55,913 bases of DNA from a virus. Lineage: Duplodnaviria > Heunggongvirae > Uroviricota > Caudoviricetes. The stretch lies in the IMG/VR virus record IMGVR_UViG_2778261121_000001, positions 1-55,913 of that record. One strand, given 5' to 3'. The notes beneath the pieces were generated by a model. The model saw nothing but the letters and a program-made list of their open reading frames with translations. It made no database searches and was not told the DNA's origin. Positions 1 through 55,913 of this stretch are shown here, one piece after another. A program made the position numbers and the translations under genes. Numbering within the stretch: position 1 is the first letter of the stretch; the number at the start of each line of letters is the position of its first letter.

Positions 1-110
1 CCATAACCTATTGATATTTAAGGGTATGATTGCAGGTATGGAAGGGGAGTAGTGGCGATCAACGGATTCTTATAGAAAAGAATCAAATTGTGACCGCCAT
101 TATCAATGTT

Positions 111-845
111 TTACATAGTTTTGTTTAGCAGAGAGAGAATTTCATCACTAATTTCACTCGCCTGTTTGATAGCCAATGCAGTTACCTCTTCTATGGTTGG
201 TGACTGTTGATGCTCATGTTTGGTTTCAGTTATGACAATGTGTTCTTCACCTGAATTTGCGCATAGTGCCGCATTGACGATAAGGTTTGAGTAAGAATTT
301 AGCAGAGCACTGTTGATGAACGCTTTCACGGTATTACTGTCTGCACCAAATACATCTTTTCTGACCGCTTCAGCCTCACAGCGAACCCCTGCAGCAACAT
401 CGTGAAGAACATGTATGGCCTTGGGGCTTGTTTGTTCACAGTACTCAATCATTATTGTCGAATTGTTCTGTTCAACAAACGATCTGATGCCTGACGATTC
501 ACCCATAGCATCGAAGGCAGCGTGACCCGCACTGGTAGAGATATCTTCATAGAGTTCTTCATCGCTATCTTTTTCTTCAGGTGTCGAGGTGTCTTCATCG
601 TCGTAATAGATATTGCCTTTAATCAGTGTTTTGGACACTTGATATAAACAATAAGAAACGAGATTTAAGCATTGGATTTTAGCTGTATTGTCCTTTGTCG
701 CCTCGCTCTTCAGTTCTTTCGCTTCTTCAGTAAGGCTGTTGATAAGACTTTGTATTTTTTCCAACGCGTTAGGCGCACACTCCGCGTTGTCCATAAAGAA
801 TTTATAACCAGTCCCAGGGATTTCTAAACTTTTCAACTTTTTCAT
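111..845 (-). CDS. hypothetical protein (244 aa), last gene of a three-gene operon
   Basis: ORF in track; no recognisable motifs; co-oriented with the two upstream ORFs. Confidence 0.45.
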   Translation of the reverse strand: MKKLKSLEIPGTGYKFFMDNAECAPNALEKIQSLINSLTEEAKELKSEATKDNTAKIQCLNLVSYCLYQVSKTLIKGNIYYDDEDTSTPEEKDSDEELYEDISTSAGHAAFDAMGESSGIRSFVEQNNSTIMIEYCEQTSPKAIHVLHDVAAGVRCEAEAVRKDVFGADSNTVKAFINSALLNSYSNLIVNAALCANSGEEHIVITETKHEHQQSPTIEEVTALAIKQASEISDEILSLLNKTM

Positions 846-890
846 TTCTTTGATAATCCTAAAAACAAACTACCAATGCTTTAATATCTG

Positions 891-1190
891 TTACCAGTTC
901 CAGCACTCAAGCCCTTCAACGACCGGTGCGCCACAATCGAAATGTACAGAGTCAAAACCTACATCAAGTACTTTCTGAATGTTAGCAATTGCGCCTTCGG
1001 ATATACCATATCGACGCAAGTTGTCTTTCCAGACATCATCCTGTAACCCGGCGTGGACAATACAACCGCCGTCAATTTGCGAAACCCAATCCAGCTCATT
1101 GCTTGCGATCATGAATCGGCGAGCATCTTCCTCTGATGTATGAGATGAACTGATCAATGCCACCTGGTAGGATTGAGTAATATTTAACAT
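891..1190 (-). CDS. hypothetical protein (99 aa)
   Basis: ORF in track; 7-nt overlap with the upstream ORF suggests translational coupling. Confidence 0.4.
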   Translation of the reverse strand: MLNITQSYQVALISSSHTSEEDARRFMIASNELDWVSQIDGGCIVHAGLQDDVWKDNLRRYGISEGAIANIQKVLDVGFDSVHFDCGAPVVEGLECWNW

Positions 1191-1432
1191 CCTCTCTCCC
1201 CGTTTGGAAACAACTCATTCGCCGTAGTGGATATAACCTCCCAATTAACGCCGACATCAGCGTTATGGCATTGTCTGATTTTTTGCATCACCTGTACGCA
1301 TTGTTCATCAGTGAGATCTGTCCTTACTTCAGCAATATCTTCTTTGTGCCACATAACCATGAGTAATGGTTCGTCTTCTGGATAGTTTTTCAGTTTCTCG
1401 ATGATTTCTTTTGCTGTTCCAAACATCTTCAT
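1184..1432 (-). CDS. hypothetical protein (82 aa)
   Basis: ORF with AGGA Shine-Dalgarno; preceded at 1437-1456 by the element-specific AAACAACTTGTTTTCTTAT motif. Confidence 0.45.
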   Translation of the reverse strand: MKMFGTAKEIIEKLKNYPEDEPLLMVMWHKEDIAEVRTDLTDEQCVQVMQKIRQCHNADVGVNWEVISTTANELFPNGERGC

Positions 1433-1436
1433 ATCC

Positions 1437-1456
1437 TAAACAACTTGTTTTCTTAT
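1437..1456 (-). promoter_or_regulatory. conserved 5'-leader motif TAAACAA-S-TTGTTTTCTTAT (instance 1)
   Basis: Near-identical copies at 15756-15775, 16484-16503, 26710-26729 and 38441-38460, each 5-45 nt upstream of a start codon. Confidence 0.5.
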
Positions 1457-1585
1457 GTGCTTTATTATCTCAAACAACAAAACACAGAAAACAAATTGTT
1501 TTAGGGTTTGTGCAAATCAGAAGGTATTGCGTCTATATGAAAATGCCCAGCGTATTGCTGGGCATTGTGAAGAATGGTTGTTTAG

Positions 1586-3619
1586 TTACTTAACTTGGTG
1601 GCCTGGTTTAGCACCAGCATCCGGGCTTAACAGGAAGATATCTTTCCCACCGGGGCCAGCAGCCATCACCATACCTTCGGAGATACCGAAGCGCATTTTA
1701 CGCGGAGCCAGGTTAGCCACCATAATGGTGTGACGACCAATCAGTGCCTGTGGGTCTGGATAAGCAGAACGGATGCCTGAGAAGACATTGCGTTTTTCAC
1801 CACCTAGATCCAGCGTCAGACGCAGCAGTTTGTCAGAACCTTCAACAAACTCTGCGTTTTCAATCAGCGCCACGCGCAGGTCAACTTTGGCGAAGTCGTC
1901 AAAGGTGATAGTTTCCTGAATCGGGTCGTCAGCCAGTGGGCCAGTTACCGGTGCGGCTGTGGCTTTCACTTCTTCTTTGGATGCTTCCACCAGTGCTTCA
2001 ACCTGCTTCATATCGATGCGGTTATACAGTGCCTTGAACGGATTCACTTTATGGCCCAGCAACGGTTGCTGGATGCCATCCCAGGTCAGTTCTGTATTCA
2101 GGAATGCTTCTGCACGTTCAGTCAGTTTCGGCAGTACCGGCTTCAGGTACGTCATCAGCACGCGGAACAGGTTAATGCCCATAGAGCAAATCGCCTGCAG
2201 ATCGGCATCGCGTCCTTCCTGCTTCGCCACCACCCACGGAGCCTGTTCATCGACATAGCGGTTAGCCAGGTCAGCCAATGCCATGATTTCACGGATAGCT
2301 TTACCAAATTCACGGCTTTCCCATGCTTCGCCAATCACTTCAGCGGCATCAGTAAAGGTTTTGTACAGTTGCGGGTCAGCCAGTTCGCTTGCCAGCACGC
2401 CGTCAAAACGCTTGTTGATAAAGCCTGCATTACGGGAGGCCAGGTTAACCACTTTGTTCACGATATCGGCATTCACGCGCTGAACGAAATCCTCCAGGTT
2501 GAGATCGATATCATCAATGCGCGAAGAGAGTTTCGCAGTGTAGTAGTAACGCAGGCTGTCAGCGTCAAAATGATTCAGCCAGGTGCTGGCTTTAATAAAG
2601 GTGCCGCGAGACTTGGACATCTTCGCGCCGTTCACCGTCACATAGCCGTGAACAAACAGGTTGGTCGGCTTGCGGAAGTTGCTGCCTTCCAGCATGGCAG
2701 GCCAGAACAGGCTGTGGAAGTAAACAATATCTTTACCGATGAAGTGGTACAGCTCGGCGGTGGAGTCTTTCTTCCAGTATTCATCGAAGCTGGTGGTATC
2801 GCCGCGCTTGTCGCACAGATTCTTGAAGGAACCCATGTAGCCAATCGGCGCGTCCAGCCAGACGTAGAAATATTTGCCCGGCGCGTTCGGAATTTCAAAA
2901 CCGAAGTAAGGCGCATCGCGGGAGATATCCCACTGTTGCAGGCCGGATTCAAACCACTCCTGCATTTTATTTGCCACCTGCTCCTGCAACGCACCGCTGC
3001 GGGTCCATGCCTGCAACATTTCGCTGAAAGAAGGCAGATCAAAGAAGAAGTGTTCGGAATCACGCATTACCGGGGTAGCGCCAGAAACCACCGATTTCGG
3101 CTCGATCAATTCAGTCGGGCTATATGTTGCGCCGCAGACTTCACAGTTATCGCCGTATTGATCTGGCGCTTTACATTTCGGGCAGGTGCCTTTTACAAAA
3201 CGATCCGGCAGGAACATGCCTTTTTCCGGGTCGTACAACTGAGAGATAGTGCGGTTTTTAATAAAACCGTTCTCTTTCAGGCGAGTATAGATAAGCTCAG
3301 ACAACTGACGGTTCTCTTCGCTGTGCGTCGAGTGATAGTTGTCATAGCTGATGTTAAAGCCTGCGAAATCAGTCTGGTGTTCCTGACTCATTTCGCCAAT
3401 CATCTGCTCCGGTGTGATACCAAGCTGCTGTGCTTTCAGCATGATCGGCGTACCGTGGGCATCGTCGGCACAGATGAAATTAACCTCGTGGCCGCGCATT
3501 CGCTGGTAACGAACCCAGACATCAGCCTGGATGTGCTCCAGCATATGGCCGAGGTGGATTGAGCCGTTAGCGTACGGCAGCGCGCACGTCACCAGAATTT
3601 TCTTCGCGACTTGGGTCAT
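1586..3619 (-). CDS. metG: methionine--tRNA ligase
   Basis: Translation from [29 protein letters not shown] to the C-terminus matches E. coli MetG almost residue for residue; start set at the MTQ methionine rather than the longer track ORF. Confidence 0.95.
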
Positions 3620-3776
3620 AGTAGGCATTACTTCTTTGTAGTGAAAAGGGGCTTGATAGTAACAAAATGGCCTTATGTCTGCCATGTGATAACAGCATTT
3701 CTCATAAATGATTAAATGTCGTAGCTGGAGTACACTACAAGGCGACAATTGCGCAAATTAAAATAAAGGAGACGGG

Positions 3777-4877
3777 ATGAGCGAGTCCAAATCGCCGGAT
3801 GCCCTGAGAGCAATGGTAGCCGGTACGCTGGCTAATTTTCAGCACCCAACCCTGAAACACAACCTGACTACGCTTAAAGCGTTACACCATGTTGCGTTGA
3901 TGGATGACACACTGCATGTCGAACTAATCATGCCTTTCGTGTGGAATAAGCCTTTTGAAGACCTGAAAGAGCAATGTAGTGGTGATCTGCTCCGTATCAC
4001 TGGCGCAAAGGCTATTGACTGGAAGCTGTCGTACAACATTGCCACGCTTAAGCGCGTCAAAAACCAACCAGGCATTAATGGCGTTAAGAATATTATCGCC
4101 GTAAGCTCAGGCAAGGGCGGTGTAGGCAAATCGTCCACAGCAGTAAACTTGGCACTGGCGTTGGCTGCTGAAGGTGCGAAAGTTGGTATTTTGGATGCCG
4201 ATATCTACGGGCCATCAATTCCAACCATGCTGGGCGCGGAAAACCAACGTCCAACCTCACCAGACGGTACTCACATGGCACCTATTATGTCTCATGGCCT
4301 GGCAACCAATTCTATTGGTTATCTGGTCACCGACGACAATGCGATGGTGTGGCGTGGACCGATGGCTAGCAAGGCGCTGATGCAGATGTTGCAGGAAACA
4401 CTGTGGCCTGATCTGGACTATCTCGTTCTCGATATGCCGCCGGGCACTGGTGATATTCAATTGACGCTGGCGCAGAACATTCCTGTAACGGGTGCTGTGG
4501 TGGTAACTACGCCGCAAGATATCGCGCTGATCGATGCGAAGAAAGGCATTGTGATGTTCGAAAAAGTCGAAGTGCCGGTACTGGGTATCGTCGAAAACAT
4601 GAGTGTGCATATTTGCAGTAACTGCGGTCATCACGAGCCAATTTTCGGCACCGGTGGCGCAGAGAAACTGGCCGAGAAATACAACACGCAGTTGTTAGGC
4701 CAAATGCCACTTCATATCTCACTTCGTGAAGATCTGGATAACGGAACACCAACCGTTATTAGTCGTCCAGATAGCGAATTTACGGCTATTTATCGTGACC
4801 TCGCAGATCGCGTTGCTGCCCAAATGTATTGGCAAGGTGAAGTAATACCTGGCGAAATCGCATTCCGCGCAGTGTGA
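3777..4877 (+). CDS. apbC: iron-sulfur cluster carrier ATPase ApbC/Mrp
   Basis: Walker A SSGKGGVGKSS plus CxxC near the C-terminus; strong similarity to E. coli Mrp; divergent from metG as in enterobacterial chromosomes. Confidence 0.93.
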   Translation: MSESKSPDALRAMVAGTLANFQHPTLKHNLTTLKALHHVALMDDTLHVELIMPFVWNKPFEDLKEQCSGDLLRITGAKAIDWKLSYNIATLKRVKNQPGINGVKNIIAVSSGKGGVGKSSTAVNLALALAAEGAKVGILDADIYGPSIPTMLGAENQRPTSPDGTHMAPIMSHGLATNSIGYLVTDDNAMVWRGPMASKALMQMLQETLWPDLDYLVLDMPPGTGDIQLTLAQNIPVTGAVVVTTPQDIALIDAKKGIVMFEKVEVPVLGIVENMSVHICSNCGHHEPIFGTGGAEKLAEKYNTQLLGQMPLHISLREDLDNGTPTVISRPDSEFTAIYRDLADRVAAQMYWQGEVIPGEIAFRAV

Positions 4878-4914
4878 TAAAAAGGCGGTGCATTGCACCG
4901 CCTAATCAGTTCTC

Positions 4915-5304
4915 CTACATCACGGGACAATCATCAAACTCGCCACTTCTTGCGTCGTTGATAATGTGAGTGATCACACCAAACACGGCATTGCTGCCCG
5001 TGCATCCATCGTCATCCTTTGGCAATGCTTCCTTCTTACCGGTTCTTAAATCCTCCAGATGCTGACGTGGGTACTTCCGGTATCTTTTTACGCGATATTC
5101 CCCATCCAGAGCGCATACAAGCAGAGAACCATCAACCGGGGTAAGTGAGGAATCGACCACCAGCAATGCACCCTGTAATATTCCCTCACGATGATGACTA
5201 TCAGCTGCCCTCATGAAGTAGGTCGCTGAAGGATGTCTAATTATCTGCTGATCAAGAGAAATACGGCTCTCAGCATAATCCGCCGCAGGAGAAGGGAAGC
5301 CCAT
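4915..5304 (-). CDS. UmuD'-like protein (pre-processed UmuD homolog, HumD-like)
   Basis: Begins GFPSPAADY, the position of the UmuD autocleavage product, and aligns with the UmuD C-terminal domain; LexA box immediately upstream. Confidence 0.7.
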   Translation of the reverse strand: MGFPSPAADYAESRISLDQQIIRHPSATYFMRAADSHHREGILQGALLVVDSSLTPVDGSLLVCALDGEYRVKRYRKYPRQHLEDLRTGKKEALPKDDDGCTGSNAVFGVITHIINDARSGEFDDCPVM

Positions 5305-5320
5305 AATACTCGCCTCTTAG

Positions 5321-5340
5321 TACTGTATACACATACAGTG
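5321..5340. promoter_or_regulatory. LexA (SOS) box
   Basis: TACTGTATACACATACAGTG fits CTGT-N8-ACAG, 17 nt upstream of the 4915..5304 start codon. Confidence 0.65.
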
Positions 5341-5528
5341 TATATTGAAGCTATATATTTTTGAACTCTATCTCTTAAAAAAGATGTTAATAAGATGCTA
5401 ACTATTGAAAGGCATAAATATATACAATTCAAACAAACGTTATTTTTAACAAATTTTTTCTTCCCATTGACTTTTTCGAACGCCTTGTCAGGTCTAAAGT
5501 GCGCAGAAGTCACTTTTTCCTTCCTGAG

Positions 5529-5537
5529 TTATCCACA
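5529..5537. promoter_or_regulatory. DnaA box (TTATCCACA)
   Basis: Perfect consensus 9-mer in an AT-rich ORF-free region; the same TTATCCACAGGC 12-mer recurs at 35078. Confidence 0.4.
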
Positions 5538-5635
5538 GGCTTATGCACTTGCATGAAAAATCTATTCACACTATCTTAATTCGCAAGACACTGATGTTGC
5601 AGTATTGAGGGTATGTTGGGTTAAAAATAGACATT

Positions 5636-5666
5636 AAAAAGCCCAGTTGACTAGGCTGGGCTTTTT
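5636..5666. terminator. bidirectional intrinsic terminator-like hairpin
   Basis: AAAAA-GCCCAG-loop-CTGGGC-TTTTT. Confidence 0.5.
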
Positions 5667-5966
5667 AAAAGGAAACAGAGTTTGCGGCTCTGTTCCTGAG
5701 CCATAAGTATCTGGCGACTGAATTAAGATTAACCGAATGTACTGGATTCATCAAGAAACGTTGAGTGGTCATACTAGGTAATAATGACCATTTACTAAAC
5801 ATCGTTGTTCTCAAAGAAGATTTAAGTCCAGGTTTTTGGTGACTCTAAAACCTTACCTTAACTCGAAATCGTGCCGTAAGTATCTGGCGACTACAGATAT
5901 TGCAACTGCAAAGGCAAGCCCAAAGGTATTTGCAGCTAGGCGCGATAAAACTAAGTGAGGCCTGTT

Positions 5967-6050
5967 ATGGTTAACTTACTGTTCAAAATCGTGCCGCCGA
6001 TGTTCGCGATTATCAAAGCGATCATTGAGTACGTAAACCAGCGTCCATAA
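5967..6050 (+). CDS. candidate small hydrophobic peptide (27 aa, MVNLLFKIVPPMFAIIKAIIEYVNQRP)
   Basis: ATG with GAGG 8 nt upstream; followed directly by a strong plus-strand terminator; below the ORF-track size cutoff. Confidence 0.25.
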   Translation: MVNLLFKIVPPMFAIIKAIIEYVNQRP

Positions 6051-6064
6051 CGCTAGTTGCTACA

Positions 6065-6096
6065 GGCCCCATCAAGAGCATGGGGCCTCTTTATCG
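6065..6096 (+). terminator. intrinsic terminator
   Basis: GGCCCCAT-loop-ATGGGGCC followed by a T-rich run. Confidence 0.55.
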
Positions 6097-6105
6097 TACT
6101 ATTGC

Positions 6106-6771
6106 TTATTTTTTACGGACTGAGTTGTTCACTGCTCTGGCAATTTTCTCCCGCAATTGCTGCGCTCCGTGGTACTGAACCGCAATATCCCGCAACTCGT
6201 TCACCAGTTCTCTAATCTGGTGATCTTTAAGCTCATTATTTGGGTGATGGGTAACAACTCTGGTTAATTCACCCTTGTCTTTTGCTCTTACGTATGCAGC
6301 TCTTGTGCATTCGACCCATGTATTACCGCCTACATTAACTTCGTAGATTAGGCTGGACTTATCTATCAATTCGGAACAAATACGGGCCGTGGTCTGGCAA
6401 CTAGAGCATTCGCAGTTATCGCGGAAACCGTGGTCTACTGGCTTCGGTTTCACATCATCAACTTTTTCTACCCTATTGGAATTTAAATACTTCGAAGCCT
6501 TGCTATGCCAATCGCTGGTTTTAGGATCTTGTCCATCCATCAAACGCCAGGCTTCAGCGATTAACTCATAACTAGTGACTGTAGCTTCCTGCGCATCACC
6601 AATAAGTCGTGTAATCTCTCTTTCAAGCCGACCGCCTAGCTCTGTTTTAGTGCAATGTTCTGACCAATCGCCAGCCTCAAGCAGCGCGAGAATGCTTAAA
6701 ATATCGTCCAATAGATCAGTGGTATTATCGACTTCCTTCTGAAACTCACCGGCTACTGATTTATGCATCAT
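6106..6771 (-). CDS. hypothetical protein (221 aa)
   Basis: ORF in track; first of a tightly packed run of minus-strand genes with overlapping stop/start codons. Confidence 0.5.
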   Translation of the reverse strand: MMHKSVAGEFQKEVDNTTDLLDDILSILALLEAGDWSEHCTKTELGGRLEREITRLIGDAQEATVTSYELIAEAWRLMDGQDPKTSDWHSKASKYLNSNRVEKVDDVKPKPVDHGFRDNCECSSCQTTARICSELIDKSSLIYEVNVGGNTWVECTRAAYVRAKDKGELTRVVTHHPNNELKDHQIRELVNELRDIAVQYHGAQQLREKIARAVNNSVRKK

Positions 6772-7421
6772 TCGTCATCCTCATCCGAGTCATCCTCATC
6801 ACAGGATGAGAGTAGTGGGTTAGTCATTCGCCCTACTTGAGTGGCGTAGCCACGCCGACAGAGATTGCGCAGCACACTGTATATTTCGAACATCTCGGTT
6901 CGTTCATCGCCAACATCAAGCTCAGATGCTATAGCGTGGCATTCAGTCGCGAGAGCCGATATTTTCTGAAATAACTCTGCATTATTCACTGTTCGACTCC
7001 TGCGGCGTTCTGGTAGTGGCATCCAGTGTGTGACATTGCTAATCAGACCATATTCATTAGTTTGAGGATGGTTGCCGTTATCGTCTCCGTATTTAAGACT
7101 CTCCATAAAGCCATAATGCCTATCACCATTAACGCTCACAAAGCCGTAATAAGCAGGTATAACGCCGATCTCACACGTAACCAGTAAAGGAAAACTAGTT
7201 CTCCAATTTAGCTCGCCAATTACAGGCATTCGCTCACTACAGCTTATCCAACCATCCTTAGATGCGGCTGTATTGGCATAGGCCTTACGGTGCTTCTGTA
7301 GCTCTGCTGCAATCGCTCTCACGACTTCAACTGGTGCCCTTGCAGCAAACTCAATGTTGGTGATCAGCTCATTAAGATATTTCTCGCTTGGGTAACATTT
7401 CTTATTGTTAACGGTGGTCAT
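6768..7421 (-). CDS. phage protein with a DUF551-like THWMPLPE motif and acidic C-tail
   Basis: ORF in track; motif recalled from phage DUF551 proteins, recognised by eye only. Confidence 0.45.
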   Translation of the reverse strand: MTTVNNKKCYPSEKYLNELITNIEFAARAPVEVVRAIAAELQKHRKAYANTAASKDGWISCSERMPVIGELNWRTSFPLLVTCEIGVIPAYYGFVSVNGDRHYGFMESLKYGDDNGNHPQTNEYGLISNVTHWMPLPERRRSRTVNNAELFQKISALATECHAIASELDVGDERTEMFEIYSVLRNLCRRGYATQVGRMTNPLLSSCDEDDSDEDDE

Positions 7422-7606
7422 TAGGCAGCTCTCTCAACAACAAGCAATTCGTCGTAGTCATAATCAGTTTCGGAACCATCCGTACCGAACAGAGTCACTT
7501 TGTCATCTTCCATCCAAAAAGATTTAACCGCACATTGTTGACCTTTAGATGTTATGAGCACATCACCAGGGATTACGTCTTCAGCGCGAACTTCTAGTGT
7601 TCTCAT
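7421..7606 (-). CDS. hypothetical protein (61 aa)
   Basis: ORF in track, stop/start overlap with neighbours. Confidence 0.4.
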   Translation of the reverse strand: MRTLEVRAEDVIPGDVLITSKGQQCAVKSFWMEDDKVTLFGTDGSETDYDYDELLVVERAA

Positions 7607-8133
7607 CGTGCTGACCCCTCTTTGGTTAAAATGCCTGCTGCAATGCTGTTTATGATGCTGTCAGTGCATGGAGTAGAAAGCTGGGCATCTCCAGCAATTT
7701 TCATGACCTCAACATCCGCATATCGAATACCGAGGTGTATCAGACCGGCTATACCTGACTTAAGTCGAACATTTTCCATAAACAGATCTTTTTCCCGCTG
7801 TTTAGCGGCTTCCAACTCCATCGACAATTTTTCCAACTGCTCTTTATGCTTCTTGTATTCCTGATACGCGTGCCAAGACTGACCTTTGCGCACACTATCA
7901 GTGATATCAGCAACCTGCTCTGGTGTTAGCGTGGTCAGTGGCTGTGCTGGAAAAATCATCACTTGCCCGGCATCCCAATCAAAACCAGCCTGAATTGACT
8001 GAACCTCAACTGATGGTGTTGAACCGATGCGACCAGGCGAATGAACAACGATCGTTACATCCATATCTCGACGATGGCTGTGGTTGTTGGACAAAATACG
8101 ATTCACCAACTCAGAAAATTTGGAAAATTTCAT
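7603..8133 (-). CDS. hypothetical protein (176 aa from the MKFSKF start)
   Basis: ATG at 8131-8133 with GAGGG Shine-Dalgarno and ATGA overlap with the upstream stop; the longer track ORF to 8262 would overlap the upstream gene. Confidence 0.45.
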
Positions 8134-8453
8134 GTTGATCCCTCTTTCTCTCCCCGGATAATTCTGTTGCACACATCCACACACTCGTCGCAGATGAAAA
8201 CGGCGTCCCCAGCAATTAACTTTTTGACGGCGTACTGGGATTTGTTGCAGAAGCTGCAACAAAGTGTTCGCCTGACTGATAAGGATGGAGCGCCAGATGT
8301 CAGCCGCTCCATATCGTTCTTGCGACGCAATATCACACGGCTGAACTCAACCAGTTTCTCCGGGGATATCTCCTCCTCCGTAGCGAGCGTCTCTAGTCGT
8401 TCGAGTATGTTGAAGGCTTTTTCCTGGGTAATAGCAGAATGCGATGTGGTCAT
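8130..8453 (-). CDS. small protein with a ClpX-type C4 zinc-binding domain
   Basis: [34 protein letters not shown] closely resembles the ClpX N-terminal zinc-binding domain; start set at the MTTSHS ATG with AAGGAG Shine-Dalgarno. Confidence 0.55.
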
Positions 8454-8454
8454 C

Positions 8455-9177
8455 TCACTCTCCTTTGATGCGAATGCCAGCGGCGCGGGAATCATTCCAT
8501 CGCTTTACTTCTTCACGAATTACGTCAATGCATTCTTTCGAATCCATTAGGTAATCTTCATCAAAAAGACGTTCCTGTTCGTTTTCTATCGCAACAATGA
8601 TTGCTTCAACTAACTTTTGTGCCTGAGAACCACTTTCTAACTCTGCTATGCGCTTACTTCCATCCGCGATTACTCCCTCGTAATATTCACGCTGCTCGTT
8701 GAGTTTTGATTTTGCGGCTTCCAACGCCGCAACCAATTCGTCTACAGTTCCGGCAGCTTGCAGTGCGTAATCGGTAATAGACATCTCATGATCAATTTCA
8801 GTACCGTTCTCATTAGTTGAGGTGATAGCAAAATAATCAGAGTCGATTTCGTTATCAGCTAAGTGGCGTAGCGTATCGGCAACAAGCTGACCGTTTTCGA
8901 TTAACAGCTTCCCTACCGTTAGCGCAATATCCTCGTTCTCCTGGTCGCGAGATTTGATGTATTGCTGGTTTCTTTCCCGTTCATCCAGTAGCGCCAGCAC
9001 GGTTTCTGGTCCGGCCAGAATTTTGAAGGCGTTGAGCGCATCAATATCAACACCGCTATCTTTAAGTTCCTGCTCGCTTATCAGATCATCATCAACTGGC
9101 AACATTAACAGGCGTTCCATTGCCGGAATTGCACGCTCTGCCGCCTCACGCAGTGCCTGATAGTTAATTTTGGTCAT
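8455..9177 (-). CDS. hypothetical acidic protein (240 aa)
   Basis: ORF in track. Confidence 0.5.
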
Positions 9178-9178
9178 A

Positions 9179-9478
9179 TCACATCACCCTGAATCCGTTG
9201 CATTTACGTAAAAAATCGCAGATATAGCCCTTCATTTTTTCGTGCCAATCTCGATCATTCCCATTGCACCAACCATCAGGTGGAGTCCAGTTTTCTATCA
9301 GAGCAGCCATTTTCTTTGCTTTTGCAGGAGTAGCTGTTGCGGTATCGCAGTAATGACGAGTGTCGATCAACGTATCCATACCATCGATATCAAGTACGCA
9401 AAACCATGTGTGATTCGGCATTTCAACAGATGGTATTTGTTGCCCACGTCGACGTTTATCAATAAGACATACAGTCAC
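9179..9478 (-). CDS. hypothetical protein (99 aa)
   Basis: ORF in track. Confidence 0.45.
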   Translation of the reverse strand: MTVCLIDKRRRGQQIPSVEMPNHTWFCVLDIDGMDTLIDTRHYCDTATATPAKAKKMAALIENWTPPDGWCNGNDRDWHEKMKGYICDFLRKCNGFRVM

Positions 9479-9981
9479 TGGTTGCCTCCTTCACGTAGCT
9501 CGGCGGCAAAAGCTACTGCGTGATCATGATGTTCAAGTGTGTATGCACACTCCGCAAACATCTCCACGCCCTGCGCACGTACTTCAGCCAGAAAAGCGTC
9601 GGTGGCTGGAGTTTCTATGCACTGCATTTCATGCAATGTCTGCATGTCCATAAAATCCCCGTCAGGCTCTGTGATAGTGGCGTTATATGCCGAGTAAATT
9701 TTTGACGCTTCATGTGCCAGTTCCGCAGCCTTAGATCGCAATGCCACATTCTCCGCCGCTAATGCGTCTCTCTGCGCCCGCAACTTCTCAATTTCGGCAG
9801 CCATGTAGTAACCAACCATAGCGAAAGTGGCGAAAGGGTAGTCAGAATCATCAGGAGATACGGAGGCCATTAGCAGACCATCGTGCATGTTCTGGCTTCC
9901 ATCAGTGATGGATACCGCATAAGAATCGCTGGTTTCCCGTTTATACAATACGACGACCGGGTTCTTGATTTTCTCTCTCAT
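9475..9981 (-). CDS. hypothetical protein (168 aa)
   Basis: ORF in track; overlapping stop/start. Confidence 0.45.
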   Translation of the reverse strand: MREKIKNPVVVLYKRETSDSYAVSITDGSQNMHDGLLMASVSPDDSDYPFATFAMVGYYMAAEIEKLRAQRDALAAENVALRSKAAELAHEASKIYSAYNATITEPDGDFMDMQTLHEMQCIETPATDAFLAEVRAQGVEMFAECAYTLEHHDHAVAFAAELREGGNQ

Positions 9982-10523
9982 TACGATGCCTCTAACTTAT
10001 CTAACTCTTTCAGCCCTTCACGTACCGCGTTCACAATGCGTTCCAGATACTGGTATTTCGGGTTTGGTACCGTTGGCCAGTCGGCATACCACGGATCATC
10101 ACCAAAGAGATTCAGCAGTTTGTTACCGACGCCGAAACAACAGCAGCTTTCTTTTACGTCATCGGCGTTTTCCGCCTCGTCCCACATTTCACGAGCCAGT
10201 ACGGCGTCGATTTCTCTCTCTCTTCGTAACTTTATGATTTCTGACTTCACGAAAAGCAGATTTGCATCGTTGTCATCGTCGACCGTGCTTCGCAGTTGAG
10301 AGTCGAAATAGCCGATTAGATACTCGTTGCTGACCCGCTTAATGAACGTCTGCACATCATCACCGCCCATAGCAAACCAAGCCGCAGTCCACGCTTTTCC
10401 GTAGCAGATGATGGTGATTCTTCCCTTACCAGGTTCGTAGTTTTCAATCATCACTCGAACCGGATCGAGGCGTTCCAGATCCGTCAGCACAAAGGAAAGA
10501 ACATCTATTTTTTCGACCTTCAT
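9981..10523 (-). CDS. hypothetical protein (180 aa from the MKVEK start)
   Basis: ATG at 10521-10523 with GGAGG Shine-Dalgarno and ATGA overlap with the upstream stop. Confidence 0.45.
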   Translation of the reverse strand: MKVEKIDVLSFVLTDLERLDPVRVMIENYEPGKGRITIICYGKAWTAAWFAMGGDDVQTFIKRVSNEYLIGYFDSQLRSTVDDDNDANLLFVKSEIIKLRREREIDAVLAREMWDEAENADDVKESCCCFGVGNKLLNLFGDDPWYADWPTVPNPKYQYLERIVNAVREGLKELDKLEAS

Positions 10524-11161
10524 GCAGCCTCCCACGCGCTCCAGATCAGCGATTTGTGTTTTTCATAACGTTTGATGTGTACCGGTTTCAGAAGCGCAAT
10601 ACCTTCAGTGACTTTCGCCATTGCGCTTAATAGCAACGGGTGTTCTATACCTATCCTCTCCATGTACTCGACAACATCAGCGTTGGCACCAATCTCTTTG
10701 CCGTGAAAGAGTACGTCCAGCATCAGTTCTTTCTCTGCGAGGTAGACAGCTGAAAACTCGGGATCGCGACTCACGATAGAAGAGGTATTGTCGAGCAGGT
10801 CAGCCAGCTTGATCATGCGCGTCTGCATGTCGAGATTTTGCTCCAGCTCCCGGACATTGATGATGAAACGCTGTATTCGATTGCCGTCTTCTGGCCTTGC
10901 AATGTTGGTCAGAGCCTGAACCATTTCAGCTACGCGCTCACCGAAGTGATCACGAACCATCTCTATGGTTACATGGGTGTCTTCGACCACATCATGCAGA
11001 AGCGCCGCGATTTGCATCTCCACGGTTCCGTCATGCAATGCAACAATCTCTCGGACAGCAACCGGGTGGTTGATGTAGTCTTCGCCGGTATATTTTCTTT
11101 TCTGACCAACGCCACCATGAGCGCCAGCGGCGAACATATGAGCTTCGGAAATACTAGACAT
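10520..11161 (-). CDS. HD-domain small alarmone hydrolase (SpoT/Mesh1-like)
   Basis: RelA/SpoT-type HD motifs (HDVVEDT and the N-terminal H...HP region); 213 aa with no synthetase domain. Confidence 0.6.
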   Translation of the reverse strand: MSSISEAHMFAAGAHGGVGQKRKYTGEDYINHPVAVREIVALHDGTVEMQIAALLHDVVEDTHVTIEMVRDHFGERVAEMVQALTNIARPEDGNRIQRFIINVRELEQNLDMQTRMIKLADLLDNTSSIVSRDPEFSAVYLAEKELMLDVLFHGKEIGANADVVEYMERIGIEHPLLLSAMAKVTEGIALLKPVHIKRYEKHKSLIWSAWEAA

Positions 11162-11280
11162 TCTTAACTCCGTTGTTTTCTAGTTGTGGTTATTTTCACA
11201 AATAAGAAAAGGTAGAAAACAATTTATTTAAGGCCACAACTTATGGCCTTTATTTATTCATGCCGAAGGATTTGTAGCGT

Positions 11281-11661
11281 CTAATTGCCGGATAAAATGG
11301 GGTGAGGTGCTTGCCAGTAGGCTCCACCGGTCCATGTGAACCCCATGCGAATAAGAGTGTTTATTGCGGCTTTGGTAGACTCCGATTCGACACTGGCTTT
11401 TCGAAACTCTTGAACCTCTTTCGCCAACTTGTATGTAATTGTGCAGGGGACGATTGCAGCCCAGCCTTTCTCATGACTGTTAATGACCATCTGGATGTGG
11501 CCATCCAGAATAGGTTGATTAGGCATGTTATTGAAAATGTCTGCCTGTTTTTGAATGTGAAGAAAAAGCCTTGCCAGCTCCATTTGCTCACTACGAGACA
11601 AGGGATTATCAAGAGGGCTTTTTGCAAAAGCGGCTATACGCTGTGCGTCAATGCCAAACAT
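11281..11661 (-). CDS. hypothetical protein (126 aa)
   Basis: ORF in track. Confidence 0.45.
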   Translation of the reverse strand: MFGIDAQRIAAFAKSPLDNPLSRSEQMELARLFLHIQKQADIFNNMPNQPILDGHIQMVINSHEKGWAAIVPCTITYKLAKEVQEFRKASVESESTKAAINTLIRMGFTWTGGAYWQAPHPILSGN

Positions 11662-12365
11662 CAGCGCACCTCACCATCTTTATGGCTGGACTTAACTTCC
11701 GCCATTAAATGTCTGACGTAATCGACAAGAGAGCCGCCTGGTGGAATCTGGCATTCCTCGACTAACTGGAAGTAGATATCCGCTGCATTACGTGTATTGC
11801 TACCTGTGCATATTTTTTCTTCACGAAGAGCATTACGTTCGTTGATCAAACGAACGCACTCGCCGTTACGCTGCTCCACAACGGCCTCAAGTTCTGCGAC
11901 GCGTTCACCTGGCGTCTTACCTTCTTTGCGTTGGATGGTAACGACGAAATCGCCAATTGCAGGGACGTTGTAATCCAGCTCAAGGTAGTTTTTGGCACCG
12001 CTGCGGACGAACTCACCCGCGAACATGGTAGCGAACATCGCAGAGGCCACTTCGCCGTTGAAAAGTGACTCCAGATCTAACGGAGTCCCAGCAGCAATAG
12101 CCTCTTTTGCTGTATCCATTGCATCCATGAACCGATCAAACTCACTAGCGCGCTTTTCCAGGTCTTTCCATTGCTCGCTCCAACGTTTGGCAACGAAGTC
12201 TATGAATGTTTTCGCGGATTCATCAAAATTCCCCTCAAACTTAACGATGCCTTTATCAATAATGATCTGGCCTACCGCATCCTCTGCATAACCTTTCAAT
12301 GTAAACTTGAAAGGAAAATCGGAATGGCCTGTGACGTTAAAATGCTCTAACTGGAGGTTGCTCAT
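11661..12365 (-). CDS. hypothetical protein (234 aa)
   Basis: ORF in track; start in the conserved GAAAAACACATG context. Confidence 0.5.
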   Translation of the reverse strand: MSNLQLEHFNVTGHSDFPFKFTLKGYAEDAVGQIIIDKGIVKFEGNFDESAKTFIDFVAKRWSEQWKDLEKRASEFDRFMDAMDTAKEAIAAGTPLDLESLFNGEVASAMFATMFAGEFVRSGAKNYLELDYNVPAIGDFVVTIQRKEGKTPGERVAELEAVVEQRNGECVRLINERNALREEKICTGSNTRNAADIYFQLVEECQIPPGGSLVDYVRHLMAEVKSSHKDGEVR

Positions 12366-12426
12366 GTGTTTTTCTCTTATCGTTTAGTTACTACATTCTT
12401 ACACAAATTAAGTAAGCATTTACCTA

Positions 12427-14112
12427 TCATTTAACGCGTTTGAAAACGTATACGCTGACTGTGATCCCGGTATCTTCAAACTCGTTGGTAAACGACTTCC
12501 CTTTGGCATAAACGTAATTATCCATCGTCATCCAGCTCAGGATTGGCGCAGTGCCCGGCAATACTGCTACAAGACGACCGCCGAGTTTCAGATGCCCCAG
12601 CGCAGCCAGCGTGTGCTCTCTATGACGACCAAGCGAGTACGGCGGGTTCATAACGATTTTGTCGAACTGATAACCTGCGTTGTCCTCAGACCACTTTATG
12701 AAGTCGCAGCAAATCGTGTTCGTATACCCTTTTCCACGCAGGATATCAGCGAAGAGAGGTGCGATTTCTATGCAGGTAACATCTTCCAGATCGGCGTTAA
12801 TATAGGCCAGAAGATCCCCACGTCCGGCTTGAGGCTCCAACAGCTTCTCACCAGGCTTCAATTCAGTGGCTCTTGCAACGTACTCAGCAATCAAGCGTGG
12901 GGTAGGGTAGAACTGGTGTGATTTTGTATCCGGTATTAAACCGGTAGCCACAATCGTATTTAGCGTATGGCCGATGTCATACGGGAACTGCCAGTGCTTT
13001 TTCTCCTGCACGCCGCCAATGAAGCTCAGTGTGCGCTCAAGCTCTTCCACCTGCGACTTCTGGAGAGCTGAATCAGAGAAGTACCATACGCCTTTGTCTT
13101 TGCTCAATCGCCCGTCACGAAGCGCAGTGCGAACCGGCACGGAGATCGTCTTCTGGATTAACCCGAACTGCTTTGGTGCCCGTGTTTTTGGCGCAGTTCG
13201 GCATGGCGCGGGAATTGCAGCAGGCATACTGTAAGCCAGCACCTCATTCAACTTCCAGGCCACGTCAGGATGTATTTCAAAGTGAACGTTGCCGTTCTTG
13301 AACATCTTCACGCGCATCAGATTTCCATCGACGTTCATCCAGTCACCGGTCTGGCAGTCGTTTGCCCGATACGCAGCTGATAGCACCTCAGCAGTGCGGT
13401 TGATGGTAATAAATTCTTTGTGCGCGAAGAAATGAAGCAAGACACGCAGATCGTCGATGTAGTCCTCTTTGCGATAGTTCACGCTAACGCTGTCCCGCCA
13501 GAAATCAGAAATGCAGTCAGCGATTATCAGACGCTCGCTGAAACCGTTTGTCTTATTTGTCTTGTGCGCAGGACTCAGCGCCTTAAACAAGCCATACACG
13601 CGCTCAGAGAGATATTTGTGCCTGTCATTCAGCAAATTAAGCATCGTGGGTATGACCGTTTCTGCTTTGAACTCCGGTACACCAACGAACTCTTTAACCT
13701 TCATCTGGTAGCCGGTTCTGTCAGTTTTGATGACTTCCTGTTTGCCCTCTATAAACTGCTCGCGCCACTCATCTCGACGGGAAGCTGGCATGATCAGCAA
13801 AACGTTAGTCATGTCCGTGACCTTCCTCCAGTACTCGGCCCAAATATTCTGTTTCACCCATTCCAGATCGACTTTATCCAACCAACCTCGATTTAAACGC
13901 GAGCGATCTTCATCTGGTCGATGGTTTAGTCTCAGCAGGCGATTAATCATGTTGTGGCGTTCGTCGCCATAAACGAAGTCGTGAACCTGATACATGAAGG
14001 CGATCTCTTTCTCGCACTCGGCCACAATTTCGTGGATGACGTTCATTTCCTGCCGATAGTCGATAGCAGTGTTTGAGTTGGCATCGTCGATGATGGAAAG
14101 GGCTGTATTCAT
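12427..14112 (-). CDS. DNA amino-methyltransferase (C-terminal NPPY domain) fused to a ~380-aa N-terminal domain of unknown function
   Basis: C-terminal FYPTP, LEPQAGRGDL (motif I) and NPPY (motif IV); N-terminal domain has no recognisable motif. Confidence 0.7.
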   Translation of the reverse strand: MNTALSIIDDANSNTAIDYRQEMNVIHEIVAECEKEIAFMYQVHDFVYGDERHNMINRLLRLNHRPDEDRSRLNRGWLDKVDLEWVKQNIWAEYWRKVTDMTNVLLIMPASRRDEWREQFIEGKQEVIKTDRTGYQMKVKEFVGVPEFKAETVIPTMLNLLNDRHKYLSERVYGLFKALSPAHKTNKTNGFSERLIIADCISDFWRDSVSVNYRKEDYIDDLRVLLHFFAHKEFITINRTAEVLSAAYRANDCQTGDWMNVDGNLMRVKMFKNGNVHFEIHPDVAWKLNEVLAYSMPAAIPAPCRTAPKTRAPKQFGLIQKTISVPVRTALRDGRLSKDKGVWYFSDSALQKSQVEELERTLSFIGGVQEKKHWQFPYDIGHTLNTIVATGLIPDTKSHQFYPTPRLIAEYVARATELKPGEKLLEPQAGRGDLLAYINADLEDVTCIEIAPLFADILRGKGYTNTICCDFIKWSEDNAGYQFDKIVMNPPYSLGRHREHTLAALGHLKLGGRLVAVLPGTAPILSWMTMDNYVYAKGKSFTNEFEDTGITVSVYVFKRVK

Positions 14113-14154
14113 AATTGCACCATTAAGAAGTGATTTGTTTAATGGTGCAATTAT
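14111..14154 (-). promoter_or_regulatory. perfect 16-bp inverted repeat sequestering the methyltransferase start codon
   Basis: ATAATTGCACCATTAA-N12-TTAATGGTGCAATTAT; the ATG at 14110-14112 lies at the base of the stem; no U-tract follows. Confidence 0.5.
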
Positions 14155-14215
14155 TTCAAAAATGAAAAGGTACTAAATAGAAATAAACAGGCAATCCTTC
14201 AAATAAAGGCATTGG

Positions 14216-14830
14216 CTAATCATACTTGGAGGTATTTATCACCAGAATTTTGTTTGTATAAATCTTCTTAATATCCCATGTGACATTACCGGAATACCAT
14301 TGACCGTTATATACTTGGTTTCCAGTTGCACCTGTCATTGTTACATAGACAGGTCTGTCGTAATCGGTTCGTCTATAGTTATATACTCCAACCATAGCAG
14401 GCATTACCGCACATGGATACCCCATATCTATTGTAAATTGAGGGTCAGAAATAGTGATAAGTTTCGCATCAAGGGGCATCATCTCACCGTGATACACCAT
14501 TGCGCCTGCGCTGTTATACATGGCAATGCCATAGCCAGAATGTGGTAACACCATATCAGAAAAAGCATAAACTGTTATTGTTCCGGGGCTACCATTTACC
14601 TGATGCAATCTGAGAGCATTGTATCCGTTACTATGCTCATGAATAAACATCATGTTCGCCTTATTACTGCTTTTTATGAAAAAAAAACATGATTTGTTTG
14701 ATGGGATTGATGTTTGAAAAACAGAACCTTTAGATGTAGACATTGTCCCTTTATTAATCAGATTTTGCGGAGTAAATTCTGGACTCATCCACAAACTTCC
14801 ATCTGATTGAGTAATTGACATCCCGAACAT
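14216..14830 (-). CDS. hypothetical protein (204 aa), AT-rich cassette gene 2
   Basis: ATG at 14828-14830 with GGGGA Shine-Dalgarno 2 nt after the upstream stop; visibly lower GC than its surroundings; contains a T9 tract. Confidence 0.4.
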   Translation of the reverse strand: MFGMSITQSDGSLWMSPEFTPQNLINKGTMSTSKGSVFQTSIPSNKSCFFFIKSSNKANMMFIHEHSNGYNALRLHQVNGSPGTITVYAFSDMVLPHSGYGIAMYNSAGAMVYHGEMMPLDAKLITISDPQFTIDMGYPCAVMPAMVGVYNYRRTDYDRPVYVTMTGATGNQVYNGQWYSGNVTWDIKKIYTNKILVINTSKYD

Positions 14831-14832
14831 AA

Positions 14833-15114
14833 TTATCCCCAGTATGTGTATATGTAAGAACCAAGCCCCGTATATAAATTTGACCAACTAACCGTATTTC
14901 CATTAATAGTAACATTTGGAACAGGTAAATTGATGTAGTTGTCGTTGTTAAGAGGCATTAATGACCACACGGCATGTAGTGATTTACCCGGTGGCGGATT
15001 AGAGTACGTCTTAGAGCCTGATGACGCCGTAAATCGATCAAGAAAAAAAATAGGTGTAAGGAAGCCAGTAACGTTAATTCCTTTATTGTTGTAAATCCCT
15101 GTACCGTATGCCAT
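14833..15114 (-). CDS. hypothetical protein (93 aa), AT-rich cassette gene 1
   Basis: ORF with AAGGATGA Shine-Dalgarno; AT-rich; contains a T8 tract. Confidence 0.4.
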   Translation of the reverse strand: MAYGTGIYNNKGINVTGFLTPIFFLDRFTASSGSKTYSNPPPGKSLHAVWSLMPLNNDNYINLPVPNVTINGNTVSWSNLYTGLGSYIYTYWG

Positions 15115-15168
15115 TTTTCATCCTTGTTTTTATCAACATAATATGGCCGATCATGCGGCCATATCAGA

Positions 15169-15738
15169 TCAATTAGAGCTTTGAAAGGCTTTGTGTGGTT
15201 GTGTTGCGAGGTTATGTCGATGGCTTAACTCACGCATCATGTCTTCAAGGCGACTCTTTGTGTCGTCGAGTTGGTCGGCCATTGCTCCCAAAAGCTGACG
15301 AACGGCCATCGGATCATCGCTGTTTAGTGATGGCATTTTATAACCCGCCTGAGAAGACATAAGATTGAACGCAGACATCAACATCGTTAGAGAGGATTTA
15401 AGCCCAGCAATTTCACGATCTTTGCTGGCAATAATCGCCTCACTCTTGTTAGTGTCATCAGTTCGTTGAGTCTCGCTCACCATATCCAAAGTCGCCTGCA
15501 ACTTATCAGCGCGCTCTTTTTCAGCAAGATAATGAACACCGAAATGATGTGCTAAAGCTACAACCTGAGTTGGCTCTTCAAAGGTGGACTCAAAATTAAG
15601 TGCTGTAACCACTCTCTCAAATATGGAAACGTCTTCTATTCCTCGAAGAATGGCTAACATTTTGACCAGTTCATTAGCATCCATTTCTTCGAATAAGGCG
15701 TTTTGTTCATCAGCTATCGCTTTGCATTTCTTGCACAT
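15169..15738 (-). CDS. hypothetical protein (189 aa)
   Basis: ORF in conserved start context; 5'-leader motif at 15756-15775. Confidence 0.5.
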   Translation of the reverse strand: MCKKCKAIADEQNALFEEMDANELVKMLAILRGIEDVSIFERVVTALNFESTFEEPTQVVALAHHFGVHYLAEKERADKLQATLDMVSETQRTDDTNKSEAIIASKDREIAGLKSSLTMLMSAFNLMSSQAGYKMPSLNSDDPMAVRQLLGAMADQLDDTKSRLEDMMRELSHRHNLATQPHKAFQSSN

Positions 15739-15877
15739 GTGTTTTTCCTAATGCTTAAACAAGTTGTTTTCTTATTGGCTTTATTGTGATGTGGCATAAA
15801 AGGGGAGCAAGCTAAACGTAAAGGTGCAAACTCTCTATTTCGGTCAACGAAACACAAGGGCCATTTGGCCCTTGTCA

Positions 15878-16036
15878 TTAACACGTTGCTTTACGGACTA
15901 GCGGATAAGCGAAGTAGATCGCCAGACCAATGAGGACGCCATCAGAAATGACAGACATCATCTTTCCCGTAAAATCCACCAACACCGCCATCACCAGAAG
16001 AGCAATGACGGTCACAAGCCGGAATCTCTCAAGCAT
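15878..16036 (-). CDS. candidate small membrane protein (52 aa)
   Basis: Translated by hand: MLERFRLVTVIALLVMAVLVDFTGKMMSVISDGVLIGLAIYFAYPLVRKATC; TAATG stop/start overlap with the TerB-like gene; below track cutoff. Confidence 0.35.
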   Translation of the reverse strand: MLERFRLVTVIALLVMAVLVDFTGKMMSVISDGVLIGLAIYFAYPLVRKATC

Positions 16037-16461
16037 TAGAGATAAGCATCCAGTGACAACTGAAGCGCCTGTGCGATCTTTTTCAGTGCCAGCTCTTCTT
16101 GTTCGCCAATACCGTCTTGGTCGGCAATATCAAGGCACAGACACAGTACATCTACTGCATCATTAGTCCCGGCCACATCAGCCAGCTCACGTAAAGCCTG
16201 GGCATTAGCGCGGCGCGGTGAGGCTTCGTATTGAGCACGGATATTGGCGCTCATTTGGGCAATCTCACCAGCAAACGGAGAAAACGCAGGCAGAGCTGCA
16301 ATTGTTTTCTCAAGAATGGAAATTTCCTTTGCGTCGCATGTGCCATCGGCATAGGAGATCATGTACGCGCCCCACACGGTGGCTTCAACCGCATCTCGGT
16401 TCTCCATTTTTTTGACCTCGATAACAGCTTTACGAGTTTTCTTTTTGAATAAACCTAACAT
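16036..16461 (-). CDS. TerB-like (tellurite-resistance TerB domain) protein
   Basis: 141 aa; resemblance to TerB judged by eye over the helical core and acidic C-terminal region; 5'-leader motif at 16484-16503. Confidence 0.5.
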   Translation of the reverse strand: MLGLFKKKTRKAVIEVKKMENRDAVEATVWGAYMISYADGTCDAKEISILEKTIAALPAFSPFAGEIAQMSANIRAQYEASPRRANAQALRELADVAGTNDAVDVLCLCLDIADQDGIGEQEELALKKIAQALQLSLDAYL

Positions 16462-16554
16462 GTGCTTTCCTTTTGTTATTTGTTAAAACAAGTTGTTTTC
16501 TAGTTACATGAATTGCTTACGAAAAGACGGTCAATGCATATGCACTAACAACCG

Positions 16555-16752
16555 TCAGAAATAACCAAGTACCGAACCGACTGGAAAAACAAAAATCCCA
16601 ACAACACGAGCCAAGGTCATACCAGCCTGAAACTGGAGATCACCAGAGCAAACGAGTTTTACAATGTTCGATACCCAACCGGCGGCCATGAGAGCTATGA
16701 AAGCCAGAATCGCCAGCCAAGTTTTTCCAAAGTGATTTGAAAACCAGTTCAT
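16555..16752 (-). CDS. small membrane protein (65 aa, two hydrophobic helices)
   Basis: ORF in track; stop/start overlap with the upstream ORF. Confidence 0.4.
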   Translation of the reverse strand: MNWFSNHFGKTWLAILAFIALMAAGWVSNIVKLVCSGDLQFQAGMTLARVVGIFVFPVGSVLGYF

Positions 16753-17000
16753 ACAACCGCCTTAGTCACAGCATGATCCTGAGTAACTGGATGAACTTGA
16801 GGTATCGCATCCACCGTCATCCCATCCAGAGTGACAGGACGCTCTACTGGAGTGGTGGTAATTGTCGTCGACGGAGGTGTGGTGATGGATGAACCCGGCA
16901 TCAAAAGGCTCTGGCCGGCTGGAACGGCTATCGTCGCCAGTGAAACTATAATGAGAACGTAGGCCATTGGTTTCAGCCTCTTTCTTTGAAAATTTTCCAT
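16749..17000 (-). CDS. membrane/secreted protein (83 aa, N-terminal hydrophobic segment, Pro/Thr-rich)
   Basis: ORF in track; embedded in a different frame within 16762..17256. Confidence 0.35.
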   Translation of the reverse strand: MENFQRKRLKPMAYVLIIVSLATIAVPAGQSLLMPGSSITTPPSTTITTTPVERPVTLDGMTVDAIPQVHPVTQDHAVTKAVV

Positions 17001-17256
17001 TCGAACTGTCCTTGTTGTTTTTCTCCTTCACTAAAGGCCGTGTACTTTTCGCTTCGCGTGAAGAACCAGAGGTAACAATCGCCCCCACGTTCGCAACAAC
17101 TGACGCTTGCTTATCTAAACGTTCATTCAGCAACCGAACGGCAGTCTCTAGTTCATCAAGACGTGACAGAACACGACCGCTAAATAATTCGGCCAAAATT
17201 TGACGTAGTGAACGAGGACGTTTAGTTGCAGAAGTGAAATAGGTTTGACGTGCCAT
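16762..17256 (-). CDS. hypothetical protein (164 aa; C-terminal half low-complexity and overlapping the 83-aa ORF)
   Basis: ORF in track; the N-terminal ~85 aa look genuine, the remainder may be overlap artefact. Confidence 0.35.
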   Translation of the reverse strand: MARQTYFTSATKRPRSLRQILAELFSGRVLSRLDELETAVRLLNERLDKQASVVANVGAIVTSGSSREAKSTRPLVKEKNNKDSSNGKFSKKEAETNGLRSHYSFTGDDSRSSRPEPFDAGFIHHHTSVDDNYHHSSRASCHSGWDDGGCDTSSSSSYSGSCCD

Positions 17257-17401
17257 GTGGACTCCATCCAGTGTCAGAAAGAGTTGCGGCTGGCGATTGC
17301 CAGCCGCCTTTCTCGTTCCATCCTGGAACTGTGTCTTACCGACACATTGTCATCCTGACGCCGATAAGATACATGATTTAAAATGATAGGTAAACACTTA
17401 C

Positions 17402-17995
17402 TTACTGCTTGTTGTAAACAAAACCAATATCTTTCTTGTGAGGCATATCTGCTGCGGAAAAAGCTGCGATCTTCGCGAGTCGATCACATATTTCATTTTC
17501 ACGATGCCCGGCGTGACCTTTAACCCACTTCCAGCGAATATTATGTCGACTTGCAGCCTCATCCAGACGCTTCCACAGATCAACATTCTTTACCGGTTTT
17601 TTGTCAGAAGTCACCCATCCATTGCGTTTCCACCATTTCATCCACTGTGTCATGCCGTTTTTCAGATACTGGCTATCAGAGTGCAAAATAACGTTGCATG
17701 GATATTTCAAACGCTCCAGCCCGATAAGTGCCCCCATCATCTCCATGCGGTTATTGGTGGTGCTATGAAAACCATCTGAGAACTCGCGTTCCTCACCACG
17801 ATACTGGAGAACTATACCGTAACCGCCCGGGCCACCCGGATTTTTAAGGCAAGAGCCATCACTGAAGATTTTCACGGTTTTAAGCTGGGGATTGAACTCT
17901 ACGACAGGCGTTGTGGAATTGGTGCGGGGAGAATTTTTGTTTTTGGCTTTTTTGCGAGTTTTTGCTTGCGATCGGGCTGGTGTCTTCGTCGTCAT
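17402..17995 (-). CDS. rnhA: ribonuclease HI
   Basis: High similarity to E. coli RnhA ([30 protein letters not shown]); start set at MTTKTP with AGGAG Shine-Dalgarno. Confidence 0.85.
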
Positions 17996-18580
17996 ATAAA
18001 CTCCTGAATCAAGCGCCGCGCCGATTTTTTTCCTCGCGCGTGCGCACACGCGTGCGTGTTAATAATTATTAAAATAAACAAATTACTTCCCAGAACAGGT
18101 TTTTATAAACCTGAACTGAACGAACGAAGTGAGTGAAGTTCACCTCGAACGAAGTGAGAGGTTGTCTTTTCAGGTAATACTCTCCCAGGGAGGTGAGTAT
18201 AAAAATCCCTCACCAACCTGGTCGTTTCATAACCTGAAAAGTCATGGTCTAAGTCTACTGCCAGCTTAGACTTGGGAAGTTATGGATGACAGCACCCCAG
18301 AACCGAGATCTTCCCACACTTTATGAAGGGGAGTACTGGATTCAACCTCTCGAAACACCCCAGACTCGACAATCATAAAGTGACCCTTGTCTCTGCTCAC
18401 TTTGGTTCCCCCTTCCCCGACACCTAAACGGCACCAGTTCTACGCTGGTAGTGAGCTTTTTTTAAACCTGACGCCAGTGACGCTTACCCCCACCCATCAG
18501 GTCGAGTCTCCAGTCTACGACTGGAAACTATCAGATCTTAGCACTTACAAATCATCTTATGAATAGTTTGTACTTATCTA

Positions 18581-18811
18581 TCATTGCGATTGATTATTTT
18601 CTCGACCATGTAGTTGAACATTCAAGGCAAACACCTCGTTGATCAACTCACCTAAAAGCTGTTCAACAAGTTCGCGATGCTCCCCAAGATGCAAGCACTT
18701 AATTGCCCATTCGTACAAGTTGAAAGCCTGCTCGCGATCTTTCATCATTTCACGGGCCTGGGCCAGAAAATCGCTCTCTACGAGCGCAACGACATTAGTC
18801 GGGTATGACAT
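18581..18811 (-). CDS. hypothetical protein (76 aa)
   Basis: ORF; start set at the ATG with AAGGA Shine-Dalgarno. Confidence 0.4.
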   Translation of the reverse strand: MSYPTNVVALVESDFLAQAREMMKDREQAFNLYEWAIKCLHLGEHRELVEQLLGELINEVFALNVQLHGRENNQSQ

Positions 18812-18996
18812 GTTAGTTTCCTTAAAGTGATTCATAAAATCGATTTTAAAGCGTCTGGGAAGGGGTTCTAGTGGATTCTGTAGTGATGTTCAGGTCTGGA
18901 GTCTCTGATACAAAACAGCCTGCTTCCGTATATTAATAATTAATATGTAGTTATTTATATATACAGAAGCAGGCTAATTACAGACGCCAGAACAAA

Positions 18997-19590
18997 CTAA
19001 GCAGCCTTCTTTGATGGTCTTTTTTTTCTGACCACATTCGCAGGATCATACCCTCCCAGACTTTTCATGACGTCCAAAGGGATCTTGCTTATAGAGTGCC
19101 CAGCGTCCTGACAGAATCCTCGAAAAACAACGAGCATACTGCCACCGGGGTTGATGTTTACTTCTACCTGACCAAAATTGACGTCAGGCTCGACAAACGC
19201 TACGCGGCCACCAGACAGAATAATCGTCTCATTCGCATACTCTGTTGCACGCTCATACCACTTTGTATCGAGGGATTGAGGAATTAGCATCACTGTTGTA
19301 ACTCCGCGAGCCTGCTCACGAATAGCCGCATCAATCCAGGGGGAGATTTTGGAGTAGGGTGGATTGAGGAAGGCAATTGTACCTGGCTGTCCCCATTCAG
19401 ATTTCAAAGCATCACGCTCAATGCCTATGAAATTAGGCAGCTTTGCGTTGTCCTTGTTGCAGGCAACGTCAACATCAAATGTCACTCCAAGATAACGTTG
19501 AATGGCAGAAAACAGCCAATCAGGTGTTCTCCAGAGGTCACGAAGAGAGTTGTCGCGCTTTCGCTGTTTGATTTTTTCGGCTGCAATCAT
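18997..19590 (-). CDS. phage Dam-type DNA N6-adenine methyltransferase
   Basis: 197 aa with NPPY motif; palindromic operator-like motif 10 nt upstream of the start. Confidence 0.75.
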   Translation of the reverse strand: MIAAEKIKQRKRDNSLRDLWRTPDWLFSAIQRYLGVTFDVDVACNKDNAKLPNFIGIERDALKSEWGQPGTIAFLNPPYSKISPWIDAAIREQARGVTTVMLIPQSLDTKWYERATEYANETIILSGGRVAFVEPDVNFGQVEVNINPGGSMLVVFRGFCQDAGHSISKIPLDVMKSLGGYDPANVVRKKRPSKKAA

Positions 19591-19654
19591 CTTCTTTCTC
19601 GATAGGTAAGTGATTACCTATTTTTGCATTTGATTTTATGTCTGGCAATCAAAT

Positions 19655-19733
19655 AAAACGCGCCAGAAATGCAAACGAGAAGCTCTCTGGCGCGTTTTTG
19701 TGGTGCTGGGTATGTGATTGGCTTACCCAGCAC
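19655..19733 (-). terminator. tandem terminator hairpins
   Basis: AACGCGCCAGA/TCTGGCGCGTT stem with U-tract, then a 10-bp GTGCTGGGTA/TACCCAGCAC stem, downstream of the 19774 stop. Confidence 0.5.
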
Positions 19734-19773
19734 TATAAAGCTCTCTATGGGCTTTATTTTCAGTAGGGGAACG

Positions 19774-20583
19774 TCATCCAATAGTGTACTCCGCGACAAA
19801 CTTCTTAACGATCGGTGATTCTTCGTTCAATGTTAGATTTCCACCGTCTCTAACGGCAATTCCTGTCGCTGGAAATACAGCCATCATTTGACCAGCCTGA
19901 GTTGACGCAGTGTTAAGCGGATACGGTTTTTCTGGATTGCTCATTAAAGCAATCTTAATACTATTACTTGTAGCCTTCTTTTCTGTGAGAAGGTGTCTCA
20001 TGGAAATTACCGTGTAAACACTAATATCTGGACCTCCGCTAAACCAATTAAGAAGGTTTAATATCTTATCCTTTGCTTTGACAGGCGCGTTCTCATAAGC
20101 ATCTAAAAAAATATCTTTCTCTAAACCCGCTTTATTGAAAAACGCATCATCTTTATCACTTAGAGTAAAACGAGGACCTCTTGCAGTACGCGCTTTTTTA
20201 TTTGTGTTGCTATCATTTGACTGTTGAACTTTTAATTCATCATTAATCTCAACACACCCTTCAACCTCGATGATCCCCAACTGTTCTGGTTCGTTTTCGG
20301 CAGCTTCACCACTTTCAGCGTTAATTACGTTTATAGGCTCATGCGCTAACTCCAACTCATTTAAAGCTGAGCTGAAATCACCTGCTTTTTCTTCATTGAA
20401 CAGTTCTTCGGCAACATCATCAGAACTCATGGCTACGCCAGCATCGAGGCCTAGAAGCAGATCGTCAATATCATCAGTATTTTCAACCTGTGCAGCTTTT
20501 TTTACCGGTTCATCAAGTGATTGCAACATAGCTGTCAGTTCGTCCAGATCATCATTTGTCATTACATTTTCAACCGAACTCAT
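19774..20583 (-). CDS. hypothetical acidic protein (269 aa)
   Basis: ORF in track. Confidence 0.5.
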   Translation of the reverse strand: MSSVENVMTNDDLDELTAMLQSLDEPVKKAAQVENTDDIDDLLLGLDAGVAMSSDDVAEELFNEEKAGDFSSALNELELAHEPINVINAESGEAAENEPEQLGIIEVEGCVEINDELKVQQSNDSNTNKKARTARGPRFTLSDKDDAFFNKAGLEKDIFLDAYENAPVKAKDKILNLLNWFSGGPDISVYTVISMRHLLTEKKATSNSIKIALMSNPEKPYPLNTASTQAGQMMAVFPATGIAVRDGGNLTLNEESPIVKKFVAEYTIG

Positions 20584-20741
20584 GTAAGTCTCCTTCTGTT
20601 TGGTTACATTTGCGTTTCGATGGCTACATTTTGACTAAACCTATCAGGCGGAAAAGTATTAAATACAGGCAGGAAATGATTGAAAGGCGACTGTTCTTTA
20701 AAAGAAAGCCTACTTTAAACTTTTTAAAGTAGGCTTTTGTT

Positions 20742-21299
20742 TTACACAATTTCAGAGGGTAATTTAAAAAATCCGTACTTATTACGTGCCTTAAAGAAGC
20801 ATTGCATCATTAAGTTTGTGTCATATAAGGCACTATGTGCTTTGGCATGATCGTATATAAAGCCAAGAGAGAAGGCCAACTCTTCAAGGCGGGGACGTTT
20901 ACCGTCTTCTGTGGCCCACAATCCAGATAACATAGTATCTATAACAGGAACGTCTGGCAGTCTTACTCCATACCCTGAAAACTCGTGTCGAATAAATGGT
21001 ATATCAAACGCTTCGCCGTTATGAGCAATCCACGCACTACATGCCACCATATAAGCGCCAATTTCGCTGGCATGATTTGACAACAAAGGTTCAGCTGCGA
21101 GCTGTTCCAATGAAATGCCATGAACGGCTTGAGCTTTCGGATCTATGTTTCTGCGAGGGTTAAAACGCATCTCCAGACTATCAATATGTCTCTGTGTCTC
21201 CAGTTCATAGCGGGTAATTGCGATTTCAATAATTTTATGACCAGCAAGGAAATCCAGTCCCGTAGACTCGATATCGATGCCTGCAACAATCGTTGTCAT
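20742..21299 (-). CDS. DnaQ-like 3'-5' exonuclease (DEDDh family)
   Basis: N-terminal GIDIESTG (Exo I) and C-terminal H-x4-D motifs. Confidence 0.7.
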   Translation of the reverse strand: MTTIVAGIDIESTGLDFLAGHKIIEIAITRYELETQRHIDSLEMRFNPRRNIDPKAQAVHGISLEQLAAEPLLSNHASEIGAYMVACSAWIAHNGEAFDIPFIRHEFSGYGVRLPDVPVIDTMLSGLWATEDGKRPRLEELAFSLGFIYDHAKAHSALYDTNLMMQCFFKARNKYGFFKLPSEIV

Positions 21300-21308
21300 C
21301 AGAACTCC

Positions 21309-21728
21309 TTACAACTTCTTAGCGCCCTTAAGTAGTGCGCTACGTACAAATTGAGCCGCTTTTTTCAAAGTTTCTTCACTGGTTTCACAGACAATCGGAT
21401 CTTTCCACTTACCTGACGCAGTGTTGAGAATATTGATTTGGTTGCTATCCAGACAAACAGAGATATAAAGCACCGTGCCACCAGCCAGCATCAAATGCAT
21501 AGGAAACAGAGGCTTTTTACTGTCTTCACTGAACTGAGACATGGCGATGTTAATGGCTTCACCTACTTGTGCGCCAACAAGCCCCTGCGCAGTTTCGAAT
21601 ATGGCACGAATAGCCAGACGAGCCTCTCGATCGGTCATAAGCGACCGGGAATGTTCGTCCGCTACACGAATCAAAGCCTCTGTTGTTTTCCGATCCAGTT
21701 CATCTTCAAGCAACATTTCACTAAACAT
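21309..21728 (-). CDS. hypothetical protein (139 aa)
   Basis: ORF in track. Confidence 0.45.
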   Translation of the reverse strand: MFSEMLLEDELDRKTTEALIRVADEHSRSLMTDREARLAIRAIFETAQGLVGAQVGEAINIAMSQFSEDSKKPLFPMHLMLAGGTVLYISVCLDSNQINILNTASGKWKDPIVCETSEETLKKAAQFVRSALLKGAKKL

Positions 21729-21789
21729 TTTTTATCCTTAACCCATTTTGAGAGTTTTATTGTCGCAATGTCGAAGAGGCGAACAATTT

Positions 21790-22434
21790 CTAATGAACGG
21801 TTACTCGGCCACAGAACCGGTTTTCTATCTTTTCTACCGCGTTATCGAGCATTCTCATTACTGATCTGGCTCTTGCTTCAACTGTGCGATACCGGTTGGA
21901 AACGACGAAGGTTTGCAGATCTCCCCTTTGCGGATGCAGGTGAATTTTTGTCAGTTCCCCGCACATCAACGCATCAATACGAGCGACATACAGACGGTCT
22001 AATGATGCTCGTTGTGACCGCAAGTAATCTCGCTCTGAGAGAGCGACCCCTGGGCGTAGGCCAGCAATGGCGTTAAAGTTTGAAATAGCAGTTTTGTGGC
22101 AAAACTTTTCGATATCGAGGGCTAACTCAATACATCGATCTTCATTGGTATGGCCGACCAAATCCAACGTGTAGGCCATAACATCAGCAGGTGTGCGATC
22201 GATAACAAAGCCTTCAACACCACGCGTAAGTAGCTCTATATGCTTTGCTATTTCCATTTGAATCTGAAGCCGCTCATATAGAGGCATAGACTCACCTACT
22301 CGAACACCGAGTCGGCTCATCAAACTTCCGACACCAGCATCCACGTAAGGGATTCCGTAATGTTTGTCGATATATTTTGCCAGGGTTGTTTTCCCACTGC
22401 CCTGAGCACCAGTGATCCCAATCCGGTAATCCAT
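21790..22434 (-). CDS. P-loop NTPase, probable nucleotide kinase
   Basis: Walker A GAQGSGKTT at the N-terminus; sits in the nucleotide-metabolism cluster. Confidence 0.55.
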   Translation of the reverse strand: MDYRIGITGAQGSGKTTLAKYIDKHYGIPYVDAGVGSLMSRLGVRVGESMPLYERLQIQMEIAKHIELLTRGVEGFVIDRTPADVMAYTLDLVGHTNEDRCIELALDIEKFCHKTAISNFNAIAGLRPGVALSERDYLRSQRASLDRLYVARIDALMCGELTKIHLHPQRGDLQTFVVSNRYRTVEARARSVMRMLDNAVEKIENRFCGRVTVH

Positions 22435-22910
22435 TACGACCTTCTGTATACGATCTGCGAAAAGCCAGGCTCTTCCTCGCTGGCTCGTTGGGTAAAAACT
22501 GTTTCAACAGGCACAAAGCCTAAATTACGCATCATGCTTGCCGGGAAGAATGCATCGGCGTTTGGCACATCAACGCCGATGTGGGAGAGCCAAATCTCTT
22601 CAACATGCGGCATGAATAGCGAGTAAATTTGTTCCCCGCCAATAACCCACACAGGCTCTGGTAATCGCAACACATCATCCACACCAGCAGGGTAGAATCC
22701 ATTTGGTACAAAGCCATGAGAGCGCGTCAAAACGAGGTTATGACGCTCTGGAAGAGGGCGTTTGAGACTTTCCATCGTTTTACGCCCCATAACGACAGTG
22801 GCGTTTTTGGTGAGTCTCTTAAATAGCTTCAGATCGGTAGAACAACGCCAGGGGAGTTCATTCGCTATGCCGATCTCATAGTTACGGCCAACAGCAGCGA
22901 TCATCTTCAT
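22434..22910 (-). CDS. dihydrofolate reductase
   Basis: Aligns with FolA across its length (IG..N.LPW, VMGR.T.ES, VIGG..IY). Confidence 0.8.
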   Translation of the reverse strand: MKMIAAVGRNYEIGIANELPWRCSTDLKLFKRLTKNATVVMGRKTMESLKRPLPERHNLVLTRSHGFVPNGFYPAGVDDVLRLPEPVWVIGGEQIYSLFMPHVEEIWLSHIGVDVPNADAFFPASMMRNLGFVPVETVFTQRASEEEPGFSQIVYRRS

Positions 22911-23368
22911 TTGCTCACCTCATAGATGACCGGTCGATGGTGAGAGTCAGCTAAAGCGGCACGGAGTCGAGGATCGTGCACCAGCGCAGCGATAAGCAGA
23001 TCGCCTTTATGCTCCGCTAATGTGCGCTTAATATGCTTCTCATAACTGGTGCCATTCGGTACAAGATGAAGCCAGTCATAATCAACGCCAAAATCTTTCA
23101 GCCATCGTTTAGTTGGCGCTTCAAGAGTTTCAGAGCGGCTACTGATAAGCACCACTTCAGCCCCTGAGCGAGCAAAACCACGCAACATACGGCTGGTGGG
23201 GAAAATGAGTTCATCACCGGCAATGAGCTGGCCTGCATCCGCGTCAGATACTGATTTACGATGGCTGGCATTTGCCAGCACACCTTCAATTTCGCATAAG
23301 ACATACATACCTCTTGCCATATCACACCGCCACTGGAACCTTGATCCACGGTAGAGGGTCATAGCCAA
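22907..23368 (-). CDS. hypothetical protein (153 aa)
   Basis: ORF in track between the DHFR and thymidylate synthase genes. Confidence 0.4.
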   Translation of the reverse strand: MAMTLYRGSRFQWRCDMARGMYVLCEIEGVLANASHRKSVSDADAGQLIAGDELIFPTSRMLRGFARSGAEVVLISSRSETLEAPTKRWLKDFGVDYDWLHLVPNGTSYEKHIKRTLAEHKGDLLIAALVHDPRLRAALADSHHRPVIYEVSK

Positions 23369-24425
23369 GAATTAAAACCTCGTCCCATTTGAAATCATCC
23401 AACTCTGACCATTCATGAGGGAAAATAACGACCGGATCTGAATGCTCTGGAGCCTGTCGTTTCATTAGCTCACACACACCTTCCATGTGGTTGTTGTACA
23501 AATGCACGTCAAAGCCAAAATGCACAAATGCACCGGCCATGTGACCCGTAATCTTCGCGAGAAAATGAGTGAGAATGCCATAGCCAGCAATATTGAATGG
23601 CATACCAACAAAAGTGTCTACGCTACGCTGTACGAGGCAGGAGTTGAGGATGCGTTTGGGGATTCCAAGTTCATCCAGTTCAGCTTCAGTAACACTGCCG
23701 TCCATATCCAGATCGTATAGCATCTTGGTGTAGATAGACTCGTAACCGAGGCGACTGTGTTGAAGACCAATGTCAGTTGCCATCGTTAAACGGGTTTCAA
23801 AATCCAGCTCACGACTCCACAAAGAGAAGACAAAGTGGCAAGGTGGCAGTTTCATATCCTCAAGCTCGCCTACGTTCCATGCGTTAAGCATGATGCGACG
23901 ATCGGTAGGGTTCGTGCGCAGTGTATCGACAATACGCTGTAGCTGATCGATTTCACGGGACAGCACTACGCGATCTTCACTGATACCCAGGTATCCCTCG
24001 ACTTTGTACCCGCGTTCACGGAAAGTATCGATCTTGCTCAGATATTCACTATGGCTCACGATTCGGGTATCTTCCCATCGACGCCACTGCTTACCGTAAA
24101 CCGGCCCCAAATCGCCATTCTCATCGGCCCATGCATCCCAAATCTTAACGCCGTTATCCTTGAGAAATTGGATGTTTCCCGTGCCTTTCAGATACCACTC
24201 AAGTTCGACAAGTAGTGGCTTAAGATTTACCGCCTTTCCAGAAATAAGCGGCACAGTCCCACCAGTAAGCATGTAGTAAGAGGGAACGTAGCAGGTGCTT
24301 AAAGTACCAGTGCCTGTGCGATCATCAGCCTGCACGCCGCTTTTAAGCACCGTCTCAATAACTTTTGCATACGATGCGTTTGTTACCTGACCGTTCGTAT
24401 GCTCTCGATTCAAAAGGAGTGACAC
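23322..24425 (-). CDS. thymidylate synthase family protein with two large insertions
   Basis: DRTGTGT, WADENGDLGPVYGKQWR and catalytic PPCH motifs conserved; 367 aa versus ~264 for ThyA; GTG start with GAGG Shine-Dalgarno. Confidence 0.85.
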   Translation of the reverse strand: MSLLLNREHTNGQVTNASYAKVIETVLKSGVQADDRTGTGTLSTCYVPSYYMLTGGTVPLISGKAVNLKPLLVELEWYLKGTGNIQFLKDNGVKIWDAWADENGDLGPVYGKQWRRWEDTRIVSHSEYLSKIDTFRERGYKVEGYLGISEDRVVLSREIDQLQRIVDTLRTNPTDRRIMLNAWNVGELEDMKLPPCHFVFSLWSRELDFETRLTMATDIGLQHSRLGYESIYTKMLYDLDMDGSVTEAELDELGIPKRILNSCLVQRSVDTFVGMPFNIAGYGILTHFLAKITGHMAGAFVHFGFDVHLYNNHMEGVCELMKRQAPEHSDPVVIFPHEWSELDDFKWDEVLILGYDPLPWIKVPVAV

Positions 24426-24595
24426 AAAAACCTCACAAAGATAAGTAATTACTTATTCATCGTGTGAGTTTACATTCATTGAGAGAACAAGACCAGACAG
24501 ATAAAAAAATGGTGGCCATAGGCCACCAAAACGAATAGTCATTCCAGAGTTTTATTACGCATGTTAAATATACACAGATAGATAACTACCTACAA

Positions 24596-25465
24596 TTATT
24601 TTTTGATCATTCCGTACATTGCTGAGGCTTTAGCTTGCTCAACAAAGGAGGATAAATCGACATCACTATAGGTTGGAGACTTCAGAATCTTTCCATCGGA
24701 AATTCGAAAACCGATCATCTTATCGGTACCATCAGCATGGCGAAATCCCAGGTCTGAAGAGTCGTATTTGCAGTTGGCCACAGCCTGGCGACGTTCCTCT
24801 ACATCAGCAGGCCATAATTTTGTCATGTTAGACCGATGAATTTCGCCAACCAGCTCGACTACATTGATACCGAGGAAATCAGCCAGTCGATAGGTCATCA
24901 TGCACGCCACATAGATTTTGTTCATGACACGGCGCAGTTCCTGAATCAGCTCAGAATCCTTAACAGTCTTGTTCTCAAGTTTATCTGCCAGCTCTTCGAG
25001 CATACATGACGCCTCACGAGCTTCCTGAAATGGCATTGCCATATCATCGAAAACAGTGTTACCGGGCACAAAAATTGTCTGCATAAAGCGATCAATGCTC
25101 TGTTCCTGCGTGTAATAGGTCATGCCGGTAGAAATACCACCTTTGATGGCGACCATCGTACCAACACCAACGTATAAAAAGTCGGCCATTGCATCCAGCA
25201 GTTGCTCAATATCCCCATTCATTGCGGCTGGAATACCTTCCACTACAGCTTCTTCATGAATCAGGCTTGCACGGAGACGAAGCAGCTCTGGTGTCGGCAT
25301 AACGCGTCTCGGATGCTGGAAGAGTTCATGAAACTGATCGACCATCTTGTAAATACTTTCAGTAGCTACACCATGACCTTCATGCAACTCATATGGTTCT
25401 GGCTTAAATCCAATGAGACGATCGGTGGCAAGTTTCAGGTGGTCAGTCAGTTTGGTAAAGTTCAT
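24596..25465 (-). CDS. hypothetical protein, possibly a tandem MazG-like NTP pyrophosphohydrolase
   Basis: Weak by-eye resemblance to EExxE/D-containing all-alpha NTP-PPase repeats. Confidence 0.35.
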   Translation of the reverse strand: MNFTKLTDHLKLATDRLIGFKPEPYELHEGHGVATESIYKMVDQFHELFQHPRRVMPTPELLRLRASLIHEEAVVEGIPAAMNGDIEQLLDAMADFLYVGVGTMVAIKGGISTGMTYYTQEQSIDRFMQTIFVPGNTVFDDMAMPFQEAREASCMLEELADKLENKTVKDSELIQELRRVMNKIYVACMMTYRLADFLGINVVELVGEIHRSNMTKLWPADVEERRQAVANCKYDSSDLGFRHADGTDKMIGFRISDGKILKSPTYSDVDLSSFVEQAKASAMYGMIKK

Positions 25466-25542
25466 GCTAGTTTTGTTCCTTCTTAATTCTTGTGATCCAT
25501 TGTGGCCCAGCGTTGCCAGGCCACATAATGCTTTGTATCGGT

Positions 25543-26685
25543 TTACAGGTCTGCAAACTGGCTTAGAGAAGCCTTATCCACGGTAGAATCGATCTGACCT
25601 ACCAGATATGTGCTTTGCTCTGCCTCTTGTGGTGCAATTTGCAGTGTGTCGGTTAACAACCACTTGTTCATCCAGACCAGCGGATCTGTGGTAACTTCTG
25701 GAAATAAAGCCTTCAGGCCAAGACGATTCATAGCCAGATTGGTGCGGTATTTTACATAGGTCTTCAGAATATCCGCGTTTAAACCAATCATCGAACCGTC
25801 TTTGAAGAGATAGTCTGCCCAGTTCATTTCTTGTTCGGCGACTGATTTCATGGTGTCGTAAATGACGTTTTCTTCATCAGCAGCAATCTCTTTCCACAAT
25901 AAGCCTTCGCGACCGGTACGCATGAAGCGGATCATGCGTTCAGTTCCTTCGCAATGCAGAGCTTCATCACGGGCAATAAAGCGCATAATTTTGGTGTTAC
26001 CCTCAAGCAACTTCCGTTCGCCAAAGGCAAACGTACATGCAAAACTTACATAGAAACGGATCGCCTCAAGCGCATTAATGGACACCAACGTGCGGAAAAG
26101 CTGACGGTGCAAAGGGTATGGCTCCCAGCCATATTCATTTACGTACAGACGTTCAAACTCTTTCTCACCTAACGACTGGCGCTCGCAGGTCATCCCATAA
26201 AGCCTGTCATATTCAGCAGAGATACTGATCGCTCGGTTGATGATTTCTTCATCCGTAACAATACCGTCAAAAACAATACTCGGATCGTCCACCATGCCAC
26301 GAATAATGTGGGTGTAGCTGCGGCTATGGATAGTCTCAGAGAAAGACCATGTTTCAACCCACGTTTCCAGTTCAGGAATAGAGATAAGCGGCAGAAGCGT
26401 TGCATTTGGGCTACGTCCCTGAACTGAATCGAGTAACGTTTGATAACGGAGATTGCTCAGAAAAATGTGACGTTCGTGGTCCCGCAGCTTCGTGTTGAAG
26501 TCGATACGATCACTCGAAATATCAACTTCTTCCGGCCGCCAGAAGAAAGACAATTGACGTTCAATCAACTTTTCAAAATCACGGTATTTTTGCTGATCGT
26601 AACGTGCCACGTTGACAGATTGTCCGAGGAACATAGGCTCTTTGGTTGCATCATTAGCACCCAAACGGAACGTTGAATATGACAT
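25543..26685 (-). CDS. nrdB: ribonucleotide reductase class Ia beta subunit
   Basis: 380 aa; resemblance to NrdB recognised by eye; conserved start context and 5'-leader motif. Confidence 0.85.
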
Positions 26686-26785
26686 GTGTTTTTCCTTTTT
26701 TGATGTGTTTAAACAAGTTGTTATCTTATGTGTTTAAACAAGGCTTACAAATCAAAGATAAGGTGGGGATATACCCCACCATATG

Positions 26786-29101
26786 TCAGATTTTGCAGGC
26801 TCCGTCGCACTCATCTTCTGGCTCGACGGCTACAGCTTGCGTAAGTGGATTCTGCGCTTCGTCGTCATCACGCTTTCCTGCACCATCTCTGGTGTTGTGG
26901 TAGTAAAGCGTTTTAACTCCCATCTTGTAGGCGAGAAGCAAATCTGACAGTAGCGTCATCATTGGGACTTTATCGCCTTCAAAGCGAGAAGGGTCATAGT
27001 TGGTATTGGCTGAAATAGCCTGGTCAAAGAACTTCTGGATGATCGCCACCTTTGTCAGATAGCCGCGGTTGTCCGGCATATCCCACAGGTATTCATACTG
27101 TTCCTTCAGTTTTTCAAACTCAGGCACGACCATCTTAACGATGCCGTCCTTAGAAGATTTCACCGACACCGGTCCACGAGGCGGTTCGATGCCGTTGGTG
27201 GAATTAGTGATCTGGCTGGAAGTCTCGCATGGCATTTGTGCCGTCAGTGTGGAGTTGCGAAGGCCGTATTTTGCAATACGTTCACGCAGTTCTTCCCACG
27301 GCATCTTTAACTCAAAGTTGGTTTCGCCACTTTCGTCTAATGAAGAACGGTAATGGTCGATCGGCAACTGACCAATTGCGTACTTGGTCTGCTCAAACCA
27401 GTCACACTCACCTTTTGCTTCAGCAAGTCGGCAGCTGGCATCAAGAAGGTAATACTGGATAGCTTCGAACGTTTCATGCACCAGTTTATTGCCAGCGGTA
27501 TCAGAATAATGAACGCCATTCTTTGCCAGGTAATAAGCAAAGTTGGTTACACCAATTCCCAAGCTACGACGAGCTTTGGCAGGCACTTCGGCTGCCTCCA
27601 TCGGATAGTCTTGATAATCCAGTAACGAATCCAGTGCAGCAACGGCATAGAACGCCACCTCTTTAAGAGACTCCAGTGAACGGATGGCTCCGAGGTTAAA
27701 AGCGGATAAAGTGCATAGCGCGATCTCACCGTTCGGGTCGTCGGTAAATGCCAGTGGACGAGTGGGTAGAGTGATCTCCATGCACAGGTTTGACTGGCGA
27801 ACAGGTGCAAGAGCAGGAATGAAAGCGCCATGCTCGTTAATATGATCGACGTTCGCAATATAAATTCGGCCCGTGGACGCTCGTTCCTGCATCAGAGATG
27901 AGAACAGCTCAATGGCAGGTACTGACTTCTTGCGAATTGAATCATCGGCTTCGTATTTATGGTACAGCTTTTCAAACAGCTCCTGGTCTGTGAAGAAGGC
28001 TTCGTACATATCAGGCACATCATGCGGGCTGAACAGAGTGATGTTCTCGCTTCTGACGAGTCGACGGTACATTAGACGGTTACTCATGACGCCGTAATCA
28101 AGATGGCGAACGCGGTTTTCATCAATACCACGGTTATTTTTCACCACCAGCAGACTTTCAACTTCAAGATGCCAGATCGGGTAAAACGCTGTTGCTGCGC
28201 CACCACGAACACCACCTTGCGAACAAGATTTAACAGCCGTCTGGAAATGCTTCAGGAATGGAATAACTCCAGTATGGGTGGCTTCACCATTGCGGATCTC
28301 GCTGCCCAGCGCACGGATACGGCCAAAACCAATACCAATTCCAGCACGACGTGAAACGTAGTCGATAATTGCGGCTGAAGCTGCACTAATCCCTTTCAGA
28401 CTATCGCCAGACTCAATCAGCACACAACTGGAGAACTGACGGGTTGGAGTACGGACGCCGGCCATGATTGGTGTGGGCAGAGACAGTTTGAACGTACTTG
28501 TAACGTCATAGAAACCTTTGACCATCTCCATACGTGTTTTGCCAGCGCAGTCGTCTTCCCAATTCTGGAACAGACACATGCCTACCAGCATATAGATATG
28601 TTGCGGCCCCTCATGAATCTCACCAGTAACACGGTTTTGAACGAGGTATTTGCTTTGCAACTGCACCGTAGCTGCATAGCCAAAAAGATCGTCACGTTTC
28701 GGCTTAATGTAATTGCCGAGTTCTTCGATCTCTTCAAACGAATAATGTGTCAGCAAATCCTTGTCATAAACGCCCTTGTTAACGTTCTTGACAATATGTT
28801 GGTAGAAGTTCGGATAGTCGTAACGACCGAAGGCATCTTTGCGGATTTTAAAAATGTTCAGGCGGGCAGCCACCTGTGAGTAATTTGGTGCTTCTGGTGA
28901 GATCAAATCAGCGGCAGATTTAACCAAAGCCTCATGCAACTGGCTGGTGGTAATCCCATCAAAAATGCTGGCCGCAGCTCCCATTGCTACAGCGGATGCG
29001 CTTACACCACGAATGCCTTCTACGCCATACATTACGACGCGGTTGTATTTTTCTTCGGATAACGGCTCTGTTTGGCCGTTACGTTTTACGATGCTTATCA
29101 T
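26786..29101 (-). CDS. nrdA: ribonucleotide reductase class Ia alpha subunit
   Basis: 771 aa aligning with E. coli NrdA through the active site and C-terminal CxxC tail. Confidence 0.9.
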   Translation of the reverse strand: MISIVKRNGQTEPLSEEKYNRVVMYGVEGIRGVSASAVAMGAAASIFDGITTSQLHEALVKSAADLISPEAPNYSQVAARLNIFKIRKDAFGRYDYPNFYQHIVKNVNKGVYDKDLLTHYSFEEIEELGNYIKPKRDDLFGYAATVQLQSKYLVQNRVTGEIHEGPQHIYMLVGMCLFQNWEDDCAGKTRMEMVKGFYDVTSTFKLSLPTPIMAGVRTPTRQFSSCVLIESGDSLKGISAASAAIIDYVSRRAGIGIGFGRIRALGSEIRNGEATHTGVIPFLKHFQTAVKSCSQGGVRGGAATAFYPIWHLEVESLLVVKNNRGIDENRVRHLDYGVMSNRLMYRRLVRSENITLFSPHDVPDMYEAFFTDQELFEKLYHKYEADDSIRKKSVPAIELFSSLMQERASTGRIYIANVDHINEHGAFIPALAPVRQSNLCMEITLPTRPLAFTDDPNGEIALCTLSAFNLGAIRSLESLKEVAFYAVAALDSLLDYQDYPMEAAEVPAKARRSLGIGVTNFAYYLAKNGVHYSDTAGNKLVHETFEAIQYYLLDASCRLAEAKGECDWFEQTKYAIGQLPIDHYRSSLDESGETNFELKMPWEELRERIAKYGLRNSTLTAQMPCETSSQITNSTNGIEPPRGPVSVKSSKDGIVKMVVPEFEKLKEQYEYLWDMPDNRGYLTKVAIIQKFFDQAISANTNYDPSRFEGDKVPMMTLLSDLLLAYKMGVKTLYYHNTRDGAGKRDDDEAQNPLTQAVAVEPEDECDGACKI

Positions 29102-29118
29102 GTATCACCAAATAAAGA

Positions 29119-29140
29119 GGGCCACTAAATATAGTGGCCC
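29119..29140 (-). promoter_or_regulatory. hairpin in the nrdA 5' leader
   Basis: GGGCCACT-loop-AGTGGCCC followed on the minus strand by UCUUUAUUU; lies between the operator-like motif and the nrdA start. Confidence 0.4.
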
Positions 29141-29174
29141 ATGTTAATAGATAAGCACTTACCTATCAATGAAA

Positions 29175-29744
29175 TCAAATGAGAGACTTAAGAACATCGC
29201 GCACCTGGCGGAACTGATCTGTTTGCATACCGGTATGGATGGCAGCCACCGCATCAGCCAAATGTTCGTTTTTGTTCACGAGAACATCCTGTCCAGATTG
29301 CTTACGACGCAGCCACGGTGCTTTAGGGTGTTTTTTCGTAGCCCACTGGATAATCTCTTCTTTCGATGTAGTAAGTTTATTGCCGACAAAATGCTTGATT
29401 TCGTTTGGAGTAACCTGGATCAATGGCTTATCCACACACGCAAGTACACCGATACAAATACCGTAAGACGTCTGCGAACGAGAGTTTTGGCTCCCAACCG
29501 GTAGCTCACAAAAAACCATATTTGCCTTATCAATGATTGGCTTCGCAACACGCCATATTTCACTGGCGCGGCGCAGATCGTCACTGTTCACACGAACGGT
29601 CTTTTTGTTACTCCCCGCTTTAGTCTCAACAAGAGTAAGGCCGTGAATCTCAAGTTCGTCCGTCTCAAGGTCTAAAGTGCCCACAGCAAGCCCAAAGTTG
29701 CTCATTGAGGGATCAACACCAACTACGCTGATTTTTTTACTCAT
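29175..29744 (-). CDS. RuvC-like Holliday junction resolvase (putative)
   Basis: 189 aa; N-terminal VVGVDPS resembles the RNase H-fold resolvase start; placed in the recombination cluster. Confidence 0.5.
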   Translation of the reverse strand: MSKKISVVGVDPSMSNFGLAVGTLDLETDELEIHGLTLVETKAGSNKKTVRVNSDDLRRASEIWRVAKPIIDKANMVFCELPVGSQNSRSQTSYGICIGVLACVDKPLIQVTPNEIKHFVGNKLTTSKEEIIQWATKKHPKAPWLRRKQSGQDVLVNKNEHLADAVAAIHTGMQTDQFRQVRDVLKSLI

Positions 29745-29753
29745 ATAGTCTCC

Positions 29754-30497
29754 TTACCATGTTCCCCATATAGGGTTTTCCAATAATCTCGCCTCCAACG
29801 AATTGGCTACTATTGCCGTTTGCAACGTTGGTTGGGGATAGTTTGCAAAGTCTGAATACTCATTTTCCTGCGTGACACGTTTATCTGCGGCATGTTTAAC
29901 ACCACTTGCTATGAAATGACGCATGATGCCCAATAGCCTCCGACTGTCTGCACTATCGTTTGCTAAAACATGAGGGAGCTGAAGTTCGATTTCTACCATT
30001 TCTCCATACTTACCAACAAACTGTAGTTTGTCCGCACTGTACTTTTTATCCCTCCTTTGGATAAGGAAACCAGTAAAAGCATCACCTGGCGATGCCAAAC
30101 TATCCACCCGCTTATTGGCAAGTCGAATAAGGTTCGTGAAAGCCATACAGTGATGCGCACCCATTCCCCCAAAGAACCCTTCGCTATTAATGTTAAGATC
30201 TTCAGTTTCATGGGATGCAATAAACCCAGGCCCGACGTTGGGAAGATATCCCCCCTCAACAAAAGGATTAATCAGGATCGGCGCAATACATCCAGGTGGT
30301 AGTGATTTCAAACTTTGCATCAATGGCGTCTCGGATATTAGACCAAGCAACGCGGCGAATTGTACTCCGTCAATATTGTTGCTTCCCCACAGAATACGTG
30401 GAGCCGCACCATTGGAAGTATGCCCATTGATCAGTTTTATCGACTGCATCACTGCAAATACCTGCAAAAACTGCGAGCGGCTTAATTTAAACGACAT
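29754..30497 (-). CDS. hypothetical protein (247 aa)
   Basis: ORF in track between the resolvase-like and SbcC-like genes. Confidence 0.45.
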   Translation of the reverse strand: MSFKLSRSQFLQVFAVMQSIKLINGHTSNGAAPRILWGSNNIDGVQFAALLGLISETPLMQSLKSLPPGCIAPILINPFVEGGYLPNVGPGFIASHETEDLNINSEGFFGGMGAHHCMAFTNLIRLANKRVDSLASPGDAFTGFLIQRRDKKYSADKLQFVGKYGEMVEIELQLPHVLANDSADSRRLLGIMRHFIASGVKHAADKRVTQENEYSDFANYPQPTLQTAIVANSLEARLLENPIWGTW

Positions 30498-32403
30498 AGC
30501 TGCGCCCCTCTTTAACTTCCAGCGTAATAGTTTCCCGGAACCATGACTTCATCTCTTTATGGGAGATAATCAGCACAGTACCTCGCTCGCGAGCTTTGGA
30601 CTCCAGAATACCCATGAGGCGTTCAAGACCGGCTGTATCGAGTGCATCGTCAATTTCGTCGCCGATAAACAAATCGATGTTTTTACTCGCCCGGTTACTA
30701 ACCAGATCCTGCAATGCCAAAGAACACGCAATGCGAACCTTCCGCTTCTCACCACCAGAGAGGGTCTGGAACGACTTACTTGAACCTTTCTTCTGCACAC
30801 TAATGTTGAATTTGTCGCGATACTCACCTTTTTTAGTGACATCCATCGTCGACCACTCAGCAGTAATATTCCCGTCAGACAACGTATTGAGATACTCGGC
30901 AGTGCGTGTATTCAGGAAAGGCGTAACAGACGTCAAAATATGAGAACGCACCCCGGCAGGAGAGTAGACCTGACGAGCTTTTTCCAATAGCAACGTTTGT
31001 TCCTGAATAGCCTTCAACTCATCTTTTAAGGACTTGAAGGTAGACTTACTGGATACCAAGTTATCTTCGTGTCTGGCGATAAGAGCAATAAACGGATTAA
31101 TCTCTTTTGATATACGATCGACCTCAGTACGAGCACGAGTCACAAGAGACTCAATAGCAACAACCTCCTTCTCACGATGACGCAAAGATGAGAGTTGTTT
31201 CGTAAGCTCTTCAATCCGGGCAATGATAGCCGTTACATCAGGTGTCGTTTTAACAAGGGCAGACTCAATGCTTAACGCTTTCTCAAGATTCGTTTTGTGT
31301 TTAGCCATTGCCTCTGCAAGTGTCTTCGCCTGACCAATTTCCTGACGTGCTTGTTCAATGAAACTCTCCTTCACCGTTGATAGATCTTCTTCGCAGTAGG
31401 CTTTGCCACAAGTAGGGCATGGTGATCCCACTTTAGTACCAACCTCTTCTGCTTTGGTCTTAAAATTACGCGCGCGGTTCATTGCATCAGCCTGACTATT
31501 TTCTGTAGCTTTGATGCTTGCCCGAATATCAGTTATCGCACCACGAACTTTGAGCAACTTGGCGTCATGTTCTTCTTTTGAGGCTAACTTTTTGCGCTCA
31601 CTTTCGATTGCCTTCTCGGTATCACGTATCTGTTCGGGAAGAGTGCGGATCTCAAGTTCAACTTCCGTTAACTCAACTTCGGCACTGGCCAGCCCAGCCA
31701 GGGCATCGTCATAACGTTTAGAACGCTCTTGCTCCCATGATTCAGAGGAGGCTTTCGCTGACTCAATTTCTGACTGTGTTGCCTCAATGGTCGAGATTGT
31801 CGACTCCAATTTGGTTTTAACCACATCCATACGTGCGGCAGCTGCATTAGCTCGCTCACGAGCAATAGCGTAGGCGCGTGTCAGTCTGTCAACGCCAGCG
31901 GCTTCTTCTACGATGGTTTTGAGGTTTTTGTCGGACATTCCAGGTAAATCTGGCATAGCTTCTTGGCTCGCATAGATGGAAGCCATGAAAACCTCTTTAG
32001 ATGCACCGATCAGACGCTCGACGAACTCCTGCGTCAGCGCATCTTTGCCTTTCGTCATATCGCCATCTTCACCACGAACGATAAGACGATTTTTGAACTC
32101 TTTGTGTTTACGGTGACGAATGATTGCGTATCTCTTGCCTTCATCCTCGATGGTTACTGCAACACGACAGTTCTTTTCATGGTCGGTAGACAACACATCG
32201 TCACCCTTCACACCATGAGCTGTTTCGCCATAAAGACACCACATCAGGCTATTCATTAGCGTTGACTTTCCAGAGCCATTACTTGATGCGGAACTATCAT
32301 CACTATTAACACCCTGAATAAGCACTAAACCACGCTGATCTAACTCGACCTCCGCGCTGGCGATAGCCATAAAATTCTCAACCTGGAGCTTTAAAAACTT
32401 CAT
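30487..32403 (-). CDS. SbcC/Rad50-like ATPase (phage gp46-like)
   Basis: N-terminal P-loop GSGKST, central CPTC zinc hook, C-terminal LSGGEKRK signature and DE Walker B. Confidence 0.8.
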   Translation of the reverse strand: MKFLKLQVENFMAIASAEVELDQRGLVLIQGVNSDDSSASSNGSGKSTLMNSLMWCLYGETAHGVKGDDVLSTDHEKNCRVAVTIEDEGKRYAIIRHRKHKEFKNRLIVRGEDGDMTKGKDALTQEFVERLIGASKEVFMASIYASQEAMPDLPGMSDKNLKTIVEEAAGVDRLTRAYAIARERANAAAARMDVVKTKLESTISTIEATQSEIESAKASSESWEQERSKRYDDALAGLASAEVELTEVELEIRTLPEQIRDTEKAIESERKKLASKEEHDAKLLKVRGAITDIRASIKATENSQADAMNRARNFKTKAEEVGTKVGSPCPTCGKAYCEEDLSTVKESFIEQARQEIGQAKTLAEAMAKHKTNLEKALSIESALVKTTPDVTAIIARIEELTKQLSSLRHREKEVVAIESLVTRARTEVDRISKEINPFIALIARHEDNLVSSKSTFKSLKDELKAIQEQTLLLEKARQVYSPAGVRSHILTSVTPFLNTRTAEYLNTLSDGNITAEWSTMDVTKKGEYRDKFNISVQKKGSSKSFQTLSGGEKRKVRIACSLALQDLVSNRASKNIDLFIGDEIDDALDTAGLERLMGILESKARERGTVLIISHKEMKSWFRETITLEVKEGRSYVV

Positions 32404-32678
32404 ATAACACCTCTGATACCGTGTGTTAGCTTTTGGCCTTCTTTCAATCTGAACTCCGTATGCGCCGGGAAGGATCTGCGCCTCAATACGCCTTTTCTTG
32501 TTAACCTTCCAAGATAAAACGCTACGGGATTTCCTTGTGGCGGGTAGGGCTTGTGAAACATCACCGTCTGGCCTCGTTCAAGTCTTTTCATCGTGATGGC
32601 AAAGTCTCGAAAGCTCCCATAACGACTTTGCTTCACACAGCCTCCGAACTCTCCGCTTCGGTGAGGATTTCCTGACAC
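32400..32678 (-). CDS. possible small basic protein (92 aa, GTG start)
   Basis: ORF fills the 229-bp gap between the sbcD- and sbcC-like genes with stop/start overlap; start uncertain. Confidence 0.25.
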   Translation of the reverse strand: MSGNPHRSGEFGGCVKQSRYGSFRDFAITMKRLERGQTVMFHKPYPPQGNPVAFYLGRLTRKGVLRRRSFPAHTEFRLKEGQKLTHGIRGVI

Positions 32679-33718
32679 AAAATATCCAATTTGCTCAGAT
32701 CAAATCCGCCGTCAGTATCGTGGACAATCTTGCAATAAGCAGATACCGACTCTCCCAGGCTATCGATTTTGCTGGTTTCAGTTGTGCTGGCTGTCCCTTC
32801 CATCATTGATGACTTACGGATGAAGTTGCACACGACACCTTTTGCACCCATTGTTTTGAGGATGTTCTGGTACTTAATGCCTTCTTCATCGTTCTCAATT
32901 ACGGCGCGGAAACGCACGTAGTTGCCGCGAATTTGGTCATCAGCAACATCATCTTCCAGGTTAATGAATTTAGGCGCACTGGTTTCGTAGTGACTGAAAC
33001 TGCCGTCCGGGTTTACGATCATGTAGCCAGCCAGAGATCCAACATCTCCCCAATTTTGATGAGTCAGTGCACCGACACTGATAACTCCAGGAATGACCTC
33101 TTTGTGGTTGTGGTAATGCCCACTAAGCACGAGACGAAAGCCGATATCCTTTAACTCCTGCGCATCGATACCGACGTCAGGCATTGTTGGAATGGCTTTG
33201 TTAATGGATGTATGGATAACAACGTCATGATTATCACCTTCTACGCTCTTACGTAATGCTTTCAGATCGCTGATAAGCTCCGCATGATTGTTACGCCAGC
33301 TAATCAGGTGGACAGTCACATCACCAATTTTTATTGAGTGTGGGCGATTGCCACATACGATTACCACGCCGATAGAACTCAGCGATGCTGCTGCGTTGGC
33401 GCTATATACTGAATCGTTGGTTTCAAGATCGTGATTACCGGCCAGCATTACTACTGTCAGATCAAGCTCGTTGATAATCCACTTGTACGTTTCAGTTACG
33501 TAATGCAAAACAGAAGGGGACACAGTTCCTCGGACGTGAAATGTATCACCGGCAACCAACATGTACTTACAACCGGCCTTCTTCATGGCGATGGCTGCTT
33601 CTTTCGTTGCTTCCAACTGTATTTCAAGTCTGGAGTTAAGCCCCTCAGCGTTCGTCGTGGAGAACGCATCCCATTTGTGGTAGTGGCAGTCAGAAATGAC
33701 GCCGTATGGCAAAGTCAT
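32633..33718 (-). CDS. SbcD/Mre11-like nuclease (phage gp47-like)
   Basis: Calcineurin-like phosphoesterase motifs (DCHYH, GDTFH, GNHD). Confidence 0.8.
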   Translation of the reverse strand: MTLPYGVISDCHYHKWDAFSTTNAEGLNSRLEIQLEATKEAAIAMKKAGCKYMLVAGDTFHVRGTVSPSVLHYVTETYKWIINELDLTVVMLAGNHDLETNDSVYSANAAASLSSIGVVIVCGNRPHSIKIGDVTVHLISWRNNHAELISDLKALRKSVEGDNHDVVIHTSINKAIPTMPDVGIDAQELKDIGFRLVLSGHYHNHKEVIPGVISVGALTHQNWGDVGSLAGYMIVNPDGSFSHYETSAPKFINLEDDVADDQIRGNYVRFRAVIENDEEGIKYQNILKTMGAKGVVCNFIRKSSMMEGTASTTETSKIDSLGESVSAYCKIVHDTDGGFDLSKLDILCQEILTEAESSEAV

Positions 33719-33972
33719 GTGTTTTTCCTTTGTGGTTATTTTGATACAAATTCTAAGAGCAATGAGGAGGTAAACAACTATGCATAACGGTATGTTAGGA
33801 ATGAAACGAGCGCCTTAATATACAAAATTTATAAGTAAGTATATACCTATTTATCGTGGCGCAACTTTGCTTGTCTGTATGACTAAAAATAAGACTGGAT
33901 CACTGTAGAACGCTATGAGAGCTATTTTGAGGGGGCGTAGATTCTATCTACGCCAATATACGATCTGGAGGG

Positions 33973-34617
33973 TTACAGCGCGTCAGTGGGCTTTTTACGC
34001 GCTGCATTTATGCTTATGACGCCAGCTTTAGGACGTGGATCGACAAGGTTCAGTTCTTCTTCGCTATGGTATTCAAGGTCGAACTCACGTTTTACATGTC
34101 TGATGTAGATTGCAGTGAGCAGGCTATCTTTGGTCAGGAAGTGTCCGTAGGATTTGCGGATCACTTCTTCAACCTTCTCGATTTTCTCACCACCCATGCA
34201 GAGGTGATTAAACCGGCTGTGTTTCCGCAACATCTCGTCAACTGGGCCTGAGTAAACCTTGTCTACTTTCCCAAAACGAATGATTTTTCCTGTATCTGCG
34301 GATACAAGGCAAATCAGTTTGTCTGGTGATAAACGATCTCGCCACGTTACTCCTGAACGGAGTGTGTTGAAGTAGGGCGCATCCAATCCGATGATCGGTT
34401 TACGAAATGCGAGCAATGGAACGTACCTGATACAACTATTCAAATGAAAGTTCACACCAGCCTTATCAAGTTTAATTCTGGTTTCGTAGATCGGGCACTT
34501 CGCCGCTATACCGCAGATATCACAAAGTAACTTCTGCTTATTCAGGTTGGAATTTGATTCGATAGTGTAGGAGCCGTCCTCAAGACGACGAACCCAGCGC
34601 GTGCGTTTTAGATCCAT
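33973..34617 (-). CDS. hypothetical protein (214 aa) adjacent to the origin
   Basis: ORF in track. Confidence 0.45.
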   Translation of the reverse strand: MDLKRTRWVRRLEDGSYTIESNSNLNKQKLLCDICGIAAKCPIYETRIKLDKAGVNFHLNSCIRYVPLLAFRKPIIGLDAPYFNTLRSGVTWRDRLSPDKLICLVSADTGKIIRFGKVDKVYSGPVDEMLRKHSRFNHLCMGGEKIEKVEEVIRKSYGHFLTKDSLLTAIYIRHVKREFDLEYHSEEELNLVDPRPKAGVISINAARKKPTDAL

Positions 34618-34718
34618 AATCGTTTTTTCAGTAGTTATTGGCCGATGCTACGATAACTCATTAGGCATACCTTAATCTGCATTTGCCTGTTTTACTTATC
34701 CCAGTTATCCACTGGATA

Positions 34719-34776
34719 GATCCAAATAAGAGATCCCAAGTAAGATCAAATAGAAGATCCAAAGAGATCCCCGATC
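34719..34776. promoter_or_regulatory. cluster of six GATC sites
   Basis: GATC at 34719, 34732, 34744, 34756, 34766 and 34773 within 58 bp. Confidence 0.5.
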
Positions 34777-34817
34777 GCCTCTAGCCGTTGCGGTTACTGG
34801 TCTGAAAGGGTGTTGCC

Positions 34818-34920
34818 ATCCACTATGGAGAGCAAAGAAACCTCTGTAGAGAGCTGAATAACCGCTATGAAGAGTAAAACAACCACTCTGGAGAGCTGTA
34901 TATATCCACTGTAGAGAGTA
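34818..34920. repeat. iteron array A (5 copies, ~21-bp period)
   Basis: Repeats of (A/T)NCCACTRTRGAGAGC at 34818, 34839, 34860, 34881 and 34905. Confidence 0.7.
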
Positions 34921-35077
34921 GAGCACATTGTCTTTTATGGATAACTTAATGACTTAATTCTTCATTAACATACTGATATACATAGATATATTTTAAACTC
35001 TACTCTTAGTCATGATTCTTATGTCCTTAAATATCCACAGAAGAGTAGAGTTACCTGTTCTTGAAATCCTCTGATTT

Positions 35078-35086
35078 TTATCCACA
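35078..35086. promoter_or_regulatory. DnaA box (TTATCCACA) in the AT-rich spacer between iteron arrays
   Basis: Perfect consensus 9-mer with AT-rich DNA and GATC sites on either side. Confidence 0.5.
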
Positions 35087-35198
35087 GGCCCGATCCAGTA
35101 ATTCAGATCACAAAGAGAACCAAAGAGACCCATAAAGACCCAATAAGATCCCCGCCCACCTCAAACCGTTGCGCCATCTGCCTTCAGACATGATCGAT

Positions 35199-35320
35199 AT
35201 CCACTATAGAGAGCGAATAATCCACTATAGGGAGCAAAGCAACCACTATAGAGAGGAGAAAAACCACTATAGACGGTAGGATAACCGCTGTGATGAGTGC
35301 TACTATCCACTGTAATCAGC
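35199..35320. repeat. iteron array B (6 copies, ~21-bp period)
   Basis: ATCCACTATAGAGAGC-type repeats at 35199, 35220, 35241, 35263, 35284 and 35305, directly upstream of repA. Confidence 0.7.
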
Positions 35321-35360
35321 AAAGGCCACCAAAGCCGTCGAATAACAAGAGACATTTGGA

Positions 35361-36416
35361 ATGAGCGAAAACGGCAATAAAAACATAGCGATCGTTGAAG
35401 CATTTTCAGAAACAGATAAAAAGACAGGCGAAGTTGTTACGTTGGTTCCTAACACTAATAACACTGTTCAGCCTGTTGCTTTGATGCGTCTGGGCCTCTT
35501 CGTTCCGACGCTGAAATCGACATCCAGAGGAAGAAAGGGGCAAATGGTCTCTATGGATGCCTCTGCTGAACTCAAACAGCTGTCTCTGGCAAAAGCCGAA
35601 GGGTACGAAGACATAAGGATCTCTGGCCTTCGGCTTGATATGGATAACGACTTTAAAACGTGGGTGGGAATAATCCACGCGTTTGCCAAACACAAGGTCG
35701 TTGGCGATACTGTCACGTTGCCGTTCGTTGAGTTTGTAAGGCTGTGTGGCATTCCGACCGCCAGGTCATCAGCGAAGTTACGCAAACGCCTGGACAGTTC
35801 GCTAAGCCGTATTGCCACAAATACCATCTCGTTCCGTAGCAAAGGCTCTGATGAGTTTTACGTAACGCATCTTGTGCAAACGGCAAAATATAGTGTCAAG
35901 CACGATACGGTCGAACTGAAAGCAGATCCCAAGATTTTCGAACTCTACCAGTTCGACAAAAAGGTTCTTCTGCAACTCCGGGCTATAAACGAACTCTCAA
36001 GAAAAGAATCCGCTCAGGCGCTTTATACTTTTATTGAAAGTTTGCCGCCTGATCCGGCACCAATATCACTAGCCCGTTTACGCGCCAGACTTAATCTGAC
36101 AAGTCGCACTATTACTCAGAATGCGACGGTAAGAAAGGCTATGGAACAGCTGCGAGAGATAGGATATCTCGATTACACGGAAGTTAAGCGCGGAAACTCG
36201 GTCTACTTCGTCATCCACTATAGGCGGCCAAAGTTACGCCAGGCACAAATATCAACAAAAATCGATAATGATGAGACGGAATATAGCCTCCCAGATGAGA
36301 ATCAAGATGACATTATCGACGTTGTGCCTGACGAAAAAGAAGGCAAAATGGTCATGTTGAGTAAAGAAGAACTGGCGCTTCTCGAAGAGTTGCGCAAGGC
36401 AAAGACTCGCAAATAG
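35361..36416 (+). CDS. repA: plasmid replication initiator (RepA-like, iteron-binding)
   Basis: 351-aa plus-strand ORF flanked by iteron arrays on both sides; family assigned from this P1-type arrangement, not from a sequence motif. Confidence 0.7.
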
Positions 36417-36417
36417 C

Positions 36418-36900
36418 CCAACCACTGTAGTTAGTAGTAAGGCTCACTATCCACTGTAGTGAGCCTTACTTATATCTGTAATTCGCTATCCACTATAGTG
36501 AGTATCGTTATCTGTTGATAACCACTGTAGGCAGTAGAATGCAAATACTGAATCAAATGTTAGTGATCACTAACACTGATGAAACAAGGGCTGCGAGGTT
36601 AGTGGTCACTGGGTATCTTGGAAAATTTACTGTCTATAGTGGTTGTTGTCGCCCTCATCTTTGAGCGTATCCACTGTGGCGAGTGGATATCCACTGAAAA
36701 CAGCAAAGGCTTACTCACCATAGTGGATACCCGCTGGACATCTCACTCCAATACTCACCATAGTGGTTGTTTGATGCGAATGAAAGGCTGTCTACTCGCT
36801 ACAGTGGTTAGCAGATATGTAGGAAGAGAGGACTGCAGACCACAGTGGATAATGAGCTGATACGAATGCGGTGAGCTGGCTACTCACCGCAGTGGTTGGT
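36418..36900. repeat. downstream iteron array (about 11 copies, both orientations)
   Basis: CCACTGTAG/CCACTATAG cores and their reverse complements between the repA stop and the next gene. Confidence 0.7.
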
Positions 36901-36904
36901 GCTA

Positions 36905-37117
36905 TTAGTGTATTTTCTTTAACAGACCCCAAAGTGTTCCGGCTTTTGTAGTCAGTTTTCCTGTTTCTGGATCGTACATACGCCATTCACGCCGCTGGTG
37001 GACGATATACCCATCTTCACGCTCCAGACGCTCAAGAACGCCAGGCTGCTTGAAACCCTTAGCACGCCAGTATCCGCTTGTTTTCTCGATTTCCAGACCT
37101 GCTAGTGTTAATGCCAT
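36905..37117 (-). CDS. hypothetical protein (70 aa)
   Basis: ORF; TAATG overlap with the upstream gene. Confidence 0.4.
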   Translation of the reverse strand: MALTLAGLEIEKTSGYWRAKGFKQPGVLERLEREDGYIVHQRREWRMYDPETGKLTTKAGTLWGLLKKIH

Positions 37118-37452
37118 TATCCAACCTCCTTGCAGTCATCGAAAAGGTAGCTTTGCTGAGAAGCGTGAACGCCATAGAAGCCCTTGTATTTGTTGTATAC
37201 GAAGTGGTCTTCTCCGACGCCGGTTAATTTGCCATTACGGTTTGTGAGATATGGGGATGACAATACTCGATCGTCACGCACAACATAGAACTGGTCGCCG
37301 CTGTCTACGACCATCGCTCCATATGGTGCTTTTATGACGTCGGTAAGAGCGCCATTCTTAACGTCGGCTACAGACATTTCACACTGATAAACAGTGGTGT
37401 CGGCCACAACGATCGAAGAAAGGAACAACAGCGCGAATGGGATGGCCTTCAT
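37117..37452 (-). CDS. secreted protein (111 aa, cleavable signal peptide, two Cys)
   Basis: N-terminal MKAIPFALLFLSSIVVA signal-like segment. Confidence 0.5.
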   Translation of the reverse strand: MKAIPFALLFLSSIVVADTTVYQCEMSVADVKNGALTDVIKAPYGAMVVDSGDQFYVVRDDRVLSSPYLTNRNGKLTGVGEDHFVYNKYKGFYGVHASQQSYLFDDCKEVG

Positions 37453-37628
37453 GCTGCCACCTCTTTGATTACATCAAATGCTGAATTAAATACGAGCACG
37501 ATAGCCAAAGCGTTTATGACTACGTCGTTCACCGGGGAAAAGACTTTACGAATGACACCAGTGAAAATGCAGTCGATGACAAAAGCTATTGACACGATGA
37601 GCAACAAGTATTCAATAAAAATCTTCAT
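37449..37628 (-). CDS. candidate small membrane protein (59 aa)
   Basis: Hand-translated hydrophobic ORF with ATGA overlap to the downstream gene; no clear Shine-Dalgarno. Confidence 0.3.
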   Translation of the reverse strand: MKIFIEYLLLIVSIAFVIDCIFTGVIRKVFSPVNDVVINALAIVLVFNSAFDVIKEVAA

Positions 37629-37667
37629 GATAGGTAGATACTAACTTATATAAATTTTACTGTAAAC

Positions 37668-37943
37668 TCACTCAAAAGTGCTGATGCTTAGAATACGCTC
37701 AAGATGTGCGGCATCTTCATCACTGATTTGTTGAGTCTCTTCTACATACCAACAGTTGCCGTTATGCCAACAAACACCATCATCATCAACCATCACTGAA
37801 TCAGCGTCATGACCTGTATATTCAACGAGAATACGCTGGATCAGCGCGTCAATTTCTTCGTCGTTAAGGCCATCGGCTTTGACGATAAAAAGCGGAAATG
37901 CGTCATAGACAGTGCTGGTAACGATTCGAACTAAAACTCTCAT
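37668..37943 (-). CDS. hypothetical acidic protein (91 aa)
   Basis: ORF in conserved start context. Confidence 0.45.
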   Translation of the reverse strand: MRVLVRIVTSTVYDAFPLFIVKADGLNDEEIDALIQRILVEYTGHDADSVMVDDDGVCWHNGNCWYVEETQQISDEDAAHLERILSISTFE

Positions 37944-37998
37944 GTGTTTTTCCTTTTGTGGTTAGTGTTTACTTATTTTGTTAGTTATGAATAGGCGA

Positions 37999-38424
37999 TC
38001 AATCGTCTTGTTTAGGGAAAAACTGTTCAATAACTCTGTCAACGGCTGTGTCTATATGGAGTAGATGCCACACAACCATATCTTTGCTCCCCATGCCTTG
38101 TGTGAATATCACGTCATACTTACGCCATGCGCAGTGGAACCAATATGCTGAGTTATCAATTGGTAAATCCTCTCCCGCCTCTTTGAAGTATTTCAGCAGC
38201 ATTGCTTGCTCTGCCGTTGGCGTTGGACCTATTTCCTGAGCGTACATACGGATGAATCGCTGCCAGTCTGTCTCGTCGGGGGTTGGATCTGGTGGGGTCA
38301 TTTCTGCGATAGCGTTTCGTAGCTGATGCGCCCAATCAGGTTCAGGAAAGCCTTTTGCTACTTCATCATCAATAACATCCAGAGCCACGTTTGCGGCATC
38401 GTAGAGTTTCTTAATAGCTGTCAT
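37999..38424 (-). CDS. hypothetical protein (141 aa)
   Basis: ORF; 5'-leader motif at 38441-38460. Confidence 0.45.
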   Translation of the reverse strand: MTAIKKLYDAANVALDVIDDEVAKGFPEPDWAHQLRNAIAEMTPPDPTPDETDWQRFIRMYAQEIGPTPTAEQAMLLKYFKEAGEDLPIDNSAYWFHCAWRKYDVIFTQGMGSKDMVVWHLLHIDTAVDRVIEQFFPKQDD

Positions 38425-38474
38425 GTTTTCTTATCCTTTTAAACAAATTGTTTTCTTAATAAGATAATTGCGAT

Positions 38475-38498
38475 AAAAAAGGCGTCCAACTGGACGCC
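38475..38498 (-). terminator. intrinsic terminator downstream of the SPFH gene
   Basis: GGCGTCCA-GT-TGGACGCC followed by UUUUUU on the minus strand. Confidence 0.6.
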
Positions 38499-38516
38499 TG
38501 ATCTTCTTAAGTAGAG

Positions 38517-39347
38517 TTATTTCACTGTAATGAAAGGAGTGTTAGCGCCTTGAGTCATGTACTGCGGTAACTGACCATTCCATTTATTGATGGCTTCCAG
38601 TTCCATAACGTTCGGGTTTTGACGCAGAGCTTCACCGCGCAGACGAATGGCATCTGCTTCTGCCTGCGCACGAGCACGGATAGCATCAGCTTCACCATTA
38701 GCCTGTTCACGCAGCATATTCGCCTCAGCTTTACGTTGTTCTACTTCCTGCTGACGTTGCAGAGTACGCTGGTTAGCCGTTACTTTGGCGTTGATAGATT
38801 CTATGACGGTTTTTGGGTAATCAGGCTTTCCAACCCATGACAGGCTCAGTACCTCAATACCAACCGGAGACATCTCTTTCTGAATATCTTTCAGTGCGTT
38901 GTCCAGCAATTGTGCCTTACCACCGTCGATAAATGAGTCAGTGGTCATACGGCTGGCCAAACGGTTTAGAGAGTCGGCAATTTTCTGACGCAGATCTGAT
39001 TCGGTGATATCGTCTACGCCTTTGCGATAGGTCTGGAACACCGTCGTTACCTTGTCACGATTAACCAGATACGCAACGCCAATTTTGTGACCAATAGCAG
39101 TACCGTCACTCATCTGGAATGTGAACGGCTCGTCGTAGGTCTTCATTTGTTTGAAGGTCGGGAATACGTAAAGTTCGGTGTTAAGACCTGTCCATTGGCG
39201 ACCAACGCCAACCACTTCACCAATCCCTTTGTCTTCACCTAATTTGTTTACTTTGATGCCAACGTATCCAGGCTCCACGCGATCGCAGCCAGTAAGACCC
39301 ATTGTGCAAATAGCCGCCAGAGCAACTGCAAGTAAACCTTTCTTCAT
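38517..39347 (-). CDS. SPFH/band-7 (prohibitin/HflKC-like) lipoprotein
   Basis: Lipobox LTGC after a signal peptide; Ala/Glu/Arg/Gln-rich coiled-coil C-terminus; SPFH assignment by eye from the overall lipoprotein/coiled-coil layout. Confidence 0.6.
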   Translation of the reverse strand: MKKGLLAVALAAICTMGLTGCDRVEPGYVGIKVNKLGEDKGIGEVVGVGRQWTGLNTELYVFPTFKQMKTYDEPFTFQMSDGTAIGHKIGVAYLVNRDKVTTVFQTYRKGVDDITESDLRQKIADSLNRLASRMTTDSFIDGGKAQLLDNALKDIQKEMSPVGIEVLSLSWVGKPDYPKTVIESINAKVTANQRTLQRQQEVEQRKAEANMLREQANGEADAIRARAQAEADAIRLRGEALRQNPNVMELEAINKWNGQLPQYMTQGANTPFITVK

Positions 39348-39350
39348 TAC

Positions 39351-39551
39351 TTATTTCCCCTTTGCTTTGATTAATGAGTTAATAAACTTACGACCAGCAA
39401 TAAGACCGATTACAGGAGCACCAAAACCAACGATAACTCCAAACATGACTGCTAAATCACTCTTGGTAGAAATCAGCGACGGAACCAGTAAACCGTAGAT
39501 GAGAGCCACTGAAAGGCCTGTGGTTACTGCCAATAGATAGATTTTGATCAT
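39351..39551 (-). CDS. small two-helix membrane protein (66 aa), partner of the SPFH protein
   Basis: ORF in conserved start context, 3 nt upstream of the SPFH gene. Confidence 0.5.
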   Translation of the reverse strand: MIKIYLLAVTTGLSVALIYGLLVPSLISTKSDLAVMFGVIVGFGAPVIGLIAGRKFINSLIKAKGK

Positions 39552-39581
39552 GTGTTTTCCTATGTGGTTGTTATGTGAAAA

Positions 39582-39609
39582 TGATAAGTAAGCACTTATA
39601 TATTTTCAA
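39582..39609 (-). promoter_or_regulatory. sigma70-like promoter TTGAAA-N17-TATCAT overlapped by the palindromic operator-like motif
   Basis: -35 at 39604-39609 and -10 at 39582-39587 on the minus strand; TAAGTGCTTACTTA lies in the spacer. Confidence 0.45.
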
Positions 39610-39614
39610 GAGAT

Positions 39615-39637
39615 AAAAAAGGCGTCCTGTGGACGCC
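39615..39637 (-). terminator. intrinsic terminator downstream of the recA-like gene
   Basis: GGCGTCC-ACA-GGACGCC followed by UUUUUU on the minus strand. Confidence 0.6.
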
Positions 39638-39643
39638 TTGTGT

Positions 39644-41983
39644 TTACTCTTCTACTGACTCGGTGGGATTGTCTTTTGATCTCCGGTCGTCGATTGCCTG
39701 TAAAGCCGCAATGATTTCAGCTAGTGGCTTCTCCCGATACATCTCGACGATCTGTGATTTGGTGTATTTCTTGTCACCAATTTCTACTCGACCGCTGGCG
39801 TTCTTTGGCAGGTATCCTTCTTCCAGCATGTACTCGACGAGCGATTCGATAACGTCGAGGCCACGAGTAGGATCGAAGTAGAATTTCCAGGTGCATTTGC
39901 CATACGGTGGTGCAACTTTGTTTTTGATGCATTCTGCGCCTACGTCCTGGCCGATCTTCTCTTTACCATCCTTCATCACCGATGCACCAAGACGGATACG
40001 TACAGAAGCGTAGAACTTCGGTGAATCTCCACCTGGCGACGTAGTAGGGTCGCCAAACATTACACCGATTTTTGTGCGAACCTGATTCAAGAAGATGATG
40101 CAGGCGTTGTATTTGCGTGCCCACAAAGCCAGAGTAGGGAAGTTCGCACTCGTCGCACGAGCCAGTGCCGTATTGTCGTTCATGTTTAGCTGATCTTTGT
40201 CTTTGGCTGTGCCTTCAGCCATCTTTTCGAACTTCTCGGCTTTGGAGTTCGGAACCATAGACGCAAGAGAGTCAGCCACGATACAGATAGGTGCTGATTC
40301 GGGGATAAGCTCTTCATCACGAACCAATTTAAGTATTGTGCCGATCAACTCTACAGAGTCTTCGAAGGTATCTGGCTGCTTGTACACCCACTGACCGTCA
40401 TCCTCATCTGCGTTCAGGCCATTGGCTACAGCCAGGCCAACGTCAAAACTGTTTTCATGATCGAGGAATACCGCCAGACCATCTTGTTTTTGAGCGGAGA
40501 TCATCGCTGCTGTTGCAAGGAATGTGTTGTGGCTGATAATCCCGTTAGACCAGAAAGAGTGTGTTTCCGGCATCGCTACGTCGAACGTTGGTGCTTCACC
40601 TTCCTCAATAGCCACGACTTCGTCGTAGAACAAGTTAGAGCCAATTACCGCTGCCAGTTGTGCAAACAGATGCTCGTTAAAACGATTCTTTCTGCCAATG
40701 AAGGAGACATAGATTTCTCGCAGTTTGTCTATTCCGACACGATCGCCGCGGCCAATAACGTGGTCTACCAGAGCGTAGTCTTCACGGGTGGTCTTGGTGA
40801 GCGACTCGTAGAGTGATTTCACTAAGCCGCTGATGTGCGGAACATAGCCTGAGTAAGTGCGGTCAAAACCAATGTCCCGTTTGGTTGCCACTGATAAACG
40901 TGCCGGAGATTCGAAACCAATCGTTGACAGAAAAAGGTCGTAATTAGAGCCACTGAATGACAGCCGGTAATATGTATTTTCATAACCCGCGACGTGTTTT
41001 TCAGAGATAGTTGACGTAATCCCCAGATTCAGGAGCATGAGGCGAATTTGCTGTAGCAGCAGCCCACTCGCGCTCACAACCTCAATGCAGCGACCATCAT
41101 TGACGTGGCATTCCAGCTCAAAGTAGCCGCGAAGGAATGCAATTTGAGCCTCGCTATTGGCGCGACGCACACTCAACGGAACCTGCTTGCCAGCAGCTTT
41201 CTCATACTCCAGACCATATTCTTTAAAAAGCAGCGAACGCACCTCTTTGCTAAACAGCACATGGTCTTCCGAGCCGTTATGTTTTCTCGTAACTGGCATC
41301 TTGTCTGATACCAGCGAAATGAGGCGGTAGTACTCATCCTTGATGAAAGGATCTGTGTTAGAAAAATTCACTGAATTTTCAGAGGCCACGTATCCGTCAG
41401 CAATTAAATAGCCCATCAGTTTTGCGATATTGGCATCCAGGTGCTGATCGCCGAATTGATGTGTGCCAACCATTGAAGGAATCGTGTCGCCTACACTGAT
41501 TTTTTCAGCATGTCGCCAGACGACATTACCTAAGTCGTCAACCACACGGATTGGGTGACGGAACGTAGCCTCGATATAACCGCCTGATGCCAGCTTAATA
41601 CGCTTGAATTTGCGATGGTTGTTCCATGTCAGGTGTGAGGTCTTCTCTATCACGCCATTTTCATTGATGAGTCCAACGTTATGCTCTACATCGCGAGTAG
41701 TGCATGTCGCTTTGTACCCTTCAATCTCAAACAACTCTTTCACTGTTACCATTCCACGCTCCGTCAGCAGCATGGTGTCTGCGGTAACACATTTCCCCGC
41801 ACTTGGAGGACCGAATACTTCGACGATACGACCACATGGGAAGCCGCCATCGTAACGACCGGAAATAGCTTTGTTTAACGGAGGAAAGCCTGTGTCAATC
41901 CAATGAGTTACTTTCTGAATTTCGTCGTTGCTACCGATTTTCTTTTTCAGAGCAAGTGCCAGTGCGGATTTTCCTTTTGCCAT
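39644..41983 (-). CDS. RecA-like recombinase interrupted by an intein
   Basis: Exteins (64 + 293 aa) give a RecA-sized protein with Walker A GPPSAGK|TFLAT split by the intein. Confidence 0.8.
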   Translation of the reverse strand: MAKGKSALALALKKKIGSNDEIQKVTHWIDTGFPPLNKAISGRYDGGFPCGRIVEVFGPPSAGKCVTADTMLLTERGMVTVKELFEIEGYKATCTTRDVEHNVGLINENGVIEKTSHLTWNNHRKFKRIKLASGGYIEATFRHPIRVVDDLGNVVWRHAEKISVGDTIPSMVGTHQFGDQHLDANIAKLMGYLIADGYVASENSVNFSNTDPFIKDEYYRLISLVSDKMPVTRKHNGSEDHVLFSKEVRSLLFKEYGLEYEKAAGKQVPLSVRRANSEAQIAFLRGYFELECHVNDGRCIEVVSASGLLLQQIRLMLLNLGITSTISEKHVAGYENTYYRLSFSGSNYDLFLSTIGFESPARLSVATKRDIGFDRTYSGYVPHISGLVKSLYESLTKTTREDYALVDHVIGRGDRVGIDKLREIYVSFIGRKNRFNEHLFAQLAAVIGSNLFYDEVVAIEEGEAPTFDVAMPETHSFWSNGIISHNTFLATAAMISAQKQDGLAVFLDHENSFDVGLAVANGLNADEDDGQWVYKQPDTFEDSVELIGTILKLVRDEELIPESAPICIVADSLASMVPNSKAEKFEKMAEGTAKDKDQLNMNDNTALARATSANFPTLALWARKYNACIIFLNQVRTKIGVMFGDPTTSPGGDSPKFYASVRIRLGASVMKDGKEKIGQDVGAECIKNKVAPPYGKCTWKFYFDPTRGLDVIESLVEYMLEEGYLPKNASGRVEIGDKKYTKSQIVEMYREKPLAEIIAALQAIDDRRSKDNPTESVEE
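40526..41791 (-). mobile_element. intein with LAGLIDADG homing-endonuclease domain (422 aa)
   Basis: Starts with Cys after GPPSAGK, ends with HN before Thr; LAGLIDADG-like blocks (LMGYLIADGYV, FLRGYFELECHV). Confidence 0.7.
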
Positions 41984-41985
41984 GA

Positions 41986-42258
41986 TCAGGCTCCTTTTGT
42001 TTCGTTGATTCGTTTTAAAGCGGCGGATTCATCGAATACAATCGCATCGTGGTTAAGGAGTCTGGATACACGAGCGAGGATTTTTACGACCTGCTCGCTG
42101 ACTAATCCAAACTCGCGATCTGTCGCTTTCATTCCGGCAGTGCCTAGAATTGACGGCAGTGCGATGACAGCGTACTCACCGTGATAAAAGACAATCTCTT
42201 TTGCCAGTTGGGTAGGGGTGGTGGTAGCGCCATTAATAATCGATTTAAGCATTAGCAA
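41986..42258 (-). CDS. hypothetical protein (90 aa)
   Basis: ORF in track between the FEN and recA-like genes. Confidence 0.4.
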   Translation of the reverse strand: MLMLKSIINGATTTPTQLAKEIVFYHGEYAVIALPSILGTAGMKATDREFGLVSEQVVKILARVSRLLNHDAIVFDESAALKRINETKGA

Positions 42259-43247
42259 TACCTTTCGAATGGAAGAACAAACACTTCAAGGTCTTCAAGG
42301 AACGAACGGAAATTCAGCTCGTAGCACAGTTGCTCGAATGCTTTCACGTCACGATTGCCTTTGATTGTTTCGATTTCGGTAGGCGGAAACTTCGTCTCAA
42401 TCAGGTTCATTAGCGTGATGTTTCTCTTGAACGCTTCGAGCATTCGACAGCCTGTTTTCTCGTTGAAGGCATTCTTCGCTAGTTTGTTGAAGGCGGTCTT
42501 ATGACGCCCTTTATTAACCACGATTGAGCCGTCGTTGATGCCGCGTACCATCGTTGCGACACTTCCCCATTCATGCAGCAGCTCTTTCGCACCGCCAGCA
42601 CCAATGCCTCCAACACCGCTAATGTTGTCCGAGTTATCGCCTTGTAATGCTTTTGCTTCCAAAAATGCGCGAGGCGTGGCGAATCCTGTCAGCTCCGCAA
42701 ATTGCTCAAAATTAACCTGCTTGTTTTTGGCGTCTTCACGCAGGCTTACCCAGCTTACGTTTTCGCGAACTAACTGAAGCCAGTCGCTATCGCCTGTTAA
42801 CAGATAGATGTGTTCAACGATTGGCTGCGGTGCAATACTGGATACCAGCAGCCCGGCCAGATCATCCGCTTCTGCATCTTTTGCAATGAGTTGGGTAACT
42901 CCAAGCGCGGTCATCATTTTGAGGATGTATGGCTTCTGGATAGCAAAGCCTTCCTTCATCTTTTTTATATCAGGGTCGTTGTCGCGATTTGCCTTGTAAT
43001 CCGGGTAAAAGTCGCGACGCTTGTCACTAAATCCATCCCAAAGAATCATAGGTCGGGCATGGAGGATGGAGGCATAACGACGAACGTTCTTAACGAAGCC
43101 GAAAGCAGCCTGTACTTCCATTTCGCCGTTATACAATTTGTCAGATTTTTGGTGGTAATAACCCAGGCTATTGCCATCTACGAAGAGATAATTCACCGGT
43201 ACATTCCTTCCAAAAAGTAAGGCGTCCGTAGACGCCTTACTGGTCAC
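42252..43247 (-). CDS. 5'-3' exonuclease / flap endonuclease
   Basis: N-terminal YLFVDGNSLGYY start typical of the Pol I 5'-exo/FEN family; helix-hairpin-helix GIGAGGAKEL; GTG start lies inside the upstream hairpin. Confidence 0.7.
   Translation of the reverse strand: MTSKASTDALLFGRNVPVNYLFVDGNSLGYYHQKSDKLYNGEMEVQAAFGFVKNVRRYASILHARPMILWDGFSDKRRDFYPDYKANRDNDPDIKKMKEGFAIQKPYILKMMTALGVTQLIAKDAEADDLAGLLVSSIAPQPIVEHIYLLTGDSDWLQLVRENVSWVSLREDAKNKQVNFEQFAELTGFATPRAFLEAKALQGDNSDNISGVGGIGAGGAKELLHEWGSVATMVRGINDGSIVVNKGRHKTAFNKLAKNAFNEKTGCRMLEAFKRNITLMNLIETKFPPTEIETIKGNRDVKAFEQLCYELNFRSFLEDLEVFVLPFERYC
43212..43240 (-). terminator. terminator-like hairpin downstream of the SSB gene
   Basis: GTAAGGCGTC-TACG-GACGCCTTAC followed by UUUUU on the minus strand. 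Confidence 0.5.
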
Positions 43248-43256
43248 GTAATGGGA

Positions 43257-44285
43257 TTACAGAGAGTCCAGTTCTCTCAGCAGGTCATCAATACCTTCAT
43301 CTTCCGTCGCAGATGCGGTTGCTACAGATGTCGCTGCGACTGCTTCAGACTCTTTGACTGATACGGTAACGGCAGCGGAACTTGCCTCTGGTTTAAATTC
43401 AGTTTCAACGGCACGGAGGATTTCTTCATCAACCAGACTGGTTGGTTCAGAAGCCGGTGTGTGTGCGGTTGCTACAGCCGTCGCTCCTTCTGTATGACCA
43501 GTGACAGAGCCAAATCCAGGCAGTGCCGCGGCCGATGTTTTCGCGGTAGAGGAAATTGCTGGTGCCGATGCAGAGGCAGTTGGTGCTGCGATGCCAATCA
43601 GACGACCCATAGTGCGAACTGTCGAGAGAAGACGAGTTTCATCAGCCTGATTTGCGTATGCGATCAGATCATGCTGGGTATTCCAGAATTTATCTTCGAT
43701 ATCGCCTTTGTAGACTTTACGCTTAGGCGAGACGTCATATTTGGTATCGCGACCAGAGCCAGTACGTTTAATCAGGAAAGCGTAGCCTTCCTCTTTGCTC
43801 AGTGGATTACCGATATCATCAGCGATGTCTTCGGTGATTGCTTTGCAGATATCATCGAATACAGTGGAAGGCAGTTCGATTAACTGGCATTTCTCTGCAT
43901 CGGCGAAATCCTCACGAGCTGAAAGAATGCCGTTGACCAGGTAGCGAGGAGTGGCACGCATTTGACCGATGCGTTCTTCCATTGCTTTGTTACCCTTGTG
44001 ACGAGCGCGACCTTCCATCACCATTTCGCATAGCTGACAAGCGCGACCGTGAGTATGTTGCTCACAAATATAAGCGTTGGTTGCTTCTTTACCTTCCTCG
44101 TTCTGATACTTAACGTAGTGCATACCGAAAGTCTGGAAGAACTTACCGTTTGGGTCGTCTTTATTCGGGAAGATGCGGATATAGTTGACGCCGTCTTTTA
44201 AGCGAGTCAGATCAACGTTGTTACCACGTTTGGCAGCAATGTCTTCACGAGTTTTGTTAAGCAAATCAAGTAATGTCTTAGACAT
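43257..44285 (-). CDS. single-stranded DNA-binding protein (T4 gp32-like, putative)
   Basis: Cys/His cluster CEQHTHGRACQLC and acidic C-terminal tail ending DDLLRELDSL. Confidence 0.5.
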   Translation of the reverse strand: MSKTLLDLLNKTREDIAAKRGNNVDLTRLKDGVNYIRIFPNKDDPNGKFFQTFGMHYVKYQNEEGKEATNAYICEQHTHGRACQLCEMVMEGRARHKGNKAMEERIGQMRATPRYLVNGILSAREDFADAEKCQLIELPSTVFDDICKAITEDIADDIGNPLSKEEGYAFLIKRTGSGRDTKYDVSPKRKVYKGDIEDKFWNTQHDLIAYANQADETRLLSTVRTMGRLIGIAAPTASASAPAISSTAKTSAAALPGFGSVTGHTEGATAVATAHTPASEPTSLVDEEILRAVETEFKPEASSAAVTVSVKESEAVAATSVATASATEDEGIDDLLRELDSL

Positions 44286-44402
44286 GTGTTTCTCCTTGTT
44301 GTGATTTGGCCGATGGCGCTATGCGCGTTGGGCTTTCGTTCATTCGTGGCTCTTTCGAACTGTTAAATAATAGATCAGTACTTACTTATTATCTATCAAA
44401 AA

Positions 44403-44834
44403 TCAACGGGGAGTAATAAAGCGTTCAGAGCCTAATCGCTCTAATTCAACGATGGCCATCTTTGACGCCTGAACGATCATGTCTCGGCGATGCGAAAAGG
44501 CGGCGACAGCATGTTTGTATATGTCTGCGATGTGCCGTGCTTCATCCAACTTCTGCCGTTTAGACAGATACTGTGGGTTTGTTTTAACCTTAGCGTCCAG
44601 TACAGACTCGTTGAACTTAATGCCGTTCATACTCAAGTTCTTACGCTCTGTGTCGTATAGCTTTGCTTCAACAGCTTCAAGGTTAAGTTTTGCCTCTGCG
44701 ACACTTCTTTCTGCATGAGCGAGTTTTGAGCCATACTCCATTAAAAGGCGGGGTTGTCTACGCCAGACTTCCTCCAGATTGTCTCGGTCAAACTCGAGAT
44801 CAGACATTATTTTCTCGTAAATATCGGTGATCAT
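44403..44834 (-). CDS. hypothetical protein (143 aa)
   Basis: ORF in track. Confidence 0.45.
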   Translation of the reverse strand: MITDIYEKIMSDLEFDRDNLEEVWRRQPRLLMEYGSKLAHAERSVAEAKLNLEAVEAKLYDTERKNLSMNGIKFNESVLDAKVKTNPQYLSKRQKLDEARHIADIYKHAVAAFSHRRDMIVQASKMAIVELERLGSERFITPR

Positions 44835-44959
44835 GTGCTTTCCCTTTTACTTATCATTTTATATTGATTATATCATTGTGATGATAAGGCAAGGAGTTCG
44901 AGGATAGGGGATATGAGGGGATAAGGGAAAACATGGCCATAGAGGCCATGTTTATTGGA

Positions 44960-46129
44960 TCACGTCTTAATAGTTTCTGCTACGTCGGCTAATATAGCTT
45001 CTAGTCGTTCTCCCTCTTCAGGTCTGAAGTAAAGAATGTTGGGGTTAAACCCGTAAAAGACAGTAACGTCAAGGTCTGGAAGATACTCCTTCCTGCCGAC
45101 CAAATCGGATGGCTTGTTTTTGTTGTTAAACAATGAAGTTGCCCGGCTGCCACACGTCAGCACATAGGTCGGACGCACCAGATTGATCTCTTCACGCATA
45201 AAGTCGGTGAACTGGCCGATCTCGTCTTTGGTGTAGTCTTTTTCTTTGTCTTTAACCTTCTTGCAAACGCCTGTGACATAGAGATCGCCCATGCGTAAAT
45301 CTCCAGCCGTCAATAGCTTGGCCTTAAAATCGTCGTATCCGTTCTCCATAAAGTAACCGGTTCGAGCATCATTGCCGTTCGCATTGTCCAGAATGATCAT
45401 GATTTTCGGCTTAATACCAATGCTGGGGCGGATTAGTTCATCACCTAAGCCCATTTCAGCCGCCATCCGTGTCATGAGCACGTTAATCTCAGCCGAACGT
45501 TTGGGGTTCATCTCAAACGGACGTGAGGCTTTAACTGCGTCTATGACAAGATTTCCCATCAATTCAGCCTGGTCGCGTAGGCGCTCTGGATCAGTTGCTG
45601 GCAGACTACCTGGCTCGATGGATGCAAACGCCCCTACTTTTTGCAGCGATTCGCGCACTCGACTATTACAGGCACGTTTCTCGACAGCTTCTTCGAATTG
45701 CGCAAGTGACTCGAATTTGCCACCAACCTTTTCTCGCGCTCTCATGATGGCCTGGCAGCCATTCTCAGAACACCCCTTCACAGCAGAGAAGGGCGCATAC
45801 AGCACCTGGCTGCCATCTTCAAGCGTGCGGATCTCGATTCGGTTAGATGACACGTTAACGTCTGGTGGCAATACGCGAATACCATAGGTCAGCGCATCTT
45901 TAACCAGCCCCTGGTGTTTATCTTCGCCAAGAATAGTGAGAGCAGCAGCGAAAAACTCTGCGGGATAATGAGTTTTCAACCACATAGATTGATAACTGAT
46001 CAAGGAGTAAGCAACAGAGTGTGATTTGTTAAAGGCGTATCCACCGAACTTTTCAAAGGCGTCCCATATTTCCTGGGCTTTCTCAGGGCTAAGACCTTCC
46101 TGCTCGGAAATAACTTTTGCAATTTTCAT
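44960..46129 (-). CDS. DNA polymerase III alpha (DnaE) C-terminal fragment
   Basis: Begins MKIAKVI...FEKFGGYAFNKSHS, aligning with the DnaE fingers region; own ATG in the conserved GGGAAAACACATG context. Confidence 0.75.
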   Translation of the reverse strand: MKIAKVISEQEGLSPEKAQEIWDAFEKFGGYAFNKSHSVAYSLISYQSMWLKTHYPAEFFAAALTILGEDKHQGLVKDALTYGIRVLPPDVNVSSNRIEIRTLEDGSQVLYAPFSAVKGCSENGCQAIMRAREKVGGKFESLAQFEEAVEKRACNSRVRESLQKVGAFASIEPGSLPATDPERLRDQAELMGNLVIDAVKASRPFEMNPKRSAEINVLMTRMAAEMGLGDELIRPSIGIKPKIMIILDNANGNDARTGYFMENGYDDFKAKLLTAGDLRMGDLYVTGVCKKVKDKEKDYTKDEIGQFTDFMREEINLVRPTYVLTCGSRATSLFNNKNKPSDLVGRKEYLPDLDVTVFYGFNPNILYFRPEEGERLEAILADVAETIKT

Positions 46130-46149
46130 GTGTTTTCCCGTTGCTAGCT

Positions 46150-46851
46150 TCAAATGCTTGCTTTTTTTAAGATATTTGCGATTTGAGTGTTAGATATGCC
46201 GAATTTTTCTCGCAACTTTTCGTAGGTTGCGCCAGCTTTGCGCAAGGCGACCACTTCAGCTCTTGCTTCGTCATCCAGCTTTTTGGATGCCCTTGAGGCA
46301 ACGATCGGCCCACCAATACGTGCCCATTTCTTCCCGGTGACGATATGGTGAATATAAAGCTCAGTTAAACCATATTCGGCCGCGAGGTCTTTGTTCAGAG
46401 CACCCTCTGACTTTTTAATGCGAATAGCAATGACGACTTCGTTGGTTAGCTTGGCGTTGTAGCGCCTCTCACCAAACTCAACGGTATCGTGTGCAATGGC
46501 GTCAGCCATGTTGTCGACTTGAGTGCCATACGCGAGATTGAAGGGCGCATTGTTTGATGGTTTACCGTCAAGATGACGAATAAGTAAGCCTTCTGGTCGT
46601 TCTCCGTGGAATGCAGTTGCTACCAGATAATGAACTGTGCGGTCGTATTTGACGCCGTTGACGCTTAGTTTCACGCCAAGATGTCCAAAATCATTGATTA
46701 CGCGAGGTTTTAGGATTTGCCCCTTCTTCACCCATTCGCCCCCTTTGGGGGCTGTTTGTATAACATCTAATGAGCGAATGCGTCCTAAACTGGATGCTTC
46801 GTAATAACCTTCAAATTCAGGAATAGATTTCCAAACTTCTTCCACCGTCAA
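46150..46851 (-). CDS. HNH homing endonuclease inserted within dnaE
   Basis: 233-aa ORF in a different frame from both dnaE halves, overlapping the upstream stop and ending 18 nt before the downstream ATG; family assigned from the split-gene context, no HNH or NUMOD motif checked. Confidence 0.6.
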   Translation of the reverse strand: MTVEEVWKSIPEFEGYYEASSLGRIRSLDVIQTAPKGGEWVKKGQILKPRVINDFGHLGVKLSVNGVKYDRTVHYLVATAFHGERPEGLLIRHLDGKPSNNAPFNLAYGTQVDNMADAIAHDTVEFGERRYNAKLTNEVVIAIRIKKSEGALNKDLAAEYGLTELYIHHIVTGKKWARIGGPIVASRASKKLDDEARAEVVALRKAGATYEKLREKFGISNTQIANILKKASI

Positions 46852-49211
46852 ACTCCAAAATCAACAATATCAGCGTTGTCACTCATCGCTTCGTCATAGG
46901 TCCTGCGTTTGCCGTCAGAGCACAGCAGCATGGCCTTTTTGTGGACTTCTACTGTGCTTCCGTCTTCAAGTGACAGTGTCACCCAGCCTGCTTGTGCTCG
47001 TTCTACAAAATCGCTGCCGATCGCTTTCATCTTTTCCATGTTCTTCTTACCGATGGCGGAACGCAGAGCATCAGCCTCCGCCATAGAGAATCCAGCGAGC
47101 ACACGAGAGCTTTTCATAATTTGCTCTTGATAGAGCAAAACGCCGTTAGTTTCTTTGGTTGTTTCCTCAAGACGAGGATGAATTGAATGTGGAGCCATAA
47201 AACCTTTGGCGACAGAAACATAGTCATCCAACATGCCTGACTGAATTGGCCCCGGCCGGAAGAGCGCAGTTGTAGCAACAACCGTTTTAAAGCTCATTGG
47301 CTCAATTCCACCACCTAAATCTTTAAGCAGCTTGCGCATTGGGCCTGATTCAAGCTGGAAAACACCTTGAGTGTACCCAGCAGCAAAACCATCCAGCACC
47401 TTGCGATCCTCAAGAGAAATGGCATCAAGATTGATATCTTCACCTGTGTTCTCTTTTATGTAGCGTTTTGCACTATCGAGCAAATCGAGAGTTGCCAGGC
47501 CAAGCACGTCTAGCTTAATTAGGCCCATAGCCTCGCAGTAACGCTTGTCAAATGCGATACAACGCGCGTCACCACGGCGTTCAACCGGTGTACGTTCTGT
47601 CAGAGGAACACCTGCTACGATCATCCCTGCCGCATGTCTACCAAAGCCACGCATAAGGCTTTGTAACTTGCAGGCTGCATTGAATGCATCAGGATATTTT
47701 GTTGCGTATTTGTCGAGACTTGCCAGTTGTTCGCGCAGCTCTTCCAATGGAAGGCTATCATCCTCGACGTTCTTCAGTTCTTTTGATACCGCCATATCTG
47801 CGGACTCCACACCATAAATACGAGCGGTGTCACGTAGTGCAGAGGCTGCGCCCAGGTAGGTGAAGTTCGGAATGCCTGCAACGTAATCTTCGCCGTAGCG
47901 TTCATTCAGATACTCGATCACCTCATGGCGACGTGCCTGGCTGAAGTCCAAGTCCGCATCTGGCAAGTCGAGACGCTCAGGGTTGATGAAACGCTCAAAC
48001 AGAAGACCGTGACGGATTGGGTCGACGTTGGTTATGCCTATGCACCACGCCACCAGAGAACCGGCAGAGGAACCACGACCAGGCCCGACAGGAATGCCAG
48101 TTTCACGGCTGTGATTCATCAGATCGCGTACCATCAGGAAGTAACCACAAAATCCCAGGCGAGTCAGCGTGTCCATTTCGTACTTAAGCCGTTCAACATA
48201 AATCCTGTTCTCAGAAGCCGGTGGTGTGTAGCCAAACTCTTTTGTGGTAAGACGTTTACGCAGCCCAGCAACGGCCAGTTTCATCAGCGTTGCAGGCTCG
48301 TCGTCTGCCATCTTTGGCAGTGCTGGTGGCAATTCATGCCAGCGCCATGTGCAGGCATCGATAATGGTATCCTGCGTTGTTGAGGCCATTGCAGCTGTTA
48401 CCGGCACATCCATGCGAACGGAGAAGGCTTTAAGAGCCTCAAGGAGATGGCGGCGACCATTGACGGCGTTATCTCGCTGGTGGGGGATACGCAGACGATG
48501 CGGCTGGTCGATTTTGATGTTGTTCGTAACCATGTGCGCAATGTCTTTAATGTCTGCATCGTCGATCGATTCGTAATAAGCGGGATAGAACGCTACTGGC
48601 TCTATTTTCAGTGCTCTGGCGACTTTCATCGCCCGGACGTTAATCTGGTCGTAGAATGGTGTAGGGTGCGGATAAACCACACTATAGAAGTTGTCTTTTC
48701 CACCTGCTGTAATCAGTGAGCTTATGATTTTTGCAAAATCGTTGCGTTGGAACACGCTACCGATGTCGGAAGTGAGCAGGATGATGTTGCCTTTGGCATA
48801 TGTAGAAACCAACTGTTCGAGCGAGAGACGCGGTACAAAGTAGAACTGTTCTCGTGTGTTGGCCACCGTCATTAGTTCGCAGATGTCGCGATATCCTTGC
48901 TCATTTTTAATTAGAGCGGTAAACGAGTAGTTACGTCCTCGCTCTAATGATTCCATACATCCCTTAGACTCTTTAGCAAGTTTAGCCCGGTACTCGTATG
49001 TGGGATCATCAACGATATTTAGTTTCACACCACAAATAACCGCCATGTCGTCACCAGCGGCACGTTGTAGTGGAATAACACTCGCAATATTCATGCTATC
49101 TGCTGAAATTACAGCGGTGTAGCCAGCTTCTCTGGCAATCTTCACCGCGTTTTCCGCTTTTAAAGCCGACTCCCCAAGTGAGAAGTCAGTTCGAACCATC
49201 AGTGCCTTCAT
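46848..49211 (-). CDS. DNA polymerase III alpha (DnaE) N-terminal fragment (PHP and polymerase core)
   Basis: 787 aa aligning with the DnaE N-terminal two thirds; conserved start context. Confidence 0.85.
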   Translation of the reverse strand: MKALMVRTDFSLGESALKAENAVKIAREAGYTAVISADSMNIASVIPLQRAAGDDMAVICGVKLNIVDDPTYEYRAKLAKESKGCMESLERGRNYSFTALIKNEQGYRDICELMTVANTREQFYFVPRLSLEQLVSTYAKGNIILLTSDIGSVFQRNDFAKIISSLITAGGKDNFYSVVYPHPTPFYDQINVRAMKVARALKIEPVAFYPAYYESIDDADIKDIAHMVTNNIKIDQPHRLRIPHQRDNAVNGRRHLLEALKAFSVRMDVPVTAAMASTTQDTIIDACTWRWHELPPALPKMADDEPATLMKLAVAGLRKRLTTKEFGYTPPASENRIYVERLKYEMDTLTRLGFCGYFLMVRDLMNHSRETGIPVGPGRGSSAGSLVAWCIGITNVDPIRHGLLFERFINPERLDLPDADLDFSQARRHEVIEYLNERYGEDYVAGIPNFTYLGAASALRDTARIYGVESADMAVSKELKNVEDDSLPLEELREQLASLDKYATKYPDAFNAACKLQSLMRGFGRHAAGMIVAGVPLTERTPVERRGDARCIAFDKRYCEAMGLIKLDVLGLATLDLLDSAKRYIKENTGEDINLDAISLEDRKVLDGFAAGYTQGVFQLESGPMRKLLKDLGGGIEPMSFKTVVATTALFRPGPIQSGMLDDYVSVAKGFMAPHSIHPRLEETTKETNGVLLYQEQIMKSSRVLAGFSMAEADALRSAIGKKNMEKMKAIGSDFVERAQAGWVTLSLEDGSTVEVHKKAMLLCSDGKRRTYDEAMSDNADIVDFGV

Positions 49212-49389
49212 GTGTTTTTACCTTTCTGGTTTTTTTGATTTTGTCATTGGGGAAGCCTACGAACTTCCCATGCATCGAAATCGCAACTTCTTTTGCTGAT
49301 TGGTGACAATCGGGCTTGTCTGGACACACCAGACAAGCCTTACCAGTTTCAGAAGCAGCGATAAGAGAGCCGAAACATCCTTTACGCAC
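49186..49389 (-). CDS. possible small Cys-rich protein (67 aa)
   Basis: ORF in track overlapping the dnaE start by 26 nt; contains C-x-x-C-x5-C-H. Confidence 0.25.
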   Translation of the reverse strand: MRKGCFGSLIAASETGKACLVCPDKPDCHQSAKEVAISMHGKFVGFPNDKIKKTRKVKTHEGTDGSN

Positions 49390-49391
49390 GA

Positions 49392-50627
49392 TTAACCAAA
49401 TATTTTTTGAACAACTTCACGAGCTGCTTGTGCAGAAGCTGAAGGGAGTTTGTTAATGAAAGAACGCTCAATACCTGTCACAAAGTCGCCTCTCATCATT
49501 CCAATCTTGGCCGACAACAAAAGCTCACGAGGCCCAATCGGTTGGCTGATGTTGTGTTCTTCGTATCCATCGCGAACGATACCGGCAAACTTAACCATCT
49601 TTTCAGCGTATTCATCCACGATGCCAGCATTTATCAACATGTTGATCTCTGCCTCTTTGCTCATGTATTTCACATTCGAAACGATGCCAAAACGCGAAAA
49701 GTTCGCGGCGTTCTGGATGTTTGTACCCTGGTACAAGCCGGTTTCATCACCAGATCCGTTCGTGTTGCCAGTGCCAATGAAAGCAAACCGTTCATGCGGA
49801 GTAATGCGACGCCATTCTGGAGTCGCCTCTTTGATGACCAACGCTTCACCTTCCAGCACTGGCTGATACACGCCAAGAATTTGTGGAAACGCAAAGTCGT
49901 ATTCATCCGCGAGGTAAACCCAGCCATGCTTCATTGCGAGCGCAAGCAAGCCAGGTTCGAAATACGTAGAGCCATCACGCGCCAGAATTTGCCCCGTAAC
50001 ATGTGCCTCTTCCATTGATGCTGTATGTTGGGCACGGATCAACGGACGATTGAGCAAAGCACATAGCTGTGTAGGCAATGACGATTTGCCTGTTCCTGCA
50101 TGACCCCACAAATAGCCAGGTATGCCAAGTTCAAGCATCATGAAAATATCTTTGATCAGTTCGAAGTTGCCATATACGTAGCCTTTCTTCACTTCGGGAA
50201 CGAACTCTGGATACGGCGTATTGACGTTGACGCTAACCATGAGCGGCGTCCCACGTTTTGTTCCGAGTTCTTCCACCGTTACGTTTAGCAGTTCGTGAGC
50301 TGCGACCAGATCTGTCTTGTACTCAACTGTGCCTGTGTAGCCAGGGCTACTGGTCAAGCCAGAAGATTTGGCCATTTCGCTTTTTTGCTCGGCACGTTTA
50401 GCTTGAATTGCATCAAGTGCCTTTTTCGATAGCGTTGGCTCATCTGGAAACTGCGTTGTGTACATTTTCAGTACGGTGTCAGGATCGGCATCTTTTACTG
50501 ACTCAGGAATGCCCTCGCAATTACCATTGGCTACATGGGACTTAAAATAGTGAAATGATTTGCCGCACCACTTGCAAACAAGGTAATCAGAATGATTTTT
50601 TTCATTTTGCAGTGCAGTAGTCGTCAT
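49392..50627 (-). CDS. AAA+ ATPase (MoxR/CobS-like) with N-terminal zinc ribbon
   Basis: Walker A GHAGTGKS, Walker B YLADEYD, N-terminal CKWCGK...C. Confidence 0.7.
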   Translation of the reverse strand: MTTTALQNEKNHSDYLVCKWCGKSFHYFKSHVANGNCEGIPESVKDADPDTVLKMYTTQFPDEPTLSKKALDAIQAKRAEQKSEMAKSSGLTSSPGYTGTVEYKTDLVAAHELLNVTVEELGTKRGTPLMVSVNVNTPYPEFVPEVKKGYVYGNFELIKDIFMMLELGIPGYLWGHAGTGKSSLPTQLCALLNRPLIRAQHTASMEEAHVTGQILARDGSTYFEPGLLALAMKHGWVYLADEYDFAFPQILGVYQPVLEGEALVIKEATPEWRRITPHERFAFIGTGNTNGSGDETGLYQGTNIQNAANFSRFGIVSNVKYMSKEAEINMLINAGIVDEYAEKMVKFAGIVRDGYEEHNISQPIGPRELLLSAKIGMMRGDFVTGIERSFINKLPSASAQAAREVVQKIFG

Positions 50628-50722
50628 GCGTTTTTCCTTTGTTCTCTAATGAGCGTTCAACTTCTTATATAAATATACCATTAACTATCGTAAGTGGTTA
50701 CTTATCATTAAGGCTGTTTTAT

Positions 50723-52831
50723 TCAATTCAAAATGATACGAGATAGTTCAGTAACTACAGATGAACCAAGACTATCAACGCTCGTTACCAGGGCATGATT
50801 TGAGTAAAATCTCTCCGGTGCGTCAGTCATGATGCCAATTGCCATCAAATCAATGTCAGTCTGCGTTTCAATTTGCTTCGCAACCGAACGCAAATGAGCG
50901 TCAAAACCTCTCCCAACAGCCCACGGCGCGCCATCGCTCAGAACAAGCATGATCTTCCTGTCCTCCAAGCGACCGGAAAATAACGATGCAAGGCTGGCTA
51001 TGCTTTCACCATCCACGTTATTAAGAAGTGGGAATGTGTAGCCTACGCACCCCATACGTGAGCGAACTTCGCGAGAATTTACCTTTTCATTCCAATTTTT
51101 GATGATAGGTAGCATTAAAGATTCAAAGCGAGAGAACTCATACTTGACAGCCTTAAGTTCTCCTGCCGCCATATGACTACCAAATGTAGTGAAGCCGGTG
51201 ATAATGTTGGGAACATTTATTCGATCAAGGGCATCGGCGATGGTATATGCACTTGCAAGAGCCAATTGTATCGTTATACCACTCATTGAACCTGATAAAT
51301 CAATCACTTGTTGAACACAGGCGTTAACGGCTTTAGATTCTTCTTTTTTACGAAACACGCGATCATCATTCATTGCTAATCTGTAGATACTAGAACCATG
51401 AATGCGCCCCCGACGCTGGCCCGGTATAAACTGAACTCTGTTTCTGCTTGCTATTGCACGTTCCAGGTCTTTTGCTAGCGTCGACGAAACACCTGACGAA
51501 AGATGCTTTTCAATATATTTGTCGAAGAGCTGGTTGCCTTCAGGAACGATGCGATAGCGGCTGATTGGATATCCTCCTAAATCAATATCGGAGAATGTTT
51601 TAATAAGCCGTTTGATATGGGCTTCTGCCTGATCAATCGAGCCGATGAAGTCGTATGAGCGATTGTATGGCCTGTATTCGCTTTTCGAGCTTTCTGTTAA
51701 CTCGCTTTTAATCGTTTCGGATAGAGCATCTTCTGTCATGCCTCCGACTTCATCTTCTATGCTATCCAGCTCCTCTAAAGCCTCTTCCAGACTCATTTTT
51801 GACGGAGTTGGAATATCTGAAGAGCCGTCTTCTGTCGTTTTTCTTTTTTCGTGGTCAGCGGTTAATGATTCTGACGCCGCGTTATCAGAAGCACCAGAAT
51901 CTGATACCTCTTTATCATTTTCTGTATCATCGAATATTGTTTCTGATGATTCAGAATTATCTGAATCATCACTGTCGTTATTATCATGTTTGTGCTTACT
52001 ATGTGATTCTGATTTGATAGATTTGTGATTATCTAACGCTGAGGGTGTCTCATGATCTTCGTTATCTTCATTATTTTCTCCAGAGGCATCCGTCTGGTCA
52101 GCGTCTGAAGGATCGGAAGTTTTTCCCGGAGCTGACTCCTTACCTTTGCTTTCACTTTCAGTGTCTTTGAGGATCTTAGCTATGGTCGCAGCCACCTTTA
52201 CACAATCCTCGGTGCAAGACATGTTACGCACGGCCACATCGATACCATGTTCTTTTAATAATGAAATTGGTTTCTCAATGACAGGCCAATATTCATCCAT
52301 GAAATCTACGAACGGTGCTTGGCCATCCCAGGCTCTTACAACCGGACAGAGAAAGAAGTTTAGAAAAAGCGCGCGCTGATCTTTGCCACAATAAGCAATA
52401 GCCTCTGAAGCCTTTGGTTTAAAGACTTTTTCGATTATAAGGCGCTGAGTTGCCATCAGATTACGTCTTGTTCCGTTAAAGACCTGACCCATTTTTCGCT
52501 CGATGAACACGTCTTCTAAGGCATTCCATAGCGACCAGGAAGGAACGCGTCCTTTTTCTCTCATTTTGTTGGACACACGAATATCGGTAAACAAAATGTG
52601 AGCAACCTCATGATCGAGAAATCCGCGCACAGCATTCATCAATGCCGGTGTTGCGTTATCCGGGATTGATGGGATGTTTACGAGAATTGGCTCTCCATCA
52701 TCGTTATAGCGTACATAAGCGTCGTCCCCTCGTTCTGCAACAGGGATGTTTTTACCTGAAAGGAGAGCGACTACTCGTTTTACACTGTCACGGAAGTCCT
52801 GAACCTCTTTGATGGAACGTTTTTTAGACAT
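50723..52831 (-). CDS. von Willebrand factor A protein with long acidic Ser/Asp-rich linker (CobT-like)
   Basis: C-terminal MIDAS motif DLSGSMSG; central acidic low-complexity region. Confidence 0.65.
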   Translation of the reverse strand: MSKKRSIKEVQDFRDSVKRVVALLSGKNIPVAERGDDAYVRYNDDGEPILVNIPSIPDNATPALMNAVRGFLDHEVAHILFTDIRVSNKMREKGRVPSWSLWNALEDVFIERKMGQVFNGTRRNLMATQRLIIEKVFKPKASEAIAYCGKDQRALFLNFFLCPVVRAWDGQAPFVDFMDEYWPVIEKPISLLKEHGIDVAVRNMSCTEDCVKVAATIAKILKDTESESKGKESAPGKTSDPSDADQTDASGENNEDNEDHETPSALDNHKSIKSESHSKHKHDNNDSDDSDNSESSETIFDDTENDKEVSDSGASDNAASESLTADHEKRKTTEDGSSDIPTPSKMSLEEALEELDSIEDEVGGMTEDALSETIKSELTESSKSEYRPYNRSYDFIGSIDQAEAHIKRLIKTFSDIDLGGYPISRYRIVPEGNQLFDKYIEKHLSSGVSSTLAKDLERAIASRNRVQFIPGQRRGRIHGSSIYRLAMNDDRVFRKKEESKAVNACVQQVIDLSGSMSGITIQLALASAYTIADALDRINVPNIITGFTTFGSHMAAGELKAVKYEFSRFESLMLPIIKNWNEKVNSREVRSRMGCVGYTFPLLNNVDGESIASLASLFSGRLEDRKIMLVLSDGAPWAVGRGFDAHLRSVAKQIETQTDIDLMAIGIMTDAPERFYSNHALVTSVDSLGSSVVTELSRIILN

Positions 52832-52929
52832 GGCTAATCCTTTGTTATGAAAACAAATTATTTACTAGTGTGTTTAATGTAGCACTGCGCGAACAGGGAA
52901 CTAAGCCATTCGCGCAGGGAGAAGAGGGG

Positions 52930-53142
52930 TTAACAGATTCTGACGGCTAAAGACCCGGAGCCGGTATTGAGAAGCGTGAAGCGTTTGTTGTTAAGTTCGA
53001 ATATAAAGCCAGTTGTGTCATTCACACCAACCTGAATCTGCTCATTCGGTAGATCGGTGAGGATGTCAGCTACACACTCATCAGCTAATTTCTGTACGTG
53101 TCCGATCTCAAGAGCGATTAGGCTGGAAATAGTGGTTTTCAT
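52930..53142 (-). CDS. hypothetical small protein (70 aa), divergent from the HTH regulator
   Basis: ORF in track; position suggests a Cro/Coi-like role. Confidence 0.4.
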   Translation of the reverse strand: MKTTISSLIALEIGHVQKLADECVADILTDLPNEQIQVGVNDTTGFIFELNNKRFTLLNTGSGSLAVRIC

Positions 53143-53393
53143 TCAATCAATCCATTCTAACTTATACTATGGTAAGGAATACTACTAAAATTTGTATCAA
53201 TACTGAATACATCTATATCAGATGCAAGTTAATTTTCTTACCTATTTGGGGCTAGTTTTTCTCCATGCATGGACCTTTGCTCGGTCTTACAAGTGCCTGC
53301 CGAAAAAAATGATAATAGCTTTACAACCCTAACCTTTGATGTAATATCGGTAAGCACTTACCAGAGAGAATTAAACGCGCAAAGGTTGTAACA

Positions 53394-53780
53394 ATGTCTG
53401 ACAACAAGATTGAATTTATAGAAAGTCGCTATGCTGCTTTTATCGCAGGGCTGATTGAATCCTCACCTATGAGTCAGGCACAAATAGCCCGACTTATTGG
53501 TTATAAAAATGCCAACAACCTTTCTTTAATTAAAAGTGGCAAAATTCCTTTGCCTATCGATAAGGTTCGTCCGTTGGCGCTGGCGCTGGGTATTGAGCCA
53601 AGTCGTCTTATGATGATGGTGCTGGAAGAACGCCAACCTGAACTCGCAGCATTTTTATACAAAGAAGGCACCGCTCCTCTTAACGAGGACGAAAAACAGG
53701 TTCTTGCTGCATATAACGAGCGATTCGGTAAAGAGAAAGGCGCATCACAAAAGGTTGTTGAGGCCATAAAGTCTCTATGA
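53394..53780 (+). CDS. helix-turn-helix (XRE-family) transcriptional regulator, candidate repressor
   Basis: HTH MSQAQIARLIGYKNANNLSLIKSG; GGTAAGCACTTACC palindrome at 53349-53362 upstream. Confidence 0.65.
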   Translation: MSDNKIEFIESRYAAFIAGLIESSPMSQAQIARLIGYKNANNLSLIKSGKIPLPIDKVRPLALALGIEPSRLMMMVLEERQPELAAFLYKEGTAPLNEDEKQVLAAYNERFGKEKGASQKVVEAIKSL

Positions 53781-54878
53781 AAAATTTACACGAATAAGCT
53801 CTGTTGATAGACGATCTCCCTTGAATTTGTGGTCAATTTCGTCTAAATCCGGTTGCTCTACGATTGATGCGATGTACGTCGAGAAACTTTCTAAGGCGTC
53901 TCGCATCTCGTCCATATAATCGTGTCGGTCGTAGACCCGATCTATCCCCTCAAGACTGTGGTTCATGATTTTGCGTGATACCTCCTGGCTTATGCCTAAT
54001 GCTGGGAAGTAACTACGCGCAGTACGGCGCAAATCTCGGGGTGTAAATGGCTCAAGCTCCATCAGTTCTGGTCGTTCCAGAATACGACGTAATGCCTGGG
54101 CTATTGCCACTTTAGACATAGGAAGGTCTTTCCCGATTTTTTTATTCGAAGGCACGAGCCACTGGCTGCCTTTACCGTATTCGAACAACTCTTCAATACA
54201 TGTGCGCATTAATGTGCTTAAAGGCAGCGAATGCTCACGGGCAGATTTGTTCCTCTTGCCTTGATTCCAAACCCCACGCTTAAGATTGAACTCACTTTTT
54301 TTAGCCCGCAGTACTTCGTCAGGTCGTCTTGCGGATACAAGACACAGCCTGGCCGCCCATTTTGTACCAGCGCACACATTGAAGTAGTCCCATATATTCC
54401 AGAACACCCATACCTCTGCGTCGGTCAGCTTCCGCTCGCGAGGTGTTGGCTTTGCGCCACCGGCAACTTTGTTTAGTGACATATCATTTAACGGTGACAC
54501 ATCGATCATCCCCTGGAAGGCACACCAGCTAAGGAACTGCTTCATCAGAGAGAAAACGCGGCGGCCCATAACAATTTTGCCATCCAGTATTAGAGGGTTG
54601 ACCAGTTGGTTCACCATGAACCTATTAATGTCACTTACTTTTACATCGGCAATGTGCGGCAAAACATGTATCAAAATACAATGAACAGCGATCTCTGGCC
54701 GACGTCTTGTTATCAGCAAAGATAAGCGAGTGAATAACATGAATGCGTCCGAGAATCTCATGTCATTGCTGACCTGGGAGATCATAACGGCCTGCATTTG
54801 AGATGCTCTTTCGAGATACTCAATCGCCTCTTTTGAGGTGTTCTCCGCAGCGCGTGCTCTGTCAAAGCTATTTTTCAT
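53775..54878 (-). CDS. tyrosine site-specific recombinase (integrase/Cre-like)
   Basis: C-terminal catalytic signature R...HSLR...Y (PRDLRRT, NHSLEG, YDRHDY). Confidence 0.8.
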   Translation of the reverse strand: MKNSFDRARAAENTSKEAIEYLERASQMQAVMISQVSNDMRFSDAFMLFTRLSLLITRRRPEIAVHCILIHVLPHIADVKVSDINRFMVNQLVNPLILDGKIVMGRRVFSLMKQFLSWCAFQGMIDVSPLNDMSLNKVAGGAKPTPRERKLTDAEVWVFWNIWDYFNVCAGTKWAARLCLVSARRPDEVLRAKKSEFNLKRGVWNQGKRNKSAREHSLPLSTLMRTCIEELFEYGKGSQWLVPSNKKIGKDLPMSKVAIAQALRRILERPELMELEPFTPRDLRRTARSYFPALGISQEVSRKIMNHSLEGIDRVYDRHDYMDEMRDALESFSTYIASIVEQPDLDEIDHKFKGDRLSTELIRVNFS

Positions 54879-54976
54879 ATGACAATCACCGAGTTACGCC
54901 GATGCACTGTATAAGTAAACAGTATATTAGGCATAGATTCTTATAGGATCAAGAGTCAAAGTAACTCATTTTTAGT

Positions 54977-55009
54977 AATGATTCCATACATAGTAGGTAT
55001 GGAATCATT
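54977..55009. other. candidate recombinase target site: 13-bp perfect inverted repeats around a 7-bp spacer
   Basis: AATGATTCCATAC-ATAGTAG-GTATGGAATCATT, 99 bp upstream of the recombinase start. Confidence 0.5.
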
Positions 55010-55061
55010 TAGACGTTGTTTTTTGAATTTTAAGGGAAACAGGAGTGAGTGTTTGGTGGGA

Positions 55062-55087
55062 ATAAAAAACGGCTCCTGTGAGCCGTT
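55062..55087 (-). terminator. intrinsic terminator downstream of the glutaredoxin gene
   Basis: AACGGCTC-ACAGG-AGCCGTT followed by UUUUUAUU on the minus strand. Confidence 0.45.
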
Positions 55088-55091
55088 AAAA

Positions 55092-55337
55092 TCAGAGGGT
55101 GCTGACATGTGCGGCCAGCTCTGTGTATCCGCCAATCGGTTGACCATCGATCAGCACTTGGGGGATAGTCTCTACCGGTTTACCAACAATTTCACTTAGT
55201 TTTTCCTTGTCGATACCGGCAGTGGTGATGTCGATGTACTCATAATCACCGTAGCCATGTCCCTTTAGTTGCTTCGCCAGCTCGACCGCACGTTTGCAGT
55301 ATGAGCAGTTATCTCGTCCGTAGATAGTGATCGTCAT
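55092..55337 (-). CDS. glutaredoxin (Grx1/NrdC-like)
   Basis: CSYC active site; C-terminus GKPVETIPQVLIDGQPIGGYTELAAHV closely matches E. coli GrxA; start set at MTITIYG with GAGGT Shine-Dalgarno. Confidence 0.75.
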   Translation of the reverse strand: MTITIYGRDNCSYCKRAVELAKQLKGHGYGDYEYIDITTAGIDKEKLSEIVGKPVETIPQVLIDGQPIGGYTELAAHVSTL

Positions 55338-55511
55338 TGTTACCTCGTAGAATTGATATGTAACTTTACTTACAAAGAAGATAGGTATGTGCATACCTAT
55401 CTTTGCAGTCTGCATTATAAAGCTATTAAAGCCTCGATCAATCTATTAATTAAGGCATTGTTTGGTTAACATTAGCCTAATATTTTATAGTTAGTAGAGT
55501 GAAATACATAC

Positions 55512-55913
55512 ATGCCTTTTTTAATTTTCATTATTATACTACTGCTCACCGTCATTTTTTGGGATTGGGTTGTTTTAAATGGTCAAACTGTTGGAACATT
55601 GGCTACAGCATTTGCTTTTATAGCAACAGCATGGAATGCCTACGAAGCGAGAAAAAGTGCAAAAGCAGCTTTTTCAGCCCTTCAATTAACAACAGAATCA
55701 TTGTTCGAAATGCGAAAGAGTGCATTTAAACAATGGTTTGATTCCTTATTAAATCAACATGATGAGTTATGTCTTCTTGCAAAACAAATTATCGATAAAC
55801 ACAAAATTAATTTAAACAGCGATGAGTTACATAGACTATATTACCCATTGGTAAAACAGCATGAGGTAATACAGTATGTTAAGCATATTATTAATATATT
55901 TGAGTATGTGGAT
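55512..55913 (+). CDS. partial gene for a two-helix membrane protein (5' end only, runs off the window)
   Basis: Open frame of 134 codons with no stop, checked codon by codon; N-terminal MPFLIFIIILLLTVIFWDWVVL and TVGTLATAFAFIATAW hydrophobic segments; strongly AT-rich. Confidence 0.4.
   Translation, partial: MPFLIFIIILLLTVIFWDWVVLNGQTVGTLATAFAFIATAWNAYEARKSAKAAFSALQLTTESLFEMRKSAFKQWFDSLLNQHDELCLLAKQIIDKHKINLNSDELHRLYYPLVKQHEVIQYVKHIINIFEYVD

Follow-up and report, generated by a model that had tools for sequence, protein, structure and literature searches.

A phage protein family that joins a ClpX-type zinc-binding domain to a helical hairpin of its own: a candidate modulator of host ClpXP

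The protease ClpXP controls sigma-S, the SOS mutagenesis proteins, lambda O, MuA, antitoxins such as P1 Phd and ssrA-tagged proteins, mostly via ClpX's zinc-binding domain (ZBD; PMC7226468, PMC7804408). What, then, is a domain of this type doing in a small gene of a temperate element? The question is raised by a 55,913-nt stretch of DNA (the window) that is part of an Escherichia coli phage-plasmid of the SSU5-like kind (~106-109 kb). A preliminary description had placed a small gene encoding a ClpX-type ZBD at 8130-8453 without stating its strand; this observation is real by Pfam, phmmer and fold, and the gene lies on the minus strand. The window sequence and its ORF translation give a 107-aa ORF that runs from ATG (8453..8451) to TGA (8132..8130).

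8130..8453, minus strand: coding sequence of the ZBD protein (107 aa; stop codon 8130..8132 counted in), 100% identical to RefSeq WP_022644963.1
8460..8465, minus strand: Shine-Dalgarno sequence AAGGAG, 6 nt 5' of ATG 8453, as read from the sequence

In the cluster with the most members (P0001; 73 sequences), automatic gene calling settled on a longer ORF of 121 aa that begins at ATG 8495; this start falls within the Ea22-like gene upstream and is preceded by no ribosome-binding site. We prefer ATG 8453, which is also the RefSeq choice, because of the AAGGAG 6 nt ahead of it. The stop codon of the Ea22-like gene lies 1 nt before this ATG, and the stop of the ZBD gene overlaps the start of the downstream gene as ATGA; with both junctions this tight, the ZBD gene is packed in a polycistronic block. 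A pattern scan of the minus strand found no sigma-70-like promoter or terminator adjoining the gene.

The encoded protein is divided as follows.

8298..8426, minus strand: family-specific helical hairpin, residues 10-52 (helices 10-25 and 31-52), from the alignment and the AF2 model
8271..8297, minus strand: Ser/Ala/Pro-rich linker, residues 53-61, modelled with low confidence (pLDDT <50 at 57-60)
8148..8270, minus strand: ClpX-type C4 ZBD (treble clef), residues 62-102, from Pfam, phmmer and AF2/Foldseek
8256-8258, 8247-8249, 8190-8192 and 8181-8183, minus strand: codons of the ZBD cysteines C66, C69, C88 and C91

Judged from its sequence and its predicted fold, the C-terminal half is a genuine ClpX-type ZBD, with a match far beyond chance. 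Pfam zf-C4_ClpX (PF06689; curated gathering threshold 27 bits) matches at residues 65-100, with a score of 57.5 bits (E=1.2e-15). By phmmer, the best matches among PDB sequences are all ClpX, the top ones being the isolated E. coli ZBD (2DS5, 1OVX; E=1e-14), and residues 62-102 align gap-free to ClpX 10-50 with 28/41 identities (68%) to the E. coli protein. C66, C69, C88 and C91 align with ClpX C14, C17, C36 and C39 at the identical spacing CxxC-x18-CxxC, and all four are invariant in 29/29 non-redundant family ZBDs. In the AF2 model (25 family members in the alignment; mean pLDDT 76), helices 10-25 and 31-52 and a disordered linker (~53-63) precede a ZBD built of a beta-hairpin and a C-terminal helix (pLDDT ~80-85), which matches the ClpX ZBD crystal structures 2DS5-2DS8 with an rmsd of 0.7-1.0 Å over 38 residues; the Foldseek search of the PDB gave no match with E<0.5 other than ClpX ZBD structures. 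The claim that the C-terminal part resembles ClpX's N-terminal ZBD is thus borne out by profile, identity and fold alike, and the cysteine spacing, on which the preliminary description had let its assignment depend, is that of ClpX, with a predicted fold to match. The stated size of the domain needs amending, from 35 residues to ~40, with a tail of 5 residues behind it.

The protein is not ClpX: it is 107 aa long, and the NCBIfam ClpX unfoldase models (TIGR00382 / PRK05342), whose cut-offs are 359-371 bits, score it at 39-42 bits and match it at model positions 4-48 only, with no AAA+ module after the ZBD. The ZBD is its sole Pfam or NCBIfam match, and no homology to the known adaptors and anti-adaptors SspB, RssB and IraD/M/P was found; the Ead_Ea22 profile (PF13935) does not match it either. 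The ZBD assignment is already in public annotation, as WP_022644963.1 carries the product name 'ClpX C4-type zinc finger protein'. An older name, 'carboxylate--amine ligase', is widespread on family entries, including those of phages P88 and D6, and appears to be a propagated mis-annotation with no sequence support. The new elements are a hairpin that is fused to the ZBD and confined to this family, and the systematic change of the ZBD surface; a literature search for a characterised free-standing or phage-encoded ClpX-type ZBD found no relevant study.

We compared that surface in 29 non-redundant family ZBDs and 21 ClpX ZBDs, the ClpX sample being biased and made up mostly of metagenomic fragments. 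In ClpX numbering, the zinc ligands are invariant and L12, S15, F16, K19, I28, G30, V33, I35, D37, E38, V40, C43, N44 and I47 are kept in both sets; K19, Q21, D37, E38 and N44 are among the many polar surface residues that the family retains. Within the hydrophobic pocket, F16 (F68 of the protein) is invariant and I46 (I98) is I or V in 26/29 family ZBDs. In contrast, P31 in the hairpin turn is P in 19/21 ClpX ZBDs and D/E in 26/29 family members, the acidic positions 23 and 45 of ClpX have become A/T and R/N/S/E, respectively, and the net charge of the ZBD is +1 in the window protein vs -2 in E. coli ClpX. The most variable positions (42, 45, 46 and 49) occupy one face of the C-terminal helix. 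Because the polar rim is systematically changed (P31, 23 and 45), the domain, by this comparison, keeps the core and the pocket and is not an exact surface mimic of ClpX; the earlier statement that it closely mimics the ClpX ZBD fits the fold, the cysteines and the F16/I46 pocket and fails at the rim. The changed rim could also weaken the binding of basic XB-type motifs.

The domain is also not the 'free-standing copy' it had been taken for, as it is always joined, on its N-terminal side, to a conserved helical hairpin specific to this family. The hairpin has its own invariant charged residues in the family alignment (E11, R19, E21, E26, E27, R44 and D47) and, in its second helix, an RR(K/E)K patch that is conserved; the N-domain is net acidic. 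It belongs to no family in a Pfam search and has no structural match in the PDB by Foldseek. A profile built on residues 1-61, when run against 1.84 billion representative proteins, returned only its own family, copies that are truncated or frameshifted, and noise from low-complexity sequence; neither a word-indexed search nor this exhaustive profile search found N-domain homologues in other architectures. Within the reach of these searches, the hairpin exists only fused to this ZBD, which implies that both domains work together. A 79-aa variant (P0028) has the same linker and ZBD on a wholly different N-terminus (MESMAEGMIKDLVASGHALADDM...), and shows a ZBD module that was evidently shuffled between N-terminal partners.

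The family has a defined range. Copies of the gene with 100% identity occur in pECAZ162_2 and in numerous further plasmids, and the protein is 97-99% identical in phages PhiR41_1 and CMS-2020a; PhiR41_1, whose copy is the 97% one, infects E. coli MG1655. Full-length relatives (63-100% identity) occur in Escherichia and Salmonella only, and a branch further off, at 50% identity, comprises P88 gp19 (from a P2-like phage) and its many relatives in prophages, with both domains conserved across the family. PHROG 6797, a family with no annotated function, matches at full length (E=6.5e-58; residues 1-105 vs profile 1-105 of 107). By blastn, a DNA-level relative of the ZBD-coding sequence is present in 220/5426 complete E. 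coli genomes (~4%), where the carriers are mostly phage-plasmids and P2-like prophages of clinical lineages.

This same search never matched the host clpX. Compared codon by codon, the ZBD gene and clpX share 63% nucleotide identity, third positions within identical residues are 39-53% identical (saturated), and the serine codon classes differ, which together with the blastn result rules out a recent capture from host clpX. Family members nevertheless keep 60-78% amino-acid identity to the ClpX ZBD, and deeper within-family comparisons give dN/dS ~0.2-0.4 in both domains. Taken together, the amino-acid identity, the saturated third positions and the dN/dS values indicate that the ClpX-like sequence is old and maintained by selection; by the same measures, both domains are under purifying selection and the acquisition is an old one. 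Between the window and phage D6 (5001..5321), the N-domain DNA is near-identical (dS 0.03) and 10/41 ZBD-region residues differ with dN >= dS. This contrast suggests either recombination at the linker (domain-level mosaicism) or diversifying change in the ZBD.

Four types of temperate element carry the gene: SSU5-like phage-plasmids (the window, L016 and L017), the P1-like phage-plasmid D6, P2-like prophages and a P22-like integrated prophage (L015). The neighbours in the window are the following.

7603..8133, minus strand: 176-aa gene with no assigned function (PHROG 6026/368, Ea22-related mosaic), downstream; other phages do not have it as a conserved neighbour
8455..9177, minus strand: Ead/Ea22-like gene (PF13935, E=5e-32), directly upstream
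9179..9478, minus strand: DUF7739 gene, a member of the trio DUF7739, Ea22-like, ZBD

The trio recurs in the P22-like prophage (L015) and in another SSU5-like element (L016), and an Ea22-like gene adjoins the ZBD gene or stands one gene off in every context examined, Ea22-like genes being very common in such regions. In the P22-like prophage, the gene follows ral, cIII, kil, a Rad52-type recombinase gene, ssb and abc2 in a pL-type operon, an order that makes its earlier placement among unknown early genes reasonable; cIII is an FtsH inhibitor. In the P2-like prophages, it lies in the variable region that separates gpA from the portal gene, directly after ParM/ParR. The immediate neighbours thus vary and only the Ea22-like gene is recurrent, from which we take the gene to behave as a mobile single-gene accessory function.

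Other readings of this context fell away. A conserved partner or two-gene system is rejected, as the downstream gene encodes 176 aa in the window, 112 aa in P88 and DUF4752 in D6, and differs again in the P2-like prophages. A restriction to plasmid-type prophages, which the SSU5-like, P1-like and ParM/ParR contexts had suggested, is contradicted by the P22-like integrated prophage. A role as a defence-system component is unsupported, even though the P2-like carriers use the gpA-portal variable region: the PADLOC-DB defence HMMs matched neither the ZBD protein nor the four neighbouring proteins. Two further observations concern the carriers themselves. In the P88-type P2-like prophages (L003, L007-L014; one in an ST131 chromosome), the parM/parR-like segregation genes directly upstream are unusual for integrated P2-like phages. 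Elsewhere in the window, 1586..5304 (by correspondence with L001 2116..5834) encodes a methionyl-tRNA synthetase (full-length metG), an apbC/Mrp Fe-S carrier and a UmuD-like S24 peptidase. UmuD/UmuD' are ZBD-dependent ClpXP clients, and the co-residence of the peptidase gene and the ZBD gene on one phage-plasmid may be of interest.

ClpX-type ZBDs without ClpX occur beyond this family. In the T4-like lytic Caulobacter phage Cr30 (NC_025422), a small ORF at 2522..2761 (plus strand; <=79 aa from a TTG) encodes a free-standing ClpX-type ZBD, of which RefSeq has only a 126-nt piece (gp170). It looks like an independently acquired phage ZBD. Caulobacter, the host of Cr30, depends heavily on ClpX N-domain adaptors. 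Among metagenomic proteins, a ZBD is joined to a second CxxC...CxxC ribbon (P0031, P0033, P0035, P0044, P0048, P0066, P0069, P0074, P0076, P0077, P0102 and P0105), to a ~130-aa helical domain (P0038, P0067 and P0088), to a membrane anchor (P0047 and P0099) or to an HTH-like tail (P0058); to our knowledge, none of these non-ClpX architectures has a characterised function. Most metagenomic 'stand-alone' ZBD matches are truncated or frameshifted true ClpX and were left out as relatives.

What could such a protein do? Isolated ClpX ZBD folds and dimerises alone and is the docking site of adaptors and some substrates (PMC9035409), and its residues F16 and I46 form the hydrophobic pocket for lambda O, SspB, RssB and trigger factor (PMC7804408). 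In vitro, purified ZBD supplied in trans at 5-20 µM (vs 0.6 µM ClpXP) inhibits the degradation of sigma-S that depends on RssB (PMC7226468), and, as engineered XB-peptide degraders illustrate, tethering a protein to the ZBD can alone suffice for its degradation (PMC12373786). From these facts and the anatomy of the protein, we infer an action in trans on the network of the ClpX N-domain that changes the substrate choice of ClpXP, a reading to which we give a probability of about 0.4, with the partners and the effect on proteolysis as its conjectural parts. The phage ZBD would pair with the host ClpX ZBD or occupy ligands such as SspB, RssB, UmuD and lambda-O-type or MuA-type substrates, the hairpin would add a second, specific contact that provides specificity or avidity, and ClpXP degradation would be altered while the accessory operon is expressed, for example by stabilising a phage/plasmid-maintenance protein or a host regulator.

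We count for this action on the ClpX network a genuine ZBD with F16/I46 kept, a ClpX-like sequence held by selection, an obligatorily fused hairpin, an operon shared with the host-takeover functions cIII, kil and abc2 in the P22-like prophage, the independent ZBD ORF of Cr30, and the dimerisation and inhibition in trans of isolated ClpX ZBD (PMC9035409, PMC7226468). Against it, we count the non-ClpX-like polar rim, the 5-20 µM of free ZBD needed in vitro and the presence of ZBDs in other non-ClpX proteins; since these occur in several architectures, the domain alone is no proof of action on ClpX. The preliminary description had proposed titration of, or heterodimerisation with, ClpX, which on the present sequence comparisons is plausible but incomplete: with a hairpin always fused to the domain, a plain titration model leaves part of the protein out. 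A sharper form of the proposed ClpX-network action would make the protein a viral copy of a protease docking domain, one that pairs or competes with the N-domain of ClpX and leaves it to the fused hairpin to block or retarget ClpXP, and the charge changes of the family (P31 to D/E, position 45 to R/N/S) would then tune hetero-pairing or ligand choice. In this full form, we regard the proposal as unlikely.

The main rival holds that the ZBD is a mere compact, zinc-stabilised dimerisation or peptide-binding module and that the activity resides in the hairpin and is unrelated to ClpX, for instance as a modulator of the lysis-lysogeny decision or of host physiology like the exo-xis/ea-region proteins. 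It is a serious possibility, if still short of probable. The many non-ClpX proteins that fuse a ZBD to unrelated modules (second ribbon, ~130-aa helical domain, membrane anchor, HTH-like tail) show the kind of use that it supposes, and the many invariant charged surface residues of the hairpin, together with the divergence of the ZBD polar surface from ClpX, point the same way, as do the Ea22-like neighbours, given that lambda Ea22 is reported to be pro-lysogenic (PMC7093339, PMC10834534). A scaffold would not, however, appear to need all that selection has preserved here: the F16 and I46 pocket and K19, Q21, D37, E38 and N44 are kept under purifying selection, and the domain is unusually near ClpX itself, at 68-78% identity.

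If the ZBD does engage ClpX, its purpose could also be delivery, in that it heterodimerises with the ClpX ZBD and tethers the hairpin, and a host protein bound by the hairpin, to ClpXP for destruction, as a natural analogue of engineered tethering degraders. The bait-linker-anchor layout resembles the logic of the XB-peptide degraders (PMC12373786), the hairpin's fusion to the ZBD is obligatory, most of the variation falls at helix positions 42, 45, 46 and 49 and at the tip of the hairpin, and the ZBD differs between near-identical N-domains (window vs D6). Such a hijacking adaptor nevertheless rests on both a putative target and a putative heterodimer with the constitutive ClpX ZBD dimer, and conservation of the N-domain is above what would be expected of bait in an arms race; we consider it decidedly improbable. 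The least likely reading, a nucleic-acid-binding zinc-finger regulator comparable to the small phage proteins Mu Com and lambda Ea8.5, could appeal to the slightly basic window ZBD (+1), to the RR(K/E)K patch in helix 2 and to treble-clef fingers that can bind nucleic acids (PMC4999995, PMC6483171), but its nearest relatives by sequence and fold are all ClpX ZBDs, which are protein binders, the N-domain is net acidic, and no HTH or known nucleic-acid-binding family matched in Pfam or NCBIfam, so that we hold it to be very remote.

How does the ZBD protein compare with known systems? It shares with the E. coli ClpX ZBD the C4 treble clef, the spacing of the cysteines, 68% of the 41 aligned residues and the F16/I46 pocket; unlike the N-terminal domain of ClpX, the phage ZBD is C-terminal and has no AAA+ motor, its P31 has turned to D/E, its acidic positions 23/45 are lost and its net charge is reversed, and its DNA is not a recent clpX copy. 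Phages modulate host AAA+ proteases through lambda cIII (FtsH), lambda RexB (ClpXP substrates), and T4 PinA and T7 Gp4.5 (Lon). Like these, the ZBD protein is small and accessory, sits in an early or accessory operon (with cIII in one prophage) and has a proposed effect on host proteolysis; the differences are that profile searches found no sequence relationship to them and that the effect proposed here is inferred. We know of none among cIII, RexB, PinA and Gp4.5 that copies the docking domain of the protease itself. The other stand-alone ZBD proteins (the 65-aa PHROG 12435 profile named 'protease', the Cr30 ORF and the bacterial proteins with a second ribbon) likewise have a ZBD without an AAA+ module, but they have no helical hairpin. 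A parallel in logic is offered by two free-standing homologues of the host protein DksA, lambda Orf73 and TraR of the F plasmid (PMC9239242): a small phage protein from an accessory region is a stand-alone version of a host regulator that acts on the target of its host partner, as is proposed for the ZBD protein, whereas the host system is RNA polymerase rather than ClpXP and Orf73 is functionally characterised.

If the ZBD is only a scaffold, this would be an ordinary accessory gene. An effect on ClpX, if demonstrated, would make the finding one of high interest. Should the protein functionally copy the docking domain, it would represent a new type of protease modulator and a compact natural tool to block or redirect ClpXP, of relevance to targeted protein degradation in bacteria (PMC12373786), and, given that ~4% of complete E. 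coli genomes have a relative, its physiological effect could be widespread. If pairing or competition with the ClpX N-domain proves true, the protein would be the first case in nature of a ZBD that acts in trans, and would mark a new route by which phages and phage-plasmids reprogramme host proteolysis.

Follow-up and report, generated by a model that had tools for sequence, protein, structure and literature searches.

The window, by which I mean the whole stretch of 55,913 nucleotides that was analysed, is an SSU5-like phage-plasmid with about 98% identity to Escherichia phage Cyrano. About a dozen of its early DNA-metabolism genes, among them dnaE, the gp32-like SSB gene, uvsY, sbcD, nrdB and cobS as well as several small genes, open with a common start signal, AAGGA-AAA-CAC-ATG. 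The sequence AAGGAAAAACACATG or a near variant is present at 13 gene starts, all on the minus strand, and in an unbiased repeat search over the whole window the highest-ranking families of direct repeats (D1, D2 and D12) consist of the motif.

Gene starts carrying the motif, and the endonuclease gene in dnaE

12363..12377, minus strand: start of an Ead/Ea22-like gene (ATG at 12365-12363), AGAGAAAAACAC followed by ATG
15736..15750, minus strand: start of a 189-aa hypothetical gene (CYRAN_87 homologue), TAGGAAAAACAC followed by ATG
16459..16473, minus strand: start of a P1 TciA-like gene, AAAGGAAAGCAC followed by ATG
18809..18823, minus strand: start of a 76-aa hypothetical gene (CYRAN_80 homologue), weak variant AAGGAAACTAAC followed by ATG, ending in AAC
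26683..26697, minus strand: nrdB start, exact motif AAGGAAAAACAC followed by ATG
33716..33730, minus strand: start of an sbcD-like (gp47-like) nuclease gene, exact motif
37941..37955, minus strand: start of a 91-aa hypothetical gene (CYRAN_59 homologue, phrog_2209), exact motif
39549..39563, minus strand: start of a 66-aa membrane protein gene (CYRAN_56 homologue), ATAGGAAAACAC followed by ATG
44283..44297, minus strand: start of a T4 gp32-like SSB gene, AAGGAGAAACAC followed by ATG
44832..44846, minus strand: upstream, orthologue-supported start (44834) of a uvsY-like gene, AAGGGAAAGCAC followed by ATG
46127..46141, minus strand: restart of the C-terminal dnaE fragment, ACGGGAAAACAC followed by ATG
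46150..46851, minus strand: HNH/NUMOD4 homing-endonuclease gene in dnaE (Pfam HNH_3 3.9e-10, NUMOD4 4.8e-10)
49209..49223, minus strand: start of the dnaE N-fragment, AGGTAAAAACAC followed by ATG
50625..50639, minus strand: start of a cobS-like gene, variant AAGGAAAAACGC followed by ATG

All eleven starts for which the first-pass annotation had reported a shared context are real minus-strand gene starts with the motif; ten of them match annotated Cyrano CDS starts, and the eleventh, at 46129, opens the C-terminal fragment of dnaE. Departures from the motif are found at 50627, which has CGC instead of CAC, and at 16461 and 44834, which have GCAC. The site at 18811 is a borderline member, as its orthologues carry AAC, ATC or CAC. 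In Cyrano the start of uvsY is annotated 27 nt downstream of the orthologue-backed start at 44834, and the motif is present at this gene in the E. coli-type lineage only, with different contexts in the other lineages. The gp32-like SSB is a strong Pfam gp32 match (E = 1.7e-66).

The dnaE gene is intact in Cyrano (1168 aa), whereas in the window the endonuclease gene, which also matches phrog_59 (1.7e-42), parts it into an N fragment (49211-46848) and a C fragment (46129-44960). The same endonuclease insertion is present in 15 other loci, which conserve the context of the restart, GACGGGAAAA(A)CACATG. Using the motif to place gene starts, as had been done earlier, was sound, also for the C fragment, which is real and made by the HNH insertion. 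Besides this restart, a distant clade shows independent gains of the motif at uvsX and sbcC.

The module is laid out as a leader poor in G and U and rich in A and C, followed by AAGGA or another purine-rich Shine-Dalgarno sequence, three to five A residues, CAC and the AUG, which the motif abuts at every site, indels being confined to the A-run. Genes headed by it make up about 12 of the 62 minus-strand genes, and nearly all are the first cistron 3' of an intergenic gap in the early/replication (DNA-metabolism) module: 11 of 12 CAC genes follow a gap of at least 50 nt, whereas among the other genes 25 of 49 do so (Fisher P = 0.019). The motif is lacking at roughly half of the module's first cistrons, and internal, coupled cistrons use ordinary GGAG sites. 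At least two different types of promoter or operator precede the motif; at the CYRAN_56 homologue it is preceded, at a distance of about 30 nt, by a sigma-70-like promoter (TTGAAA-17-TATCAT) that has an operator palindrome, and a palindrome, AAACAAcTTGTTT, lies 19 nt upstream of the motif at 15736..15750. Sequence identity among the copies fades within about 20 nt, and a subset (the CYRAN_59 homologue, sbcD and the CYRAN_56 homologue) has about 22 nt in common, AACCACAaAGGAAAAACACATG. Upstream regions are mosaic between lineages, with breakpoints near the motif, for instance at nrdB.

Conservation and distribution of the AAACAC spacer

With up to three mismatches allowed, the 15-mer has 13 matches in the window, all on the minus (coding) strand, against 2.8 expected, a number reached in none of 100 shuffles. 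CAC occupies positions -3 to -1 at 12 of 62 minus-strand starts (0.56 expected, binomial P = 4e-13), and AAACAC positions -6 to -1 at nine of 62 (0.03 expected). Both the alignment of all the starts and a comparison of orthologous starts from 214 related loci place the conservation far above what Shine-Dalgarno pairing requires. The earlier description of a nearly identical stretch of 12-15 nt upstream of the ATG is confirmed, yet its best-conserved part is the spacer AAACAC and not AAGGA: across the 214 related loci each of the positions -6 to -1 holds 1.5-1.76 bits, versus 0.7-1.06 at the Shine-Dalgarno positions, although the part of this logo that reflects agreement between genes, unlike the part between orthologues, is inflated, the genes having been picked for carrying the motif in the window. 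Ordinary genes conserve the spacer less than any other part of the start region; it is uninformative in control genes from the same genomes (at most 0.2 bits), and the entropy at -3 to -1 is 0-0.48 in motif genes, whereas ordinary genes from these loci have 0.9-1.3.

Of 176 orthologous haplotypes, which are phylogenetically related, so that counts that ignore this kinship overstate their independence, 119 have exactly AAACAC and 42 are one base off, mostly by transitions, while alternative hexamers of A and C only are found in just two. CAC is present in all haplotypes at the P1 TciA-like gene (14/14), the CYRAN_56 homologue (24/24) and the dnaE N fragment (14/14), in nearly all at the Ead/Ea22-like gene (14/15 distinct haplotypes), nrdB (16/17) and the CYRAN_59 homologue (24/27), and in 15/19 at the CYRAN_87 homologue and 19/25 at sbcD, where the others have TAC, CAT or TAT. 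The gp32-like orthologues have CAC or TAC. At the cobS-like gene most other lineages have AAGGAAAAACAC, and CAC and CGC are seen in 12 and 6 of 20 haplotypes, respectively. The Shine-Dalgarno sequence is variable at the CYRAN_59 homologue (GGAAAA, GGAGAA, GGAGGAG, GGGTATAA), and lineages of nrdB differ in its type (AGGAAAA, AGGGAAA, GAGGAAAA) and in the entire upstream region, but CAC is nonetheless kept. Orthologous sites in general keep the motif despite near-saturated wobble positions and flanks. Judged from these alignments, the AAACAC spacer is under purifying selection stronger than that on the Shine-Dalgarno sequence itself, and its base order is exact, beyond mere richness in A and C.

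Counting AAACACATG with a Shine-Dalgarno sequence and an open reading frame gives 16.1 occurrences per 100 kb in the window; the figure is 8 for Cyrano and SSU5 and 0.37, about 40-fold below that of the window, for 818 kb of enterobacterial chromosome. None is present in the 29-kb structural/lysis region of Cyrano or in the early 50 kb of T4, and among 84 T4 early genes no hexamer recurs more than three times. In the genomes compared, the motif does not extend beyond a single gene module and a single phage family.

A proposed translation-initiation module and its candidate reader

That the motif is a functional element acting at the level of translation and kept by selection is very probable. 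I favour, at a probability of roughly 0.5, a lineage-specific translation-initiation module on the mRNA, most likely with a sequence-specific reader, for which an FljA-family protein is the leading candidate. The 16S rRNA 3' end (...CACCTCCTTA) is complementary to the Shine-Dalgarno part of the motif, with which AAGGA would pair at near-optimal aligned spacing. Motif leaders, poor in G and U, are predicted to be unusually unstructured: the mean predicted probability of being unpaired over -15 to +3 is 0.69 for motif genes versus 0.49 for other first genes (P = 1.6e-4). Pairing and a structure-free leader together would allow efficient initiation without translational coupling, which agrees with the use of the motif at first cistrons and at the point where the split dnaE restarts. 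As ribosome binding is not known to require a fixed AAACAC, it is most likely that AAACAC-AUG has a second reader, specific for the sequence, which would co-regulate the gene set post-transcriptionally. Taken by itself, the existence of such a trans-acting reader falls a little short of an even chance, and that it is the FljA-like protein is unlikely, if the best candidate at hand.

FljA binds an operator in the fliC mRNA of Salmonella and blocks translation in flagellar phase variation (PMC4122451, PMC2652032). A full-length protein of this family is encoded by every SSU5-like phage; in Cyrano it is CYRAN_114 (full-length Pfam Flag1_repress match, E = 1e-80), whose gene lies outside the window. 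Its structural model has two domains of a helix plus five strands each (pLDDT 84.5); each of its 50 best fold matches in the PDB is an Hfq structure, and a tandem Hfq/Sm-like fold is predicted. Among 50,697 phage records, full-length homologues are present only in the 12 SSU5-like records, six of them Klebsiella phages. The Salmonella and Citrobacter fliC start, AAGGAAAAGATC-ATG, resembles the phage motif in having AAGGAAAA at -12 to -5 and a C at -1, but carries GAUC in place of ACAC; the start of fliC in E. coli, AGGATAACGAATC-ATG, is further off, with no resemblance. Identity between the phage proteins and chromosomal FljA is only about 40%, and phage mRNAs are candidate targets. The start of the FljA-like gene itself is without the motif, and the gene may serve lysogenic conversion and do no more than silence the flagellin of the host.

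A close parallel, with the same logic of post-transcriptional co-regulation, is the T4 RegA regulon of about 30 early and middle mRNAs, in which one short unstructured element is likewise repeated at many early DNA-metabolism starts. The operators read by RegA are free of structure and take in the AUG as well as a 5' poly(A) tract (PMC3014915), and the phage motif, too, abuts the AUG and has a poly(A) tract on its 5' side. The targeted classes, replication, recombination and nucleotide metabolism, are also those of the motif genes, in a gene set that is largely T4-like (gp32, uvsX, uvsY, gp46/47-like, nrdAB). However, RegA sites are A+U-rich and degenerate, without a clear consensus in vivo, while the phage core AAACAC is sharp, and no RegA homologue is found (tblastn E > 1; no Pfam match).

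The first-pass annotation had proposed either strong uniform expression or a shared translational operator, and the data are compatible with both. Strong, though not necessarily uniform, expression is backed by the optimal spacing and the predicted structure-free leaders; an operator is backed by sequence-specific conservation, by the restriction to one family and one module, and by the conserved homologue of an RNA-binding repressor. The conserved signal points to shared, family-specific translational control.

Competing explanations

Alternatively, the motif may be a purely cis-acting, optimal ribosome-binding site that maximises stand-alone initiation at first cistrons and has no trans-acting reader, with the fixed AAACAC being either a narrow optimum for E. 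coli-type 30S subunits or a successful solution copied between genes. This is less probable than the module with a reader, but well worth considering, as a strong, unstructured ribosome-binding site would by itself account for most features, the fixed base order excepted. It agrees with the location of the motif in front of first cistrons and of the dnaE C fragment, with the highest predicted accessibility being that of motif starts, with the complementarity to the 16S 3' end, with the GGAG sites of the internal cistrons, and with the similar start, AAGGAAAAGATC-ATG or CAGGAAAcgAAATC-ATG, of the abundant flagellin in many Enterobacterales. Like ordinary Shine-Dalgarno sites, the phage sites have a purine-rich, 16S-complementary AAGGA or GGAG, 5-9 nt from the AUG; unlike these, they have an extra fixed spacer of 6 nt that is better conserved than the Shine-Dalgarno sequence and is confined to one module and one family. 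A fixed spacer sequence is not a known need of ribosome binding, and equivalent A/C-only spacers should not be nearly absent. A universal optimum would also make AAACAC common in host genes and other coliphages, which the enterobacterial chromosomes and the T4 early region contradict, and the phage's own structural genes, which are expected to be highly expressed, are without it.

It is improbable that the motif is the seed target of a base-pairing sRNA, either host GcvB or a phage sRNA pairing with AAACACA(UG), which would tie early-gene translation to host physiology. The R1 region of GcvB targets C/A-rich elements in ribosome-binding sites; such target sites and C/A-rich translational enhancers are reportedly the subject of work by Sharma and co-workers from 2007 on enterobacterial ribosome-binding sites. 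The phage leaders are similarly rich in A and C and poor in G and U around the Shine-Dalgarno sequence (CACAACA, for example, precedes gp32), the conserved core is, at 7-9 nt, as long as a seed match, and UGUGUUU in the R1 region of E. coli GcvB is exactly complementary to AAACACA at -6 to +1. However, C/A-rich enhancers vary in sequence and position, whereas the phage hexamer is fixed and abuts the AUG, and the complement is just 7 nt long, and chance pairing of a G/U-rich RNA with many C/A-rich sequences would be expected. Duplex energies with GcvB do not set motif genes apart from controls, no anti-motif of at least 8 nt is present in the window or in Cyrano beyond the cis-antisense positions, and the window has no Rfam match.

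Still less probable is an endoribonuclease site, cut in ACACAUG by a MazF-type, ACA-specific enzyme or near the Shine-Dalgarno sequence by a RegB-like one, which would inactivate early mRNAs or make near-leaderless ones. Two overlapping ACA triplets would explain the invariant A-C-A-C-A, and several toxin-antitoxin modules are present in the element family. However, the A-run at -5/-6 is equally conserved though ACA recognition needs none, early mRNAs hypersensitive to a host toxin would be no gain for the phage, and the 'stress ribosome' model of leaderless translation is disputed. T4 RegB, with S1, reads a long Shine-Dalgarno sequence with an A-rich, pyrimidine-containing extension on early mRNAs, GG*AGRAYARAA (PMC3014915), which the phage sites resemble in general build; but RegB needs GGAG, which is present only at the gp32 site, most sites having GGAA, and RAYARAA fits none. 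Neither RegB nor MazF has a homologue among the 58 hypothetical proteins.

Finally, it is hardly credible, and already disfavoured, that the motif has no function of its own and is a by-product of module-boundary recombination, or of a recent duplication of a promoter-leader cassette, or that it is a protein-binding site in the DNA that by chance adjoins gene starts, as the mosaic upstream regions with their breakpoints and the 22 nt common to three genes might suggest, since identity among the copies is lost so soon, the motif is retained at orthologous sites amid near-saturated change and is found 3' of more than one type of promoter or operator, the ATG adjoins it at all sites with indels in the A-run only, and every copy lies on the coding strand.

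A start signal shared by early genes

Many genes of the window begin with the same signal, AAGGA-AAA-CAC-ATG, in which a Shine-Dalgarno (SD) element is followed by a fixed hexamer. The 15-mer AAGGAAAAACACATG, with up to three mismatches, has 13 sites in the window, all 13 on the minus strand, compared with a mean of 2.8 in shuffled sequences (13 reached in 0/100), and in an unbiased repeat search the motif makes up the highest-ranking families of direct repeats in the window. All 13 sites head open reading frames (ORFs) of 66-787 aa with homologues among the annotated genes of the phage-plasmids Cyrano or SSU5, and the exact heptamer ACACATG is present at 10 minus-strand sites, 9 of which open ORFs of 66-787 aa. 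When all 62 minus-strand starts are aligned, CAC occupies -3..-1 in 12 (0.56 expected, P = 4e-13; the runner-up triplet occurs 3 times) and AAACAC occupies -6..-1 in 9 (0.03 expected). The 11 starts at which the first-pass annotation had seen a common context are all confirmed, as 10 coincide with CDS starts in Cyrano and the last, at 46129, opens the C-terminal fragment of a split dnaE; two further sites, at 44834 (uvsY) and 18811 (weak), were added. A long repeated cassette was considered and rejected, since identity is lost within about 20 nt and the motif is therefore short, not duplicated along with its surroundings. At uvsY, the start annotated in Cyrano (equivalent to window 44807) is probably 9 codons short; orthologues of other lineages align from an upstream ATG or GTG at 44834, where the E. 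coli-type lineage has the motif.

The window is the early/replication part of the element. Escherichia phage Cyrano (OV696614.1, phage-plasmid pLF82) is ~98% identical to it over 99% of a 20-kb probe, Salmonella phage SSU5 ~79%, and Klebsiella phage-plasmids are more distant. Because its orientation is opposite to that of Cyrano, nearly all of its genes lie on the minus strand. The region encodes CobT/CobS-like proteins, DnaE, UvsY, a gp32-like SSB, an exonuclease, a UvsX/RecA-like protein and RepA with iterons; SbcCD-like nucleases, RuvC, NrdAB, MazG, ThyX, Pnk and DHFR; and DnaQ, Dam, RNase H, a small-gene set and MetRS.

The dnaE gene (Pol III alpha) is intact in SSU5 and in Cyrano, where it is a single gene of 1168 aa, and is split in the window:

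44960-49211, minus strand: split dnaE, with a 787-aa N fragment and a 389-aa C fragment encoding residues 1-785 and 784-1166 separately
46150-46851: 233-aa ORF between the two fragments, with NUMOD4, HNH and HTH domains

To judge by its domains, the intervening ORF is a free-standing homing endonuclease. The N fragment ends in ...DFGV*, and the C fragment begins MKIAKV... from ACGGGAAAACAC-ATG, 20 nt past the endonuclease stop codon. The same insertion is found in 15 other SSU5-like loci, all of which keep GACGGGAAAA(A)CACATG, and the separate start of the C fragment that had been placed with the help of the motif is borne out. Its occurrence at a newly created, uncoupled restart is independent evidence that the motif acts as a start signal in SSU5-like elements. 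As a reliable marker of start codons in these elements it corrects the start of uvsY and places the restart of the split dnaE.

Conservation beyond the Shine-Dalgarno element

An SD-type element (AAGGA, GGAG or GGGA at -12..-7) is present at all 13 sites and is complementary to the 3' end of E. coli 16S rRNA, CACCTCCTTA. The distance from GGA to ATG is 6-8 nt, within the range of about 5-9 nt used here, so that the sites show both properties of an SD-type initiation region, a 16S-complementary purine element and proper spacing to a real gene start. The 20-30 nt 5' of the motif are A/C-rich and low in G and U, and -15..+3 is predicted to be unpaired with a probability of 0.69 in motif genes, compared with 0.49 in the remaining first cistrons and 0.44 in internal genes (P about 1e-4). 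Genes with CAC at -3..-1 follow non-coding gaps of 55-254 nt in 11/12 cases, the exception being the dnaE restart, compared with gaps of at least 50 nt before 25/49 of the other genes (P = 0.019); operon-internal genes have ordinary GGAG-type sites and no CAC. Two other origins of the signal were ruled out, namely the -10 element of a leaderless promoter (the required T is missing, and the sites have an SD) and ATGA as the end of an upstream ORF (T is found at +4 in about 1/3 of the sites).

A scan of viral contigs with the 14-mer AGGAAAAACACATG gave, among the matches listed, mostly single chance matches in unrelated contigs, and orthologous loci were retrieved by protein anchoring in its place. 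Through the SbcD and CobS proteins and the homologue of CYRAN_87 (hyp87), 214 loci of SSU5-like elements were collected (60-100% identity to the window proteins), and orthologous start contexts were compared for 51 genes. In ordinary genes (uvsX, mazG, ASCH, thyX, dam, RNase H, dnaQ, ruvC, sbcC) the entropy at -3..-1 is 0.86-1.34 bits, above that of their own SD positions. In most motif genes it is at or below that of their own SD positions and far under that of upstream and wobble positions (about 0.5-1.2).

Entropy at -3..-1 of motif genes across orthologous loci (bits)
dnaE: 0.00
memb56 (66-aa membrane protein): 0.00
tciA (P1 TciA-like): 0.00
Ead (Ead/Ea22-like): 0.12
nrdB: 0.22
hyp59 (CYRAN_59 homologue): 0.23
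sbcD: 0.39
hyp87: 0.40
cobS: 0.48
gp32: 0.48

The gene-weighted logo of the motif genes holds 1.5-1.76 bits per position at -6..-1 (A A A C A C) and 0.7-1.06 bits at the SD positions, compared with at most 0.2 bits in the spacers of 21 control genes, a contrast between genes that is inflated by the choice of motif genes for carrying the motif in the window, which does not affect the comparison between orthologues. U is nearly absent from -12..-1. The SD type differs between lineages (GGAAAA, GGAGAA, GAGGG, GGGTA, even AAGAAAAAAAA), as does the whole upstream region; length changes at the motif occur only in the A-run, and CAC always abuts ATG. Among 176 distinct haplotypes, which are related by descent, 119 read exactly AAACAC, 42 more are one base off, mostly by transitions, and only 2 have other hexamers made of A and C alone, which argues for selection on the order of the bases and not just on A/C richness and lack of structure. 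Independent gains of the motif are seen as well, at uvsX (AAGGATAAAACACATG) and sbcC in a distant clade and at the split-dnaE restart. Both alignments, that of all 62 starts and that of the 214 loci, thus show the context to be conserved beyond what an SD requires, and the original observation is confirmed in a stronger form than it was first stated.

The motif is specific to a single phage family and a single module of genes, as judged from the frequency of AAACACATG with a nearby SD and opening an ORF of at least 60 aa, and is not a general enterobacterial optimum.

Starts with AAACACATG per 100 kb
Window: 16.1
Whole Cyrano: 8.3
SSU5: 8.0
Cyrano structural/lysis region (29 kb): 0
T4 early region (50 kb): 0
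105 Enterobacterales chromosomal loci (818 kb): 0.37 (three matches, apparently one orthologous gene)

None of the hexamers at -6..-1 of 84 T4 early genes recurs more than 3 times. Cyrano also carries the motif in two places beyond the window, the start of the helicase gene and a possible upstream start of the primase gene, both in the replication module. Two motif genes examined in an LF82 lysogen, CYRAN_59 and CYRAN_70, are transcribed near the level of neighbouring silent genes, which places them in the lytic programme. I found no description of the motif in SSU5-like elements in the searchable literature. Its conservation pattern is unusual, as bacteria and phages rarely have sharply defined start-site motifs common to many genes, and even the textbook case, the RegA regulon of T4, has only a fuzzy consensus.

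Possible readers of the motif

I conclude, with a probability of roughly 0.85, that the motif is a selected element acting at the level of translation. AAGGA would pair with UCCUU at the 3' end of 16S rRNA and leave about 5 nt before AUG, counting the virtual GG of GGAGG; Chen and co-workers are said to have found, in 1994, that about 5 nt is near the optimal aligned spacing. With a leader predicted to be unfoldable and an SD near its optimal spacing, initiation would be efficient independently of translational coupling. SD pairing and an unstructured leader are well supported as part of the mechanism, and they leave the fixed AAACAC unaccounted for. The first-pass annotation had suggested either strong uniform expression or a shared translational operator. 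The conserved context on which this was founded stands; the operator, that is, a trans-acting factor reading the motif, is a tentative proposal to which I give slightly less than an even chance, and a purely cis-acting optimum with no such reader is a possible, if rather doubtful, explanation. That a spacer of 6 nt is kept more strictly than the SD across Escherichia, Salmonella, Klebsiella and related hosts points clearly to an unrecognised reader or to an unrecognised constraint on initiation. The motif represents a compact, structure-free design of a ribosome-binding site that may serve in constructs.

One relevant hit came from a profile scan of 58 hypothetical proteins encoded by Cyrano and the window:

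Cyrano 100780-101301, minus strand, some 6.4 kb outside the window on its left side: CYRAN_114 (173 aa), a full-length match to Pfam Flag1_repress (FljA family, PF03614; E = 1e-80, 170/170 profile positions)

Judging from its relatives, the source genome of the window probably carries this gene as well. Full-length homologues in 50,697 phage records are confined to the 12 SSU5-like records (12/12), and homologues in a large protein collection lie on contigs of ~100-115 kb from Escherichia, Salmonella, Klebsiella, Enterobacter, Citrobacter and Cronobacter. The AlphaFold model of CYRAN_114 (pLDDT 84.5) has two tandem domains, each of a helix and five strands. Its top 50 PDB matches are all Hfq (target-normalised TM-score 0.66-0.85), about half of them with an rmsd of 1.1-1.3 A over about 57 residues. 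The FljA family is thus predicted to consist of a tandem pair of Hfq/Sm-like domains and to lack a helix-turn-helix; such a fold is not described for FljA in the literature searched. FljA binds an operator in fliC mRNA, blocks its translation and promotes its decay (PMC4122451, PMC2652032); the position of the operator is taken from secondary sources citing Bonifield & Hughes 2003 and Yamamoto & Kutsukake 2006. The fliC start region of Salmonella and Citrobacter, AAGGAAAAGATC-ATG, agrees with the motif at -12..-5 and -1, whereas that of E. coli is less like it.

The FljA-like protein is on this evidence a plausible candidate for the reader. That it does read the motif is unlikely all the same, and I would give no better odds to the full scheme, an SSU5-like post-transcriptional regulon in which an FljA-type protein with two Hfq/Sm domains recognises single-stranded AAACAC-AUG on twelve or so early mRNAs for replication, recombination and nucleotide synthesis and switches their translation off or on. 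The gene could instead serve in lysogenic conversion by silencing flagellin. It is a core gene of SSU5-like phage-plasmids, those of Klebsiella included, and six of the 12 records with the protein are Klebsiella phages; Klebsiella hosts are not known to have flagella. Chromosomal FljA is only about 40% identical to the phage-plasmid proteins. If the regulon exists, it would be a second layer of lysogeny/lytic control, independent of both operator-controlled promoter classes. It would also be the first system, the RegA family of T4 aside, by which a temperate phage represses the translation of several genes together, and the 'flagellin repressor' family would be reassigned as general Sm-fold translational regulators. 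More generally, a trans-acting factor would mean a new layer of control in phage-plasmids of the SSU5, pHCM2, pLF82 group, a family that is clinically widespread and has some members with resistance genes, and would provide a testable function for the conserved FljA-like protein with its predicted tandem Hfq-like fold.

Several other readers of AAACAC were considered. The RegA regulon of T4 is the closest functional analogue, sharing operators that overlap AUG or lie just 5' of it, a poly(A) tract, the lack of structure and many early DNA-metabolism mRNAs, as set out for RegA operators in general (PMC3014915). The motif is nevertheless excluded from it by both protein and operator sequence: the regulon needs RegA, a homologue of which is absent from Cyrano and the window (tblastn with T4 RegA, best E 1.5; no match to RegA (Pfam Translat_reg) or RegB among their 58 hypothetical proteins), and the T4 operators are degenerate and A+U-rich (SELEX consensus AAAAUUGUUAUGUAA), whereas the core here is AAACAC, with nearly no U. 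A second analogue is the T4 RegB motif GGAGRAYARAA, likewise an extended SD-plus-spacer signal, but GGAG is found here only at the gp32 site, which reads GGAGAAACAC and not RAYARAA. No complement of at least 7 nt to the motif is present in 16S rRNA, and the single 7-mer complement in 23S rRNA was treated as chance. The host sRNA GcvB has a 7-nt perfect complement, UGUGUUU; its duplex energies, dominated by long, loose pairings, did not separate motif genes from controls. An anti-motif or antisense sRNA of the phage was not found beyond trivial cis-antisense positions, a G/U-rich stretch at 1486 being rejected as it sits between two operator palindromes of a promoter, and Rfam and tRNA scans of the window gave no matches.

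Promoters, operators and other features of the window

Two families of palindromes are found in the window:

TARGTAAnnnnTTACYTA, 18 bp, 11 copies in intergenic regions (0.9 in shuffles), including 55399-55382, 44388-44371, 39602-39585, 37648-37631, 33849-33832, 29165-29148, 24459-24438, 19620-19603, 17404-17387 and 12426-12409
AAACAAnTTGTTT, extended form (ATAAG)AAAACAAnTTGTTTAA, 8 copies (0.17 in shuffles), at 52863-52851, 38453-38441, 26723-26711, 16498-16486, 15769-15757, 11229-11217, 1501-1489 and 1450-1438

Several copies of the first adjoin -10-like hexamers, as shown for the promoter TTGAAA-17-TATCAT at 39609-39581, and this family probably provides the operators through which a lysogeny repressor controls many early promoters, comparable to the dispersed C1 operators of P1. 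Copies of the second lie 15-35 nt 5' of start codons, and two flank a TGnGATAAT -10 element near 1470; they probably serve as operators for a second DNA-binding regulator or represent a phage-specific promoter element. Both families include copies that overlap or flank sigma-70-like promoters. As both occur 5' of motif genes and of non-motif genes, the start-site motif is independent of promoter class.

A 59-aa gene starting at 37628 (minus strand, window 37628-37670) has no Shine-Dalgarno and begins 9 nt downstream of a promoter, TTTACA-17-TAGTAT, which an operator palindrome overlaps; this layout is kept in 26 haplotypes, and the gene looks as if expressed from a leaderless mRNA. Between promoter/operator and SD, the nrdA leader (29102-29174, minus strand) contains a hairpin followed by a U-tract (GGGCCACTATATTTAGTGGCCC TCTTTATTT), with compensatory changes in orthologues (GGGCC/GGCCC, AGGCC/GGCCT, AAGCC/GGCTT), and may be a transcription attenuator. 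Further features are:

1586-3619, minus strand: full-length methionyl-tRNA synthetase, 99.9% identical to Cyrano CYRAN_100 (677/677 residues aligned), an unusual cargo in a temperate phage
34618-35160 and 36420-36704: iteron arrays (~20-nt repeats, e.g. ATCCACTATAGAGAG) with DnaA-box-like TGTGGATAA, flanking repA (35361-36416, plus strand) and forming with it a plasmid replication origin
39644-41983, minus strand: UvsX/RecA-like recombinase, 779 aa in the window and Cyrano and 358 aa in SSU5, with an intein splicing domain (~aa 73-486) containing a LAGLIDADG endonuclease domain within the RecA fold (Pfam)
44835-44959: site of the hicAB toxin-antitoxin pair, between dnaE and uvsY in Cyrano and missing from the window
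54879-55094: site of CYRAN_43, missing from the window; in LF82 lysogens this locus is transcribed 723-fold over background

Follow-up and report, generated by a model that had tools for sequence, protein, structure and literature searches.

A recurring intergenic palindrome as a candidate operator set for an element-encoded repressor in an SSU5-like phage-plasmid

Results

A 20-bp palindrome recurs between the genes of the element

The window, a 55,913-nt stretch of DNA analysed at its full length, is an SSU5-like phage-plasmid with 97% identity to Escherichia phage Cyrano. Its intergenic regions carry a recurring motif that had been described in an initial annotation as inverted half-sites around a TAAG-N-CTTA core. 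The inverted symmetry was borne out, and the element is better described as one perfect 20-bp palindrome, ATAGGTAAGT/ACTTACCTAT, uninterrupted over its length and centred on GTAC or GTGC. The position counts give ATARGTAAGT and its mirror image, with the two halves varying independently, as in a two-fold symmetric site. The best-conserved blocks of the halves lie ~10 bp apart, as expected for a helix-turn-helix (HTH) dimer.

Mismatches were counted against the consensus ATAGGTAAG-NN-CTTACCTAT, and 11 window sites had no more than 4 of them, compared with 0.16 expected from Markov simulations. We then scanned the window with a symmetrised position weight matrix trained on the sites of phage SSU5 only. 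At a threshold of ≥ 12 bits the scan returned 13 sites, compared with 0.36 expected and a maximum of 4 in 200 simulations; the expected count was 0.135 when the simulated sequence was given intergenic composition. The recurrence of the motif is therefore real. Enrichment in intergenic over coding DNA had been set beforehand as the test of its significance, and all 13 sites, called with the true gene starts, were intergenic, in a window of which only ~10% is intergenic. Positions 1–12400 held no site, the best match there scoring 9.4 bits. Eleven of the 12 places listed in the initial annotation proved to be strong sites, though one listed span (37629–37636) took in a single half-site and another (44377–44397) was shifted by 7 bp. 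The twelfth, listed at 50689–50707, is a degenerate and doubtful site at 50686–50705 between cobT-like and cobS-like genes (8.3 bits, 7 mismatches), which retains a GTAA-N4-TTAC core.

Beginning at the left, an operator-like palindrome at 12408–12427 (23.7 bits) covers the stop codon of a DUF4942 gene, with the ATG of an Ead-like gene (12365) 42 nt downstream and orthologous sites in Cyrano (84620) and SSU5 (84178). The palindrome at 17386–17405 (25.3 bits) covers the stop of the RNase H gene, 129 nt ahead of the next gene, and is kept in SSU5 at 79904. A weak operator-like site (18562–18581; 13.2 bits) lies upstream of a small gene homologous to CYRAN_81 (18266–18400) and has a better-matching counterpart in SSU5 at 78709; a second further weak site was found at 18943–18962. 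The near-consensus site at 19602–19621 (26.9 bits; relatives aligned) ends 11 nt before the ATG of the adenine methyltransferase gene, and a predicted promoter, TTGCCA-17-AAAAAT (19648–19620, minus strand), would place it at about −8 to +12. The start of thyX likewise follows 11 nt downstream of the site at 24437–24456 (21.4 bits), where two registers overlap; one of these is the 16-bp perfect palindrome 24441–24456 that had been singled out before, and in SSU5 the orthologous site (72511) shows the regular 20-bp palindrome.

Between the ruvC-like gene and nrdA, the near-consensus site at 29147–29166 (27.3 bits) is overlapped by a predicted promoter, TTGATA-17-TAACAT, and followed by a terminator-like hairpin (29140–29119). 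Further sites lie 112 nt upstream of sbcD (33831–33850; 26.2 bits) and between the uvsY-like gene and the gp32-like SSB gene (44370–44389; 25.0 bits). The site at 37630–37649 (21.7 bits) ends 1 nt short of the ATG of a small gene (37449–37628) and is covered by two predicted promoters, TTTACA-17-TAGTAT and TTTATA-16-TATCAT. At 39584–39603 (23.9 bits) the putative operator fills the spacer of a strong predicted promoter, TTGAAA-17-TATCAT (39609–39581, minus strand; 10/12 match), which confirms an overlap reported in the initial annotation; a terminator (39639–39619) stands just upstream. The site upstream of the glutaredoxin gene (ATG 55337) lies at 55381–55400 (24.6 bits), shortly after the predicted promoter TTGATC-16-TATAAT (55441–55414, minus strand), which would place it at about +7 to +26. 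The poorest match outside its core is the site at 53346–53365 (13.6 bits), where the match is limited to the 14-bp core GGTAAGCACTTACC.

The sites are kept across SSU5-like relatives

Coding sequence makes up 87% of the complete Cyrano genome, and of its 28 sites 27 are intergenic. Gaps shorter than 20 bp hold none, and 22 sites have co-directional genes on either side. They precede both early and late genes, for replication, nucleotide metabolism, recombination, structure and lysis, and the junctions that carry them include terL/portal, tail M/L, tail J/fibre and fibre/holin. Among loci in IMG/VR with the exact consensus, 41 of 42 were SSU5-like. Orthologous sites occur at the same positions in SSU5 (~80% DNA identity), a comparison that had been proposed earlier, and in Yersinia pMT1/pFra and Klebsiella relatives. 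Acinetobacter relatives carry a variant motif (11 sites compared with 1.5 expected), and the variant in K. oxytoca relatives has a shifted half-site, with T at motif position 4 in 31 of 52 half-sites compared with 3 of 42 in Cyrano.

The sites overlap predicted promoters in many registers

Predicted promoters scored higher in gaps with a site than in gaps without one (median 7.55 versus 6.35, p = 0.018). The best sigma-70-like promoters had their −10 elements at offsets of 17, 20, 11, 6, −4, −18, 30 and others from the motif. Such a variable register of the overlapping promoters is operator-like behaviour, as with operators elsewhere. The motif often ends 1–13 nt upstream of a start codon, and a terminator-like hairpin directly follows 3 of the Cyrano sites. 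About half of the sites stand without a convincing promoter, in tight gene junctions, so that the earlier description of the motif as lying at operon starts applies to about half of the set.

An XRE-type HTH gene lies next to one of the sites

The candidate master repressor is a 128-aa HTH protein (53394–53780, plus strand), a homologue of CYRAN_45. Its match to Pfam HTH_19 was weak, below the curated cut-off, and phrog_8 was matched at 6.6e-12. In the AlphaFold model, residues 10–85 (pLDDT ~87) form a five-helix N-terminal domain. The best Foldseek matches were Stl, C.BclI, C.AhdI, SinR, HigA and 434 Cro; the small HTH proteins among them had target TM-scores of 0.7–0.8, and E-values were weak, none of them ≤ 1e-3. 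The domain superposes on 434 Cro with an rmsd of 1.9 Å over 63 residues. As modelled, the protein is of the XRE-type fold. We found no recognisable signal-sensing or self-cleavage domain in it.

The HTH gene was present in 961 plasmids, always beside the integrase gene and with the genus profile of SSU5-like plasmids, and its homologues were confined to contigs of about 100–116 kb. By this distribution it is a core gene across the SSU5-like family. The recognition helix, N-x-N-x-L-S-L-I-K, is conserved as far as Acinetobacter. The K. oxytoca lineage has an altered helix (NVNT in place of NANN) alongside its shifted half-site, a covariation that is confounded by the divergence of this element in nearly all its proteins. 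The gene is lost solely in the virulent phage SSU5, together with int and the 70-aa gene described below. The deletion junction of SSU5 was found in none of 822 related plasmids, the nearest of which are 92–96% identical at the junction. SSU5 sites are at least as near the consensus as those of Cyrano, though SSU5 lacks the HTH gene, so the sites may have a further role during lytic growth, or SSU5 may have undergone the deletion only recently.

The HTH gene and the 70-aa gene are divergently oriented, with the site at 53346–53365 between them; the core of this site is kept in three lineages. In these three lineages the core GGTAAGNACTTACC is directly downstream of a conserved predicted promoter of the HTH gene, TTTACA-16-TAATAT (53320–53347, plus strand), both hexamers of which are identical in the Yersinia and K. 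pneumoniae lineages. The site would span about −2 to +18 of this promoter, with the core at the predicted +1. The 70-aa gene (52930–53142, minus strand; phrog_2627, of unknown function) occupies a Cro-like position. On the other side, the integrase gene (53775–54878, minus strand) converges on the HTH gene and overlaps it. In front of the integrase gene a LexA box (54907–54922), conserved in 4 of 5 lineages, lies downstream of a predicted promoter, TTGATC-17-TAATAT. The box may provide the switch with an SOS input.

Published RNA-seq agrees with the sign expected for a repressor

Published RNA-seq of the LF82 lysogen showed the HTH gene expressed at 10 times background and the genes downstream of the sites at background (PMC9928086). 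The ParB-like genes CYRAN_119 and CYRAN_120 were likewise at background in the LB lysogen, at 5–9.5 normalised counts (PMC9928086, S1 table). In macrophages, no gene of the element was induced more strongly than the 70-aa gene (+6.4 log2), and the operon downstream of 37630–37649 was induced 6.3 log2 (PMC9928086). Integrase RNA rose from 5.6 to 10.3 log2 (PMC9928086). The genes downstream of 39584–39603 were induced 5.3 log2 in the macrophage RNA-seq. Across 21 sites, a better motif match went with weaker induction of the first downstream gene (Spearman −0.51, p = 0.019), a modest correlation that comes from macrophage infection and not from a clean induction; its negative sign is the one expected for a repressor.

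Discussion

We propose that the palindromes are a dispersed operator set for an element-encoded dimeric master repressor, most likely the HTH protein at 53394–53780, and put the probability of this reading at roughly 65%. That one such repressor governs the set, possibly this protein, had been suggested in the initial annotation, and the suggestion fits the intergenic placement of the sites, their overlap with promoters and the predicted XRE-type fold. It gains further from the standing of the HTH gene as a core gene lost only in SSU5, from the site on its own predicted promoter and from its transcription in the lysogen (PMC9928086). Weighing against it are the well-kept sites of SSU5, which lacks the gene, the poor match of the site at the HTH promoter, the many sites that have no convincing promoter and the lack of a recognisable sensing or self-cleavage domain in the protein.

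Dispersed operators of this sort have parallels. P1 is a plasmid prophage silenced by the C1 repressor at many scattered operators, with the repressor gene adjoining a tyrosine recombinase gene; the C1 operator is an asymmetric 17-mer with the consensus ATTGCTCTAATAAATTT, and the structural-gene operons of P1 are under indirect control, through Lpa. The resemblance to P1 noted earlier holds at the level of function, as an analogy only: many operators are dispersed over a plasmid prophage (13 in the window, 28 in Cyrano) and the candidate repressor gene is beside the element's tyrosine recombinase gene. It does not extend to the site, which is a 20-bp perfect palindrome, and ATTGCTCTAATAAATTT had no match with ≤ 3 mismatches in the window. 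In contrast to P1, the candidate is a 128-aa XRE-type HTH protein and not of C1 type, as judged by domain and fold, and sites also lie inside structural-gene operons. In the mycobacteriophage L5 and its cluster A relatives, ~30 stoperators bound by the gp71 repressor lie in short intergenic gaps of early and late operons, and repressor bound at promoterless junctions is thought to stop elongating polymerase. The present element resembles L5 in having tens of sites in short gaps over early and late operons (27 of 28 intergenic in Cyrano), and the sites without room for a promoter suggest that a similar roadblock may act here. The L5 sites are asymmetric 13-mers of fixed orientation relative to transcription, whereas those described here are symmetric, and host group, phage type and repressor family differ. 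We conclude that the putative operator set would act in the manner of the C1 operators of P1 or the stoperators of L5 and is homologous to neither.

The candidate itself can be compared with the Cro/CI-type (XRE) regulators of 434 and P22. It shares with them the five-helix HTH domain, whose predicted fold matches 434 Cro, C.AhdI, SinR and Stl, a palindromic operator whose half-sites are spaced by about one turn of the helix, and an operator on the repressor's own predicted promoter beside a divergent small gene. Lambdoid repressors use two operator clusters, unlike the ~28 dispersed single sites found here, and the HTH protein differs from them in lacking an S24 self-cleavage domain. On the IncP plasmid RK2, KorB, a ParB-family protein active in the plasmid state, globally represses many operons through a dozen or so dispersed OB palindromes. 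The present element likewise has one palindrome scattered over a plasmid, but its ParB-family genes are silent in the lysogen and are themselves downstream of a site.

Precedent of the KorB kind leads to the alternative that another element-encoded protein binds the palindromes, whether of the ParB family, the 70-aa Cro-like protein or a small unannotated one, and that the role of the HTH protein is merely local. Cyrano encodes two ParB_N proteins whose operon is preceded, at a distance of 18 nt, by a site. SSU5, which retains the sites, also conserves these two proteins and the small CYRAN_37, 62 and 123. Since lysogen expression of the ParB-like genes is at background, they cannot account for silencing in the plasmid state; no DNA-binding domain was recognised in the small proteins, and none of the candidates shares the conserved arrangement of the HTH gene, with a site on its own promoter. 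We regard this alternative as improbable. That the palindrome acts instead as an RNA stem-loop in polycistronic transcripts, as a processing site, a stabiliser or a translational operator just ahead of ribosome-binding sites, is scarcely credible. The 20-mer could form a hairpin of 8–9 bp, and sites frequently stand 1–13 nt before start codons, but covariation of pairing is absent. At position 4/17 on the sense strand of Cyrano, Watson–Crick pairs (11 of 22) were at chance level, and G-T mismatches (5) were no commoner than A-C mismatches (5). Since the halves vary independently and G-U is not favoured over A-C, conservation falling on sequence and not on pairing, we argue for a DNA site for a dimer and not an RNA hairpin. 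One site, in a divergent promoter region, precedes a gene encoded on the opposite strand, and an Rfam search at gathering thresholds gave no match for the palindrome.

A phage-encoded activator deserves more weight, though we still consider it unlikely. The palindrome would then be the recognition element of phage-specific promoters, at which the activator recruits host RNA polymerase, and would mark the start of lytic transcription and not its blockage; P1 Lpa, Mu C/Mor and P2 Ogr are precedents. The placement of sites upstream of genes, in gene orientation and in early and late modules, would suit such a protein, as would the lack of a −35 element at many sites and the retention of all sites by virulent SSU5, which lacks the HTH repressor. 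A TAnnnT hexamer made from the last three bases of the motif and its flank is found at offset 17 in 11 of 22 sites, but it is mirrored at offset −4 (10 to 14 of 22), which points to a symmetric AT-rich flank and not to a fixed promoter geometry. A −10 element at offset 17 would moreover have transcription begin at the start codon or within it at no fewer than 6 sites, where the motif is 1–13 nt from the ATG, and the best promoters overlap the sites in many registers with no fixed −10 distance. The terminator-like hairpins directly after three Cyrano sites, the site at +1 of the repressor gene's own predicted promoter and the lower, not higher, induction with a better motif also speak against an activator. 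The sites are not confined to one temporal gene class, and domain and phrog annotation of the element's proteins yielded no activator candidate.

The analysis shows the motif itself, with its statistics, symmetry, conservation and placement between genes, and the properties and distribution of the HTH gene. Under the preferred reading, a repressor at dispersed operators, we infer from these that a protein binds the sites, which protein it is, that its effect is negative, that it acts as a roadblock and how induction proceeds. In the plasmid (lysogenic) state the repressor would be made from its own promoter, limiting that promoter through the operator at about +1, and would occupy about 28 sites over the ~108-kb genome, 13 of them in the window. 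Where a site lies over a sigma-70 promoter, anywhere from the −35 element through spacer and −10 to the 25th base of the transcript, the repressor would block initiation; in a tight promoterless junction it would probably block RNA polymerase reading through from genes expressed in the plasmid state. Loss of repression, probably via the SOS input, would free early and late genes together, and strong promoters with weak operators would fire first.

Taken together, the observations allow a fuller and more tentative picture, against which we would still place the odds: an SSU5-superfamily system of symmetric 'stoperators' switched by SOS via a LexA-controlled integrase promoter (box at 54907–54922). 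One XRE-type repressor at about 28 single palindromes would silence an entire 100-kb lytic programme, acting at promoters and, within operons, also as a roadblock to elongation. RNA from the integrase promoter would cross the convergent and overlapping repressor gene in antisense before reaching the 70-aa gene, the first one on the lytic strand. A repressor circuit of this type has so far not been described for the widespread SSU5-like family, and the superfamily takes in relatives of Yersinia pestis pMT1 and Salmonella Typhi pHCM2, the plague and typhoid plasmids.

Dispersed palindrome in an SSU5-like phage-plasmid

By megablast, the window belongs to the siphovirus phage-plasmids of the SSU5 group: it is 96.9% identical to the Escherichia phage Cyrano (pLF82), ~98% to many 100-115 kb E. 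coli plasmids and ~80% to Salmonella phage SSU5. Records of related plasmids numbered more than 800 and came from Klebsiella, Escherichia, Enterobacter, Yersinia (including Yersinia pestis), Salmonella and other genera; the RuvC-like protein, used as a route to related loci in species genomes, yielded only 4 close loci. The window corresponds to Cyrano ~39.8 to 94.3 kb in reverse complement, and nearly all of its genes therefore lie on the minus strand.

The initial annotation had described a palindromic motif recurring between genes, and the motif was present at every place listed. Among its 12 spans, 50689-50707 is weak (8.3 bits), the span at 44377 was off by 7 bp and only a half-site had been listed at 37629. 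A scan against ATAGGTAAG-NN-CTTACCTAT found 11 window sites with at most 4 mismatches, compared with 0.16 in Markov simulations. With a symmetrised matrix, for which SSU5 sites alone served as the training set, 13 window sites reached the threshold of 12 bits (0.36 expected; 0.135 for sequence of intergenic composition). By gene coordinates transferred from Cyrano, all 13 fall between genes, though ~90% of the window is coding, and the matrix scan gave no site in positions 1-12400. The comparison with SSU5 suggested at the outset revealed sites at the same junctions there.

In Cyrano, the same matrix detected 28 sites, 27 of them intergenic in a genome that is 87% coding; the sole exception lies within a clean TTGAAA-17-TATGAT promoter at the 3' end of the portal gene. 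Gaps between co-directional genes hold 22 of the Cyrano sites, and none occurs in the 40 gaps shorter than 20 bp. The genes behind the sites serve replication, recombination and nucleotide metabolism, or encode the portal, scaffold/capsid, tail tube, tail L, tail fibre and holin proteins. No site was found at genes needed in the plasmid state, namely repA, parA, toxin-antitoxin pairs and strongly expressed accessory genes.

When 2.9 million viral contigs were scanned for the exact consensus, 41 of the 42 loci found were SSU5-like. Yersinia pestis pFra/pMT1 and two K. pneumoniae lineages carry the motif as well. A K. oxytoca lineage carries a shifted half-site, ATATGTAWGT, with T at position 4 in 31/52 half-sites versus 3/42 in Cyrano, and Acinetobacter baumannii relatives carry TAGTAAG-NN-CTTACTA (11 sites versus 1.5 expected).

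The palindrome as a double-stranded DNA site

Counting bases by position in 22 sites from Cyrano and 22 from SSU5 gave an uninterrupted 20-bp palindrome, ATA(A/G)GTAAGT followed directly by ACTTAC(C/T)TAT, in which the upstream half is slightly better conserved. The flanks are AT-rich and symmetric, often ATG...CAT or AAA...TTT, and about one helical turn separates the best-conserved block of one half from that of the other. The halves vary independently: the variable pair 4/17 is Watson-Crick in 11/22 Cyrano sites, which is the chance rate, and on the Cyrano sense strand G-T and A-C mismatches are equally frequent (5 each). An RNA stem tolerates G-U but not A-C. Rfam gave no match anywhere in the window. 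An RNA hairpin was rejected on the pairing statistics and the lack of an Rfam match. Since the halves are independent, G-T equals A-C and Rfam is silent, we conclude that the palindrome is a double-stranded DNA site, putatively bound by a symmetric dimer.

A likeness to the T4 MotA box (TGCTTA within the motif) was rejected, as it lies 2 bp from the putative -10 rather than ~12 bp. A conserved TGTAAGAAT downstream of the motif, considered as an extended -10 or a third half-site, occurs at only a handful of sites.

Position of the sites relative to promoters

In a sigma-70 scoring scheme, 12/22 Cyrano sites had a nearby promoter above the 95th percentile of random windows, and about half of the sites had no credible promoter. 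Promoter scores were higher in intergenic gaps with a site (median 7.55) than in those without (6.35; one-sided p = 0.018). The register of motif to promoter varies: the site at 39584 fills the spacer of the TTGAAA-17-TATCAT promoter that had been predicted, and is indeed present, at 39609-39581; the site at 29147 overlaps the -35; that at 19602 covers -8 to +12; that at 55381 spans ~+7 to +26; and elsewhere the motif lies further downstream or upstream. Such variable register is typical of repressor operators, not of activator sites. Several sites are squeezed between a stop codon and the following ribosome-binding site. The Cyrano terL/portal site shares bases with the terL stop and leaves 10 nt (annotated gap) up to the portal ATG; the window site at 12408 overlaps a stop codon, and those at 19602 and 24437 both leave 11 nt up to an ATG. 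The apparent -10 at the 3' edge of the motif (TAT + CAT) is mirrored at the 5' edge and therefore reflects the symmetric flank. A general rule that the motif plus TATCAT makes a promoter was rejected, given this symmetric flank (ATG...CAT) and the many sites too near start codons.

The candidate repressor

A 128-aa helix-turn-helix (HTH) protein is encoded by the ORF at 53394-53780; its Pfam match, HTH_19, is weak, and its match to phrog_8 (transcriptional regulator) is clear. In an AlphaFold model built with 19 homologues, an N-terminal five-helix domain was predicted with confidence. The best structural matches of this model were Stl, the controller proteins C.BclI and C.AhdI, SinR, HigA and 434 Cro; Foldseek E-values were weak and superposition on small HTH proteins was good. 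A sequence search against solved structures gave no match. By tblastn, the protein is encoded in 961 plasmids, always adjoining a tyrosine recombinase gene, with a genus profile almost equal to that of SSU5-like plasmids. Homologues in a large protein collection sit on contigs of ~100-116 kb, and those in a phage collection belong to SSU5-like phages only.

Upstream of the HTH gene, a TTTACA-16-TAATAT promoter is predicted, and neither hexamer differs between the E. coli, Yersinia and K. pneumoniae lineages. The core of the palindrome, GGTAAGNACTTACC, begins at the last two bases of the -10, and the predicted arrangement is the classical layout of negative autoregulation. The recognition helix N-x-N-x-L-S-L-I-K is kept from Escherichia to Acinetobacter, in line with the conservation of GTAAG at the core of the motif. 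In K. oxytoca, the lineage with the shifted half-site, the protein has NVNT where the others have NANN. This covariation was not accepted as proof of the binder and is only suggestive of the HTH protein, because the K. oxytoca element has diverged in almost every protein.

Published expression data

The Cyrano paper names CYRAN_45, the homologue of the HTH gene, as a putative master repressor, with expression at 10 times local background in LB-grown lysogens, and reports that ciprofloxacin induces Cyrano 39-fold (PMC9928086). In the lysogen RNA of the S1 table of that study, the genes behind sites are at background, as are two ParB-like genes, and at 6 h of macrophage infection a subset of genes is strongly up (PMC9928086). 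Induction in macrophages reached +6.4 log2 for the 70-aa gene (52930-53142, minus strand) divergent from the HTH gene (PMC9928086), +6.3 and +5.3 log2 for the operons behind Cyrano sites 59399 and 57446 (window 37630 and 39584), +4.1 log2 for the tail-tube gene directly after Cyrano site 9018 and, by our own reading of the same table, ~+4.7 log2 for the capsid gene, second downstream of the promoter-site at Cyrano 3527. The strongly induced genes have strong promoters and sites with more mismatches, and genes behind near-consensus sites (nrdA, dam) were silent in macrophages. Over 21 sites, a higher motif score went with lower induction (Spearman -0.51, p = 0.019), macrophage infection being a non-ideal condition for this comparison. 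The negative correlation is modest evidence; a repressor should give this sign, and an activator should not.

Weighing the explanations

The palindrome is very probably a regulatory DNA site that binds a protein, and it is likely that the site acts negatively. We estimate a probability of roughly 65% that the palindromes are a dispersed operator set for the XRE-type repressor, which would act at promoters and probably also roadblock elongating RNA polymerase at promoterless junctions. That the HTH protein at 53394-53780 is the binder is more likely than not. That the palindrome is instead an element of activator-dependent promoters is unlikely, as its register varies and induction falls as the motif score rises. 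Recognition by a different protein, either ParB/KorB-like or Cro-like, is very unlikely, and an RNA element is scarcely credible.

The likeness to P1 C1 operators put forward in the initial annotation holds for function but not for sequence: the P1 operator consensus is absent from the window, and the set belongs to neither the P1 C1 nor the L5 system. In their spread through late operons, the L5 stoperators are a closer likeness than P1. Both P1 C1 operators and L5 stoperators are asymmetric sites, and the candidate repressor here is of Cro/CI (XRE) type, unlike those of P1 and L5. Lambdoid systems have two operator clusters, whereas ~28 single dispersed sites are found here.

Absence of the candidate repressor module from SSU5

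SSU5 has been described as virulent (PMC5427195). It lacks homologues of three proteins, namely the HTH protein, the recombinase and the 70-aa protein, and SSU5 42596-42761 is the counterpart of window 52930-54878 without the integrase, HTH repressor and 70-aa genes. The tRNA/cobT junction of SSU5 is shared by 0/822 related plasmids. It agrees with the repressor model that the single lytic isolate has lost the repressor module; since the module is missing and the junction is unique among the 822 plasmids, the data suggest that SSU5, the group's type phage, is a mutant that lost lysogeny control by deletion. The SSU5 sites show no decay, so either the deletion would be recent or the sites also matter in lytic growth.

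A candidate SOS input

A LexA box close to consensus, TACTGTTTACTTATACAGT (54907-54922), lies behind a TTGATC-17-TAATAT promoter (~54923-54951, minus strand), 29 nt upstream of the integrase ATG, and is kept in 4/5 lineages. The integrase gene (53775-54878, minus strand) converges on the repressor gene with an overlap of 6 bp, and between it and the 70-aa gene lies only a weak terminator-like hairpin (53554-53538; 7 pairs, 3 G-C). Integrase RNA tracks that of the 70-aa gene over five conditions, and both are up in macrophage RNA-seq. Because of the LexA box, the convergent overlap, the weak hairpin and the co-varying RNAs, we propose, as a testable hypothesis, that SOS-driven transcription running antisense through the repressor gene would be the induction route.

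Upstream of the integrase promoter, an inverted repeat, ATGATTCCATAC-N7-GTATGGAATCAT (54978-55008), is kept in all five lineages examined and looks like a lox/dif-type core site; because of this adjacent repeat, the 'integrase' may serve to resolve plasmid dimers, like Cre of P1. Another LexA box, CTGTATACACATACAG (5323-5338), lies 19 nt upstream of the gene for a 129-aa S24 peptidase (UmuD-like; 4915-5304), which rises from 7.4 to 12.2 log2 in macrophages in published RNA-seq.

Other features of the element

Arrays of ~21-bp iterons resembling ATCCACTATAGAGAG (35198-35310 and 36420-36850) flank repA (35361-36416), and this is the plasmid replication origin region. A large inverted repeat at 18917-18975 consists of GC-containing arms of 17 nt (AGCCTGCTTCYGTATAT) around an AT-rich, operator-like loop of 25 nt. 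It occurs in three copies per genome (Cyrano 31163, 78088 and record ends; SSU5 33462, 78308 and record ends). In both linear phage records, one copy runs across the ends, immediately upstream of terS; a further copy comes after the parA operon. The repeat may act in termination, as a centromere or in packaging.

The dnaE gene appears as three consecutive ORFs (46848-49211, 46150-46851 and 44960-46153), and recA encodes 779 aa (39644-41983). At these regions (44960-49211 and 39644-41983), LAGLIDADG and Hint-domain proteins are annotated in related plasmids, which suggests that genes of replication and recombination contain inteins or homing endonucleases. In an Acinetobacter baumannii relative (NZ_CP061522.1), a sigma-70 family sigma factor is encoded at 15101-15766 between cobS-like and dnaE genes; no counterpart was seen at this position in the enterobacterial elements. 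Outside the window, CYRAN_114 (Cyrano 100780-101301) matches Pfam Flag1_repress (FljA, phase-1 flagellin repressor; E = 1e-80), and on this match the phage-plasmid may affect flagellin expression in its host. This FljA-like regulator was set aside as probably an accessory gene.

Implications for SSU5-like phage-plasmids

SSU5-like phage-plasmids are common in clinical Enterobacteriaceae, and some carry resistance genes. In the searchable non-subscription literature, no description of their lysis-lysogeny control was found, nor any earlier account of the palindrome or its regulon. A 2024 review on phage-plasmid regulation is silent about the group (PMC11652158), and the Cyrano paper goes no further than annotating a 'putative repressor' (PMC9928086). 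A defined sequence for the putative operator, together with candidates for the repressor and the SOS input, opens this gap to direct experiments. The palindrome also provides a sequence signature, from Escherichia to Acinetobacter, by which family members and immunity types can be recognised.

Follow-up and report, generated by a model that had tools for sequence, protein, structure and literature searches.

A perfect inverted repeat at the start codon of an orphan methyltransferase gene in an SSU5-type phage-plasmid, and its possible regulatory role

The window considered here, a stretch of 55,913 nucleotides of viral DNA, encodes a predicted DNA methyltransferase of 561 amino acids whose start codon lies at the base of a perfect 16-bp inverted repeat. 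How is a gene translated when its initiation site can be folded away in this manner, and what kind of enzyme stands behind such a leader? A preliminary description, made from the sequence alone, had proposed "translational or processing control" of a fused methyltransferase. The answer to the first question depends on where the transcripts of the gene begin.

The enzyme and its host element

The window belongs to a phage-plasmid of the SSU5/pHCM2 type and is 99% identical to phage Cyrano of Escherichia coli LF82. In the methyltransferase region, the DNA identity is 99.1% to Cyrano and 90% to SSU5. Full-length orthologues with 62-99% identity to the window protein occur in SSU5-like phage-plasmids (SSU5_095, pHCM2 "YdiA", and Cyrano CYRAN_90), and orthologues are found on contigs of phage-plasmid size, many of 100-118 kb, from Escherichia, Salmonella, Klebsiella, Enterobacter, and others. 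The leader of the gene is present in 227 of 5426 complete E. coli genomes (~4%), every time on plasmids; plasmids in general supply roughly 835 such leaders.

Judged from its motifs and domain matches (Table 1), the gene product is a putative phage-borne orphan N6-adenine DNA methyltransferase of the DUF4942-methyltransferase family. PHROG 6263, "DNA methyltransferase," covers residues 1-561 (phrog_6263, E 3.1e-299). The SAM-binding motif I is present, and motifs X, I, and IV follow one another in the gamma-class order on a Rossmann fold of class I. In the catalytic motif IV, 26 homologues all share N489, P490, and P491, and have Y or F at position 492. The ~70 residues following NPPY complete the Rossmann sheet, and there is no C-terminal target-recognition domain. 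Gamma-class N6-adenine methyltransferases such as M.TaqI, M.BseCI, and CamA have this domain at the C-terminus, whereas the window protein carries a large extra module at its N-terminus, which may act as a DNA-recognition or positioning module in place of the C-terminal domain.

The presence of the NPPY amino-methyltransferase domain and of a separate, smaller Dam-like methyltransferase agrees with the preliminary description, which had further called the N-terminal domain uncharacterized and the protein a fusion. The first point holds in part: residues 140-295 match Pfam DUF4942 (PF13708; 74 bits against a cutoff of 25), but comparison of the module with solved folds gave no match. The fusion is not unusual, as the combination of DUF4942 and methyltransferase is the standard layout of the whole family. 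A search with the N-terminal module yielded 612 clusters (50% identity), in which almost every full-length match is 500-590 amino acids long with an identical layout. Relatives with DUF4942 or PHROG 6263 share one common architecture across more than 400 clusters, and each is an orphan located in an early or accessory region. Compared with them, the window protein has no distinctive feature; its clade differs in the leader only, where the AGAAAACAA box has been lost and the perfect 16-bp repeat gained. Published mentions of DUF4942 that we found are made in passing; no methylome or biochemical report for the family was found, nor anything usable on the specificity or promoters of the SSU5/pHCM2 methyltransferase.

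Orphan status, also proposed earlier, is borne out by the neighborhood. Among the six neighboring genes (10520 to 15738), no match to a restriction nuclease or defense protein was obtained with Pfam or PADLOC, and no adjacent endonuclease or specificity subunit is annotated in Cyrano, SSU5, pJN2-26, or PhiR41_1. Membership in a defense system was considered and rejected, as the PADLOC matches (mad2, MTase_II) are confined to the methyltransferase domain and none fall in the neighbors. Distant homologues adjoin other orphan methyltransferases in prophage early operons. The enzyme may methylate the element's own DNA and thereby protect it against host restriction. In LF82 lysogens, the methyltransferase mRNA lies near the detection floor in LB and is higher in macrophages, according to per-gene RNA-seq counts in which read-through and own-promoter transcripts are not separable (PMC9928086 S1 Table). 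Since expression in LB lysogens is near the floor and the gene is often truncated in relatives, an essential epigenetic role is disfavored.

Table 1. Features of the methyltransferase locus and of the second methyltransferase gene, in window coordinates.
Feature	Position	Strand	Remarks
Predicted extended -10, TGAAATAAT	14150-14158	minus	TG at 14158-14157; hexamer AATAAT at 14155-14150
5' arm, ATAATTGCACCATTAA	14139-14154	minus	CACC pairs with the SD; first five bases belong to the predicted -10 hexamer
Loop, ACAAATCACTTC, 12 nt	14127-14138	minus	Holds the AGAAAACAA-nTTGTTT box in SSU5-type leaders; box lost in the window clade
3' arm, TTAATGGTGCAATTAT	14111-14126	minus	SD-like GGTG at 14118-14121; A and T of the start codon
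Predicted orphan DNA methyltransferase CDS, 561 aa	12427-14112	minus	From the ORF list; orthologue of Cyrano CYRAN_90 and SSU5_095
Start codon ATG	14110-14112	minus	First start after the in-frame stop; N-terminus M-[NS]-T-A-L-S kept in orthologues
N-terminal module, residues 1-395	12928-14112	minus	Residues 140-295 (nt 13228-13695) form the DUF4942 core
C-terminal class I SAM-dependent amino-methyltransferase domain	12430-12927	minus	
QFYPTP, residues 400-405	12898-12915	minus	
Motif I LEPQAGRGD, residues 425-433	12814-12840	minus	
Motif IV NPPY, residues 489-492	12637-12648	minus	
Second methyltransferase, 197 aa	18997-19590	minus	Pfam PF05869 "Dam", E 5.9e-38

A hairpin over the initiation site and a promoter within its arm

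The two 16-nt arms of the repeat are 100% complementary. On the mRNA strand they read in the order AUAAUUGCACCAUUAA-ACAAAUCACUUC-UUAAUGGUGCAAUUAU-G, the last two paired bases being the A and U of AUG. The sole SD-like element, GGUG, lies inside the 3' arm, and TGGTG is invariant or nearly so in 32 distinct leaders. The fold has an energy of -19.5 kcal/mol, compared with -6.2 +/- 2.2 kcal/mol in shuffled sequences (z = -6.15), and none of 200 shuffles was as stable. Perfect 16-bp repeats with loops of 3-60 nt are expected by chance ~8e-4 times in the window, which contains no other perfect repeat of 16 bp or more.

As first described, the ATG sits at the base of the repeat and no U-tract follows it; the stem runs into GAAUACAGCCC (tail GAAUACAG). 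With 5 G-C pairs in 16, the stem is AU-rich and was not reported by the terminator scan, and an intrinsic terminator is ruled out by the missing U-tract, the AU-rich stem, and the 12-nt loop. Some other form of RNA end-formation, whether as a terminator that dispenses with a U-tract, an RNase III site, or a structure that stabilizes the 3' end of the upstream transcript, would suit the location of the stem in the 103-nt gap after the stop codon of the upstream gene (14216); its counterpart in SSU5 relatives is a GC-rich terminator situated further upstream than the stem of the window clade. This is nonetheless highly improbable, given the same shortcomings and a stem that extends into the start codon of the gene that follows. 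A helix of 16 bp is also short for RNase III.

The predicted fold agrees with the earlier view that the stem would block the ribosome rather than end transcription, provided that the entire 5' arm is transcribed. For RNAs that start at or upstream of 14149, the probability that the SD is unpaired is 0.00, compared with 0.36 for a start at 14143 (MFE -4.6). A start 3 nt further upstream, at 14146, keeps a stem of 8 bp in the computed fold, with the SD mostly paired. The fold is thus sensitive to small shifts of the 5' end. Transcription is predicted to start near 14143, within the 5' arm. The gene appears to have its own promoter, a putative sigma-70 extended -10 element that would be one copy of a promoter-leader cassette used throughout the phage. 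Its TG-n-nAnAAT pattern is near-invariant in the 32 distinct leaders, stemless ones included, and its hexamer is in register with five other phage cassettes. GC-rich terminators are located 100-125 nt upstream of the ATG in the SSU5, L091, L116, L120, L122, and L123 types, and since they directly precede the leader in these clades, a promoter must sit in the conserved 85-nt leader. A promoter scan with a stricter -35/-10 rule did not call the extended -10 site of the methyltransferase gene.

The leader of the window clade has diverged such that its 5' arm overlaps the predicted -10 and start site and is at the same time complementary to the SD and AUG. RNAs that read through from the upstream genes would carry both arms, bury GGUG and AUG in the hairpin of -19.5 kcal/mol, and remain untranslated, while RNAs from the gene's own promoter would lack most of the 5' arm and could be translated. 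Because the hairpin overlaps the gene's own predicted promoter, it probably silences read-through transcripts only. A cassette promoter lies upstream near 15772, no terminator is predicted from there to the methyltransferase gene, and the terminator scan returned no terminator-like site on the minus strand from 15854 to 14112. Of the translational or processing control first suggested, the blocking of the SD is retained for RNAs that include the full arm, but the gene's own transcripts probably start inside it.

Such an arrangement is known from phage T4, in which genes e, 49, soc, and I-TevI have a hairpin over the SD and/or AUG and a promoter in the DNA of its 5' strand (PMC3014915). Experiments on the T4 hairpin genes have shown that the long transcripts produced by read-through are not translated, while the short ones are active (PMC3014915). 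The locus studied here resembles the gene e type in its predicted helix over the SD and AUG, and it would have an equivalent geometry if the conserved TGnnAnAAT that overlaps the 5' arm acts as a promoter. The inner promoter of T4 is a late one (gp55) that imposes temporal control in a virulent phage and has mapped 5' ends, whereas the inner element of the window is a predicted sigma-70 extended -10 in a temperate phage-plasmid, with the hairpin in some clades only. As the whole explanation of the locus, an orphan methyltransferase combined with a gate of the T4 lysozyme type is given a probability of roughly 45%.

Alternatively, transcription may start upstream of the 5' arm, in which case every mRNA would carry the full hairpin and the enzyme would be made at a trickle, or once temperature, a helicase, an RNA-binding protein, or a small RNA opens the stem. 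This is essentially how the repeat was first read. In the computed folds, every RNA extending to 14154 forms the stem and leaves the SD fully paired, the terminator scan places nothing between the methyltransferase gene and the genes upstream in the window clade, and the near-floor mRNA in LB lysogens with its rise in macrophages would fit tight control. Of the changes confined to one side of the stem in the long-stem clades, two or three also yield G.U pairs, which an RNA helix tolerates. Against this, the TG and -10-like hexamer are kept across the family regardless of pairing and in register with the five cassettes, and the upstream terminators of several clades require a promoter in exactly this leader. 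A stem of -19.5 kcal/mol with no known opener would leave the gene nearly untranslatable, yet the alleles at 26 of 35 perfect-stem loci are intact. Leader-peptide coupling, through an 18-codon ORF that runs from an ATG at 14213 to a TGA at 14157 and ends 3 nt before the stem, was also rejected; the ORF is unconserved within the clade, its ATG being ATA in the L152 type and an early stop interrupting it in L109. A constitutive block of this kind is therefore considered unlikely on these grounds.

Clade distribution and origin of the stem

The strong stem is specific to certain clades and is not a conserved feature of the methyltransferase gene. It is weak in most relatives (-5.8 kcal/mol in SSU5 and -1 to -5 kcal/mol in Klebsiella), and as most members of the family lack it, the gene does not depend on it to function. 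Intact genes with long stems of differing sequence are nevertheless found in three or more lineages, among them the window type, the L091 type, whose protein is 99% identical, and L125, whose protein is 80% identical and whose stem has two further A-U pairs and a U.G. In the L091 clade, a stem of 12 bp coexists with an upstream terminator. Thus, strong stems are not restricted to leaders that lack a terminator, a pattern that had been considered, and stem strength is not simply tied to read-through.

Covariation lends the stem modest support. The arms pair in 76.6% of cells in register, compared with at most 49% when the partner is slid, and three pairs change on both sides between clades (G-C to A-U between the window and L091 types, plus changes in L125 and L153). 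The number of double-change cells (n = 7) was equalled by 9 of 500 shuffles and the covariation score by 27 of 500. Paired changes are also generated by template-switch mutation and in palindromic operators. Within the clade, the A-U swap and the CACU G.U variants occur mostly on alleles truncated at codon 158, so they are not explicable by selection on translation of the full-length enzyme, and the case for G.U changes as proof of an RNA-level constraint is weakened.

The repeat may instead act as DNA, with the palindrome binding a dimeric phage regulator or an autorepressing methyltransferase that represses transcription. Such an operator would cover the promoter from -11 to about +33 and, in the window clade, take over from the AGAAAACAA/TTGTTT box. 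Its overlap with the predicted -10 and start site fits this arrangement, as does the loss of the family's usual box in precisely this clade; the arms of L153 change together even on truncated alleles, as expected of a constraint at the DNA level, and other cassettes of the phage are also palindromic around the -10. The arm sequence does not recur above chance elsewhere in the 56-kb window and nothing in it resembles the P1 C1 operator consensus, and a repeated operator was rejected on these grounds. Moreover, half-sites of 16 bp at a center-to-center distance of 28 bp are atypical, the single-arm changes CACT and CATC are tolerated on some intact alleles, and no DNA-binding regulator was identified. 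Cyrano has a putative repressor, CYRAN_45. An operator function is accordingly rated as quite improbable.

The palindrome may also have arisen without selection, through template switching ("quasipalindrome correction") or at the recombination junction formed as the upstream terminator gave way to an insert of two genes, and persisted with no regulatory role. Compared with the SSU5-type leader, which shares its hexamer-N10-box layout with other cassettes, the 3' arm is almost unchanged and complementarity is created by five substitutions, all in the 5' arm, as from a single templated event. The upstream context differs between the window clade and SSU5 from about -85 outward, the paired A-U swap is found on dead alleles, and the stem is absent from most clades. 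Differing long stems in at least three lineages with intact genes are hard to reconcile with such an origin, and a helix of -19.5 kcal/mol over the SD and AUG cannot be neutral for transcripts that contain it. A purely non-adaptive palindrome appears doubtful, and the transcript-selective gate is preferred.

The repeated cassette and wider relevance

If the hairpin does act as a transcript-selective gate, it would represent a gate of the T4 lysozyme type evolving de novo in a temperate plasmid-prophage. The hairpin also provides a small natural system in which to test transcript-selective translation beyond T4. A more far-reaching proposal is that the window clade, an E. coli clade of SSU5-like phage-plasmids, exchanged its AGAAAACAA/TTGTTT box for a promoter-embedded lock on the ribosome-binding site, allowing the enzyme to be made from its own promoter only and never from read-through of the new upstream gene pair, and that DUF4942 is in addition a DNA-recognition domain of new fold conferring an unusual specificity on this large orphan family; taken jointly, these are unlikely to hold. 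Current understanding is not overturned: neither the type of enzyme nor its orphan context is new, and RBS-sequestering hairpins are well known. Given the size of the family (~600 clusters at 50% identity), one methylome would annotate hundreds of phage and prophage genes.

The cassette may itself be a regulatory code of the SSU5-type phage-plasmids, which are carriers of resistance genes in Enterobacteriaceae. The motif AAT-N10-AGAAAACAA has 9 copies in the window against 0.72 expected, five of which precede start codons on the gene strand, and the loci of SSU5 and pJN2-26 show an enrichment as well. The methyltransferase leaders of SSU5 and pJN2-26 match the hexamer-N10-AGAAAACAA cassette exactly. 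At the box position, the window leader reads TAAACAAAT/CACTTCTT, and the AGAAAACAA box is not recovered there at up to 1 mismatch; the CCTTTT-to-TG gap at this locus is 6 nt. In the operator/promoter networks of plasmid-prophages, such as the P1 C1 operators, a short conserved motif stands beside many promoters. The recurrence of AAT-N10-AGAAAACAA-nTTGTTT next to phage promoters is comparable, but its sequence is unrelated to the P1 operator consensus and the window methyltransferase leader has lost the box. Palindromic symmetry around the -10 was also seen in other cassettes of the phage, at 11163-11232, with the mirrored motif at 11201-11222.

The methyltransferase, its family and its neighbours

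The window covers half of a phage-plasmid of the SSU5/pHCM2 type. Over 2 kb around the methyltransferase gene, it shares 99.1% identity with Escherichia phage Cyrano, a plasmid prophage of E. coli LF82, 90% with Salmonella phage SSU5, and 82-89% with Klebsiella phage-plasmids. Both the 561-aa reading frame and the separate Dam-like methyltransferase reported in the preliminary description were recovered (Table), the latter with a hairpin on each side (18917-18975 and 19655-19698).

Coordinates of the features (window positions unless a locus is named)
Feature	Position	Strand	Remarks
Methyltransferase ORF	12427-14112	minus	561 aa; begins at first possible start codon; counterparts CYRAN_90 and SSU5_095
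Inverted repeat	14111-14126 and 14139-14154		16-nt arms, 100% complementary; 12-nt loop
Inserted small genes	14216-15114	minus	201 aa and 93 aa; extra in window clade relative to SSU5
189-aa gene	15169-15738		inserted pair lies between it and the methyltransferase gene
Downstream genes	11661-12365 and 11281-11661	minus	Ead/Ea22-like and Eaa-like early-region genes (Cyrano annotation)
Second methyltransferase	18997-19590	minus	197 aa; orphan; Pfam PF05869 'Dam' (E 5.9e-38); NPPYS motif
Cassette copies before other genes	1445-1466, 11173-11194, 15764-15785, 16493-16514, 38448-38469	minus	gene strand
Mirrored cassette copy	11201-11222
Cassette copies, SSU5 locus (L002)	2553-2574, 5738-5759, 6461-6482
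Cassette copies, related locus L003	5739-5760, 6453-6474

The proposed NPPY amino-methyltransferase domain is present in the C-terminal 165 residues, which contain QFYPTP, LEPQAGRGD (motif I), and NPPY (motif IV) in gamma-class order, and these columns are invariant or nearly so among 26 homologues with identities down to 33%. The N-terminal part, previously described as large and uncharacterised, is indeed large, but a domain search matched its residues 140-295 to Pfam DUF4942 (74 bits). Nor is the fusion unusual: the N-terminal module, searched alone against 1.84 billion representatives, returned 612 clusters (415 at E 1e-10 or better), and nearly all full-length matches are proteins of 500-590 aa with the module at the same position. 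The full protein matches PHROG 6263 'DNA methyltransferase' (E 3e-299); the enzyme adds one member to an already annotated family and to the gamma amino-methyltransferase class, from which it departs only in having no C-terminal recognition domain. We infer that the N-terminal module provides DNA recognition.

Six neighbouring genes were tested and none shows similarity to a nuclease or known defence protein, which supports in part the suggestion of an orphan enzyme. We read the protein as an orphan adenine methyltransferase of the phage that would most probably protect the element's own DNA; literature searches found no publication on its activity or target. The 234-aa downstream protein has a sub-threshold DrmE_N match (E 0.008). 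The inserted 201-aa and 93-aa products have no Pfam match, the latter being annotated in Cyrano as 'putative outer membrane protein'; SSU5 has a GGGGGCGAAAGCCCCC-T6 terminator at this position instead (L002 5719-5875). Distant DUF4942-methyltransferase homologues (31-38% identity) were located in an Enterobacterales chromosome and Variovorax (L255 4948-12320; L256 8001-10936), where they follow cI/YdaS/replication genes in the early-right operons of lambdoid prophages. They adjoin one or two more orphan methyltransferases (N6_N4_Mtase, C5 DNA_methylase), and these loci look like methyltransferase 'stacks'.

A predicted promoter within the start-codon hairpin

The perfect 16-bp inverted repeat with the ATG at its base was confirmed exactly; chance alone would give approximately 8e-4 perfect repeats of such a size over the window, and this is the only one observed. 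Its RNA folding energy is -19.5 kcal/mol, whereas dinucleotide-shuffled sequences give -6.2 +/- 2.2 (z = -6.15). In the mRNA, the 3′ arm of the repeat (UUAAUGGUGCAAUUAU, then G) therefore takes in the only Shine-Dalgarno (SD)-like element (GGUG, 14121-14118) together with the first two bases of the start codon, A and U. In its predicted fold, the hairpin behaves like known structures that sequester the ribosome-binding site (RBS). The stem lacks a 3′ U-tract, as had been stated, and to this extent the proposal of control rather than termination holds; service as an RNA end or processing element is highly improbable. An 18-codon ORF (14157-14213, minus), which starts 3 nt past the upstream gene's stop and ends 3 nt before the hairpin, was dropped as a coupling device as it is not conserved in sister sequences.

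The reading of the lock is changed by an overlapping predicted promoter. Leaders from 170 loci in phage records, IMG/VR, and metagenomes (41 distinct sequences) are homologous over approximately 60-85 nt upstream of the ATG and mosaic further upstream. A TG-n-nAnAAT element is nearly invariant directly 5′ of the stem and overlapping it (TGAAATAAT at 14158-14150 in the window, TGGGAAAAT in SSU5, TGAGATAAT in Klebsiella), and is kept with or without stem pairing. Since a GC-rich hairpin, in several types followed by a T-run, lies 100-125 nt upstream of the ATG in the SSU5, L091, L116, L120, L122, and L123 leader types, the gene must have a promoter in the conserved leader. Usual spacing from the hexamer at 14155-14150 places the predicted start site within the 5′ arm, near 14143. 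In computed folds, the SD is fully paired in RNAs starting at or upstream of 14149, an 8-bp stem is left in RNA starting at 14146, and the SD/AUG is partly open in RNA starting at 14143 (MFE -4.6).

In the window clade, no terminator-like site was found from the cassette promoter at ~15772 down to the methyltransferase gene. Read-through RNAs, carrying both arms, would be translationally locked, while RNAs from the gene's own promoter, without most of the 5′ arm, would be translated. In T4 genes e, 49, soc, and I-TevI, experiments have shown that a hairpin sequestering the RBS has a promoter in its 5′ strand, so that inner-promoter transcripts are translatable and upstream-initiated ones silent (PMC3014915). 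The arrangement proposed here would be alike if transcription begins at the predicted start site, and we give a transcript-selective gate of the T4 type a probability of roughly 0.45. A constitutive lock carried by every transcript is unlikely. In LF82, mRNA of the gene is near floor in LB (log2(5+FPKM) 2.8-3.1) and climbs to 5.6-6.0 within macrophages at 6 h (PMC9928086 S1 Table).

Stem strength differs sharply between clades, with fold energies of -16.5 to -19.5 kcal/mol in the window type (perfect or near-perfect 16-bp stem), -12 to -14 in the L091 type (12-bp stem; its protein and that of the window are 99% identical), -14.9 in L125, -9.7 in L129, about -6 to -7 in SSU5 types, and -1 to -6 in Klebsiella types. 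The stem belongs to particular clades and does not characterize the gene as a whole. Its 3′ arm hardly differs from the SSU5-type leader; the complementarity comes from five substitutions in the 5′ arm. A non-adaptive palindrome, left by template switching or a recombination junction, is quite unlikely as its origin. An alignment of 32 sequences has 76.6% of its cells paired in register; sliding the partner by 1-3 columns lowers this to at most 49%. Changes on both sides affect three pairs: G-C in the window type is A-U in the L091 type, L153 has A-U for U-A, and L125 has A-U for C-G and G-C. The covariation exceeds the shuffling control only moderately, the number of double-change cells being reached by 9/500 shuffles and the covariation score by 27/500. 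Because the A-U swap and a CACU (G.U) variant are mostly on alleles truncated at codon 158, they cannot count as signs that translation of the intact enzyme is under selection.

The repeated promoter-leader cassette

The most useful by-products of the analysis are a repeated promoter-leader cassette and the gene's standing as a frequent disruption site. The cassette consists, in order, of a T-rich stretch, an AAT-terminated hexamer, a spacer of exactly 10 nt, AGAAAACAA, nTTGTTT, an SD, and ATG, and often follows a terminator. In the window, AGAAAACAA occurs 9 times (1.05 expected), as does AAT-N10-AGAAAACAA (0.72 expected). The SSU5 and pJN2-26 loci show a similar enrichment, and there the methyltransferase leader itself fits the motif exactly. 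The cassette may be a dispersed promoter/operator code of SSU5-type phage-plasmids; a literature search found no published description of it. The window-clade methyltransferase leader has kept the -10 element and lost the box (TAAACAAAT...CACTTCTT), and a DNA-level operator taking the place of this box is a rather improbable role for the repeat.

AAACAAnTTGTTT is a small palindrome in itself. The cassette preceding an HD-domain phosphohydrolase gene (10520-11161) has an imperfect 33-nt palindrome (11163-11232; 4-nt centre, 73% complementarity) with its midpoint in the -10 region. TTGTTTTCT and AGAAAACAA stand 32 bp apart on either side, and the same 32-bp bracket recurs at 1445-1494.

Disruption of the gene

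The methyltransferase gene is often disrupted, in one example by a type I restriction system. It ends at codon 158 in many relatives (L149, L146, L147, L151, L152, L216, L236, and others), and in L149 (1501-3343; IMG/VR contig 2718218304_000001) the next gene, on the opposite strand, encodes a type I restriction R subunit (EcoR124_C, E 9e-73). Truncated or frameshifted alleles make up approximately a fifth of the sampled loci, and the enzyme is therefore dispensable and the locus an insertion hot spot. PHROG 16000 (158 aa, 'unknown function') is the truncated methyltransferase fragment.
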